Under the pieces are notes generated by a model. The model was not told the origin of the DNA and did not search any database. It saw only the letters and a program-made list of their open reading frames with translations. DNA of 27,774 nucleotides from Erysipelotrichaceae bacterium (GTDB lineage: Bacteria > Bacillota_I > Bacilli_A > Erysipelotrichales > Erysipelotrichaceae). Where the stretch lies: positions 1-27,774 of the forward strand of contig CAVAAT010000026.1 in NCBI GenBank assembly GCA_963586925.1, given 5' to 3'. The position numbers and the translations under genes were made by a program. This document shows, one piece after another, positions 1 to 27,774 of this stretch (positions within the stretch are counted from its first letter, which is position 1; each line of letters opens with the position of its first letter).

Positions 1-88
1 TTAGATTAGTTTTATCCACATAGTAAAAATCATTCTTACGTATCTTTTCAAAGTTTTCAATACCAACTGGTAACGCTCTATTTTTCAT
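1..88 (-). CDS. 5' end (29 codons) of a gene running off the left edge; the N-terminus resembles AAA-ATPase-like / PD-(D/E)XK (DUF1703-type) proteins
   Basis: ATG at 86-88 (minus) is preceded by a GAGGGTGG SD. The translation is MKNRALPVGIENFEKIRKNDFYYVDKTNL. From memory, this resembles the conserved LPIGI..F..I....YYYVDKT N-terminus of that family. Only 29 aa are visible. Confidence 0.45.
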   Translation of the reverse strand, partial: MKNRALPVGIENFEKIRKNDFYYVDKTNL

Positions 89-181
89 GATTACACCACC
101 CTCTCGTAGATTCTGTATTTTTCTTTTACACCTTTAATTTTAATTCATATCTCATTTTCAATCAAGATTAGCAAATGTGAA

Positions 182-212
182 TCACATAAAAGGATAGCTC
201 ATCGCTATCCTT
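182..212 (-). terminator. Putative rho-independent terminator of the ABC exporter operon
   Basis: A perfect 9-bp inverted repeat, AAGGATAGC (190-198) / GCTATCCTT (204-212), has a 5-nt loop. It starts 5 nt after the permease stop (218-220). On the minus-strand RNA it is followed by UUUUAUGUGAUU. Confidence 0.45.
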
Positions 213-217
213 ATACC

Positions 218-3200
218 CTATTCTACTGATTTCAGTGATTCTACCATTTGAATTTCTTTTAATGGTTTCTTAGTCAACTGCAATACTATTATCGTGAATA
301 TAAATGTTATCGCAAAAGATAAGACATAGCTTAATGGCTTGATACTATGAGGGAACATGACCATCTCCATATTAATGATATCCATGACATAAGCTTCTTC
401 TACCTTACCTAATGGTAAACCTAGTATTCCACCAATGATAGTAAGTAAGATTATCTCTTTAAATAAGTAACTATTAACTTCTCTATTTCTAAATCCTAAT
501 ACCTTTAATGTAGCTATCTCTCTCATTCTCTCTGACAAATTGACTTGGGTTAGATTTATAAGAACTACAAAGGCAAGTGAACCAGCAGTGATGATTACTA
601 CCGCAATGATCGCATCTAATGCTTTAATCATCATATTAAACTGATCAGTGAAGGCAGTAAAGTCAGTAATAGAAGTTATATTTTCTTGATCTGCTAACTC
701 AATCGCTAACTGTTGATGACCTTCGCTATTTCTAACAGCGATCATCGTATAATGAATGTTCTCATCAAATAATTGCTGATAAAGATCTTCCGATATGAAT
801 AAGTAATGTTGGAAATACATTTTACAGATCGCTTCGATCTTAACTTCTGCTTTAATGCCATTATTACTTTCAATAGTGATAGTATCACCAACTTTCAGAT
901 CATTGTTTATCGCAAACTTTTCTGAAATGATCACTCCTTTATTGTTAAGCTTTAACTCTTCAGAAGTCTTCTTATCATAAAGATTAAATACATCATTACA
1001 CTTTCTTGGATCAATGACTTCTATATTTATAGTAGGCTCATCAGAATCAAGATATACTTTTGAACTATAACTCATGATCGGAGCTACTTGTTCATTATCA
1101 AGATCATCTTCTAATACTTCAATGATACCATCTACTGTATCATCATTCTCTAGATAAACATTGCAGTTATAATTAAAGAAATCTCCATATTGAACATTAA
1201 CGATATCGCTTATAGAATTCTTTATACCAAAGCCTAATACTAATAGACCAGTACAACCTGCAACACCTATTACTGTCATAAAGAATCTTGACTTATATCT
1301 TATCAAGTTTCTTGCGGTGATCTTACCAGTAAATGATAAGTTATTCCAAATGATGCCAATATTTTCCAAGAATATTTTCTTGGCATTCTTTGGAGCTTTA
1401 GGGCGTAATAATTGAGATGGTGCTTCTTTTAATGAATTGTTAACAACAATAGCTGTTACTAACATCATTAATATACTAAATGAGGCAACACTCACTAATA
1501 ATGGTACTATTGGGAAATACCAATGCATCTTTGGTGAATAATATAATAATTTCCAGGCCTCATAGATTACTGTAGGAAATATTGCCATACCAGCAAATAA
1601 GCCAAAGAAGGCTCCAATGATACTTGCTGAGAAAGCATATACCACATATTTAGCGATTATCTGTTTCTTAGAAAAACCTAAAGCTCTAAATACACCGATC
1701 TGACCTCTTTGCTCATCTACAAGTCTAGTCATCGTAGTCATACATACAAGAGCCGCAACTAAGAAGAATAAGAATGGTAGAGTTAAACCAATAGCTCTCA
1801 TCTGATCAACAGTACCTCTAAACATGTAACTACTATAATGTGAATCTCTATCTAAGATCGTCCAGGTAGCTGATGGTAGTTCATCTAATTCTTGTTGAGC
1901 TAACTTTAACTTATTTTCAGCTTCTTCTATCTGTTTATTAAAATCAATGACTCCTTGATTATAATCTTTTAAACCTTGCTCATATTCAGCTCTACCACTC
2001 TCTAATGTCTTCTTAGCTTCTTCTATCTGCTTCTTACCTGATTCAATCTGAGCTTTACCTGAATCTATTTGTGCTTTTGCAGAAGCTAATTGCTCTCTAG
2101 CAGTATATAGTTGAGTTAATTGTACATAGGAATCTTTAACCGAACCATTTGCTGCTTCATCCATTTGATCAAGCAAAGATTGGATGAGTTGTTGATATTG
2201 ACTATCATCCATATTCTCTAATTGACTTATCAATTGCTCATTAGCTTTGATAGCTGTGTTATTTACTTGTATCTGTAATTCTAATTTAGTTATCTCTTGT
2301 TGCAAAGCATTCTTTTGTTGTTGTAACTCTTCTAACAATTCAGGATCAGTTGTTTCTGAAATCTGTTTATCGATGTCTTCGATCTGTAAGTTTTTCTCAT
2401 CTATCTCAGCTTGATACTGAACTATCTCATTTTTTAAAGTTTCATTCTGTTGTTTTAATTTATCAATATTCTCCTGTGAAGAGTAACTATTCTTTAGCTG
2501 TTCTAACATCGTATAAGTTTGATAAGTAAGTTGCATCTGTTGATAAACTTCATCAAAGCTCTTACCTTGAGTCTGTTCAATCTCACTAATAGCGCTATTT
2601 ACCTGTTCTAATGATTCGTTGTATTGTTTCTCACTGGCTGCTAAAGTCTCTTCAGAGGTCTTTAAAGTAGCTTCATTAGTATCGATTTCCATTTCACCCA
2701 CAATTAATTTGATAAGAGCTTCATCTAATTGAGCTTTAGCTTCATCTAATTGTTGTTGGCCTTTTTCTTTTTCTTCATTTAAGGTCTTATAACCATCTTC
2801 AATCTCTTTTTGATAATCTTCAAGCAATTCAGCTTTAAGATATTCTTGTTGATCACTAGCCATGAATTGTACTTCTTCAACTTCATCATCTATCAAAGTT
2901 TGGTAATCGTCCTTAAAGCTATTAAGATCTACTGCTCCATCAACTGTACAATATACCGAAGTATAATACTTAGAGATAAAACAATCATTTCTTAAATATA
3001 AGACTCCTTCTAGATCTTTATTATCTAATAAGGAAGTAGATAAGAACTTAGACATATATTCACTACTATCAACAATTCCGACTACAGTAAACTTACTAAC
3101 AGTAACATAATCACTTATATCTTCATTATTTAGATAAACAGTGACGACATCCCCAATACTATAGCCATTTCTTTCTAAAGACAATACTTCATTATCTTTA

Positions 3201-3574
3201 GTAGGAAGTTTACCTTCCTTTAAAGTGTATTTATTAACATCACTATCTAATTCTCTTAATCTGATGACTTTCTCTGTTGATTCTTCATCATCAGTTTTAG
3301 TATAGACATCTTTAAACTTTGAGCCGTAGACATCCTTTATTCCTTCAGTTTCTTTTATTGCTTTGATATCTTCATCACAAAACCCATATGATGAATAGAT
3401 CTGGATATCATGTAAATTAGTATCATCATAATATAGCTCAACACTTTCTCTAAGTATTGGACTACTAGAAAATAGTCCCATCATGAAAGCTACACCGATA
3501 AATACAATGCTGACTAAAGTTAAGAAACGTTTGAAACTCTTTTTGATCAATCTGATCGTATCTTTTCTAAACAT
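218..3574 (-). CDS. ABC transporter permease, MacB/FtsX family, with two FtsX-type 4-TM modules and a ~330-aa coiled-coil insertion in the first extracytoplasmic domain
   Basis: 1118-aa ORF. There is an N-terminal TM helix (LTLVSIVFIGVAFMMGLF), then a large ectodomain with a Q/E/K-rich heptad-like stretch (e.g. AKAQIDSGKAQIESGKKQIEEAKK). TM clusters follow around LPFLFFLVAALVCMTTM and again near the C-terminus (IIAVVIITAGSLAFVVLINL ... ILLTIIGGILGLPLG). The start ATG overlaps the upstream ATPase stop (TAATG at 3572-3576). Confidence 0.85.
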   Translation of the reverse strand: MFRKDTIRLIKKSFKRFLTLVSIVFIGVAFMMGLFSSSPILRESVELYYDDTNLHDIQIYSSYGFCDEDIKAIKETEGIKDVYGSKFKDVYTKTDDEESTEKVIRLRELDSDVNKYTLKEGKLPTKDNEVLSLERNGYSIGDVVTVYLNNEDISDYVTVSKFTVVGIVDSSEYMSKFLSTSLLDNKDLEGVLYLRNDCFISKYYTSVYCTVDGAVDLNSFKDDYQTLIDDEVEEVQFMASDQQEYLKAELLEDYQKEIEDGYKTLNEEKEKGQQQLDEAKAQLDEALIKLIVGEMEIDTNEATLKTSEETLAASEKQYNESLEQVNSAISEIEQTQGKSFDEVYQQMQLTYQTYTMLEQLKNSYSSQENIDKLKQQNETLKNEIVQYQAEIDEKNLQIEDIDKQISETTDPELLEELQQQKNALQQEITKLELQIQVNNTAIKANEQLISQLENMDDSQYQQLIQSLLDQMDEAANGSVKDSYVQLTQLYTAREQLASAKAQIDSGKAQIESGKKQIEEAKKTLESGRAEYEQGLKDYNQGVIDFNKQIEEAENKLKLAQQELDELPSATWTILDRDSHYSSYMFRGTVDQMRAIGLTLPFLFFLVAALVCMTTMTRLVDEQRGQIGVFRALGFSKKQIIAKYVVYAFSASIIGAFFGLFAGMAIFPTVIYEAWKLLYYSPKMHWYFPIVPLLVSVASFSILMMLVTAIVVNNSLKEAPSQLLRPKAPKNAKKIFLENIGIIWNNLSFTGKITARNLIRYKSRFFMTVIGVAGCTGLLVLGFGIKNSISDIVNVQYGDFFNYNCNVYLENDDTVDGIIEVLEDDLDNEQVAPIMSYSSKVYLDSDEPTINIEVIDPRKCNDVFNLYDKKTSEELKLNNKGVIISEKFAINNDLKVGDTITIESNNGIKAEVKIEAICKMYFQHYLFISEDLYQQLFDENIHYTMIAVRNSEGHQQLAIELADQENITSITDFTAFTDQFNMMIKALDAIIAVVIITAGSLAFVVLINLTQVNLSERMREIATLKVLGFRNREVNSYLFKEIILLTIIGGILGLPLGKVEEAYVMDIINMEMVMFPHSIKPLSYVLSFAITFIFTIIVLQLTKKPLKEIQMVESLKSVE

Positions 3575-4275
3575 TAGTACTCAATGTCCTCAACATTCAC
3601 TGGGTTTTCATTTAGAGTAATAGATCTGATCTCTCCACTTTTGACTTTGATGACCTTTTGAGCCATAGCAGCTAAAGCGCTATTGTGAGTGATCATGACT
3701 ACTGTAATACCTCTTTGATAACACATATCTTGTAAGACTTTTAAGACATGTTTACCAGTGACATAATCCAAAGCGCCCGTAGGCTCATCGCATAATAATA
3801 ACTTAGGATTTTTAGCAACTGCTCTAGCGATCGCTACCCTTTGTTGTTCTCCACCAGATAATTGCGAAGGGAAGTTATCTTTCCTATCTTGTAATTCTAC
3901 TAACTTTAACGTTTCATTAACATCTAATGGATCTTTGCATAATTGAGCAGCTAACTCAACATTTTCTTTGGCAGTTAAGTTTTGCACTAAGTTATAAAAT
4001 TGGAAGACAAATCCAATATCATAACGCCTATAATCACATAATTGTGCATCATTGTAATCCGAGATGATCTCATTATCTACAATGATCTTACCACTAGTAG
4101 CACTATCCATACCTCCTAAGATATTTAAAATAGTTGACTTACCGGCACCAGAAGCACCTAATACACAAACAAACTCCCCCTTTTCAATCTGAAAAGAAAC
4201 ATTGTTAAGAGCATGTATTTGTACTTCGCCCATTTGATAAACTTTTGAGACATTGTCAAATTCGATATAACTCAT
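3574..4275 (-). CDS. ABC transporter ATP-binding protein (MacB/LolD-like ATPase)
   Basis: Walker [11 protein letters not shown]-loop, ABC signature [14 protein letters not shown], Walker [13 protein letters not shown] and H-loop ITHN are all present. A GGTGA SD lies upstream. Confidence 0.95.
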
Positions 4276-4277
4276 TT

Positions 4278-4904
4278 TTAATCACCAATATACTTTCTAC
4301 TATCTACTTGCAACATATAAACAAAACCTTGCAGATAGATCTTGACTAGATCTTTGAGACTATTGATATCGACATCATTGATCCAGAACAGTTCCTTTAA
4401 ACCACTTATCATTGAGACACAATAACTTCTAGCCAACACAGCGATCTGATCAGGATCCTTATCAGCATGAGTAGAAGTGATCAAGAAATTAATAAGATTA
4501 GTAAACCACTTCATCAGACTATTGTTTAATTCAGAGCCCATCATTAAGATATTAAACTCTTCCTTATAAGACATATATATATCAACAATGCTGTCTGCTA
4601 ACTCATTGACCACATTCTTTAATACCTCATTGCTTTCTGGAAAAGAGAAATTCTCGTTAAAAAAAGCGATCTTATCACCAGTTAGATTTTTGACCATTGA
4701 ATCAATAGCATTGACTACTCCATTAACGATCTGATAATTTAAATCTTCCTTGCTCTTAAAATACCGATAAAGATTACCAACTGTCATATTACTCTTAATA
4801 GCAATACGACGCATATTCGCATCATCATAACCATAATGCAGAAATTCATCCTTAGCAGCTTCAATGATCTTCTTTCTCGTTTCTTCCTTCAAAACCTGTG
4901 CCAT
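4278..4904 (-). CDS. TetR/AcrR family transcriptional regulator
   Basis: The N-terminal HTH has the typical TetR pattern (ANMRRIAIKSNMTVGNLYRYFKSKEDL). It is the first gene of the operon with the ABC ATPase and permease, with a 2-nt gap to the ATPase gene. Confidence 0.85.
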   Translation of the reverse strand: MAQVLKEETRKKIIEAAKDEFLHYGYDDANMRRIAIKSNMTVGNLYRYFKSKEDLNYQIVNGVVNAIDSMVKNLTGDKIAFFNENFSFPESNEVLKNVVNELADSIVDIYMSYKEEFNILMMGSELNNSLMKWFTNLINFLITSTHADKDPDQIAVLARSYCVSMISGLKELFWINDVDINSLKDLVKIYLQGFVYMLQVDSRKYIGD

Positions 4905-4930
4905 ACAATAATAAACCTCTGTTCATTATT

Positions 4931-4969
4931 ATTTTAGCAGAGAAAAAGAAAAAGTAAACAATTGTTCAC
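4931..4969 (-). promoter_or_regulatory. Putative promoter (extended -10 TGCTAAAAT) and near-palindromic operator upstream of the TetR gene
   Basis: The minus strand reads GTGAACAATTGTTTAC (4954-4969). This is a 16-bp palindrome with one mismatched pair and a perfect AACAATTGTT core. About 15 nt downstream lies TGCTAAAAT (4931-4939). The position is appropriate for TetR autoregulation. Confidence 0.35.
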
Positions 4970-5001
4970 TATTATTTAATGTGATTTTGCCCATAATTAA
5001 A

Positions 5002-5021
5002 GGCTATGTATACACATAGCC
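5002..5021 (-). terminator. Putative rho-independent terminator downstream of the decayed LRR/HExxH gene
   Basis: GGCTATGT (5002-5009) and ACATAGCC (5014-5021) form an 8-bp stem with a 4-nt loop, 8 nt after the stop at 5030-5032. On the minus-strand RNA it is followed by UUUAAUUAU. Confidence 0.4.
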
Positions 5022-5029
5022 CAAATAAC

Positions 5030-6269
5030 CTATTTTCCAGCAAATATCATCAACAAGTCATAAGCAGTCTTATAACTCTTACAAGAAACTTCAATCAATA
5101 GATTGACTAGCTCCTTTTCTTCAGCAGTAGGATACTTTTCTTTTTCAGCTCTATTTGTTAATACGATTTCAGCTCTATTTGCTAATACGGTTTCACCAGC
5201 ATAAGGCCAACCTGGGAACACGCCACATCCACTATGTTTTTTGATCCACTTGCCTATATTATAAATACCACTATTTGGAGTCTTAGTATGACACAATTGA
5301 ATAGTTTCAGCAATAGTTTCATTAACTACTCTAATTTCAAAATTACTAGCACCTTTAAAGTTTTCTCTCCTACTGCATGCCTATGAAGATAATGAGTGTA
5401 TTCATGAACAAGAACAGATTTGCTAAGCTCGATGAATAACCGCTGATACATATTTAAATACTGGTCATAAATACTTCCATTTTTATTCATTTCTTCTATT
5501 GTCTTAGCATTAAAGATATTATCTAAACATAAGAATATCTCATCAAGACCATGATCATATACACCCAAGCAATCAACAATGCTCACTGGAATACAACTAA
5601 TATCATCAATGACTTCTTTTACATCATTTAACAGATCTGTATCGATGGATTTATCTTTATTTAAAGATAAATCAAGTAAACTACTATATTGTTCAAAAAG
5701 TTTTTGATGTAGAGTTTTATAATCAACATCATTTGAATCATCACTTAATGCATCCATGACATTATTTAATACCTCTTTCAACTTGGAATATTTTTCATTA
5801 TCCTTTTCATCAATCCTCTTTACAATATCTTTAGTTTTTTCAACTATCTCATTTCTCTCTATACTTGTATCAATATACTGATCATACTTCTTCATATCCT
5901 TATGAGATAAAAAGCCTAGTTTACACAAAGAGTTATTACCTTTAAAGCTAGAAAACAACCTATTAAACCTATGATCAAATACAAATCCTGTATAAAATTT
6001 ACTTAGTTCATTTTCAATATAATCTTTGTAGATCGGTGTATCAAATACTTTCTTACTAGATCTATCATAATCGATAAATGAATGATCAATGACTTCAATC
6101 TCTTCTTTTAAGCGTCTTTCCTTTAAAGCAAAGTACTTTAAACTAACAGCAAGAAGTTTATCATCTGTAACACATTTAGGCAATAAACCTTTATTGAATT
6201 CTATATTTCTGCATCCGTAAAAAGCTTTTGGAGAAATGTCAGTCTCTTTATTTTTAACTGTCACACGCG
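5030..6269 (-). pseudogene. Decayed paralog of the 25217-26725 gene (BspA-type LRR + HExxH metallopeptidase-like protein); frameshifted and separated from its 5' end by the IS
   Basis: ORFs 5326-6318 and 5030-5296 together align with the 502-aa protein. Shared motifs are ISPKAFYGC (9/9), SVLVHEYTHYL vs SVLVHEYVHCL, ETIAE, FPGWPYAG vs FPRWPYAG, and the C-terminal tail KSYKTAYDLL vs KSMKEAYDLL. The reading frame switches within about 5362-5370 (GGAGAGAAAAC on the minus strand), consistent with a 1-nt deletion or 2-nt insertion. Confidence 0.7.
5144..5191 (-). repeat. 24-bp tandem duplication (2 copies, 22/24 identical) inside the pseudogene's C-terminal region
   Basis: TTCAGCTCTATTTGTTAATACGAT (5144-5167) is followed by TTCAGCTCTATTTGCTAATACGGT (5168-5191). 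The duplication encodes the repeated peptide VLANRAEI / VLTNRAEK, which is absent from the intact paralog. Confidence 0.85.
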
Positions 6270-6400
6270 TCTTTGACACCCCAAAAATAGAAAAAATCAT
6301 AAAAGTCTCTAGAATCACTTAAAAATGGCCGTAAAAATTAAATTACGCTTTTTATTTGTCAAATTTTATGTATTTATATGTAGTAATTTGTAGCAATTCG

Positions 6401-6409
6401 TGATATAAT
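6401..6409 (+). promoter_or_regulatory. Extended -10 promoter element (TGATATAAT) for the transposase gene
   Basis: TGATATAAT lies at 6401-6409, about 20 nt upstream of the transposase ATG and just upstream of the GAGGGGGG SD (6418-6425). Confidence 0.4.
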
Positions 6410-6430
6410 GGTTGCGTGAGGGGGGATACC

Positions 6431-8170
6431 ATGCGTTTGACCATTACTAATACTAAGTCATCTAAACTTCTGTACCTAACCAAAAGCGTTCGTAAGAATA
6501 ATAAAGTCACCAGTGAAACTGTTGAAAAGTTAGGTAAGATGGAGGATTTAATGAAGTCTCAAGGTTTTTCTACTGAAGATGAAGTCATTGAATGGGCTAA
6601 GAAACTCGCTAAAGAAAAAACTGAGAAAATTCTATCAGATACTTCTACCTCCATTATCCTTAATCAAGATGTTCAAATTGAATTGGATAAAAGAAGAAAT
6701 TTCCAGGCAGGTTATTTGTTTTTACAAGATATCCTTTATGAGATGAAATTTAAAAATATCCTTAGAAATATTAAAAGTCGCCATAATTATAAGTACAACA
6801 TGGAATCCATATTCTCTGATCTTATATTCGCAAGAATACTTGATCCTTGTAGTAAGAGAGCTACTTTTGAAAATTGTAAAGACTTCTTAGAGCCTCCTAA
6901 GTATGAATTACATGATGTATACAGAGCTTTGAATGTTTTGGCTGAAGAAGATGATTATATTCAAGCAGAACTATTTAAAAACTCAAATTTCGTTATACAA
7001 AGAAATAAGAAGATTCTTTATTATGACTGCACTAACTATTTCTTTGAGATAACGGAAGAAGATGAACTTAGAAAATTTGGTAAAGAAAAGAATAATCGTC
7101 CTGATCCAATAGTTCAAATGGGTTTGTTTATGGATGGTGATGGAATACCTTTAGCTTACAATGTCTTTCCTGGTAATCAGAACGAACAAAAGAGCATGAC
7201 TCCTACTGAAAGTAAGATCATCAATGAGTTTGGATTGGAGAAGTTCATTATCTGTACTGATGCTGGCTTATCATCAGAGAATAATAAGAGATTTAACCAT
7301 GTCGATGGCAGAGGCTTTATCATCACTCAGTCACTCAAGTCGTTAAAAGAAGAAACTAAAGCTTGGGCTTTATCACCATATGATTTCAAGAGAGTTGGAG
7401 ATGATAAAGAGATAAATGATATCAACAACTTAGAAGAGGAAGATCCCAACTATATGACTCATCTTTACTATAAAGAAGCTCCCTATGATTTAAAAACTGT
7501 TGAGCAGAATCTTATTGTTACTTATTCTCCTAAGTATGCTCTATACAAAAAGAATAAGAGAGAAAGGCAAATTGAAGCAATCACTAAGAAAGTAGAAAAT
7601 GGAACCATAAAAAACAATAAGAAGAATAAGAATGATCCTGCTAGATTTGTCAGTAAGAATATCATTGATAAAACTACTGGTGAAGTACAAGAAGAAGTTG
7701 GAGATGAATACTATGTAGATGAAAGTAAAATAGCTGAAGAAGCTAAGTATGATGGATTCTATGCAGTTACTACTGACTTATTTAATGATAAGGTTGAAGA
7801 TATACTTACTATTTCAGAAAGAAGATGGGAAATAGAAGAATCTTTTAGAATAATGAAGACAGACTTTGAAGCTAGACCTGTTTACTTACAAAGAGAAGAT
7901 AGGATCAAGGCACATTTTCTCATCTGCTTTGTGGCTCTAATGGTATATAGAGTTCTTGAGAAGAAGTTAGACTATGAATACACAACTGATCAGATTATCT
8001 CTACCTTAAGAGACTACAAACTATTAAAGATATCGGGAGATGGATATGTTCCTACATATATGAGAACAGTGCTAACCGATAAGCTACATGAGGTGTTTGG
8101 ATTCCGTACAGACTACCAGATCAACACTACAGATAAGATCAGAAGTATAATAAAAAATACAAAATTATAA
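6431..8170 (+). CDS. DDE transposase, IS4 superfamily (IS1634-family-like)
   Basis: The ORF track starts at GTG 6416. ATG 6431 is preferred because it lies 5 nt after the GAGGGGGG SD. Candidate DDE residues sit in YYDCTNYFFE, ICTDAGLSS and the R-x3-E-x6-K signature RWEIEESFRIMK. The N-terminus MRLTITNTKSSKLLYLTKS resembles IS1634-type transposases from memory. Confidence 0.85.
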   Translation: MRLTITNTKSSKLLYLTKSVRKNNKVTSETVEKLGKMEDLMKSQGFSTEDEVIEWAKKLAKEKTEKILSDTSTSIILNQDVQIELDKRRNFQAGYLFLQDILYEMKFKNILRNIKSRHNYKYNMESIFSDLIFARILDPCSKRATFENCKDFLEPPKYELHDVYRALNVLAEEDDYIQAELFKNSNFVIQRNKKILYYDCTNYFFEITEEDELRKFGKEKNNRPDPIVQMGLFMDGDGIPLAYNVFPGNQNEQKSMTPTESKIINEFGLEKFIICTDAGLSSENNKRFNHVDGRGFIITQSLKSLKEETKAWALSPYDFKRVGDDKEINDINNLEEEDPNYMTHLYYKEAPYDLKTVEQNLIVTYSPKYALYKKNKRERQIEAITKKVENGTIKNNKKNKNDPARFVSKNIIDKTTGEVQEEVGDEYYVDESKIAEEAKYDGFYAVTTDLFNDKVEDILTISERRWEIEESFRIMKTDFEARPVYLQREDRIKAHFLICFVALMVYRVLEKKLDYEYTTDQIISTLRDYKLLKISGDGYVPTYMRTVLTDKLHEVFGFRTDYQINTTDKIRSIIKNTKL

Positions 8171-8203
8171 ATAAATTACTACACAAATGTACAAAACGAA
8201 AAA

Positions 8204-8247
8204 AGGCAAAATTGCATACCCCGGGGGGTGAAATTTCGCCTTTTTTT
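8204..8247 (+). terminator. Hairpin plus T7 tract downstream of the transposase stop (putative terminator inside the IS right arm)
   Basis: AGGCAAAATT ... AAATTTCGCCT forms an imperfect stem enclosing a CCCCGGGGGG core. TTTTTTT follows at 8241-8247. Confidence 0.4.
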
Positions 8248-8267
8248 ACCTTTCAAACTGTCAAAGA

Positions 8268-8412
8268 TAAGAATTTCAAGAACTATTTTATGTTTTTTAG
8301 ATTTAGCATAGGAAGTATAATCAATGATATTAAGATTAACATTTAGCATCAATTTCTCGCAATCACACTTTCGATTAACATCATCTCTGATCTCGCATAT
8401 TTTCTTTTTCAT
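8268..8412 (-). pseudogene. 5' fragment of the IS-disrupted LRR/HExxH paralog
   Basis: ORF 8179-8412 reads MKKKICEIRDDVNRKCDCEKLMLNVNLNIIDYTSYAKSKKHKIVLEIL and then runs into IS-derived sequence, stopping at 8179. NIIDYTSYA resembles the LRR unit KIEDYAFCY of the intact paralog. No SD precedes ATG 8412, so the original start is uncertain. Confidence 0.45.
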
Positions 8413-8491
8413 CCAAAAGATTATTTATAAATATTTTCAAGAAAAATGTGCATTAGTTAAACAATGACCTTTAGTTTTAAACTTTATTTCA

Positions 8492-10849
8492 TCATTCATC
8501 TTTACCACCTTTTATTTGTTGGTATGCTATTTTTAGTCTTGTTGTCTTTTGCGGCTTATCAATATTATTCTTATCAGCAATCCTACAAGCAATTTCGTAA
8601 GCACTAATTGCTTCTTGGTATAAATTAAGTTCAATTAAATGATCAGTAAATTGTTCCAACACTCTTATAACTAAAACTGTACACTTTTCTCCACTTTCCA
8701 AGTATTTACAATAGTCATCAAACAACTTTATAGCATCATCTTTAGCATTATGTACAGTTAAAAATTCTAACAAATAATAAACTGTGTTGTAACCATATTC
8801 ACTCTCCAATTTATCAATAACATTTAAGATCTCATAACTCAAATAATTTCTATAGAAGTTGCTATTATTTTTGAAATCATTTGGTATACTTGCATTGTTT
8901 TTTAATTTATTTCTATTTGAATAAAAGAACCTAATATCCTTGAGCGCACCAATGTGATCATAACAAATCCGCTCCAACATTTTTTCATAATAATTCGACT
9001 TTACTGGGTCATCACTAAAAGCTAAACACCTATCATAGATTCGATACAAGCAATTACAGCTATCTAATAAACACAAAACTATTTTTATCTCATCATTAGA
9101 TAATTTTCTTTCTTTATCTTGTATGAACCAACTATAAATAAAACTTCCCCAATAACCAAAAGCCCCCAAAGAAGAATCTATGAGACTACTAATCATCTTC
9201 CATTTGGCGCCAAAATTCTGCCACTCCTCATCATCTTCAGCCCATTCTTTTTTGTGAATTTCAAATTCTTTCTTAAATTGACAGTATGATGCGATACCTA
9301 ATTTATCATTATTATAATCAAACCATTTTAATACGTAATCTAGCTCTTTTTCACAATAATCAAGTGCCTTTTTATCATCTCTCTTAATACTTGTCCAGTA
9401 TTCAGCAATATTATTTAATAAAATAGCATATTTTGGAAGATATTGGGCAGCTCTTTCATCATTTAGTAAACTTTCATACACTTTTATATCTTGGTCAAAC
9501 TTATCAACATTAGGCATTCTTTCTAAAGTTTCTTCGTTATTTTTACTATGGAATTTAGCACTCAAATAATTTACTTCTAATTTTTTTTCTATCGCATCTT
9601 TTCGAGTCATATCAATAGAATCATCTAACGATTTTAGAGTTTCAAAAAACTTAATCCAATCGCTAGTTCTATACATATTAGCCAATTTTAGTTTTTCGAT
9701 AAACTCATCAGCATGTTTCATATATTCATCGTTATTGACAAGATCTATTTGATAAGGCAAAGCATATTCTAAAAATTGATTTTCCTCCAAAATAGTTCTC
9801 ATTAATTCCTTTGATTGAAGATATCCATCATCAGCAGATCTCTTTAAACATTCAAAGCCTTTTCTGAAGTTTTTTTCAACATCAATGCCATTTAAATAAG
9901 CTAATGCTATGTAAAACAAATGCTCAGGATCATTATTTTCCTTAATACCTTTACTAAACAATAATTTTTTTAAATCTTCGCTGATTTCAACATAGTTATT
10001 CTTATCAATTGGATCTTTGATTCCAATAAAATTATGTTTCAATTCGTCCTTATTTGTTTTGTCAACCTCTATTGGTAATACTTCTTTACCTCTTTTTACT
10101 GCTTCAGGGTATTCAATCCTAATAACATAATTACCTAGACCATCATTGTACTCATTAATATTAGGGGTAACTAATAAAGCCATTAGCTTGCTTTTATCAA
10201 TATAGTGACTAATCTCATCATTGTAATCCTCACCTGGAGTCAAAAAATCATCCCACCAAATTGCTACATCTCTCATTGACTCATCATAATGAATAGTAGA
10301 CATTATTTCATTAACAAATCTTCTATCCTTTTTCCTATATGACAAAAAGATGTATGCATCAAAAGCATCTTGAACCTTTTTATATGTATTTTCATCAACT
10401 AGTACAGATTGTAAATAAATTTTTAGTTTATCTCTAAATGTTGACATATTCTTAGTTCTATCCAATATCTGCTTTTTAGACAATTCTTCTGGCAAATTAT
10501 CCCAATCTAAAGTCCCATCAACTAATATTGGTAATACTCTTGCACCTTGTTTTAAAGCAGTAGAAAAATCTATATTCCTTGCTCTTGAAGGCTTTTTTAA
10601 ATAACTATCAACAGTTATAGGAAATACAAATAACGAAAACTGTGATAGATCAGCAAAATAATCTAATTCTTCTTCACTACTAGGATAGAAATTCTGATCC
10701 CCTAAATAATAAATAGAACAATCAGCAATTTCTGATATTTCATCCGTGATCACTTCAAACCATTTGTTAAAATCATCAGGATGGCAAGAAAAGTAAACTT
10801 TATTTATTCCTTTTCCTTTTATTTTATACTTTACATTATTATCATTCAT
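8492..10849 (-). CDS. Tandem TIR-domain protein with a SEL1-like repeat and a long helical (TPR-like) C-terminal region; last gene of the operon
   Basis: 785 aa. TIR-like domain 1 is about aa 17-112 (KVYFSCHPDD ... RNIDFSTALKQGARVLPILV). TIR domain 2 is about aa 165-262 (YIFLSYRKKDRRFV ... VAIWWDDFLTPGEDYNDEI ... LMALLVTPN ... YVIRIEYPEAVKRGKEVLPIEV). A SEL1-like unit is at about aa 309-345 (LFYIALAYLNGIDVEKNFRKGFECLKRSADDGY). The remaining ~430 aa are helix-rich. A GAAGGGA SD precedes it, and it starts 2 nt after the upstream gene's stop. Confidence 0.8.
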   Translation of the reverse strand: MNDNNVKYKIKGKGINKVYFSCHPDDFNKWFEVITDEISEIADCSIYYLGDQNFYPSSEEELDYFADLSQFSLFVFPITVDSYLKKPSRARNIDFSTALKQGARVLPILVDGTLDWDNLPEELSKKQILDRTKNMSTFRDKLKIYLQSVLVDENTYKKVQDAFDAYIFLSYRKKDRRFVNEIMSTIHYDESMRDVAIWWDDFLTPGEDYNDEISHYIDKSKLMALLVTPNINEYNDGLGNYVIRIEYPEAVKRGKEVLPIEVDKTNKDELKHNFIGIKDPIDKNNYVEISEDLKKLLFSKGIKENNDPEHLFYIALAYLNGIDVEKNFRKGFECLKRSADDGYLQSKELMRTILEENQFLEYALPYQIDLVNNDEYMKHADEFIEKLKLANMYRTSDWIKFFETLKSLDDSIDMTRKDAIEKKLEVNYLSAKFHSKNNEETLERMPNVDKFDQDIKVYESLLNDERAAQYLPKYAILLNNIAEYWTSIKRDDKKALDYCEKELDYVLKWFDYNNDKLGIASYCQFKKEFEIHKKEWAEDDEEWQNFGAKWKMISSLIDSSLGAFGYWGSFIYSWFIQDKERKLSNDEIKIVLCLLDSCNCLYRIYDRCLAFSDDPVKSNYYEKMLERICYDHIGALKDIRFFYSNRNKLKNNASIPNDFKNNSNFYRNYLSYEILNVIDKLESEYGYNTVYYLLEFLTVHNAKDDAIKLFDDYCKYLESGEKCTVLVIRVLEQFTDHLIELNLYQEAISAYEIACRIADKNNIDKPQKTTRLKIAYQQIKGGKDE

Positions 10850-10851
10850 TT

Positions 10852-12024
10852 TTATTGTCCCTTCAATAATTCTCTTATCTTTTTTAACTGCACAGTATCT
10901 TTATATTGTTCTTCTTTACTCAAAGTTTCAAAAGGTACTATACAATTATGTTTTCTATTTTCTTTATCAGTTATTGGACTATAACTCCAATTATGGTAAA
11001 GATAAAATCTACACCATTGGATATGTTCTAATTCAGCAAATACATCAATACTATATTTTTCAAATTCTTCGTCAGTTACTTGCACATAAGGTTTTCCAGA
11101 TAGTTTTTCTGCTAGTTTTATGATCGTACACTCAAAGAAATCTACCACCGAAATATTGCTGCCTTTATATAATGGAGAAAGAGCATTCCATTGTTGTTGA
11201 GCATTCCTTTTATCTTCTTTATTATATGCTGAAGAAAAATTATGATTGACCGCTTTAGCTTTTGCTAAAGCATCCATGTTGAACACATTTTCTGTGGTAC
11301 ATACTCCTTCAACATAATTGAATACCGACAAGTTTAATTTGTTTACTTTTCCATAGCAATGATCTGCAAATAATTCAACATTAACATCACTATCTGAAAA
11401 TAAGACAATATTCCCTTTAGATATACAACTCATTATCGTATATAGTTTTTCTTGTAAGCCAAAGAATAAGACTATATCCGCATTTTCTAACAAATCCTTA
11501 TTTTCAAGACAACACTCATCATGATAGATGATATTTAATTCTTTAGATTTATCATGAGACAGATTGAATAATCTATGATCACCAAACAAATGATAATTTA
11601 CGACTTGTTTAGCATCATATATATTGACCATTAATCCCTCATATAATACTTGTTGAGCTAATCTATTAAATCCCACTAGAACAACATTCATTTTCTCTTT
11701 AACTTTCCCGTTTTCAAAAGCAAGATTTATAAGTGAATGCTCTTTCCAAAACTTTCTAGCAATAATCATTTCTATCGAAAAGAAATTAACATTTTCTAAT
11801 ATAGCATTTTGAAAAAATGAATGTTTGAGAAATACTTCTTTATCTTTGAACTCTTTTCTATGTTCATAGTAGAAATTCATATTTTCTTTATCATCAGCCA
11901 ATAAAACATATTTGTCAGCTTTGCTTAAATCAGATTTTTCAATATAAATAGTCCCTTTATAATGATCGATAAATTGCTTACTATAAATATTATCCCCATA
12001 TACAAATACTGACTCTTTTTCCAT
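10852..12024 (-). CDS. Rossmann-like (degenerate KTN/TrkA-N-like) protein with a C-terminal RyR (ryanodine-receptor repeat) domain
   Basis: 390 aa. The C-terminus AELEHIQWCRFYLYHNWSYSPITDKENRKHNCIVPFETLSKEEQYKDT fits the RyR-domain pattern (H..W ... GW.YG ... K.HP.LVP%..L...EK..D). It is preceded by LAKAKAVNHNF ... WNALSPLYKGSNISVVDFFECTIIKL, which resembles the linker seen in bacterial TrkA-N+RyR proteins. The mid-region VVLVGFNRLAQQVL looks like a Rossmann beta1-loop with a degenerate glycine motif. A strong AAGGAGG SD precedes it. Confidence 0.65.
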   Translation of the reverse strand: MEKESVFVYGDNIYSKQFIDHYKGTIYIEKSDLSKADKYVLLADDKENMNFYYEHRKEFKDKEVFLKHSFFQNAILENVNFFSIEMIIARKFWKEHSLINLAFENGKVKEKMNVVLVGFNRLAQQVLYEGLMVNIYDAKQVVNYHLFGDHRLFNLSHDKSKELNIIYHDECCLENKDLLENADIVLFFGLQEKLYTIMSCISKGNIVLFSDSDVNVELFADHCYGKVNKLNLSVFNYVEGVCTTENVFNMDALAKAKAVNHNFSSAYNKEDKRNAQQQWNALSPLYKGSNISVVDFFECTIIKLAEKLSGKPYVQVTDEEFEKYSIDVFAELEHIQWCRFYLYHNWSYSPITDKENRKHNCIVPFETLSKEEQYKDTVQLKKIRELLKGQ

Positions 12025-12052
12025 AGTTCCTTGCCTCCTTACCTACCTAAAA

Positions 12053-12115
12053 TTAAAGGCAGCACGTTGATATACATAACCTTAATTTTTGGTTTAGTCT
12101 ATTAAACATCATCAT
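12053..12115 (-). CDS. Possible 20-codon small ORF (MMMFNRLNQKLRLCISTCCL) in the only sizeable intergenic gap of the operon
   Basis: A GAGGGAGG SD (12120-12127) sits 4-10 nt upstream of three consecutive ATGs (12107-12115). TAA lies at 12053-12055. There is no comparative support, so this could be a leader peptide or spurious. Confidence 0.2.
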   Translation of the reverse strand: MMMFNRLNQKLRLCISTCCL

Positions 12116-12142
12116 GCTACCTCCCTCATTTATTGTGTTTAA

Positions 12143-12709
12143 CTAATATAATCCGCCAGAGATTGCTTCTACCAACTCATTACAACATTCTGATAGATCG
12201 ATTTTCCATTCTCCATCAACTTTTATCAAGTTAAGTTCCACTAAATAATCAACATCATCTGTTTTCTTTCTCTGTTCTGTAACTAACTTTTTCAGTTCTC
12301 TTTCTATCTGTTTTTCTGATTTACCATCGAGACTCATTGTCAATATTTTAGTAGGAACTAAAACCACCAAATTTGACACTATAACCTCCCAATTTTCCGT
12401 CGTGATTTTTACTTTAACTGTAGCATAATCACCATTCACTTCTTTATCAACCACTTTATATTCGAAATCCATGATATATTCAGAAATTATGTCTCCAATA
12501 TAATCTAGTGATTCACATTCTTCAATAATGTCAATAAAATCATGAATAACTGAATCTTGAGGATCTCCAAAGTACAATTTGTCTAAGATCTCTTCATCAC
12601 ATTTTCTGATCCCTTTGAATAAAGCTTTTGTAGTCCCATTAACAGAACTGCACCCTGTTAAACTAAAAACCATACAGACACTTAATAACAAGCATATTAA
12701 TTTTTTCAT
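12143..12709 (-). CDS. Small secreted lipoprotein (NTF2-like / DUF4878-like fold suspected)
   Basis: Signal peptide plus lipobox: MKKLICLLLSVCMVFSLTGC. The mature part contains GDYATVKVKITTENWEV ... LIKVDGEWKIDL, which is typical of small NTF2-like lipoproteins. An AAGGAGA SD precedes it, 5 nt after the upstream gene. Confidence 0.75.
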   Translation of the reverse strand: MKKLICLLLSVCMVFSLTGCSSVNGTTKALFKGIRKCDEEILDKLYFGDPQDSVIHDFIDIIEECESLDYIGDIISEYIMDFEYKVVDKEVNGDYATVKVKITTENWEVIVSNLVVLVPTKILTMSLDGKSEKQIERELKKLVTEQRKKTDDVDYLVELNLIKVDGEWKIDLSECCNELVEAISGGLY

Positions 12710-12714
12710 ATTAT

Positions 12715-13677
12715 TTATTCTCCTTCTATTTCACCACAATAATCAACTGGCAGTGGCCTCGTGGCATTTTTAAATGGACTATCCTTCAAAATAGATTGAT
12801 TCTTAATAAGATAAGCCGTTTTAAATCTCTTATAGCCAGTAGATCTTTCACTATTTTCCCCAGACATCAATATATCTTGTTTTACTGCCATTTCTTTATC
12901 ACTGACCATAAAGAAGTATTGTACCGTTGACCATAATGCCATACCATCATATAACTCATTAACAAGTTTTCCATAGCTCTTTTTGATTTCCTTTTTATTC
13001 CAATTAAGATATTGCCATATATGAGTTAATTGATATACCGTTTCAATCAACGCTTGAGTTCTAGGGTAATCCTTTTCAAAGTATAATAAGAAATGATTTT
13101 TTTGCCACAACACCAATGAATTGATCTTATGGTCTTTTGTATTTGAAGGTATCAATTGTTTTCCAGCTTTTTTTAATAAAGTGCTTTTATCAATTACCTC
13201 AATCCTTATATCTCCATTAATACTAATGCCAAAAAAGTTTTCCATATTTCTTTTAGCATCTTCTAACATAAGTCGATAATCTTTTTCTTCAATAAGTGAT
13301 GATCTATCACAATTAGTACACTTTGTCCTGCCATCTACAGTTAGTACAAAATCATTTCCCATTATATCTTCACTACAAAAATCACACTTTCTAGTTTGAC
13401 TATCATAAGGTTTAAAAACCTCTTTAATCCTATTTGCAGAGATCTTGTTTTTTCTTGCTTGCTTCAAAGGATTATTACCATACCCATTAGCGACAAGAAA
13501 ATTGCGTGTTTCTAGTGGAACTATCCTTTTTGGAAGATCCGATTGACCATAATGAATATATGCTTCTCTAAAAGCTGAAATTCCATTCACATCGGTAAAC
13601 CCCCCCACAGAAAATGATTTTTCTGATACTTTTTCCTCATTTTGTTCTTCTTTTTTATCATTCTGTTCCATCATCAC
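12715..13677 (-). CDS. Zinc-ribbon protein with a DA1-like peptidase-type module whose HExxH is degenerate (YQLTH)
   Basis: 320 aa. A CxxC ... CxxC zinc ribbon is present (C98-D-F-C101 ... C120-T-N-C123). Downstream, FEKDYPRTQALIETVYQLTHIWQYLNW ... LYDGMALW aligns from memory with the DA1-like ...lp..l.g.ilAHEmmHaW ... EGfc motif, with His-to-Tyr and Glu-to-Gln changes. The track start at 13677 is GTG. ATG 13674 or 13671 after the GAGGTGA SD is equally likely. The gene overlaps the upstream gene's end by about 14-20 nt. Confidence 0.55.
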   Translation of the reverse strand: MMMEQNDKKEEQNEEKVSEKSFSVGGFTDVNGISAFREAYIHYGQSDLPKRIVPLETRNFLVANGYGNNPLKQARKNKISANRIKEVFKPYDSQTRKCDFCSEDIMGNDFVLTVDGRTKCTNCDRSSLIEEKDYRLMLEDAKRNMENFFGISINGDIRIEVIDKSTLLKKAGKQLIPSNTKDHKINSLVLWQKNHFLLYFEKDYPRTQALIETVYQLTHIWQYLNWNKKEIKKSYGKLVNELYDGMALWSTVQYFFMVSDKEMAVKQDILMSGENSERSTGYKRFKTAYLIKNQSILKDSPFKNATRPLPVDYCGEIEGE

Positions 13678-16600
13678 TCACCTCATTGTCATCCACCACG
13701 CTATTTAATTCATCATCTTTGACCTGTTCAATTGAATTTGTTTCATTTTCCATTTCTTTAGAAGTCGAATGTTCTTCGTTTTCATCAATGAATTCTTTAT
13801 CACTATTTAAAGGTTGCTCTTTTTCTGTCTTACCAGTTTCTTGCTTGCTCCTATTTTGTTCAGATTGTTCTTGAACTGAATCATTTATCTTTTCTATATC
13901 TTGCTTTGATGGATCTATTTCTTCGCTAGATTCTGCATTATCTTTCTTCGATTGTTTTTCCTTAAATTTATCAAAGAAACTCTTTTTCTTTGGTTGTTTA
14001 GGTCGAGAAATGTTTACTGGTTCAATTAAAGTTTCTTCCTCTAGATCAATATTGCCATTTTCAGCCTTATCTTTCATTTCAAGATACCAATCAAGATAAT
14101 CGCAAATGATCTCTAAAATACGATCAATATTTCTTTCAACTGTTTCTATTAATCCAATGTCCAATTGACTATCTTCTACAATATAGATAGCATTCTCTTT
14201 CAGAATATCTTTTTGTTCACTTACATCATAAATCATATAAGTCAATGGTCCATTTTCCTCGTAAGGCACGAAAGTTAGAGACTCATAATCTTCATCTGTT
14301 TGAAAGGAAGTTAAGGCAACAATATAAGCACTATCTTGAGCAAACATTGTTCTAAAGATTTCATTCATCAATAAACAGATCGTGTATGAAATATTAGCAT
14401 TTTCTTTATATTCTGCTGATTGGTCAAATGACAAAGTCAATATACGTTTATTAACATAATGCCTCTCAGGTACAGACTCATTATCTGTATCAAATAAGAC
14501 TAAAGTTGATTCATTAATCTTGTTATAATGTTTCATCTTGTAATAACCTTGAGTCTTAACAGTAAAATCAGCATATTCACTTCCTAAAGTAATCTGATTG
14601 ATCTGTTTACTGTCTTTTCCTTTAGTCGACTTTGCAAATGATTCAAAGCCATAATCTCTTATCTGACGATACTCATAACGATCATCAATATGATCTGCTG
14701 ATCTTCTTAAGATTATTTCGTTCTGGGCAGATAATCTAACCATTTGATAATATTTGCCACAACGTGTAATAAACTGGCCAGGCAAAGTCTTTTGGAATAC
14801 TTGCGACACTAATTCAGTTCCTAAATAATTACCTTTTTCATATTCATCCTCTGCGACATAAGAAGCCAAATGCAAATCTGAAACAAATGCTTCAATGAAG
14901 TCTTTATTATCAATTGAATACAGATTATCATTCTTACCTTCTTCAAAGTTATATTTTTGACTGATCGATATTACATCAATATCAAATTCTTTACCATTCT
15001 TTTCTATTATTCTATTAGATACTTCTTCTACAGCTTTCTCATATTCAGAAGGCAAGTCCTTTTCTATAGCAGTACTAGTAAAGCACATGTAAATCTCATA
15101 CCATAATTGTTTCTTGATGTTTATAGCCTTTATACCAATAAGAGAGAATTCATCAACTATTTCTTTTTCGTAAACAGGATGATCGCTCATCATAAAGATC
15201 ATTGATAAAGCGAAGTTCCTATTTGTCTTAGCATAATCAGCTACGAAATTAGGAATAGCTTTTGGATCACTTAAAAATATATTGAAATTCCAAGCCATAT
15301 AATCCCTTAACAAATAATCAGGACAAATAACATTGACAAATCCTTGAGAAATACTTCTAGTAGAAAAATCCCTAACTAGTTCAAACAAGTTATAAACTTC
15401 ATCTTCTACTGTCAGATAACTTTCATCACTAATAGGGGCATCCCAATAGCCATTAGAAGTAACAAACTTCTTATCAATCAATCCTTGTTCACTCGGTAAA
15501 TCAGCATAAACTGCTAAGTCATGGTAGTATTGTTTAACGATCCACTTCATATCTACTACAGGGAACATCTCTCCCCCATACCATTTAGTCTGTGGTATCT
15601 TATTTTTAAGAGCACTAAATGATAATTCCGTACCAATACCTAAATATCTAGAAATATTAGCTATCATCTTATGGTGCATATATTCATCAGTACTACGCCA
15701 ACACATATATGAAACTGTACCTTTATGTTTATTTGTGGCAGATACTTTGCTGATAGAATTTAATAAGATGTGCGACATGGCATCAACAAGGCCATCACAA
15801 TTTTTCTCCGTCAAGCAATATACAAGTTTCTTTTCTCTATCTTTCCTTCTGCATTTTTTAATGATAAGATTCAAACCAATTTGAGCTGTTGTTATTAACT
15901 TACTTGGCTCAATAATAAAAACAAATTCCACATCTTCAAAAAATTCTTCATTATCTTGCATCAATTGTAAATCTGTTACATCAGATCTATTGATGATACC
16001 GATATTACCATCAAAACCTTCTTCTTTCAGATTACCAATTTTCCAAAAATAAGGCAGATTAGTCACCGATTTAACTCCTTCTTCCAACCATCTTACGATG
16101 TCATCTTCAATACCGTGTCTTCCTAATACAACCAACACCTTTTTATTTGCTAATAGGCTTTGCTGCATAGGATAAAAAGCATAAGGAATTAAATCATGAT
16201 AGAAAGGATCATTGAATAAAATACTTTTTCCTTGTAATAATTCTAATGATGATTGAAAATAATTTTGATCTAATGATAAACCTTTTTGCACTTTCTTTTT
16301 GAAAAACTTAGCAAACATCCTAATTTTATGATCATTACTTTTCTCATATTTTCTAAGTAATTGTTCTGCTGTTAATCCCTGATAAGAAGTATTTGAACTA
16401 GTTCCTTCACTTACCACATTATCTTTAAATAAAGAGTTCAATACTTTTCTCATCAATGAATAATTAACTGAGACTTTAACACCATTTTCGTCATCGTAAA
16501 CTTCTTTTAAGAATTCTTTCTTAGTCAAGCCATCTATAAAGAAGAACATTTCTCCTAACATAATGATCGAATAAGCTGGAATAAACACATAACTAAGTGA

Positions 16601-17137
16601 ACCATCTTCAACTAAATACTTTGTTATTGTCATTAAGATTAGACTAATAAGCAAACATGACCAATAAGCAACTTTAAAAAGTTTTCTAGTCTCAATTCTA
16701 TCTTCACTTAAAAACCAACAACCACGTTCACTATCATATTGGTAAATATTACAAGATATCTTTTCCATTAGATGATTATCTAACTTAACTATCTTTTTCA
16801 TGATAGCAATAGCAATCCCCTTAATAGTAATAAATACTAACAAGATTAATAAACAAATGATAAAGTCAATCCAAGTATCCCAATCTACCGAACGAATAAA
16901 GGAATCTATAACATCAATGAATTGTCCAATAGACCAATCAATTAAATTTAATAAGATGTTTCTTAATTTATGAACACAAAAAATAACTACAATAACGTAA
17001 ATACATCCAATAAAAGGCATCAAAAATTGCTTTACTCTTTCCTCTTGTGACAAATTTATCTTTTTTATCCACATACAATGGAGAAAAATCACTAACAACC
17101 AAGATCCTATTTTTAAAAACTCAATAATATTGTCCAT
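13658..17137 (-). CDS. Large polytopic membrane protein of unknown function (1159 aa) with an acidic disordered C-terminal tail
   Basis: About 5 N-terminal TM helices (e.g. WLLVIFLHCMWI, FIGCIYVIVVIFCV, FIICLLILLVFITIKGIAIAI, AYWSCLLISLILMTI, FIPAYSIIMLGEMFFFI) precede an ~800-aa soluble region with no motif I recognise. The last ~125 aa are K/E/D/S/Q-rich low complexity. A strong GGAGGAAA SD is present. The start overlaps the upstream stop by 17 nt. Confidence 0.8.
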   Translation of the reverse strand: MDNIIEFLKIGSWLLVIFLHCMWIKKINLSQEERVKQFLMPFIGCIYVIVVIFCVHKLRNILLNLIDWSIGQFIDVIDSFIRSVDWDTWIDFIICLLILLVFITIKGIAIAIMKKIVKLDNHLMEKISCNIYQYDSERGCWFLSEDRIETRKLFKVAYWSCLLISLILMTITKYLVEDGSLSYVFIPAYSIIMLGEMFFFIDGLTKKEFLKEVYDDENGVKVSVNYSLMRKVLNSLFKDNVVSEGTSSNTSYQGLTAEQLLRKYEKSNDHKIRMFAKFFKKKVQKGLSLDQNYFQSSLELLQGKSILFNDPFYHDLIPYAFYPMQQSLLANKKVLVVLGRHGIEDDIVRWLEEGVKSVTNLPYFWKIGNLKEEGFDGNIGIINRSDVTDLQLMQDNEEFFEDVEFVFIIEPSKLITTAQIGLNLIIKKCRRKDREKKLVYCLTEKNCDGLVDAMSHILLNSISKVSATNKHKGTVSYMCWRSTDEYMHHKMIANISRYLGIGTELSFSALKNKIPQTKWYGGEMFPVVDMKWIVKQYYHDLAVYADLPSEQGLIDKKFVTSNGYWDAPISDESYLTVEDEVYNLFELVRDFSTRSISQGFVNVICPDYLLRDYMAWNFNIFLSDPKAIPNFVADYAKTNRNFALSMIFMMSDHPVYEKEIVDEFSLIGIKAINIKKQLWYEIYMCFTSTAIEKDLPSEYEKAVEEVSNRIIEKNGKEFDIDVISISQKYNFEEGKNDNLYSIDNKDFIEAFVSDLHLASYVAEDEYEKGNYLGTELVSQVFQKTLPGQFITRCGKYYQMVRLSAQNEIILRRSADHIDDRYEYRQIRDYGFESFAKSTKGKDSKQINQITLGSEYADFTVKTQGYYKMKHYNKINESTLVLFDTDNESVPERHYVNKRILTLSFDQSAEYKENANISYTICLLMNEIFRTMFAQDSAYIVALTSFQTDEDYESLTFVPYEENGPLTYMIYDVSEQKDILKENAIYIVEDSQLDIGLIETVERNIDRILEIICDYLDWYLEMKDKAENGNIDLEEETLIEPVNISRPKQPKKKSFFDKFKEKQSKKDNAESSEEIDPSKQDIEKINDSVQEQSEQNRSKQETGKTEKEQPLNSDKEFIDENEEHSTSKEMENETNSIEQVKDDELNSVVDDNEVSDDGTE

Positions 17138-19172
17138 ACATTTCCTCCATCTGCAGAGTAACTTTATCTACAAATTCCGATGGTATTTCAACATGATTAT
17201 CTTCTTGTAGATAACTGATAGTTGAAGTACCCATTATCATCTTCATTTCGTAATGATATTTGATCTTTTTAGTGTAATCATAGCCAAAAGGATCTTTATC
17301 ACCTTTAACTTTGATCTTATCTAAAGGACTTAGATAATGATCATATTCACTATAAATCTCGCTTAGAACTTCATCCAAATCCTTCTTATGTTTACTTAAA
17401 ATAAATAACAAATTAGTTGCTTTCTTACCAAAATAGTTGATTATACCATTTAGCCTCATGATAGAGGCATTTTTGGAAAGATAACGACTTGCCAAGATTA
17501 AGCTATCATAGATAGCACTAACTATATTACTGATAGTCTTGTTAAACTTTTTAAATAGTCTTATAAGTAAGTACTTGAATACAAGTAAAGTAACAAATAA
17601 CACAACAACAAATATAATGATAGCTACTAGTGCTAATGATATATATGACCGAACATCTTCTCCATCAATAAAAGCATTTAATGGATAAACACTTACTCCA
17701 AATGAAAACAATAAAATCAGAATAAGAGAGAAAATGATCGTTGGTCTTTTATTCATTCTTTGATCAATCCTAGCTCTGATCTCATTATCAGCCTCATCCA
17801 TTTTCTTACTATAGTCATCGAAGTCTAAAATATCTTGAGGATCAATCTCAGATAATTGTTCTTCTACACTGATGAGTTTATATTCAACATCTTCACATTG
17901 ATATTCTGTAAAATCAGCAATCCTTTCATCATAATAATCCTTTTTTACATAGAAATTATCTTTAACTTTTGTTTTTACTGCTCTTTGAGGTTGCCTCATA
18001 TACTTAATGAACTCTTTATGAATGGAATCAGATTGTTCATTCCAATATTCTTCTTCACTTTCTGGACAATCTTGCGATAAACCAATACGGTCATGTTCAC
18101 AATACAAACCATCCTCACCATATTCTTTATCAATCTCACAAACGATAGTCTCATCTTTTTCAAAAAGAGTCTTAAAATCATTTCTTTTTAGATGAGTTGC
18201 CTTTTTGTTTAACTCTTGTTTTTCTAACGATTCAATACTATTTTTAGCTGATAATAAATCAGAAACAAAATCATCACATTTTTTTAACAAGACATCTTCC
18301 TTTAGTTTTATATCCACTTTGTAGACCTTGTAAGGTTTAATAGCATCATTAGGATATTCATTAGTCGCTAAGATATTGATCAAAGTACAGAAAGGCAGAT
18401 TATTTTTACTGATCCTAATTTTTTCATGATTATATTCAACATCAAATAATAGGAATCTAACATTATGAGGATATAAGTTATTCTCGACAAAGTTTAAATA
18501 CTCATCTTTATGTATTTCACTATGCCAAATACCAATCTCCTCACAGTAAACTGCTCTTTCCGACAATACTGTAACATTCTTAGGCAAGTTTTCGAACAAA
18601 CAATCATTATTTTGAGCGATAATCTCTTGTGTAATTTGACTACCATATTGCACTCTAAAACTATTAGCACTTACTGCTAATCTAGTTGGATCATCTTCCT
18701 TATCCTTTAACTCTTCTCTTATTTCATTATCAGCTAATTCTTCTTCGACTCCAAAAAAATTTACATAAGGCCTCATGAGCCAATTGGTCAATCTGACCAA
18801 CGGCTCATTTGACACTTCATGAATGATTTGTTTGGCATTGTTGTAATAATTGATCACATCGTCAATAGTTTTCAAATCTTCCAATTTTTTTTCAATTTGA
18901 TCATGCATGCTATATAGATCAAAAGGGTTGCCATTGACACATTCAGTAAGAGCGATATTGGCAATGCCGAAAGTATTCAATATTAGCACACGCCAATCTC
19001 TCTTATCAGCGATAGTCTCTCTTAGCTGGGGTACTGCCATATCAATATTTGTTCCTTCCTTATTCCAAGACAAGAAAACAACTTCTTCACTAGAAAATGA
19101 ACTTAGAAAAGCGTTATATTTAGTTTTACAATCATCGATAATCTTCTTATCGCAGATAACTACTGTAAACAT
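17121..19172 (-). CDS. Membrane protein of unknown function (683 aa)
   Basis: It is a long ORF in the operon frame. Two TM helices lie in the C-terminal third (TIIFSLILILLFSFGVSVYPL; ISLALVAIIIFVVVLFVTLLVF). The ~470-aa N-terminal soluble region has no recognisable catalytic motif. The SD is weak (AAAAGAG), and the gene starts 18 nt after the tubulin-like gene's stop. Confidence 0.75.
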   Translation of the reverse strand: MFTVVICDKKIIDDCKTKYNAFLSSFSSEEVVFLSWNKEGTNIDMAVPQLRETIADKRDWRVLILNTFGIANIALTECVNGNPFDLYSMHDQIEKKLEDLKTIDDVINYYNNAKQIIHEVSNEPLVRLTNWLMRPYVNFFGVEEELADNEIREELKDKEDDPTRLAVSANSFRVQYGSQITQEIIAQNNDCLFENLPKNVTVLSERAVYCEEIGIWHSEIHKDEYLNFVENNLYPHNVRFLLFDVEYNHEKIRISKNNLPFCTLINILATNEYPNDAIKPYKVYKVDIKLKEDVLLKKCDDFVSDLLSAKNSIESLEKQELNKKATHLKRNDFKTLFEKDETIVCEIDKEYGEDGLYCEHDRIGLSQDCPESEEEYWNEQSDSIHKEFIKYMRQPQRAVKTKVKDNFYVKKDYYDERIADFTEYQCEDVEYKLISVEEQLSEIDPQDILDFDDYSKKMDEADNEIRARIDQRMNKRPTIIFSLILILLFSFGVSVYPLNAFIDGEDVRSYISLALVAIIIFVVVLFVTLLVFKYLLIRLFKKFNKTISNIVSAIYDSLILASRYLSKNASIMRLNGIINYFGKKATNLLFILSKHKKDLDEVLSEIYSEYDHYLSPLDKIKVKGDKDPFGYDYTKKIKYHYEMKMIMGTSTISYLQEDNHVEIPSEFVDKVTLQMEEMYGQYY

Positions 19173-19190
19173 AGTAACACTCTTTTCTTA

Positions 19191-22100
19191 CTACTGTGAT
19201 TCCTTAACTAAGTTATCAAAATATGCAACATCAGCATTCTTTCTAGATAAATATGATCTAATGTTATCTTTAATAGCATCCAAAGTATCCCAGCCAGCAT
19301 TTTTCAAGATTTCTACTTTTTCATAATTATCTTGAAGAATCTTATATTGCTCCCCTGATACTTTAACCCACAGAACTTCAGAATCGTTTTTCTTTTCAAC
19401 AGTAGAGATCTCTCTCTTTAACACATACATTAATGCCCATACCATTGTTTTTAATTCATTAGAATCCTTACTCTTTGTAGGTAATGAACCGTAATATAGC
19501 ATTGGTAGTTCAAACACTGACATCTGTTCTGTATCATTAGCATCTTCAACTATTTCACTTCTCTTCATATGTGTCATTTCTGTAAAGAATTTGGTACTAT
19601 CATATTTAGTAGGCTTTGCTGCATCTTTTGAACGGAAACCTGAGGCAATATTATGAATGTCATTAACACGTTTTCTATCAAAATATAATGACTCTAATAC
19701 TTCATATAACTTGTTGCAAGTATTACCATCAGAAGTTAATAGGAAATCATTCTTATTATCGCCATCATAACAATAAGCCTTATCATTAACATTGTGTATT
19801 GATTTAGGCATTAACTTAACTGCTTTATAAATGAAGCTATAGAAGAATGCTTCGTGAATATGACCCATTAACATCTTTTGGAAATCAAGGTTCATTTCTG
19901 GCATTACCGAAATCGAATTCCATTTTTTATCAATATGTGGAGTAATAACTGGATTTAATGTTGAATCTGGCCCAATATCTTCCATATATTTCTGATAATT
20001 TTTGAAATATTCACCTGAATCTTCTGAATATAATCTTCCATCAGATTCTGGAGTAACATATTTTAAGGCACTAATATCATCAGGAGTTAGACCATAATTT
20101 GATCTAAAACAATGGATCTCATATTTAGAAATAGAAGAAGTTTTATTTTCCTTATCTAAATAATCTTTGAAATCTGAAATATTGATGTTAGGATCATCAT
20201 CGTTAACACCTGCACCATAAGACATTTCAGAAACTTCTCTATCTTCTTTGATGTTAGCAATTGAAAGCATAGGAGCAGCTAATGTCCTTAGTTCTTTTAA
20301 GCTATCATTGATATACTGATTTCTAATATTTCTATCATTAGCATTCTTAATGATAACTTCTTTTTGATCTTCATCTTTTTCTTCAGAAGTTTTGATCATT
20401 TGATTTATCTCAAATTCATATTTTAAACCATGTAAGATATCAAGATTGATCTTATCATCACAGCTATTAGAAACTTCCTTCTTATAGTCTTCTATTATAA
20501 CATCGTTAAAAATATCTTTATATGCTTCTAACAGTGAAGGATTTCCATCTTTCTTTTTAGATATCTCAGCATTCTCTTTAAATGCTGTAAATAAATCGGC
20601 AAACATCCGCGAATTATCAGCTGTACTAGTCTGTAGTTCAACAACTTTATTTAACATCTTTTCGCTCGAAAGTATATTTTTAACACAATCTCCTTTTTTA
20701 TATTCAATCTCGCCAACCAATTCTTTTTTTCTCTTCTCAATTACCGGGATTTTGCTTTCAAATGAATTATAAAACTTCTCAATTTCTTTGATCATAGGAT
20801 TGACATATTTTAATCCTTCTTCACATACTTTTCTCTTTACTATTGCTTCAGATCTTTCGTTGACTACTTTAAACAATTTTTCTAATAGTTTTTGTGCACG
20901 ATTACTACAATTATGATCCACTAATTTAACCCAGAAATTAGCATTTTCACATTCACGCACCATCTGACTAAGATTTATCTCCTTTTGACCATTTCCCTTA
21001 ACTTGAAATGATTTGGTTTTATTTTTATCATCATCTTTTCCTGCATAAATTTCATTGTACTTTTTTATATACTCATCATCGCCAGAAGATGTGCTATTCA
21101 CTTCATCATCCATTAAATTTCTTAATTTATAAAGAACTGCACGAAGTGCATTTGGATGCATAATGTTATCCGAACCTATAGAAACCAAATTCTCAAATGA
21201 ATAATTTCCTATTTCCAAATTTTGTGAGAATGTACCAGTGGAAGCCATTGCCTTTTTAATAAAGTTTTTTGACAACTCTTTGATCTTTTCATTCTTTTGA
21301 TTCATTGCATGAATTTCTTCAATTCTCTTCATTTGATTGCTAATTGGAATCTTCTTTGTTTTAACGTTATTAATATCATCGCTAGTCAGTTGAGAATCTT
21401 GTAGAATTAATGACATTAATTCCTTCTTCAAATTGATAATAAATTGCTCGGCAATCTTCTCAACTTTGTTTGAAAAAATATCATTTTCCGATTGATCATC
21501 CACGTATTTTCCGTATTTTAAACTAATACTTTTCTGAATCTCTACTCCAAAATCTGAAGTAGACGAGTCTAATCCACTGATATAAACTTCACTTAACTTT
21601 GGCTGCTCATTTCTACTGCCATTTTCATACTCTTTTAATTGCTGTTCATATTCTTTATCCCAAGCAACCCACGTATTCTTAACTAACTCTTCATTATCAA
21701 CATTTTTAACATTTCTAACACCTAAAATATTCTTTTCAGCCCAGCAATAAGCTATATAGTCCCGAATCTGTTCATAAGGATACCTTAAAACAGCTGCCCC
21801 AACTGAGCCAAATCTACTTCTTCCTAATAACTTAGGGTCAATGAATGTTTTAATGACGTTATCTTCTTGAGAAGATGCCTTTTTAGATAAAATACTGATG
21901 TTCTGTTCATAGATACATTGAGATACTGTCTTTTCATATTGAGACAAAGATTTCATAGTCTTTTGATTGTTATCATTCTTCTCAATCAAAAAGCAAAAAT
22001 CAAATGGTAAGTTGTCAATATTTCTATTTGTGCCATCAGTATTAGGAACACTTATACTTAAACCTTTGTATCTTTTTAATTCATCTGTAGTTTCAAAAAA

Positions 22101-22784
22101 ACCCGATCCTTTCATCATGAAAGCATTGATCTCTCTTAACGTAGCATAGCCATTTCTTTCTTGAGAGGCCATTTCACTTTCTGATTTTATCTTGGTCCTC
22201 ATTACTCCTGGCATAATAAAGAAACCTCGAATAATAGATGAAGATTCAGGATAATTTCTATTGATATAGTCTCTGATCAACATTGATACCTCTAAAGCAA
22301 TGCCTGAACCAGTACCACCTGTTGCAGTAGAAGCAATGACCACTTTAATAGCTCTTTGATGATCATTCCCATCTTTCAAATACAACTCGTTTATTGCATC
22401 ATATAAAGATTTAATTTTATTTTGTTTGATAGTTGCATTTAAAGCTAATCTAGATATTGCCCTAACTTGACCCGCACCCTCAGAAACTGTTTTATAATCT
22501 AAGATTCTATTATTAGGGAACCAATTATTTTTTGCTTCCTTATCATAATTCAAGTACTCTTTTATCTTTCTTGTTGATGATGTTTGAACAGCAGTTATTG
22601 GCGTTTCGCTATTTAGTCTAGATATATCATTAGTATCAGTATCCAAAACAACAAAACGCATATTGTTCTTATCATCATTCTTACATAAATCTGCTACACC
22701 TTTGATAATTCTGCCACCAATTCCTCCAACTCCAACAAATAATGTTGGAACTATCTTATTTGACTGTAACTTTTCCTTTTCCAT
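19191..22784 (-). CDS. Giant tubulin/FtsZ-superfamily GTPase-like protein (Tubulin_2-type N-terminal domain plus ~950-aa uncharacterised extension)
   Basis: 1197 aa. The N-terminal ~230 aa carry the FtsZ/tubulin nucleotide-binding loops in the correct order: T1 LFVGVGGIGGRII (aa 15-27), VVLDTD (aa 45-50), T3 SEGAGQVRAISRLA (aa 101-114), and T4 signature ATGGTGSG (aa 154-161). GGTGSG was verified at nt 22302-22319. A GGAG SD precedes it. Confidence 0.8.
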   Translation of the reverse strand: MEKEKLQSNKIVPTLFVGVGGIGGRIIKGVADLCKNDDKNNMRFVVLDTDTNDISRLNSETPITAVQTSSTRKIKEYLNYDKEAKNNWFPNNRILDYKTVSEGAGQVRAISRLALNATIKQNKIKSLYDAINELYLKDGNDHQRAIKVVIASTATGGTGSGIALEVSMLIRDYINRNYPESSSIIRGFFIMPGVMRTKIKSESEMASQERNGYATLREINAFMMKGSGFFETTDELKRYKGLSISVPNTDGTNRNIDNLPFDFCFLIEKNDNNQKTMKSLSQYEKTVSQCIYEQNISILSKKASSQEDNVIKTFIDPKLLGRSRFGSVGAAVLRYPYEQIRDYIAYCWAEKNILGVRNVKNVDNEELVKNTWVAWDKEYEQQLKEYENGSRNEQPKLSEVYISGLDSSTSDFGVEIQKSISLKYGKYVDDQSENDIFSNKVEKIAEQFIINLKKELMSLILQDSQLTSDDINNVKTKKIPISNQMKRIEEIHAMNQKNEKIKELSKNFIKKAMASTGTFSQNLEIGNYSFENLVSIGSDNIMHPNALRAVLYKLRNLMDDEVNSTSSGDDEYIKKYNEIYAGKDDDKNKTKSFQVKGNGQKEINLSQMVRECENANFWVKLVDHNCSNRAQKLLEKLFKVVNERSEAIVKRKVCEEGLKYVNPMIKEIEKFYNSFESKIPVIEKRKKELVGEIEYKKGDCVKNILSSEKMLNKVVELQTSTADNSRMFADLFTAFKENAEISKKKDGNPSLLEAYKDIFNDVIIEDYKKEVSNSCDDKINLDILHGLKYEFEINQMIKTSEEKDEDQKEVIIKNANDRNIRNQYINDSLKELRTLAAPMLSIANIKEDREVSEMSYGAGVNDDDPNINISDFKDYLDKENKTSSISKYEIHCFRSNYGLTPDDISALKYVTPESDGRLYSEDSGEYFKNYQKYMEDIGPDSTLNPVITPHIDKKWNSISVMPEMNLDFQKMLMGHIHEAFFYSFIYKAVKLMPKSIHNVNDKAYCYDGDNKNDFLLTSDGNTCNKLYEVLESLYFDRKRVNDIHNIASGFRSKDAAKPTKYDSTKFFTEMTHMKRSEIVEDANDTEQMSVFELPMLYYGSLPTKSKDSNELKTMVWALMYVLKREISTVEKKNDSEVLWVKVSGEQYKILQDNYEKVEILKNAGWDTLDAIKDNIRSYLSRKNADVAYFDNLVKESQ

Positions 22785-22805
22785 TTTTTTATCTCCATTT
22801 CTTTA

Positions 22806-25043
22806 TTATCTTTCGTATTTTATTGTTCCTTTATGTCTACCCTTATTATCCTTAAAGATAACCTCGAATCCATCTCCAATTTCAAATGATGCCTCATTAA
22901 TCTTTGTACCATCACTATTTACTAATCCAGAAACTCTTTTAACAAATCTTTCCCCATCGAATATCACTTCGGTAATATCCGATGCAACATTTATATTGAA
23001 TATCTTTGCTTTAGCATAAGAAGTCTTACGTTCACTAAATTTAGTAATTTTCTCAGCGTAACATGTTATTTTTCCGCTTTGATAAGGGAATAGGTCCATG
23101 ATCTGTCCTCTCTTGAAATTGTATCTTCCATATCCGTTTCTGTCATCCTCCATACCCAAAAATAAAGGGAATGCTTTCATATTCATCAATAATAATATTA
23201 ACAACAATAGTAACAGTAATAACAATCCTAATGCCGCCCACCTTGCCCATTTAGGATAGAACTGTATAGTGAACTCTTCACTATCACCATGTCCATAAAG
23301 GACTTGGCCATCACCATTATGTAAATAATTTGCTTTAGCATATATAGTGTTCTTACCTTTTGTTATTTCATCAGCATTTACTTCTTTACCTAAATATATA
23401 TTTACCTTTGATTCGCCATATACTTTTTCAATTGTATAAGGTATATCTTTATCAAAACTTATATTTAATTCTGTTCCTTCTAGTTGATAATCCGTCAAAC
23501 TCTTTCCATCTATTGTTAGAGTTGCTACAAATGGTTTCCAAGAATCTTTTTTACTTAGTAAGAACCAGTTATCTTCTTGTTCAGTATCTAAATGAACATC
23601 AACAGTTGGATAGCTTATTGTGATCGTATAGTCTTCTTTTCTATTCTCTGTTGTTATTTGATAATCATTTAAATAAGTAGCTTTAACTTTCAAGAAAATT
23701 GAGTTATTTGGTTCTAATGTAACTCTATCTCCATTACTTACTTCATGGAATATGCCATCATCAAATTCATATCCACCAACAAATGCCACAGGCTTTAATA
23801 ACGCCGAATTCGTAACATCTTCACCAGTTACAGAATCGATCAAGTAATAATTCAAGATGTAATCTCCTGGATATAGTTTCTCATTTCTTCCAGCTACATC
23901 TAATACTGTCCCATCCTCATCCGAAAAGGTTAACATAATATCGATATTTGGTGTATAGAAGAATAGTATCGACTCTGCATCTTCATAAGAAATCGTATAA
24001 GTTCCTGCATCACATTCACCAAATGTCACAACTTGCCCTGACAAAGTGGAATCAACTGGTGCATCAGGATAGTTAGCACTATTGATCGTACTATATTTGA
24101 TCTGCCCACTATCTGATAATATCTCGACATCTTTGCCTTCTTTATCTTTCATACCATTGATCTTAGCATTTTCACCTTGAACGAATACGATGAGATTACT
24201 CATGGAAATATCTAAAGTTAGTTGATCACCATTTAAGCGATCACTAGGCAATTGATCCCTTTGAAACATCATGTTACATATTTCAATGATATCTAACTTT
24301 AAATTTTCACTTGAATTAGACTTTTTAGTGTAGAAATTATCTGATGCATAACTACTTAAGTCAGCTGCTTCACCAATACCGAGATATACAACTTTAATAT
24401 CATCGCTTGCCAATGTTGCCAACTTTTGTCCTAATTCGCTAGTACCTAAATCATCAAATTCCCCATCAGTCAGTACTAACAACCATTTTTGTGGAGCAGT
24501 AGATGTAGTAAGACTACTGTATGCCTTTTCAACTGTACTATATGGTGTGCTCCAAGCCCTTATTGTAAATAAGTTATGTATCTTTTCAATATCACTCATA
24601 CTGCTTATCAAAATTGGATCAGTACTTCCAGCACTTTCCTCAGTAGGCTTACTACCATCAGTAGTAACTGCCCACATTGGATAAATCCTTAATTCATCAC
24701 CAGGTACCGTTCCTCTTTGCTCGTAATTTAACATTGATGCAAATATTTCCATTGCATACTTTGCACGACACCAACCTTGAGCATTGTAATCAGAATACAT
24801 TGAACCCGAATTATCAAAGACAACCGCAATGTCATAATTTTCCACATAATGAACCAATTCTTTAGAATAATGAGTTTCCTCATATTGACCTTGACTATCT
24901 TTATTAGAGTCAACATCAACTATGGTATTATTATCCACTATGGTTTGATCATCTATTTCTGTTTTCTTCTTACAACCACCAAAAGACATAAGCAAGAAAA
25001 CAGCTAATAGAATAATGAGTAATTTCTTTATACGTATCCTCAT
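22806..25043 (-). CDS. Lipoprotein-anchored, single-pass membrane vWA-domain protein (extracytoplasmic vWA plus beta-rich region, TM helix, 120-aa cytoplasmic tail)
   Basis: 745 aa. The signal peptide and lipobox are LLAVFLLMSFGGC. The vWA domain has MIDAS DNSGS (aa 77-81, verified at nt 24801-24815), later WSTPYS and LLVLTDGEFDD. A long beta-rich region follows. The poly-Leu TM helix is WAALGLLLLLLLLLILLLM (about aa 600-625), followed by a 120-aa C-terminal tail. A GGGGGAG SD precedes it. Confidence 0.85.
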   Translation of the reverse strand: MRIRIKKLLIILLAVFLLMSFGGCKKKTEIDDQTIVDNNTIVDVDSNKDSQGQYEETHYSKELVHYVENYDIAVVFDNSGSMYSDYNAQGWCRAKYAMEIFASMLNYEQRGTVPGDELRIYPMWAVTTDGSKPTEESAGSTDPILISSMSDIEKIHNLFTIRAWSTPYSTVEKAYSSLTTSTAPQKWLLVLTDGEFDDLGTSELGQKLATLASDDIKVVYLGIGEAADLSSYASDNFYTKKSNSSENLKLDIIEICNMMFQRDQLPSDRLNGDQLTLDISMSNLIVFVQGENAKINGMKDKEGKDVEILSDSGQIKYSTINSANYPDAPVDSTLSGQVVTFGECDAGTYTISYEDAESILFFYTPNIDIMLTFSDEDGTVLDVAGRNEKLYPGDYILNYYLIDSVTGEDVTNSALLKPVAFVGGYEFDDGIFHEVSNGDRVTLEPNNSIFLKVKATYLNDYQITTENRKEDYTITISYPTVDVHLDTEQEDNWFLLSKKDSWKPFVATLTIDGKSLTDYQLEGTELNISFDKDIPYTIEKVYGESKVNIYLGKEVNADEITKGKNTIYAKANYLHNGDGQVLYGHGDSEEFTIQFYPKWARWAALGLLLLLLLLLILLLMNMKAFPLFLGMEDDRNGYGRYNFKRGQIMDLFPYQSGKITCYAEKITKFSERKTSYAKAKIFNINVASDITEVIFDGERFVKRVSGLVNSDGTKINEASFEIGDGFEVIFKDNKGRHKGTIKYER

Positions 25044-25070
25044 AATAATATTCTCCCCCTATATTGCAAA

Positions 25071-25118
25071 ACAAATGTGATCACTTGTCTGTATATCATC
25101 TATTAAATATTTAAGCAA
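25071..25118 (-). promoter_or_regulatory. Candidate sigma-A-type promoter (TTGCTT-N17-TATACA) and palindromic operator-like site upstream of the vWA gene
   Basis: On the minus strand, TTGCTT is at 25113-25118, followed by a 17-nt spacer and TATACA at 25090-25095. Directly downstream is ACAAGTGATCACATTTGT (25071-25088), which contains the perfect 8-bp palindrome GTGATCAC (25077-25084). Confidence 0.3.
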
Positions 25119-25216
25119 TCTAACAAGTCGTATGCTTCTTTCATACTTTTATAAGACAATCTAATAAGCCCTTCTATCGCAAGTTTTTCATCCGACCATT
25201 CAGAATATCTTTGCTA
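25103..25216 (-). other. In-frame, protein-level-conserved continuation of the upstream ORF beyond two tandem TAG codons
   Basis: After ...WPYAGAT the frame reads TAG (25217-25219), TAG (25214-25216), then QRYSEWSDEKLAIEGLIRLSYKSMKEAYDLLDCLNI and TAA (25103-25105). This is 13/25 identical to the C-terminal tail of the decayed paralog (AEEKELVNLLIEVSCKSYKTAYDLL). Confidence 0.6.
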
Positions 25217-26725
25217 CTATGTTGCTCCAGCATATGGCCATCTTGGAAATAAACCAATCCTGCTATGAGAATCTATCCATTTTTTTGCCTCTTCACCACA
25301 TTTATCATATATGAATATCCTTTGCATGCATTCAGCAATAGTCTCAAAAACACAATTTCCTTGGTTTTCATCATTTAAAACAGCATCTTTTGAAAGTGGA
25401 CAATTTGATTGTAAACAATGAACATACTCATGAACTAAAACTGATTTTGTTAGATCTACAAACATTTCTAATTCATTAAACGAGCCTTTAGTTTTTTTAG
25501 CTGTATCACTAACTTCTTCAACTATATTATCTAAACATATATAAATATGATCTTGGTGAATACATGTGCAGTCACGAGTATTTGAAACATATACCCCTAA
25601 TAATGAATTTCCATTTATCTTTAGTGATTTGATGTTATCTAACACTCCCCTAACTCTTTTTAAAATTTTATAGTCTATTTTCTTAAATGTGCCACTAATT
25701 AATGGATCCTTTAGTTTCCAATATGCTTCAAGATTGTTTCCAGCAACTAGCCTACTTAAACATTGCTCTAAATCGTCATACAAAACTTTATATGCATTAT
25801 TCATCTTATTAGTCTCACTTATACTGTCAGAAATATCATTTATCTCATTAACAATCGCCTCTATTAGATTCAATTTGTAGTCATCAAAGTTACGATTATA
25901 CTTTTTCATTTTTCGCTTGGTTATTAATTTTACATCTAAGTTAATAAAACCAAAATCTCCAAAATAATCTTTATTTATGAGATCGCTAATTGGGGAAACT
26001 GACTCTATAATATCTTCATAAAAATCAAAATCAGGAAAAAACATGTCCCCATAACACTTCCCCTTCCCAAAAGGGAATACGGGCCTTCCTATATATGAAC
26101 AAAATATAAGTTGCAAACAGTCAGCATCATAAATATTCGCTCCTCGTTTTTGTTCAGCATAAAATCTTAGCTCTATCATTAATTTTGTATTACTCTTAAC
26201 ATTTTCAGGAAAATCAATCTTATCAAATTCTAGTTTACTACAACCATAAAACGCTTTTGGTGATATTTTAATATTTTTATTTGCTTCAGAAAAATCAATT
26301 TTGGTTAGTTCATCACAATAACAAAAAGCATAGTCTTCTATTTTTTTGATATTGCGCGCTACTTTAAACGAATCAACAGTTTTTTCACTTTCCAGGTCGT
26401 ATACTTTATCAACCCAATATAAACTAGGTATCACACTCATTGTTGAGTTAATATTGTTACATTTTATATATTCTTTCAAATCCGAAACTGTGAGATGTGT
26501 TGAAAACCAACGCAAATAGTCAGGGTATTTTTCATAAACTGATTTAAGCATTTCTTCTTGAAATACTTTAATTTTAAATGTCCTGCCACACTTTTCCTTT
26601 ATGTATGAAAGTAGCTCATCAGTAATACAGCTATCATATAGTGCATTAAATACATTTTTACTTGGTTTATTATAAGTATATGAGTCATTTTCTTGTTCTA
26701 AAATTTTTCTGATTATCTCATCCAT
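25217..26725 (-). CDS. BspA-type LRR plus HExxH zinc-metallopeptidase-like protein (intact paralog of the 5030-8412 pseudogene)
   Basis: 502 aa. The LRR_5-like units are KIEDYAFCYCDELTKIDFSE ... ISPKAFYGCSKLEFDKIDFPENV. HEYVH is at aa 432-436, verified at nt 25418-25432. The C-terminal FPRWPYAG motif is conserved. A strong GAGGGAG SD precedes it. Confidence 0.7.
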   Translation of the reverse strand: MDEIIRKILEQENDSYTYNKPSKNVFNALYDSCITDELLSYIKEKCGRTFKIKVFQEEMLKSVYEKYPDYLRWFSTHLTVSDLKEYIKCNNINSTMSVIPSLYWVDKVYDLESEKTVDSFKVARNIKKIEDYAFCYCDELTKIDFSEANKNIKISPKAFYGCSKLEFDKIDFPENVKSNTKLMIELRFYAEQKRGANIYDADCLQLIFCSYIGRPVFPFGKGKCYGDMFFPDFDFYEDIIESVSPISDLINKDYFGDFGFINLDVKLITKRKMKKYNRNFDDYKLNLIEAIVNEINDISDSISETNKMNNAYKVLYDDLEQCLSRLVAGNNLEAYWKLKDPLISGTFKKIDYKILKRVRGVLDNIKSLKINGNSLLGVYVSNTRDCTCIHQDHIYICLDNIVEEVSDTAKKTKGSFNELEMFVDLTKSVLVHEYVHCLQSNCPLSKDAVLNDENQGNCVFETIAECMQRIFIYDKCGEEAKKWIDSHSRIGLFPRWPYAGAT

Positions 26726-27019
26726 ACTATTCTCCCTCTAATAATTATTGTCGAGTTTATCAAGTGTAAATATCTATTATGTTTCGCTAAATAGTCAAAT
26801 CACAACGATAAATGTTTCTCACATCATATGTAAACACTAAATCTCTCCAACTTATTGAACTTCCATTTCAAATATGCTTTGCCATAATAAGCCCTCGCTC
26901 TAATAATTTTTCTCAAGTCAACGCAAGATACCTTATATATCTTCTAGGAATTGTCCATGATTTAGCATTTTATATCATTACATCATTTAATTAGTTAGAT
27001 CAATTTCCTAGATCATTGT

Positions 27020-27045
27020 GGTGCATTAAGTATACTTTTATCACC
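27020..27045. repeat. 26-bp quasi-palindromic site A (GGTGCATTAAGTATACTTTTATCACC); candidate serine-recombinase binding or crossover site
   Basis: It has internal dyad symmetry: outer GGTG/CACC arms plus a perfect AAGTATACTT core, with 18/26 positions self-complementary. It is 21/26 identical to site B, which lies 126 bp away in direct orientation. Confidence 0.45.
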
Positions 27046-27145
27046 ATCCCTGTGCTGCATATATTTTAGCATACTTTTCCAATTAAAATGGCTTTATTTT
27101 AGAAATATGGAACATTTTACATAAATATGTCTTAGCTTTATTGCT

Positions 27146-27171
27146 GGTGCTCTAGGTATACTTTAGTCACC
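27146..27171. repeat. 26-bp site B (GGTGCTCTAGGTATACTTTAGTCACC), overlapping the recombinase stop codon
   Basis: It is a direct repeat of site A, and similarity extends about 36 bp including flanks. It spans the last codons and the stop of the recombinase gene (stop at 27163-27165). A weaker third copy lies around 27064-27085 (TTTAGCATACTTTTCC). Confidence 0.45.
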
Positions 27172-27774
27172 ATTTTCTTTTGATTCATCATCTTCTTTAA
27201 TCCATCTTAAAAAAGTCTTGTGAGATACATTTAGCTGTTTAGCAGCAACTCTACAGGATATTTCTTTGCAGATGTATTGTTGTTTTACTTGTTTAAAGTA
27301 TGTAGGCTTCTCTTTTGCTTTCCTACCAAACTTTACTCCTTTTTGTTTAGCGATAGCTATGCCTTGTCTTTGTCTTTCTCTTATCTGTTCTCTTTCTGTT
27401 TGAGCTACATAAGATAATAGTTGTAGTACGATATCTGCAATAAGGGTACCAGCAAGATCTTTGCTATTTCTTGTATCTAATAGAGGCATATCTAAAACAA
27501 TGATGTTAGCTTTCTTCTTTTTAGTGATGATAGACCACTGTTCTAATATCTGAGAGTAATTTCTTCCTAATCTATCAATAGATAATATGTATAGTTCATC
27601 ATCTTTCTTTAATCTCTTTAGTAATTTCTTATAGTTTGTCCTTTCAAAGTCTTTGCCTGATAACTTATCAGAATAGATATTTTTTTCATCTACACCATTT
27701 TCTAACAGCAATCTTATTTGTCTATCTTGATTTTGATCAATGGAACTTACTCTAACATATCCATATTTATTCAT
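27163..27774 (-). CDS. Small serine recombinase (resolvase/invertase family)
   Basis: 203 aa. The catalytic N-terminus is YGYVRVSSIDQNQDRQ. Conserved SIDRLGRN and E-helix motifs are present. The C-terminal HTH is ISCRVAAKQLNVSHKTFLRWIK. The start codon is the last three bases of the window, so its upstream region is not visible. Confidence 0.9.
   Translation of the reverse strand: MNKYGYVRVSSIDQNQDRQIRLLLENGVDEKNIYSDKLSGKDFERTNYKKLLKRLKKDDELYILSIDRLGRNYSQILEQWSIITKKKKANIIVLDMPLLDTRNSKDLAGTLIADIVLQLLSYVAQTEREQIRERQRQGIAIAKQKGVKFGRKAKEKPTYFKQVKQQYICKEISCRVAAKQLNVSHKTFLRWIKEDDESKENGD

Follow-up and report, generated by a model that had tools for sequence, protein, structure and literature searches.

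A vWA and tubulin-like GTPase membrane core with optional RyR and TIR modules in gut Clostridia: a candidate immune system

Introduction

What kind of machine is encoded by an operon that joins a surface vWA protein, a giant tubulin-like GTPase and large membrane proteins to RyR and TIR domains, and does it serve immunity? The question is raised by a 27,774-nt stretch of DNA from an Erysipelotrichaceae bacterium (contig CAVAAT010000026.1), the whole of which is called the window here. Operons of vWA and FtsZl1 were described as membrane-remodelling systems by Makarova & Koonin (2010, Biol Direct 5:33; PMC2875224), and ‘GAP1-N2 GTPase-centric’ conflict systems with Tubulin and vWA by Kaur, Burroughs, Iyer & Aravind (2020, eLife 9:e52696; PMC7159879). 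The vWA and tubulin machinery is already known, as prediction only, and the initial annotation of the window, which recognised no tubulin-superfamily GTPase in any conflict system, had overlooked both descriptions. What is new is the strict g1–g4 core, the origin of g5 as a split domain of g4, the pseudo-helicase character of g4, the complete tubulin fold of g2, and the optional RyR and TIR modules with their conserved tetrad and catalytic Glu.

Results

The genes g1 to g8 (Table 1) form one operon. All eight ORFs are intact, at the coordinates given by the initial annotation, and their spacings from g1 to g8 are, in order, 21, 18, -17, -20, 5, 118 and 2 nt. The tight packing and single transcription unit proposed for them are borne out by gaps of -20 to +21 nt and one gap of 118 nt; in this last, between g6 and g7, a strong Shine-Dalgarno sequence (AAGGAGG) precedes g7, and a search for a terminator hairpin found none. 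The adjacency is not fortuitous, since the genes follow each other in the same way in locus L088 (86% nucleotide identity) and in many species with 36-57% protein identity, an arrangement far beyond chance. Each domain and motif claimed earlier was verified, by Pfam searches (g1, g2, g7 and g8) and motif checks, and the proposed surface and membrane topology mostly held, with lipoprotein signals in g1 and g6 and TM helices in g1 and g4. No Walker A motif was found in any of the eight proteins.

Table 1. Features of the window
Feature	Coordinates	Strand	Description
dn330	5326..6318	-	N-terminally truncated up502 paralog, HEYTH motif; clusters with up502
IS4-type element	6366..8196	+	DDE_Tnp_1 transposase 6416-8170; 24-nt inverted repeats 6366-6389, 8173-8196
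Operon g1-g8	8492-25043	-	Eight genes, all co-directional
g8	8492..10849	-	785-aa tandem TIR protein, then Sel1/TPR-like helical repeats
g7	10852..12024	-	390-aa soluble protein: N-terminal region of ~300 aa, C-terminal RyR (R12-type) domain
g6	12143..12709	-	188-aa small lipoprotein; lipobox LTGC
g5	12715..13677	-	320-aa Zn-ribbon and HExxH-type metallopeptidase-like domain, motif degenerate (YQLTH)
g4	13658..17137	-	1159 aa; five N-terminal TM helices, SF2-helicase-like cytoplasmic body, low-complexity acidic tail
g3	17121..19172	-	683-aa core membrane protein
g2	19191..22784	-	1197-aa FtsZl1/Tubulin_2 GTPase
g1	22806..25043	-	745-aa lipoprotein-anchored extracellular vWA protein; first gene of core
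up502	25217..26725	-	502-aa LRR_5 (BspA-type) protein, C-terminal HExxH (HEYVH), 173 nt upstream of g1
Serine recombinase	27163..27774	-	Small, resolvase/invertase type; Pfam Resolvase 1.3e-26

The first two genes are homologous to the vWA/FtsZl1 pair of Bacillus (E=1e-31 for g1 and the vWA partner). In the g1 protein, which has a lipobox and is beta-rich in part, a single TM helix (602-620) leads to a cytoplasmic tail of ~125 aa. Its Pfam match to VWA is weak (E=1.7e-4), and VWA or VWA_2 is matched by 10-15 of 29 orthologues; the MIDAS (DNSGS at residue 77) is invariant in all 29 at D77, S79, S81, T166 and D193. The g2 protein matches Tubulin_2 (Pfam, 1.5e-54), its tubulin/FtsZ fold (~1-355) being followed by a helical/coiled-coil region (~360-835) and an alpha/beta C-terminal domain. 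The T4 loop, GGTGSG, lies at residue 156; it and T1 (GxGGxG) are invariant, and position 231, after the core helix, is acidic in 51 of 52 sequences. In the AF2 model (pLDDT 85, pTM 0.76) the N-terminus forms a complete tubulin/FtsZ fold; over 340-375 columns and at probability 1.0, Foldseek matches it to CetZ2, TubZ, FtsZ and tubulins.

The g3 protein, earlier predicted to be bitopic, has a two-TM hairpin (478-531) between a cytoplasmic domain of ~470 aa at its N-terminus and a C-terminal region of ~150 aa. It had no match among PDB sequences and was unrelated to g2 and g4 by hhalign, and in a Pfam search of 32 g3 sequences only the TM region was matched, weakly (DUF2207_C in 7, DUF4231 in 2). 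Orthologues are present in 85 of 87 loci, and in all 67 that have enough flanking sequence.

Apart from g2, g4 is the most conserved core member (42-52% identity across loci), with many invariant residues, and 599 representative clusters belong to its family among 1.84 billion proteins. It had been taken for an orphan, and its sequence has no similarity to PDB chains at the sequence level, but its AF2 model, of moderate confidence (pLDDT 65), is matched by Foldseek to the DUF1998 helicase MrfA (6znp, E=7e-12), then Hel308, Ski2 and Brr2. The model shares the two-RecA-lobe and accessory-domain fold of these SF2 helicases, whereas g4 differs from them in its five TM helices and in the absence of the canonical ATPase motifs (Walker A, DExH), with GRHG where GK[ST] is expected at the Walker A position and IIEPS at the DExH position. 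On this modelling, g4 is an SF2-helicase-like protein that is anchored in the membrane and lacks these motifs, a pseudo-helicase.

Members of the g4 family as a rule include Zn-peptidase domains, and often transglutaminase-like domains too. The g5 protein aligns to residues ~1130-1525 of long g4 homologues; 67 loci have its domain fused to g4, and 6 have it apart. All 66 relatives that bear the motif keep HELTH, and YQLTH is confined to the window, L088 and L089. Of the ‘pseudo-peptidase’ first described, the degenerate HExxH stands, but not the independent protein: by the alignments g5 is a split-off C-terminal domain of the g4 family, degenerate only in the window's lineage. The gene g6, with homologues in only three surveyed loci, is a lineage-restricted accessory gene.

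The RyR domain of g7 scores 6e-8 in Pfam and 3e-10 against RyR repeats in the PDB. Its tetrad H334-W337-H359-D376, predicted to contact a ligand, is invariant in all 26 operon-linked RyR domains. According to two 2026 preprints, RyR/R12 domains bind or cleave 2'/3'cADPR, and the cADPR acted on by the H-W-H-D tetrad is TIR-made (PMC13232231; 10.64898/2026.06.04.730250). The phage anti-Thoeris proteins reported there, RyDEP and RyR Tad, share with g7 Pfam PF02026 and the same four cADPR-binding or catalytic residues at the same spacing (+3/+25/+42; His, Trp +3, His +25, Asp +42). A second operon-linked architecture, the RyR-membrane family C0, has a RyR domain, three TM helices and a Rossmann-like module, and only the RyR domain in common with g7; RyR domains of both architectures precede TIR genes. 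Unlike the phage proteins, g7 and C0 are host-encoded, their RyR domains are fused to a ~300-aa soluble domain (g7) or to the TM and Rossmann-like parts (C0), and they are genetically linked to TIR genes, which they would not counteract.

In Pfam, g8 matches TIR_2 (4.5e-11) and Sel1. The tandem TIR claimed for it is confirmed by two domain matches, residues 17-130 (i-E 8e-7), with Asp at the catalytic-Glu column, and 159-286 (i-E 3e-27), where alignment and profile both place E246 at that column, as had been proposed. Profile comparison relates the TIR to Cat1, SARM1/TIR-1, AbTIR and plant TIRs and sets the Glu against WCWDEL and WVHKEL; the best matches are NADase TIRs, and the catalytic Glu is kept in >90% of operon-linked TIRs. 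The N termini of the TIR proteins inspected have no signal peptide or obvious secretion signal.

In all 67 testable loci g1–g4 occur together (108 species of gut Clostridia), and these genes, with the g5 domain, form a strict conserved core. Of the co-conservation suggested for all eight genes this part holds; g6 is rare, and RyR and TIR genes are optional. Among 53 loci, RyR genes lie downstream in 40% and TIR genes in 32% (after the core in at least 17). At least three unrelated TIR architectures are linked (TIR-LRR_5, TIR-LRR_4 and tandem TIR-TPR/Sel1), which argues for repeated recruitment of TIRs downstream of the core; the closest relative has two tandem-TIR genes and a small upstream TIR gene. 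RyR and TIR genes are thus modules that recur downstream but are optional. Since ~60-70% of loci are without TIR or RyR genes, and in ~12 nothing co-directional follows g4, the core probably works without a TIR effector. C0 is also found without the core: 9 of 17 dereplicated clusters have neither core nor TIR, and in L128, L130 and L143 C0 RyR genes accompany TIR genes in the absence of the core. All 5 dereplicated metagenome clusters in which C0 comes after the core have a TIR gene as well. Accessory domains across loci include peptidases, transglutaminase, PrsW, ParA/MinD, FtsK-like, AAA+ and HD. Right after g4, L016 has an EssC-like FtsK/SpoIIIE ATPase with FHA and three ORFs of ~90 aa, and some loci have EccA-like AAA+ proteins; L097 also has an FtsK-like protein, such genes being found in only a few loci.

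The recombinase, IS and paralogs thought to flank the operon are all present (Table 1), and the locus is flanked by ISL3 and IS4 elements. The recombinase is 94% identical at the same position in L089, the closest relative, and absent from the loci of 80 other species in which it was sought; recombinases of this small serine type have been reported to mark defence loci (PMC13552941). The IS4 element occupies the place of the relatives' ninth gene, a second tandem-TIR paralog: colinearity with L088 stops at 8438, where L088 has a 944-aa TIR paralog. Beyond the element, dn330 matches the up502-like gene of L088 and is a remnant of an IS-associated rearrangement. The up502 slot is variable, holding a 119-aa TIR protein in L089, and in L088 the homologue lies after the ninth gene; LRR_5 is common to up502 and the TIR-LRR_5 proteins of other loci, and up502 is possibly an accessory gene.

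The accessory-island context suggested earlier holds for the resolvase and IS of the window, but mobile elements are confined to its own lineage. In six sampled relatives the operon lies among housekeeping or CAZyme genes, not recognisable defence islands. The site is never shared: the 63 upstream neighbours fall into 60 families, there is no synteny outside the core, and the genomic position of the operon differs between nearly all species. The core system is essentially absent from plasmids and phages. In line with what had been expected, no current PADLOC model matches the core proteins.

Discussion

A core present in more than 100 gut species and frequently joined by a TIR and RyR cassette makes the operon a credible candidate immune system, and a defence function is plausible, with about as much to be said for it as against it. 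The locus could be a gut-Clostridia-specific elaboration of vWA-FtsZl1 (Tubulin_2) systems that serves immunity through TIR/RyR output, a reading that stands at an even chance. For defence speak the compact operon, the strict g1–g4 core, the invariant MIDAS, the tubulin fold of g2, the SF2-helicase-like fold of g4, the lack of shared synteny outside the core and the small serine recombinase beside the operon here and in L089. The recurrent downstream TIRs of at least three architectures, with their catalytic Glu kept, and the RyR tetrad (26/26) would fit as well, as would, by analogy, the match of the accessory domains to the repertoire of vWA/NTPase conflict systems and the earlier prediction of Tubulin with vWA as a conflict module (PMC7159879). 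Against defence, the role of FtsZl1 systems rests on prediction, the original one being membrane remodelling (PMC2875224); the core has no PADLOC match, most loci lack TIR or RyR genes, and the RyR-membrane family often occurs without core or TIR; and relatives lie among housekeeping or CAZyme genes, with next to no copies on plasmids or phages. The degenerate g5 motif and the ninth (TIR) gene lost beside the IS also count against it, and suggest that the window copy may be partly decayed.

The structure and orthology of the operon, its conservation statistics, the folds and the conserved residues for catalysis and ligands are directly in evidence, and a mechanism that would join them can be outlined. 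The g1–g4 products would form a membrane complex of vWA lipoprotein, tubulin-fold GTPase, two-TM protein and five-TM pseudo-helicase, to which an exchangeable output layer would be added downstream, here g7 (RyR) and g8 (tandem-TIR/Sel1). The vWA ectodomain or the membrane components might register an envelope or invader-derived cue, which would nucleate or release GTP-dependent assembly of g2 on a g3/g4 membrane platform. Higher-order oligomerisation is needed by TIR enzymes, and the g2 assembly could concentrate and activate the repeat-bearing TIR proteins. Active TIR (Glu246) would consume NAD+ and/or make a cADPR-type signal, which the RyR H-W-H-D pocket may bind or hydrolyse, as receptor or governor, and growth arrest or abortive infection would follow. 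Zorya and Kiwa, in which a membrane complex is proposed to sense envelope perturbation and signal to cytoplasmic effectors, are alike in concept; the present operon matches no PADLOC model for them and has vWA, tubulin, pseudo-helicase, TIR and RyR components instead.

The operon might instead be two adjacent independent systems, a non-immune envelope or cytoskeletal machine (g1–g4) for membrane remodelling, vesicle formation or cell-surface organisation, and a separate Thoeris-like RyR-TIR cassette that tends to land beside it. This is rather unlikely, though a serious alternative. Most loci have a complete, autonomous core but no TIR or RyR genes, C0 RyR and TIR genes associate without it in three loci, and g7 could have a promoter of its own in the 118 nt that precede it, although this spacer has no terminator. 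The housekeeping neighbourhoods of relatives, the prediction of membrane remodelling in 2010 (PMC2875224) and the ancient Bacillus dyad of vWA and FtsZl1 only would also fit. However, the occurrence of at least three TIR architectures directly downstream, on the same strand and in distant species, is probably far above chance; C0-after-core clusters all have TIR; the core's own peptidase and transglutaminase domains are typical of conflict systems; and the genomic site changes in nearly every species. A decaying, partly inactivated remnant in the window, of a family that may function elsewhere, is improbable: the YQLTH of g5, the g4/g5 split, the absence of the TIR paralog close to an IS, the truncated paralog of up502, and the ISL3 and IS4 elements on the flanks suggest decay, yet all eight ORFs are intact, as are the residues for catalysis and ligands in g1, g2, g7 and g8. 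L088 and L089, at 86-88% identity, also have the split and YQLTH, so these are older than the divergence of the three, and all genes have stayed open since.

It is very improbable that the operon encodes a secretion, DNA-translocation or inter-bacterial competition apparatus, one that would use the membrane helicase-like protein, the vWA protein on the surface and a filament-forming GTPase to carry macromolecules through the envelope, TIR/LRR proteins being the delivered toxins or cargo. The membrane-anchored helicase-like fold of g4, the FtsK/SpoIIIE ATPases (L016, L097) and EccA-like AAA+ proteins of some loci, and BspA-type LRR_5 repeats, common in surface or secreted proteins, give this some attraction; but g4 is without Walker A and DExH, FtsK-like genes are few, the inspected TIR N termini do not look secreted, and there is no consistent small partner that looks like an immunity gene.

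Returning to the immune reading, the g7–g8 pair resembles Thoeris in that a catalytic-Glu TIR gene adjoins a gene for a domain type that binds TIR-made cADPR isomers, and PADLOC gives weak matches to the ThsB model. It differs in that g1–g8 has no SLOG-SIR2, Macro-TM or caspase-type ThsA; the putative receptor is RyR/R12, a domain that the papers found describe solely as an anti-Thoeris enzyme or sponge of phages; the g8 TIR is tandem and fused to Sel1/TPR repeats; and the pair sits inside a larger membrane operon. The GAP1-N2 systems, also of Firmicutes, share coiled-coil tubulin-domain proteins, an extracellular vWA with a TM anchor, membrane-proximal logic and variable linked effectors, and have been interpreted as conflict systems in which the assembly of cytoskeleton-like complexes is regulated (PMC7159879). 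In contrast to them, g1–g8 has no GAP1, DO-GTPase or FNIII-repeat protein, there is one tubulin and one vWA gene, whose partners are a two-TM protein and a TM pseudo-helicase-peptidase, and TIR/RyR, the putative effectors here, are not listed in the GAP1-N2 section of that paper.

Closest are the vWA-FtsZl1 systems (Tubulin_2, PF13809), where a giant FtsZl1 with N-terminal tubulin-like GTPase, coiled-coil and helical C-terminus is likewise encoded directly downstream of a MIDAS-intact membrane-associated vWA gene and followed by lineage-specific membrane proteins. The Bacillus locus examined, however, has only vWA and FtsZl1, without the g3 and g4 families, and the OmpA, protein kinase and P-loop GTPase partners are not at the present locus. 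TIR, RyR and peptidase modules were not reported in the 2010 paper, and the term ‘TIR’ is absent from its supplementary files (PMC2875224). That analysis identified nothing beyond H5 of the tubulin domain, whereas the fold is complete in the AF2 model of g2.

Operon layout and conservation of the core

The eight co-directional minus-strand ORFs of the initial annotation were recovered with exactly the same coordinates. They encode a vWA lipoprotein (g1), a tubulin-like GTPase of the FtsZl1/Tubulin_2 family (g2), proteins of 683 aa (g3) and 1159 aa (g4), a 320-aa detached g4 domain (g5), a small lipoprotein (g6), a RyR-domain protein (g7) and a 785-aa tandem-TIR/Sel1 protein (g8). From g1 to g8 the intergenic distances are 21, 18, -17, -20, 5, 118 and 2 nt; ahead of g7, the 118-nt spacer carries a strong Shine-Dalgarno sequence, and it lacks a terminator-like hairpin. 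Promoter and terminator scans are made uninformative by the AT-rich DNA here.

Homologues of g2 (1163 proteins, 35-57% identity over the full length) come mostly from uncultured gut and rumen Clostridia and have the same order of neighbouring genes, and g1-g4 are orthologous by BLAST at all sampled loci. A single-sequence genome scan with g2 gave no match, and the anchor was changed to an alignment of g4, whose family accounts for 599 representative clusters in a set of 1.84 billion proteins. Among species-representative genomes the g4-anchored scan found 108 species, all of them gut MAGs, in Acutalibacteraceae, Oscillospiraceae, Ruminococcus and Lachnospiraceae. At each of the 67 loci with sufficient sequence upstream, the genes g1, g2 and g3 come before g4 and share its strand. 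Downstream of the core, at the 53 loci where 6 kb or more could be surveyed, a RyR-domain protein is encoded at 21, a TIR protein at 17 and both at 14; about 12 loci have nothing co-directional after g4. Since the core is constant and the downstream content variable, the proposed eight-gene system stands as a strict four-gene core, g1-g4, whereas its remaining genes are exchangeable accessories. In some species the gene directly after g4 is FtsK-like: L016 has an EssC-like protein with FHA and FtsK/SpoIIIE ATPase domains and three ~90-aa ORFs, a type VII secretion-like gene set, and L097 has a 1181-aa FtsK-like protein.

The gene upstream of g1 belongs to 60 different families across 63 loci and the locus is therefore not a fixed syntenic site. 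In six sampled relatives the flanking genes are housekeeping or CAZyme genes. The suggestion of an accessory-island context holds for the window's own lineage, where a resolvase and an IS are present, but homologues of these are absent from the 80 other loci, and neither can serve as a family-wide marker.

Plasmid and phage collections contain essentially no copy of the system. Plasmid carriage was rejected: the two matches, both distant, fell on large replicons, of which one is a 5.5-Mb 'plasmid'. This circular PLSDB record (L091; NZ_CP093325.1, Bacillus sp. N5-665 'plasmid p1') carries a classical two-gene vWA-FtsZl1 pair and looks like a mis-assigned chromosome. Phage carriage was also rejected. 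One contig labelled 'phage', a label left unverified, carries no phage genes, and IMG/VR gave one match among 2.9 million contigs (L173, IMGVR_UViG_3300029447_000476); there, a prophage end with two large serine integrases, an endolysin and a holin abuts g3 and g4/g5, with g1 and g2 missing, possibly after a prophage inserted into the front half of the system or took its place.

Coordinates of the operon, of its flanks and of features at homologous loci (L-numbers)
Locus	Positions	Strand	Feature
Window	8492-25043	-	operon g1-g8
Window	17121-19172	-	g3
Window	218-4904	-	regulator and ABC transporter module
Window	5326-6318		dn330, truncated downstream LRR_5 paralog
Window	25217-26725		up502, upstream LRR_5 paralog
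Window	25160-27015		resolvase-g1 slot
L088	19578-20042		counterpart of up502/dn330
L089	679-1828		resolvase-g1 slot
L016	15625-20181 and downstream		EssC-like gene set
L097	4913-8455		FtsK-like protein
L097	11778-14777		1000-aa neighbour of C0 gene
L128	1581-4574		1000-aa neighbour of C0 gene
L130	6842-9841		1000-aa neighbour of C0 gene
L029	17601-18467		PrsW-family protease
L173	402-10005		prophage end abutting g3 and g4/g5

The vWA protein and the tubulin-like GTPase

The vWA domain of g1 is matched marginally by Pfam (VWA, E=1.7e-4), and its MIDAS residues D77, S79, S81, T166 and D193 are invariant across 29 orthologues. Inspection of the sequence bears out the lipoprotein signal, single TM helix and cytoplasmic tail first described, as well as the MIDAS motif DNSGS. 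The g1 profile gave no meaningful match against PDB sequences. A homologue of g1 is the vWA protein paired with FtsZl1 in a Bacillus genome, where this pair occurs alone, g3 and g4 being absent.

The tubulin-like nature of g2 is clear from Pfam (Tubulin_2, E=1.5e-54). Its GGTGSG motif, at residue 156, is invariant in 52 sequences, and the T1 and T4 loops are invariant. In a confident AF2 model (pLDDT 85) the first ~350 residues superpose on complete structures of CetZ, TubZ, FtsZ and tubulin (Foldseek probability 1.0, whole-target alignment); long helices span 360-835, and the C-terminal domain is alpha-rich but includes some strands. An acidic residue past the core helix, at 231, is kept in 51/52 sequences and is assigned by position only to T7, the loop that in polymerising tubulin/FtsZ GTPases supplies an acidic residue to the active site of the adjacent subunit. 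Together, these features are compatible with polymerisation-coupled GTP hydrolysis but are no proof of it.

The membrane proteins and their accessories

g3 contains a two-TM hairpin and is therefore not bitopic, contrary to the initial annotation. Its profile found no meaningful match among PDB sequences, and no fold relative was detectable; hhalign ruled it out both as a cryptic second tubulin (probability 0.5% against g2) and as a relative of g4. The hairpin (residues ~454-560) is matched weakly by DUF2207_C in 7/32 orthologues and by DUF4231 in 2/32. DUF4231 is related to the SLATT pore-forming 2TM effector domains, so g3 itself might conceivably be a membrane-perturbing effector, although this is a weak lead.

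The 1159-aa g4 is polytopic, as proposed, with five TM helices. The g4 profile had no meaningful match among PDB sequences. Its structure model, of moderate confidence (pLDDT 65), strongly matches SF2 helicases in Foldseek, with MrfA first (E=7e-12) and then Hel308, Ski2 and Brr2. Despite this fold match, g4 lacks the Walker A GxGK[ST] and DExH/D motif II of SF2 helicases; the expected positions are occupied by VLGRHG and IIEPS, respectively, both conserved, with the motif assignment inferred by position. Given the SF2 fold and the replacement of the ATPase motifs by GRHG and IIEPS, g4 is best described, on its predicted structure, as a membrane-anchored pseudo-helicase.

By BLAST, g5 corresponds to residues ~1130-1525 of longer g4 homologues, the domain being part of g4 at 67 loci and detached from it at 6. 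The long g4 forms of relatives continue into a Zn-ribbon and HExxH domain, often with a transglutaminase core next; the motif HELTH is intact in 66/66 motif-bearing relatives and the degenerate YQLTH is limited to the lineage of the window. A lipoprotein signal is present in g6, as annotated.

The TIR and RyR proteins

Pfam finds TIR_2 and Sel1 in g8, and the tandem TIR arrangement is upheld, with domains at residues 17-130 (i-E 8e-7) and 159-286 (i-E 3e-27). Core-linked TIR proteins have at least three architectures (TIR-LRR_5, TIR-LRR_4 and tandem TIR-TPR/Sel1). Their profile best matches NAD+-consuming TIRs (Cat1, SARM1/TIR-1, AbTIR and plant TIRs), with the catalytic Glu aligned to WCWDEL and WVHKEL. 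This Glu is kept in more than 90% of core-linked TIRs; in g8 it is E246, and Asp stands at that column in the first TIR-like domain. In the PDB, an 824-aa 'tetratricopeptide repeat protein' that begins with a TIR domain (9m0n / 9umd) matches the operon-linked TIR profile (E=4e-8) and may be the closest solved architecture to g8, with its TIR and helical repeats.

Phage RyR/R12-domain proteins bind or hydrolyse the 2'/3'cADPR of Thoeris, the residues for cADPR being a His, a Trp at +3, a His at +25 and an Asp at +42 (PMC13232231; 10.64898/2026.06.04.730250). The RyR domain of g7 was also substantiated (Pfam RyR 6e-8; 3e-10 against RyR repeats), and its H334, W337, H359 and D376 have the exact spacing of the phage tetrad, so that g7 carries the His-x-x-Trp, His +25 and Asp +42 of the RyR/R12 proteins (PF02026; RyDEP, RyR Tad). 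The H-W-H-D tetrad is invariant in 26/26 operon-linked domains. Two RyR architectures occupy the position ahead of TIR genes: the soluble g7 type and a commoner one, the C0 family, in which the RyR domain is joined to three TM helices and a Rossmann-like module (GMGxHG).

Some loci carry further genes in this region. In L029 and L021 a PrsW-family intramembrane metalloprotease (the C17 family) lies between the RyR-domain gene and the TIR gene. Proteins of 1000 aa flank the C0 genes of the metagenome loci L128 and L130, both without the core, and of L097, where the core is kept; those of L097 and L130 are TIR_2 and HD_3 fusions, and that of L128 has HD_3 alone by Pfam. C0 and the 1000-aa proteins could form an undescribed stand-alone TIR/RyR module.

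Relation to known systems

FtsZl1 was defined by Makarova & Koonin (2010), who reported its operonic link to a MIDAS-vWA protein and lineage-specific membrane partners and predicted a membrane-remodelling machine (PMC2875224). The locus has the defining features of such a vWA-FtsZl1 system. g2 has the N-terminal FtsZ/tubulin-like domain with a loop of the GGGTG(S/T)G type and, in the AF2 model, the extended coiled-coil and mostly helical C-terminal domain; the adjacent vWA protein, MIDAS-intact and often membrane-associated, is g1, 21 nt upstream; and the further lineage-specific, mostly membrane proteins are g3 (2 TM) and g4 (5 TM), at 67/67 loci. The central vWA-tubulin pairing had already been published, and systems of this kind are so far purely predicted.

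Kaur et al. (2020) placed Firmicutes and Actinobacteria tubulin and vWA genes in 'GAP1-N2 GTPase-centric' conflict systems (PMC7159879). These have one or two TRAFAC-clade P-loop GTPases (a DO-GTPase with N-terminal Zn ribbons), but no Walker A motif is present in any of g1-g8 and no GTPase family of Pfam or NCBIfam was found among the window proteins. GAP1, with its N2 domain, and FNIII repeats gave no Pfam match in g1-g8, in 32 g3 orthologues (which also have no GTPase match) or in 29 g1 orthologues. The Firmicutes version has two tubulin and two vWA genes, in contrast to the single g2 and g1 here. Lacking a P-loop GTPase, GAP1 and FNIII, and with a single tubulin and a single vWA gene, the locus falls outside the GAP1-N2 definition.

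With Thoeris, g8 shares a ThsB-type TIR whose catalytic Glu, E246, aligns to the Cat1/TIR-1 motif, and PADLOC gives a weak ThsB match (2.9e-5). However, no SIR2, SLOG or Macro domain of a ThsA-type effector occurs in the window proteins; a RyR-domain protein is the neighbour instead, and the likeness to Thoeris is one of logic only. As anticipated, the core has no model in PADLOC-DB v2.0.0: g1-g7 and representatives of long g4, C0, C2 and C5 (the last two being further families surveyed) were unmatched, the only matches being generic ones at the level of TIR. Literature searches found no experimental study of any FtsZl1/Tubulin_2 system or of tubulin-like proteins with TIR or defence, and no description of the g3 and g4 families, of an FtsZl1-TIR link or of host-encoded RyR-TIR pairs.

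Possible roles of the core and its effectors

The initial observation is confirmed and extended by these results, and its interpretation as a defence system only partly supported. The arrangement fits best with an envelope-spanning vWA/tubulin-like sensor-scaffold with exchangeable effector modules, active in biological conflict. The module here would be a TIR NADase or cyclase and a RyR-domain protein that reads or governs its signal. We infer this function wholly, and regard it as having about an even chance of being right. The main rival, distinctly less probable, takes the core to be an envelope machine without an immune role and sees the RyR-TIR cassette as an independent neighbour. The C0 family bears on this. 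A C0-anchored metagenome scan gave 17 dereplicated clusters with adequate flanks, of which five follow the core, all five with a TIR gene; three have TIR genes, TIR-HD_3 fusions included, without the core, and nine have neither. The clusters lacking the core reject C0 as exclusive to it and, since C0 is found both with and without the core, RyR plus TIR is a separable module, one that has docked onto the core repeatedly.

A more specific form of the sensor-scaffold proposal, and a rather unlikely one, slightly more so than the rival, is that the tubulin-superfamily GTPase is the signal-amplifying scaffold of an envelope-spanning immune sensor in a prokaryotic TIR-cADPR-RyR axis. Capture of a ligand by the surface vWA protein would lead to filament assembly on the pseudo-helicase/peptidase membrane platform, and this in turn would activate the TIR enzymes, whose cADPR-type product would be read or reset by the host RyR-domain proteins. 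In relatives the RyR domain is part of a 3-TM Rossmann-like membrane protein, possibly a nucleotide-gated effector.

For the FtsZl1/Tubulin_2 family, described in 2010, this clade supplies a strict four-protein core in >100 gut species and a concrete assayable output, the predicted TIR NADase or cyclase. The host RyR-TIR pairing is recurrent and coincides with two 2026 preprints on phage RyR proteins that bind or cleave TIR-made cADPR. Should host RyR proteins act likewise, bacterial RyR domains would gain a function, Thoeris-like signalling a new type of receptor or governor, and the long-debated cADPR-RyR connection a prokaryotic test bed. g2 would also be the first tubulin homologue linked to immunity, as opposed to division or DNA segregation. 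The locus makes an uncharacterised tubulin homologue, as well as host RyR-TIR signalling, open to testing. Even if it has no part in defence, the core is a widespread envelope machine, so far uncharacterised, in abundant gut Clostridia.

Flanks and closest relatives

The flanks contain the resolvase and the IS originally described, as well as the two paralogs, up502 (intact) and dn330 (decayed). Inverted repeats of 24 nt mark the ends of the IS4-type element; immediately past the resolvase is an ISL3 transposase. A resolvase-driven invertible, phase-variable promoter was rejected, the inverted repeats found for it being only short and weak. up502 and the truncated dn330 have BspA-type LRR_5 repeats and a C-terminal HExxH; up502 was rejected as a paralog of the g5 peptidase domain. 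Their LRR_5 part is common to the TIR-LRR_5 proteins of other loci, which suggests one repeat adaptor with putatively interchangeable heads, TIR or metallopeptidase-like. Elsewhere in the window, Pfam identifies a TetR regulator and an ABC ATPase, together with a 1118-aa permease of the FtsX/MacB type that has a long coiled-coil insert. They look like an ordinary efflux or peptide export module with no relation to the operon.

The closest relatives' loci, L088 and L089, have 86-88% nucleotide identity to the window and are colinear with it over a stretch that starts shortly before g1 and ends 54 nt after the stop codon of g8. In L088 there follow a ninth gene, encoding a 944-aa g8 paralog, and an up502-like gene; in place of the ninth-gene stretch the window has unrelated sequence and the IS, then dn330 in its truncated form. 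The resolvase is retained in L089 (94% identity), where a 119-aa TIR protein occupies the position that the 502-aa LRR_5/HExxH protein has in the window. The slot between resolvase and g1 is thus a small variable cassette site adjoining a serine recombinase.

Follow-up and report, generated by a model that had tools for sequence, protein, structure and literature searches.

Proteins that join a TIR domain to helical repeats form an already known class of immune protein in bacteria (the TIR-TPR class). In E. coli, TIR-II carries TIR and TPR regions in a single protein, and its protection against phage requires the TIR catalytic residues (PMC11350192). In Bacillus cereus, the BcTir/Tpr system is composed of a TIR protein and a MilB-like glycosidase-TPR protein, one of the two being the active NADase (bioRxiv 10.1101/2023.05.26.542521). 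FtsZl1-vWA operons were first read as membrane-remodelling systems (Makarova and Koonin 2010, PMC2875224), and tubulin/vWA neighbourhoods were later re-read as conflict systems, namely tubulin-containing GAP1-N2 (Kaur et al. 2020, PMC7159879); the searched text of these two papers contains no mention of TIR or RyR partners of the tubulin operons.

Here we analyse a double-TIR gene (8492..10849, minus strand) in a window of 27,774 nucleotides—the whole stretch of DNA studied—from an Erysipelotrichaceae bacterium. The open reading frame begins with ATG, has a ribosome-binding site (GGGA) 8 nt upstream and encodes 785 residues comprising two TIR units, a Sel1-like repeat and a C-terminal region. 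The gene probably encodes a bacterial immune protein belonging to a large and unstudied family of gut Firmicutes. The likeness to TIR-II is one of architecture, a single polypeptide joining a TIR to a helical-repeat sensor; the double-TIR family differs from TIR-II in having two TIR units plus Sel1, in occurring mainly in gut Firmicutes and in its link, within this clade, to an RyR/tubulin-like operon. BcTir/Tpr, as described, is similar in pairing a canonical TIR with a diverged, TPR-linked TIR/MilB-like N-glycosidase domain. There, however, the two are separate proteins and the diverged TPR-linked domain is the active one (E86), whereas here they are fused and it is the canonical TIR that abuts the repeats. 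FtsZl1-vWA operons resemble the present one in that, in Firmicutes, a Tubulin_2 protein carrying a long extension at its C-terminus stands beside a membrane-anchored vWA protein and several lineage-specific membrane proteins. Our literature search for tandem bacterial TIRs or for tubulin-plus-TIR systems returned nothing matching.

The reading that we prefer, at a probability of roughly 0.55, is that the protein is a cytoplasmic sensor-effector of the TIR-plus-helical-repeat class with unit 2 as its NAD+-cleaving TIR. The analysis establishes the folds, the homology, the conservation of residues, the size of the family and the order of the genes; the NADase activity, the pairing of unit 1 in cis, sensing by the C-terminal region and the immune function itself are what we infer. 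Unit 2 would cleave NAD+ with Glu246 as its catalytic residue. Unit 1 would be an old internal duplicate of unit 2, its NAD-contacting residues swapped for Cys-His-Pro after strand A, Arg89 and Asp/Glu94, and would most likely act as a built-in TIR partner in cis that regulates or completes the unit-2 active site, or binds a small ligand. The Sel1 repeat and the C-terminal region, standing in place of hypervariable TPR arrays, may form the trigger-binding or docking part; activation, probably by oligomerisation, would lead to NAD+ depletion and/or an ADPR-derived signal. In this clade, the double-TIR protein would be the output of an FtsZl1 (Tubulin_2)/vWA membrane-associated operon, coupled to an RyR protein. 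Activation of TIR NADases consists in the formation of asymmetric TIR-TIR contacts, and a second, re-specialised TIR hard-wired beside a catalytic one would be a natural experiment on how such contacts are controlled and may reveal a new ligand pocket.

The two TIR units

An AF2 model of residues 1-350 (pLDDT 90.7, pTM 0.79) finds its best PDB matches by Foldseek among the TIR NADases SPARTA TIR-APAZ, SARM1, AbTir, TcpB and PdTIR, and also RPS4. As modelled, both units have the flavodoxin-like alternating beta/alpha fold of the TIR superfamily and match solved TIR domains. The sequence-only reading had proposed two TIR-like units, to be abandoned if neither matched TIR folds; both are borne out, unit 2 by the Pfam TIR_2 profile and unit 1 by hhalign together with AF2 and Foldseek.

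Unit 2 (10004..10363, minus strand; residues ~163-282) appears from Pfam, PDB-profile and hhalign comparisons to be a canonical TIR_2 domain of the SARM1/AbTir type. It matches Pfam TIR_2 (PF13676) over residues 167-282 (E 4.5e-11; 43.7 bits, the gathering threshold being 28), its profile matches AbTir (1e-5), TLR10, BtTir and TIR-1 in the PDB, and hhalign pairs it with SARM1 (85% probability; SARM1 sequence confirmed against the PDB), placing Y171/R172 on Y568/R569. The residues S170, Y171, R172, K173, D175, W198, D200, G206 and E246 occur without exception in the sampled modules with a residue at the respective position (257-259 modules), N240 is likewise invariant, and E246 (258/258) is followed by Y247 (255/258) and P248 (256/258). 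The NAD-contacting motifs of TIR enzymes—S-Y/H-R after strand A, an Asp in strand B and the BB-loop Gly—are supplied by S170, Y171, R172, D200 and G206. With this complete motif set, unit 2 looks like an NADase of the SARM1/AbTir type; its dN/dS is 0.09. A Glu at the catalytic position is found in non-enzymatic TIRs too, so E246 is by itself insufficient as proof of activity.

Two groups of characterized TIRs help to place this unit. Like SARM1 and TIR-1, unit 2 has S-Y-R-(R/K) after strand A, an aromatic residue and then a Glu on helix C, a G-K-x-[IV]-x-P run into strand D and a 13-residue spacing from Glu to Pro; unlike them, it has one residue more between the aromatic and the Glu, and the protein lacks ARM/SAM domains, having instead a diverged TIR in front and a Sel1/C-terminal region behind. 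The AbTir/BtTir/TcpB-type NADases are its best sequence-profile matches in the PDB and share the strand-B/BB-loop motif W-Y-D-E-F-x-L-x-x-G; the helix-C register against them is ambiguous, AbTir has 4 extra residues from Glu to strand D, and AbTir-type proteins have a coiled-coil N-terminus where the double-TIR protein is a tandem TIR with repeats.

Unit 1 (10400..10804, minus strand; residues ~16-150) is a diverged TIR-fold domain identified by hhalign, AF2 and Foldseek. It has no Pfam match in this protein, where unit 2 alone passes the TIR_2 threshold and thus alone belongs to Pfam TIR_2 by profile; among 32 unit-1 homologues, 2 match TIR_2 independently (best E 6.9e-6). PDB sequence searches with unit 1, as a single sequence or as a profile, gave nothing significant. 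Direct BLASTP between the units recovers just the 21-residue stretch already seen in the sequence-only reading (E 8e-5), which had quoted residues 241-260 of unit 2 and 88-108 of unit 1 and had set Glu246 opposite Asp94. The same pairing emerges when the two are compared by hhalign with 32-sequence alignments for each (97.2%, E 3.2e-11, 122 columns, D94 facing E246), and the unit-1 profile finds two matches in almost all family members. Modelled alone, unit 1 (AF2, pLDDT 92.3) has as its best PDB matches SPARTA TIR-APAZ (E 3e-5, TMq 0.64), PdTIR, SARM1, TcpB, AbTir and MyD88, its TIR matches spanning E 3e-5 to 1e-3 and TMq 0.5-0.65. Its TIR kinship is thus revealed only by profile-profile and fold comparison, and on that footing unit 1 is homologous to unit 2.

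Divergence has not meant decay. The Tyr-Arg, Trp/Asp and BB-loop Gly motifs are replaced in unit 1 here, with C22-H23 where Tyr-Arg would be and a BB region that has no conserved Asp or Gly, so the NAD-contacting motifs of unit 2 have no counterpart. It has conserved motifs of its own (V-Y-F-x-C-H-P-x-D-F, C44, Y48, L-F-V-x-P-x-T, R89-A90, A98 and L-P), among which C22-H23-P24, D26, Y48, P77-x-T79, R89 and A98 form its own residue set, and these conserved residues gather at the C-terminal ends of strands A, B and C and on helix C. Position 94, here an Asp (codon GAT, 10568..10570, minus strand) aligned with Glu246, is occupied in 261 modules by D 174 times (67%), E 83 times (32%) and another residue 3 times (1%), with one gap; it is acidic in 257/261. 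Since this acidic position and these motifs are retained and the dN/dS of unit 1 is 0.14-0.16, conservation and purifying selection indicate that unit 1 is a maintained, re-specialised, functional domain and no relic. The earlier proposal that unit 1 lacks the catalytic Glu therefore holds for this protein, which has Asp94, but not as a loss across the family. Likewise, the suggestion of one active and one regulatory or assembly TIR agrees with a canonical unit 2 and a diverged unit 1, though unit 1 is not degenerate; given the full motif set of one and the Asp and replaced motifs of the other, one canonical plus one specialised TIR is a fair reading.

It is also conceivable, if unlikely, that both units are enzymes, unit 1 using its Asp/Glu94 carboxylate and Cys-His on another substrate or product, for example the ADPR-derived product of unit 2 or an N-glycosidic bond of the kind cleaved by MilB or DNPH1. 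The near-universal acidic residue at position 94, Glu in about a third of modules, would suit such a role, as would the clustering of conserved unit-1 residues where TIR and related folds bind ligand. Foldseek also matches the unit-1 model to the N-glycosidases MilB, nucleoside 2-deoxyribosyltransferase and DNPH1, and in one protein (P0018) unit 1 is fused straight to TPRs with unit 2 absent, an arrangement resembling that of BcTpr. Yet D and E exchange freely at position 94, as against the absolute Glu of unit 2, and the BB-loop region of unit 1 is unconserved.

Repeats, family and operon context

Behind unit 2 lies a Sel1-like repeat (9821..9928, minus strand; residues ~308-343), which had been proposed from the sequence and stands with a qualification: Pfam Sel1 on residues 313-343 scores 27.4 bits, under its 30.7 cut-off, but the motif is near-invariant among homologues (H310, A317, Y318, G321), and helices are modelled at 308-320 and 328-340. 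The C-terminal 435 residues (8495..9799, minus strand) are lineage-specific and lie where other family members have TPR arrays. The sequence-only reading had put some 430 residues of helical repeats here, but no Pfam repeat was detected in them; they are common only to close relatives, tblastn matching two loci alone (L001 and L002), and a search for their wider spread with other effectors gave one close relative only. Their dN/dS, 0.19-0.21, is the highest in the protein.

The family is defined by the ~340-residue double-TIR plus Sel1 module, found in gut Clostridia and Erysipelotrichaceae; grouped at 50% identity it makes up no fewer than 2384 clusters, and species genomes contain at least 522 loci. 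The N-terminal 340 residues are conserved and the tails are unalignable TPR arrays (TPR_12/TPR_10 behind the TIR-Sel1 module), so that family members have TIR and a TPR-class array in one polypeptide, whereas in the present protein only the sub-threshold Sel1 repeat is detectable. Stand-alone genes whose TPR tails vary make up most of the family. Genomes carry multiple copies, tandem arrays included (three consecutive genes in L030), and some loci have defence neighbours, such as Kiwa plus an integrase (L004) or GmrSD (L008); of the 9 loci whose gene lists were inspected, only 3 showed such neighbours clearly. An origin from phage or plasmid was set aside, as a tblastn search with the 350-residue module gave 0 matches among phage (50,697 records) and plasmids (72,556 records). 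A conserved module with variable tails, multiple copies and defence neighbours is a pattern like that of immune receptors, and we take it to suggest an immune function. The family has its main concentration in Clostridia of the human and animal gut and has no model in PADLOC 2023 beyond a weak ThsB match (E 2.9e-5, residues 166-253), the sole match for the present protein; being large, gut-concentrated, free of phage or plasmid matches and without a PADLOC model, it may represent an uncharted and probably abundant part of gut-commensal immunity and NAD+ metabolism.

Only 2 nt upstream of the double-TIR gene lies a gene for a 390-residue protein with a C-terminal RyR domain (10852..12024, minus strand; Pfam RyR E 6.4e-8, PDB RyR repeats E 3e-10), a gap that suggests translational coupling. 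Beyond it, a gene block (12143..25043, minus strand) characterized by Pfam, transmembrane and lipobox features encodes a vWA lipoprotein, a Tubulin_2/FtsZl1 protein, membrane proteins of 683 and 1159 residues, a 320-residue Zn-ribbon protein and a 188-residue lipoprotein, four of the operon proteins being membrane-anchored. The Tubulin_2/FtsZl1 gene (19191-22784, minus strand; E 1.5e-54, 186 bits) adjoins the vWA lipoprotein gene (22806-25043, minus strand), as in FtsZl1/vWA operons, the Pfam VWA match being weak at 22.3 bits, under the 23.8 cut-off. Neither a promoter nor a terminator scored above shuffled background in the 118-nt gap between the 188-residue lipoprotein gene and the RyR gene, and none of the operon partners has a PADLOC 2023 match. 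The order of the upstream block is conserved in three related loci (L001, L002 and L003), and the nearest relatives keep the order from Tubulin_2 to the RyR-domain protein and then the double-TIR gene. The tubulin operon is found at 0 of 80 sampled genome loci of the family, which limits a role as effector of a tubulin operon at most to a small clade.

For this clade one may picture the FtsZl1 GTPase, the extracytoplasmic vWA lipoprotein and their membrane partners as a surface-to-cytoplasm surveillance apparatus whose polymerisation state is relayed through the RyR protein to double-TIR NADases, unit 1 serving as asymmetric partner or ligand-gated lock. We hold this picture to be speculative and, as a whole, doubtful. 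If true, it would describe an innate immune system of gut Firmicutes that is coupled to cytoskeletal filaments, and we know of no filament-coupled, cis-fused diverged-TIR arrangement described for any TIR enzyme. One clade ties the family to FtsZl1/vWA operons, and if such an operon ends in an enzymatic effector, this would support its reading as a conflict system and give it an assayable output.

An improbable alternative to depletion is signalling in the style of Thoeris, in which the double-TIR protein would sense infection and make an ADPR-derived messenger, with the RyR protein or the tubulin/vWA complex as effector. The closeness of the RyR gene is in keeping with this, as is its recurrence beside double-TIR genes even where the tubulin operon is absent (L008/L009 and L070; within a few kb in L021, L041, L048 and L077), and the 320-residue N-terminal domain of the RyR protein could bind a ligand; the weak PADLOC match to ThsB, an anti-phage TIR protein, falls on unit 2 and points the same way. 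Against it, an RyR neighbour occurs at just 5 of 80 loci, most family members doing without, the RyR protein has no recognisable nucleotide-binding domain, and the window holds no ThsA-like effector. The N-terminal domain of the RyR protein has no Pfam, NCBIfam or PDB match. The present protein is also much larger in architecture than ThsB.

Other known systems were compared with the window. Thoeris itself was set aside, PADLOC and Pfam finding no SIR2, SLOG or Macro domain among all window proteins. SPARTA was rejected as well, with no Argonaute or APAZ match in the window and a resemblance confined to the TIR fold, as was a CBASS-type TIR system, whose partner genes are absent from the window. 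A GTPase-centric GAP1-N2 conflict system does not fit either: the operon encodes no GAP1-type or other P-loop GTPase, its proteins showing no Walker-A motif and no GTPase match in Pfam or NCBIfam; one related locus (L003) has a ParA/MinD-like ATPase instead.

The register of helix C

That Glu stands at the active-site position of unit 2, as the sequence-only reading held, finds support in the invariant E246 (codon GAA, 10112..10114, minus strand), the predicted catalytic residue, on which both SARM1 E642 (hhalign) and the Glu of C. elegans TIR-1 WVHKE (HMMER) fall. AbTir and BtTir give a different register. HMMER and hhalign agree in aligning them without gaps, with N206-Y207 on N240-Y241, E208 on V242 and a Leu opposite E246. 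Were that register structurally right, the canonical position in unit 2 would be Val242, neither unit would have the classical Glu, and E246-Y-P, one helical turn further on, would be a motif peculiar to the family and would serve a different role. We consider this quite improbable: beside the SARM1 and TIR-1 alignments, SARM1, unit 2 and unit 1 all have the acidic residue 13 residues from the Pro of the LPI in strand D, as against 17 in AbTir, by reading of the sequences; invariance is limited to E246; and helix C is predicted to begin at residue 241 (AF2 model), so that residue 242 would sit in its first turn.

TIR domains can also act as pure scaffolds. A non-immune adaptor, whose TIRs would be interaction modules docking a repeat protein onto an FtsZl1/vWA membrane-remodelling machinery, would suit this property, the four membrane-anchored operon proteins and the first interpretation of such operons, but is very unlikely, since the full enzymatic motif set of unit 2 is invariant, the family lies overwhelmingly outside tubulin operons with expanded paralogues and variable tails, and tubulin/vWA neighbourhoods have since been re-read as conflict systems.

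A second paralogue downstream

Downstream of the first gene, both of the relatives that share the C-terminal region (L001 and L002) carry another double-TIR gene, a paralogue of it. A stub of the deleted paralogue was found here by direct translation at 8437..8499 (minus strand), 20 codons reading MNDEIKFKTKGHCLTNAHFS* as against the L001 gene start MKFEVKGSGLTKVYFSCCPDDF; tblastn found no fuller remnant of a second TIR gene. DNA colinearity with L001 and L002 stops at window position 8438. An IS4-family insertion sequence (6366..8196, plus strand) with a DDE_Tnp_1 transposase (6416-8170) and 24-nt inverted repeats (6366-6389 and 8173-8196) occupies the place that the second TIR gene and the 5' part of an LRR_5 gene hold in the relatives, and homology to L002 restarts at position 6266, within the LRR_5 gene. 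As these alignments have it, the element is associated with the deletion of the second double-TIR gene. The operon-terminal position, earlier taken to fit an effector role, is accordingly a secondary state: with the second paralogue in the relatives and its stub beside the IS4-family element here, it is an accident of this genome.

The double-TIR protein and the fold of its first unit

The double-TIR protein is the product of a 785-residue ORF at 8492-10849 (-) that has a plausible ribosome-binding site and whose start codon lies 2 nt past the stop of the upstream gene. The motifs quoted in the sequence-only reading are located at residues 88-108 and 241-260, with Asp at position 94 and Glu at position 246. 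Pfam places TIR_2 at residues 167-282 (E 4.5e-11, above threshold), within unit 2. The SEL1-like repeat proposed earlier is matched by Pfam Sel1 at residues 313-343, although with a score slightly under threshold, and no Pfam family matches residues 1-160 or 350-785. The sole PADLOC match of the protein is a weak one of unit 2 to ThsB. P0001, the representative of a database cluster, is entered as 100% identical to this protein, yet two or more of its residues (G50V and E291V among them) do not agree with the translation of the window.

Unit 1 (residues ~16-150) is a TIR-fold domain. Pairwise BLAST relates it to unit 2 over a 21-residue stretch only (E 8e-5), which had been spotted in the earlier reading. 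The first ~340 residues align end to end in all of the best 120 homologues, and the unit-1 profile (A2) aligns with the unit-2 profile (A3) over 122 columns at 97.2% probability (E 3.2e-11), pairing D26 with D175, T79 with T228, D94 with E246, A98 with A250 and the two ‘LPI’ strands with each other. Pfam TIR_2 was matched independently by two of 32 unit-1 sequences, and a search of 1.84 billion representatives with the unit-1 profile returned two matching stretches in almost every matched protein. AlphaFold2 models residues 1-350 with a pLDDT of 90.7 and a pTM of 0.79, and isolated unit 1 with a pLDDT of 92.3; Foldseek matches both models to solved TIR domains (SPARTA TIR-APAZ, SARM1, PdTIR, TcpB, AbTir and MyD88), with unit 1 also matching the related N-glycosidases MilB, NDT and DNPH1. 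The profile alignment and the modelled folds thus bear out the claim of two TIR-like units.

Divergence of unit 1 and catalytic register of unit 2

Unit 1 had been described as apparently lacking the catalytic Glu. Residue 94 is indeed Asp here and, save for one Asn, throughout the window’s clade, but across 261 modules this column holds Asp in 174, Glu in 83 (32%) and another residue in three; unit 1 is no decayed copy. Among the same 261 modules, W47 and D49, which correspond to W198 and D200 of unit 2, occur more often in units with Glu94, and this points to a graded divergence of the first TIR, some copies being near-canonical and others strongly diverged. In the profile alignment, unit 1 has other residues in place of the Tyr-Arg, Asp and BB-loop Gly seen in enzymatic TIRs. 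A second enzymatic site in this unit is unlikely. Near-invariant residues in unit 1 are F20, C22, H23, P24, D26, F27, C44, Y48, P77, T79, R89, A90, A98, L106, P107 and E111; in the predicted structure most of them sit on the ligand side of the fold, either where strands A, B and C reach their C-terminal ends or on helix C. Measured against orthologues of 85% identity, the C-terminus has the highest dN/dS (0.19-0.21), followed by unit 1 (0.14-0.16), unit 2 (0.09) and the Sel1 segment (0.03). Unit 1 also behaves as a mobile domain: P0018, a matching database protein of 1192 aa, has the order unit1-TPR-unit1-TIR-Sel1-TPR with unit 1 joined directly to TPRs, and a second one, P0121 (1903 aa), contains four matching stretches that make up two double modules.

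In unit 2, alignments and the predicted model indicate that E246 is very probably the equivalent of the catalytic Glu. It is invariant in 258 family modules, in which Y247 (255/258) and P248 (256/258) nearly are, and S170, Y171, R172, K173, D175, W198, D200 and G206 are invariant in these modules as well. Alignment of the unit-2 profile to the human SARM1 TIR by hhalign (85%, E 6e-6; SARM1 sequence checked against the PDB) pairs E246 with E642 and Y171/R172 with Y568/R569, and HMMER sets E246 opposite the Glu of ‘WVHKE’ in C. elegans TIR-1. The acidic residue and the strand-D Pro are 13 residues apart in SARM1, unit 2 and unit 1 alike, and the sequence between them is visibly alike in all three (EIVTALSCGKNIVP, EYPEAVKRGKEVLP and DFSTALKQGARVLP, respectively). 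Counting against E246, gap-free alignments of AbTir and BtTir by HMMER as well as hhalign set E208 of AbTir opposite V242. We ascribe this shift to the Glu-to-Pro spacing of AbTir, which is 17 residues, and the start of predicted helix C at residue 241 in the AlphaFold2 model favors the SARM1 register; that the AbTir register is the correct one is quite improbable. The catalytic role claimed for Glu246 therefore probably stands on its invariance and the SARM1 and TIR-1 alignments, despite the alignments that place the Glu on V242.

The tubulin/vWA operon, its RyR gene and a lost paralogue

Upstream of the double-TIR gene lies an FtsZl1 (Tubulin_2)/vWA operon at 12143-25043 (-). Four of its products are membrane-anchored or lipoproteins, and no P-loop GTPase was detected. 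All genes of the series are on the (-) strand. First comes a vWA lipoprotein that carries a TM segment at its C-terminus, and then a 1197-aa Tubulin_2 (FtsZl1) protein. Next are two membrane proteins, one of 683 aa with two TM segments near the C-terminus and one of 1159 aa with four near the N-terminus; a 320-aa protein (12715-13677), which has a CxxC...CxxC zinc-ribbon-like motif and matches no family, and a 188-aa lipoprotein follow. A gap of 118 nt separates the last of these from the gene for a 390-aa protein with a C-terminal RyR domain (10852-12024 (-)). The metagenome contigs L001 and L002 keep this gene order at 84-85% DNA identity; L003, a more distant version, has an extra ParA/MinD-like ATPase and overlapping RyR and TIR genes. 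In L003, the ParA-like and 405-aa genes stand at the place of the 320-aa protein. FtsZl1/vWA operons have been proposed as membrane-remodelling systems (PMC2875224) and related tubulin/vWA neighbourhoods were later handled as conflict systems (PMC7159879), with no mention of TIR or RyR partners in either text.

RyR genes also accompany double-TIR genes without tubulin, in the order TIR-RyR-TIR at the family loci L008 and L009, adjacent at L070 and within a few kb at L021, L041, L048 and L077. The RyR neighbours measure 390-480 aa and have a ~320-aa N-terminal domain without a recognisable family. The RyR protein may be a dedicated partner of double-TIR proteins, and the data fit both a RyR and double-TIR cassette appended as a module to the FtsZl1/vWA operon in one clade and a cassette that is its independent neighbour. 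Thoeris-like signaling with the RyR protein as reader is improbable. A purely structural role for the double-TIR protein in a tubulin machine is also quite improbable, tubulin genes being found at 0/80 other genome loci.

The position of the double-TIR gene at the end of the operon, earlier taken to fit an effector role, is secondary. In L001 and L002 the double-TIR gene is directly followed by a paralogue of the same type (944 and 973 aa; 48-51% identity in the N-terminal module). Colinearity of the window with these relatives ends at nt 8438 and picks up again at nt 6266, a point within an LRR_5 gene. Where the relatives have their second double-TIR gene and the LRR_5 gene’s 5' part, the window has an IS4-family element with inverted repeats at 6366-6389 and 8173-8196 and its transposase at 6416-8170 (+). 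Of the second double-TIR gene a stub of 20 codons is left (8437-8499 (-)), and the LRR gene is truncated (ORF 5326-6318 (-)). From the lost colinearity, the element and the stub we conclude that the terminal position results from an IS-associated deletion.

Family, proposed function and genomic surroundings

The double-TIR module defines a large, uncharacterised family. A word-indexed search gave 1891 matches, nearly all limited to the first 42-45% of the query and followed by TPR arrays, an exhaustive profile search gave at least 2384 clusters at 50% identity (1408 with E ≤ 1e-30), and the genomes scanned, one for each species, gave at least 522 loci. These belong almost entirely to gut and rumen Clostridia (Oscillospiraceae, Lachnospiraceae, Ruminococcaceae and Christensenellaceae) and Erysipelotrichaceae, with a few on Treponema or Muribaculaceae MAG contigs; some genomes carry several, tandem arrays included, and the isolate phage and plasmid collections searched gave no match. 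NCBI names the members only ‘TIR domain-containing’ or ‘tetratricopeptide repeat’ proteins. A constant enzymatic head, a hypervariable repeat tail and paralogue expansion together form the pattern of immune receptors. Kiwa genes with an integrase, or GmrSD, are neighbours at some loci.

The best-supported reading, with a probability of roughly 0.55, is that the double-TIR protein is a sensor-effector of the TIR-TPR class. The variable C-terminus would, with Sel1, bind a trigger or partner, assembly would activate the SARM1-like unit 2 for NAD+ cleavage, and unit 1, as a cis-fused, re-specialised TIR, would regulate or complete the unit-2 site or bind a ligand. Possible precedents are TIR-II, a single-protein TIR and TPR system of E. 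coli (PMC11350192) that appears similar in architecture, and, going by its description, the BcTir/Tpr pair, which has two TIR-like domains, one of them active. The sequence-only reading was thus right in its finding and its structural intuition, whereas its functional part needs correcting for the mostly acidic column 94 and the secondary terminal position. TIR-repeat immune proteins were already known; the double TIR and its RyR/tubulin linkage are new.

A mobile island may carry the TIR/tubulin block (GC of the window, 30.9%). BspA-type LRR_5 proteins recur a few kb from double-TIR genes at unrelated loci (25217-26725 (-) in the window, 12995-14611 in L002, 13730-15343 in the family locus L007 and 17688-18740 in L008), a recurrence that may be fortuitous or may have a functional basis. 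A serine recombinase (resolvase) gene at 27163-27774 (-) is cut off at the window edge, and a TetR/ABC/FtsX-MacB efflux cluster lies downstream at 218-4904 (-).

Follow-up and report, generated by a model that had tools for sequence, protein, structure and literature searches.

A Clostridial FtsZl1-vWA membrane cassette with a degenerate zincin motif beside a RyR-TIR gene pair: a candidate trans-envelope conflict system

Results

The window, by which we mean the whole 27,774-nucleotide stretch of Erysipelotrichaceae DNA that was analysed, carries a locus of eight minus-strand genes, all of them intact open reading frames. The first encodes a 745-aa vWA receptor (22806..25043), a type-I membrane protein or lipoprotein, and lies directly upstream of the gene for a 1197-aa GTPase of the FtsZl1/Tubulin_2 family (19191..22784), the exact ORF coordinates giving the 21-nt spacing that had been predicted originally. 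Next come the genes for a 683-aa membrane protein without a known domain (17121..19172), apparently the 'B5' protein of Makarova and Koonin, for a 1159-aa polytopic membrane protein (13658..17137) and for a 320-aa Zn-ribbon and zincin-like protein (12715..13677); the latter two correspond to the N- and C-terminal parts of 'B12', and their genes overlap by 20 nt. Further downstream are the genes for a small lipoprotein of 188 aa with a signal peptide ending LTGC (12143..12709), a 390-aa protein with a C-terminal RyR domain (PF02026; 10852..12024) and a 785-aa TIR_2 protein with Sel1/TPR-like helical repeats (8492..10849), the last of which starts 2 nt past the end of the RyR gene. A gene for a BspA-type LRR protein adjoins the cassette, a transposase gene lies at 6416-8170 with a truncated LRR-gene paralogue beside it, and resolvase and transposase genes flank the cassette both here and in the related locus L084. 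The locus is almost certainly a Clostridial member of the FtsZl1 (Pfam Tubulin_2)-vWA cassette, whose conserved unit is four proteins, encoded by five genes in the window.

The N-terminal domain of the GTPase belongs firmly to Tubulin_2/FtsZl1, since a Pfam search matched PF13809 at aa 15-351 and 186 bits, where the cut-off is 27 (E 1.5e-54), and the predicted fold concurs: the AF2 model (pLDDT 77.5) resembled gamma-tubulin, CetZ, FtsZ and TubZ with a probability of 1.0 in a Foldseek search of the PDB. Against what we take to be the E. coli FtsZ sequence, hhalign paired the motifs GVGGIGG (aa 18-24), DTD (48-50), SEGAGQ (101-106) and GGTGSG (156-161) with T1, T2, T3 and T4, bearing out the T1, T3 and T4 loops that had been claimed. 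The tubulin/FtsZ-like core spans aa ~13-353 and is followed by an extension that is nearly all helical and conserved throughout, its length being ~845 aa and not the ~950 aa first stated; both the GTP-loop residues and many extension residues are invariant in 28 sequences sharing 35-94% identity. The protein had been described as giant, and while its size of ~1,200 aa is real, it is the family norm, with lengths of mostly 1050-1280 aa among 308 cluster representatives (E<=1e-30).

The likeness to FtsZ, TubZ, PhuZ, CetZ and the tubulins lies in the nucleotide-binding loops T1-T4 and in how the first ~350 residues fold. In contrast to these proteins, the window protein lacks FtsZ_C or Tubulin_C, reaches 26 bits with PF00091 (Tubulin), under its cut-off of 33, is unalignable across T6-H7-T7, bears the additional helical extension and has membrane proteins as partners. 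Alignment of T6-H7 also failed for Makarova and Koonin (2010), and a T7-type catalytic loop was not identified in the window protein, in which the candidate region (aa 299-329) is of low confidence in the AF2 model; polymerisation-coupled GTP hydrolysis is thus only putative. The cassette showed neither a TubR-type DNA-binding adaptor nor a division gene, and plasmids and phages gave almost no hits.

The vWA protein consists of a signal peptide with a lipobox (aa 1-24), a linker, an extracellular vWA domain (~70-260), a beta-sandwich stalk (~274-594), a TM helix (598-621) and a cytoplasmic beta domain (629-742). Pfam VWA scored 22.3 bits on the 745-aa protein, slightly under the cut-off of 23.8. 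The claim of an intact MIDAS was upheld, as D77, S79, S81, T166 and D193 are invariant across 21 and across 28 homologues and a vWA fold is predicted. Likewise, the proposed succession of lipobox, ectodomain, TM helix and tail is present in the window protein, and a single C-terminal TM helix occurs in all 76 full-length homologues, 72 of which also carry a signal or hydrophobic segment at the N terminus; the FGGC lipobox (aa 21-24), however, is a minority trait found in 13/75 full-length relatives, most relatives having an ordinary Sec signal peptide instead. The expected length of 120 aa for the cytoplasmic tail was also confirmed (99-156 aa, median 135 aa, in the homologues), but the tail is predicted to fold as an all-beta domain rather than to be loose. 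From this topology it is plausible that the tail relays a binding event to the GTPase, although it is the least conserved region of the receptor, unlike what would be predicted for a fixed docking surface.

ANTXR2 comprises an extracellular vWA domain, a TM helix and a cytoplasmic tail, and in integrins as in ANTXR2 a MIDAS vWA domain lies outside, the membrane is crossed once and the cytoplasmic part engages a cytoskeletal polymer. The analogy with the window receptor is one of working principle, shared ancestry being implied only for the vWA fold, and it differs in that the putative cytoskeletal partner in the window is a tubulin-like protein. Such an arrangement might serve integrin-like adhesion, in which the stalked vWA/MIDAS protein would bind host mucus, plant fibre or another cell while the tubulin-like polymer anchors or clusters it during gut or rumen colonisation. 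Consistent with this, the best structural match of the AF2 model (pLDDT 82.7; Foldseek) is the SpaC pilus adhesin (E 2.6e-10), which is likewise built of vWA and beta-sandwich domains, bacterial vWA proteins (4fx5), ANTXR2 and integrin I domains are among the further matches, gut and rumen Clostridia are the source of the related loci wherever records name one, and an LRR gene adjoins the window cassette. Nonetheless, we consider adhesion unlikely, since the adhesin matches reflect a generic vWA fold, the sequence of the vWA protein shows neither a sortase signal nor a motif for wall anchoring, and the zincin, the transglutaminase-like domains and the TIR partners would be left unexplained.

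We also analysed the membrane partners. In the 683-aa protein, a two-helix TM hairpin (aa 475-541) separates a cytoplasmic N-domain of ~475 aa from a C-terminal region of ~140 aa; two TM helices are predicted in 73/76 homologues, and the gene for this protein directly follows the tubulin-like gene in 78 of the 83 related loci. The 1159-aa protein combines ~5 N-terminal TM helices with a soluble domain that is very strongly conserved and has no known relative, and ends in an acidic low-complexity tail. In most relatives it is fused with the counterpart of the 320-aa protein, and some relatives carry an extra Transglut_core domain, either fused or as an adjacent gene. The small lipoprotein gene is accessory, being present at 13/83 loci.

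In the 320-aa protein the usual HELTH...YEGMA motif is replaced by YQLTH...YDGMA. The HExxH is intact in 67/67 other aligned relatives and lost only in the clade of the window, L084, L086 and L001, the zincin of which is, judging by these substitutions, catalytically dead. Together with the split of the large gene into overlapping reading frames and the nearby transposase and truncated LRR paralogue, this loss could indicate a decaying remnant, such that the cassette may no longer work in this genome. We regard decay as very improbable, however: the eight ORFs are intact, the Zn-ribbon cysteines C98/C101/C120/C123 are retained, and a separate zincin gene also occurs in unrelated lineages, where the motif is of the active type. 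Furthermore, both the split and the dead motif are found in L001 (~55% identity) and L086 (~86% nucleotide identity), which indicates that this state is old and maintained.

A pattern scan across 185,579 species, each represented by a single genome, confirmed 216 relatives of the subfamily. Among the 83 related loci, the order vWA, FtsZl1, 683-aa protein and large polytopic protein was found wherever the flank was sufficient, and the vWA gene lies directly upstream in 78, the remaining five being on contigs that end <1.8 kb upstream, so that the vWA gene is inherited together with the tubulin-like gene. The flanking genes vary from locus to locus. The 133 immediate flanking genes of related cassettes are mostly housekeeping or metabolic, and only a handful match defence models, suggesting that the cassette usually lies outside defence islands; no PADLOC or NCBIfam model matched the core cassette proteins.

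These loci also allowed us to place the RyR-TIR pair. The RyR domain retains the cADPR-pocket-type residues E333-H334..W337, H359 and D376, and the TIR_2 domain (aa ~163-282) keeps Glu246. RyR domains bind or cleave 2'/3'cADPR, which are TIR-made signals (RyDEP preprint PMC13232231), and from its residues the pair probably makes and senses cADPR-type signals. It resembles Thoeris (TIR ThsB and ThsA) and the phage RyDEP in that a TIR protein with a catalytic-type Glu adjoins a protein with a cADPR-binding-type domain, and elsewhere it stands alone like a small defence system. In contrast to Thoeris, a SIR2/SLOG or Macro ThsA is missing and the PADLOC match to ThsB reaches just 21 bits; unlike in the phage RyDEP, the RyR domain is encoded by the host and joined to an N-domain of no characterised family. 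The closest relatives, L001 and L086, have the same gene order as the window. A TIR gene is present at 11/83 loci and a RyR-domain gene at 15/83, on either flank and usually mutually adjacent, with the pair beside at least 11 cassettes; other genomes carry it without the cassette, and most cassettes are without it within the flank sampled. The occurrence of the pair on its own indicates an autonomous module. Its position hints at a defence role for the cassette, but it may instead be a co-located independent system that is uninformative about how the cassette works.

Discussion

Makarova and Koonin (2010) described an FtsZl1 operon with membrane proteins and a vWA protein with an intact MIDAS, such vWA proteins being often membrane-associated or secreted, and proposed a role in membrane remodelling. 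The original prediction had described this operon, the proposal and the absence of experiments correctly, and our literature searches, which found no functional work on FtsZl1/vWA family members, agree that the family is experimentally uncharacterised; a 2023 survey of tubulin/FtsZ proteins left out the Tubulin_2 group because of its divergence and reported no function for it. The 2010 supplement lists in Ruminococcus lactaris ATCC 29176 (RUMLAC_01529-01526) a vWA protein, FtsZl1, 'B5' and a Zn-finger-bearing membrane zincin, a cassette that looks like that of the window, the equivalence being drawn from gene order, sizes and annotations. What sets the window's clade apart is that B12 is split in two, giving, as in some other lineages, a separate zincin gene, which in this clade alone has lost its motif and is presumably dead, followed by the small lipoprotein gene and then by the RyR-domain and TIR-Sel1 genes.

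According to the remodelling proposal, the cassette would be an envelope-maintenance machine in which a tubulin-like polymer, held in place by the three membrane proteins, bends, repairs or buds the membrane and the vWA protein grips the wall or matrix, with no immune role. Of the four core proteins, three are indeed membrane proteins, a cytoskeletal role is classical for the tubulin/FtsZ superfamily, and the predominantly housekeeping flanks and lack of PADLOC matches would fit a published proposal of this kind. However, the tethered Zn-ribbon-zincin and the optional transglutaminase-like peptidases resemble effectors rather than structural parts, TIR and RyR genes recurrently adjoin the cassette, the insertion site is variable and linked to mobile elements, and the distribution is sparse for the number of species scanned. 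We thus hold remodelling to be possible but rather doubtful.

Our preferred reading, put forward tentatively, is that the cassette could be a trans-envelope sensor/effector device, probably a conflict system of the immune or abortive-infection type, and not a housekeeping cytoskeleton. This is suggested by the effector-like variability (a zincin, an optional Transglut_core and a dead zincin in one clade), by the immune-type TIR and RyR neighbours with their key residues kept, and by the mobility implied by variable flanks and by the resolvase and transposases around the window and L084 cassettes. There is also a precedent, as Kaur, Burroughs, Iyer and Aravind (2020, eLife) placed a different tubulin and extracellular-vWA system among NTP-dependent conflict systems. 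Their GTPase-centric GAP1-N2 systems share with the window a tubulin-superfamily protein whose C-terminal region is coiled-coil or helical, a TM protein with an extracellular vWA domain, membrane-proximal components and the reading as a regulated conflict system. On the other hand, those systems are defined by an FNIII-repeat protein together with GAP1 and a TRAFAC GTPase that carries Zn ribbons, and in the cassette proteins of the window no Walker A motif was seen and Pfam yielded no match to a GTPase, GAP1 or FNIII family. Tubulin and vWA genes number two each in the firmicute version and one each in the window. Weighing against a conflict system are the core cassette's lack of PADLOC or NCBIfam matches, the mostly housekeeping or metabolic flanks, the RyR-TIR pair's occurrence without the cassette and absence from most cassettes in the sampled flank, the poorly conserved receptor tail, the failure to identify a T7-type loop, and the ambiguous membrane side of the large protein's soluble domain, given that predicted TM counts range from 3 to 6, five being the commonest.

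If the cassette is a conflict system, its extracellular vWA domain would register a ligand or a surface disturbance, and the signal would pass through the membrane to the folded cytoplasmic domain of the receptor. In response, the cytoplasmic tubulin-like protein may be triggered to assemble with GTP at the membrane, or have its assembly localised there, alongside both membrane partners, and assembly would in turn activate an effector, ancestrally the tethered zincin and in some relatives a transglutaminase-like peptidase as well. In the window's clade, where the zincin is probably dead, the operon runs on into the lipoprotein gene and the RyR-TIR pair.

The linkage to TIR, RyR and pseudo-peptidase genes had been put forward as a new context for the family. 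The cassette is of a kind already catalogued, and the RyR-TIR pair is a recurrent neighbour that also occurs alone. The zincin neighbour already appears as 'B12' in the supplement of 2010, and only its apparent inactivation in the window's clade is new.

Results

The tubulin-like protein and its surface partner

The original prediction placed a giant tubulin/FtsZ-like GTPase beside a surface-exposed vWA protein, and both the finding and its interpretation proved to be correct. The two ORFs lie exactly where they had been described, with the 745-aa vWA protein at 22806-25043 (-) and the 1197-aa tubulin-like protein at 19191-22784 (-), 21 nt apart. The tubulin-like protein matched the Pfam family Tubulin_2 (PF13809) with 186 bits against a cut-off of 27 (E 1.5e-54), and this match, at aa 15-351, spans positions 1-353 of the 356 in the profile. 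The GTP loops are GVGGIGG (18-24), DTD (48-50), SEGAGQ (101-106, with GAG at 103-105) and GGTGSG (156-161), and none of these T1-T4 motifs varies among 28 aligned full-length homologues at 35-94% identity. Profile comparison with hhalign paired them with T1-T4 of E. coli FtsZ. The alignment with FtsZ ends after T4/H4, and Makarova and Koonin (2010; PMC2875224) reported that the T6-H7 segment of the FtsZl1 family is likewise not alignable. A T7 catalytic loop was identified neither by hhalign against FtsZ nor in the AlphaFold2 model; a conserved S-x-E-D-N is found at aa 305-309, within a loop modeled with low confidence.

In the AlphaFold2 model of the tubulin-like protein (mean pLDDT 77.5), the core is mixed alpha/beta as far as about residue 353, and the chain is nearly all helical from aa ~337/353 to the end. 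The top 50 Foldseek matches in the PDB were tubulin-superfamily structures only (gamma-tubulin, CetZ, FtsZ and TubZ), with a probability of 1.0 and 280-390 aligned columns, and no other fold for the helical extension appeared among them; a profile search against PDB sequences detected no solved structure. The profile match, the T1-T4 loops and the Foldseek matches thus uphold the proposed placement of the N-terminal domain in the tubulin/FtsZ superfamily, and this domain is predicted to have the tubulin/FtsZ fold. The protein differs from canonical FtsZ, TubZ, PhuZ and tubulin in that its match to Tubulin/FtsZ (PF00091) remains below threshold, with 26 bits against a cut-off of 33 over aa 15-90 only, and in that Pfam gave no FtsZ_C or Tubulin_C match. 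The extension is conserved over its full length in the 28 homologues, with many invariant residues, among them HPNAxR at 543-548. Within a low-confidence loop of the extension, at aa ~941-978, is an invariant ITPHIDKxWNSISVMPE...H, whose H950/D952/E963/H977 cluster may bind a metal or contact a partner.

In an exhaustive HMMER search, 1.84 billion cluster representatives yielded 1,321 FtsZl1 relatives at E<=1e-3 and 308 at E<=1e-30. Since most of the relatives are 1050-1280 aa long, a large size is typical of the FtsZl1 family; the length of 1197 aa that had earned the protein the name of giant is therefore real, but it is not exceptional within its own family. In plasmid and phage collections there were two distant plasmid-collection matches, one of them to a 5.5-Mb record, and one unannotated 9.8-kb 'Bacteriophage sp.' contig, so the family is not typically plasmid- or phage-borne.

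The vWA protein gave a marginal match to Pfam VWA (PF00092; 22.3 bits against a cut-off of 23.8), and weak matches were seen in 7 of 21 relatives. A precomputed PF00092 match is present in ~30 of 120 homologues among the matches listed, some of which are named 'vWA domain-containing protein' by NCBI. A profile search of the vWA protein alignment against PDB sequences returned low-complexity or chance matches only. The claim of an intact MIDAS motif was borne out, as all five residues (D77, S79, S81, T166 and D193) are invariant in two independent alignments and a vWA fold is predicted: the AlphaFold2 model (pLDDT 82.7) retrieved vWA domains by Foldseek with a probability of 1.0 and target TM-scores of ~0.6 over ~200 residues. 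These structural relatives comprise the SpaC pilus adhesin (E 2.6e-10), bacterial and archaeal vWA proteins, ANTXR2, TRAP and integrin I domains. The presence of SpaC among them would suit a role of the cassette in adhesion, one of the two main rivals to the conflict role that we favor. We nevertheless consider adhesion unlikely.

In the model, the chain passes from an N-terminal signal helix through a disordered linker (aa 23-66), the vWA domain (aa 70-260), a beta-sandwich stalk (aa 274-594) and a TM helix (aa 598-621) to a compact all-beta cytoplasmic domain (aa 629-742). Of the 76 full-length homologues, 72 have a hydrophobic or signal segment at the N-terminus, and every one has a single C-terminal TM helix with a tail of 99-156 aa behind it; the surface-exposed topology that had been proposed thus holds for the family as a whole. 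Fourteen of these 76 proteins, that of the window among them, have a lipobox, and the tail is poorly conserved in the alignments.

A co-inherited four-protein membrane unit

We assembled 80 related loci from contigs of one genome per species, together with several more reached by exact-protein look-up, and counted the neighbors over 83 loci by scripted ORF calling and comparison with the window proteins. Every source named in the records is a gut or rumen sample, and the loci are recorded as Clostridia, Oscillospiraceae, Acutalibacteraceae and Lachnospiraceae, with a few Erysipelotrichaceae or unclassified Bacillota. The gene directly upstream of the tubulin-like gene encodes a vWA homologue in 78/83 loci, and the other five contigs stop less than 1.8 kb upstream, in agreement with co-inheritance of the two genes. 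A homologue of the 683-aa protein (17121-19172 (-)) lies directly downstream, also in 78/83 loci, and the large protein comes next in order in 74/83, the absent cases being truncated contigs. In the window, the large protein is represented by a 1159-aa product (13658-17137 (-)) and a 320-aa product (12715-13677 (-)), which are fused in most relatives into a single protein of 1400-2050 aa. The core of the cassette is thus a strictly co-inherited four-protein membrane unit.

The 683-aa protein has an N-terminal domain of ~475 aa without a signal peptide, a two-helix hairpin and a C-terminal region of ~140 aa. No Pfam or PDB relative was found for it, and Pfam searches with 21 of its homologues gave scattered weak matches in the TM region, with no GAP1 and no SLATT; the alignments of this protein and of the large protein retrieved low-complexity or chance matches only in profile searches against PDB sequences. 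The N-terminal part of the large protein contains about five TM helices. Beyond it come a soluble domain, an acidic low-complexity linker, a four-cysteine Zn ribbon and a zincin-like domain. Conservation in the cassette is highest in this soluble domain (aa ~300-650 and 750-1020 of the 1159-aa product), where dozens of residues are invariant, including GRH 339-341, NCDG 446-449 and VEDE 577-580. The domain lacks a Walker A motif as well as sequence relatives in Pfam and PDB, and it may be an unrecognized enzyme. The zincin-like domain of the relatives carries HELTHIWQ...YEGMA and has weak Pfam matches to DUF6055, DUF6782 and BSP, and in some relatives a transglutaminase-like domain is added, either fused or encoded by the next gene. 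The cassette therefore carries variable, interchangeable ends of the peptidase type.

Loss of the zincin motif

The HExxH...E motif is kept in all 67 other relatives aligned and is lost only in the clade formed by the window and its three close relatives, L084, L086 and L001. The window and L086 (~86% nucleotide identity) have YQLTH...YDGMA in place of HELTH...YEGMA, and L001, whose proteins are ~55% identical to those of the window, has YELTQ...YYGMS. For L084 we infer the motif from the DNA identity (99.8%), because its contig ends within the 320-aa gene. This clade retains the Zn-ribbon cysteines, which, judging from the sequences, suggests a non-catalytic role for the 320-aa protein. In this clade the zincin part is also a separate gene, followed by genes for a small lipoprotein, a RyR-domain protein and a TIR-Sel1/TPR protein. 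In L001, a gene for a ParA/MinD-like ATPase (CbiA, AAA_31) lies between the two halves of the large protein at 14522-15334, and there is no such gene in the window.

The gene run and its surroundings

In the window, which is AT-rich (~31% GC) and has nearly all of its genes on the minus strand, the cassette forms a tightly packed run of eight same-strand genes that begins with the vWA and tubulin-like ORFs and ends at 8492. The five cassette genes are followed by those for the 188-aa small lipoprotein (12143-12709 (-)), the 390-aa RyR-domain protein (10852-12024 (-)) and the 785-aa TIR-Sel1 protein (8492-10849 (-)), and neighboring genes lie at most 118 nt apart, with overlaps of up to 17-20 nt. 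A scan of 8000-27700 showed no convincing terminator between the genes, which fits one operon without being evidence for one. The promoter scan of the same region was uninformative, because its 129 promoter-like sites compare with 114 expected in AT-rich DNA.

The run is bordered by a BspA-LRR gene and a serine resolvase (27163-27774 (-)) on one side and by a DDE_Tnp_1 transposase (6416-8170 (+)) on the other, and the whole eight-gene block may be mobile. In the 99.8% identical contig L084 (GCA_963621175.1, CAVFCZ010000023.1), which was reached through its identical vWA protein, an ISL3 transposase (5908-7881) adjoins the resolvase. The 502-aa BspA-LRR protein upstream of the cassette (25217-26725 (-)) has a metallopeptidase-like HEYVH motif close to its C-terminus. 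A diverged copy of it, apparently truncated or split into ORFs of 330 aa and 88 aa, lies beside the DDE transposase at 5030-6318 (-); the copy is 28% identical to the 502-aa protein over 328 aa (E 8e-20), with the 88-aa ORF corresponding to the C-terminal end. Further away, at 218-4904 (-), are a TetR regulator, an ABC ATPase and a permease of the MacB/FtsX type that is unusually long (1118 aa) and contains a coiled-coil insertion. These genes appear to be unrelated to the cassette.

Across the related loci the insertion sites are variable, and the 133 genes flanking the cassettes are mostly metabolic or housekeeping genes with few PADLOC matches. With so few defense genes among them, a location of the cassette in defense islands was not supported.

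The RyR-TIR pair

In an iterated HMM search of all loci, TIR genes were found in 11/83, RyR-domain genes in 15/83 and the small lipoprotein in 13/83; these counts are lower bounds, because the core genes use up most of the 10-kb flank. The TIR and RyR genes occur on either flank of the cassette and are mostly adjacent to each other. In L086, two TIR genes follow the RyR gene. We considered whether TIR is a general replacement for the zincin effector and rejected this, since HExxH is intact in 10/10 of the other TIR-bearing loci; it is possible that TIR stands in for the zincin in the window's clade only. Specificity of the pair for the cassette was likewise rejected, because it also stands beside a UvrD/PDDEXK gene (L087) or a RelB gene (L088-L090) at loci that have no FtsZl1 cassette, and the pair thus behaves as an autonomous two-gene module.

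The TIR-Sel1 protein matches Pfam TIR_2 with 43.7 bits against a cut-off of 28, and its Glu246 aligns with a Glu that is conserved in all ten other cassette-linked TIR proteins. The RyR-domain protein matches PF02026 with 33.2 bits against a cut-off of 27.4, and no SIR2, SLOG or Macro match was obtained from Pfam for this protein or the pair. According to a 2026 preprint (PMC13232231), phage RyDEP proteins with the same domain bind or cleave 2'cADPR and 3'cADPR, the TIR signals of Thoeris, and residues H75, W78, H100 and D117 are involved in this. The window protein keeps E333-H334..W337, H359 and D376, and by analogy with the phage proteins its RyR domain would bind cADPR. The pair is a candidate for a Thoeris-like system that has not been described before, in which a host RyR domain would be the sensor.

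Discussion

The FtsZl1 family was defined by Makarova and Koonin (2010; PMC2875224), who described operons with intact-MIDAS vWA proteins and many membrane partners and proposed that they remodel membranes, just as the original prediction had stated. Additional file 5 of that paper lists this cassette for Ruminococcus lactaris ATCC 29176, with a vWA protein (COG2304; RUMLAC_01529, 732 aa), FtsZl1 (RUMLAC_01528, 1136 aa) and 'B5' (RUMLAC_01527, 678 aa), and its order, sizes and annotations match those of the window. The profile match, the T1-T4 motifs with GGTG(S/T)G, the predicted fold, the helical extension and the vWA-MIDAS operon are all found here, and the window protein with its cassette almost certainly belongs to FtsZl1. 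The cassette and the family have thus been known bioinformatically since 2010, and the window provides a new member. A 2023 survey of tubulin/FtsZ families left the Tubulin_2 group aside as divergent. Our literature searches found no functional study of Tubulin_2/FtsZl1, sixteen years after its description, and no published test of GTP binding, hydrolysis or filament formation by any member, in keeping with the view that the family is experimentally uncharacterized.

Kaur et al. (2020; PMC7159879) described tubulin and extracellular-vWA genes within 'GAP1-N2 GTPase-centric' conflict systems, whose defining components are a P-loop GTPase, GAP1 and an FNIII-repeat protein. The GTPase of those systems is of the TRAFAC class with N-terminal Zn ribbons, whereas the window has no GTPase Pfam match and none of its eight proteins has a Walker A motif; Pfam matches to GAP1 and fn3 were also lacking in the window proteins and in the 21 homologues of the 683-aa protein, although such profiles may miss a remote homologue. 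With no P-loop GTPase, GAP1 or FNIII detectable, the window is not a member of the GAP1-N2 systems, although the parallel is still informative. The TIR gene differs from those of Thoeris in its partner, which has a RyR domain instead of a ThsA-type effector (SIR2-SLOG or TM-Macro). PADLOC-DB 2.0 gave no match for the vWA, tubulin-like, 683-aa, 1159-aa, 320-aa, 188-aa and RyR proteins and a weak ThsB match for the TIR-Sel1 protein (21 bits, E 2.9e-5); the RyR-TIR module is absent from PADLOC 2.0, and NCBIfam has no match for the cassette proteins.

We tentatively favor a conflict or immune-receptor role for the cassette, at somewhat less than an even chance. The extracellular vWA domain would sense a ligand or a surface disturbance, and the signal would pass through the membrane to the cytoplasmic beta domain of the receptor. 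The tubulin-like protein would then assemble at the membrane with the two other membrane proteins, and this assembly would control an effector, namely the zincin and, in some relatives, the transglutaminase-like peptidase; in the window's clade, the neighboring TIR/RyR module may take part. Our reasons are the effector-like variability and the association with TIR/RyR genes, together with the linkage to mobile elements and the systems of Kaur et al. as a precedent. Against it stand the lack of PADLOC matches, the housekeeping flanks, the poorly conserved receptor tail, the failure to identify a T7 loop and the occurrence of RyR-TIR on its own elsewhere. The membrane remodeling proposed for FtsZl1 operons, for which the many membrane partners in those operons may speak, is the other main rival; set against the effector-like variability and the TIR/RyR association, it appears possible, if rather unlikely.

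A more specific form of the conflict role is an outside-in immune receptor, in which an integrin-like MIDAS receptor would detect phage adsorption or envelope attack and trigger a GTP-dependent tubulin-like polymer on the inner face of the membrane, which in turn would activate tethered peptidases or, in this clade, cooperate with a RyR-sensed TIR/cADPR module. We consider this version improbable. Were it true, it would be the first defense system based on a tubulin-superfamily protein and would include the first host-encoded RyR-domain cADPR sensor.

What is added here to the known cassette is the strict conservation of its four-protein unit, the clade-specific death of the zincin and the recurrent RyR-TIR neighbor, which, given the 2026 RyDEP work (PMC13232231), suggests a link to cADPR immune signaling. 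Among the branches of the tubulin/FtsZ superfamily, FtsZl1/Tubulin_2 has diverged the furthest, and the co-inherited unit, its peptidase ends and its TIR/RyR neighbors turn the label of membrane remodeling into a testable hypothesis of phage defense, in which surface sensing would be coupled to a cytoskeletal GTPase. If that hypothesis is wrong, the cassette would still represent an unstudied link between a surface MIDAS receptor and a cytoplasmic tubulin-like protein in gut and rumen Clostridia.
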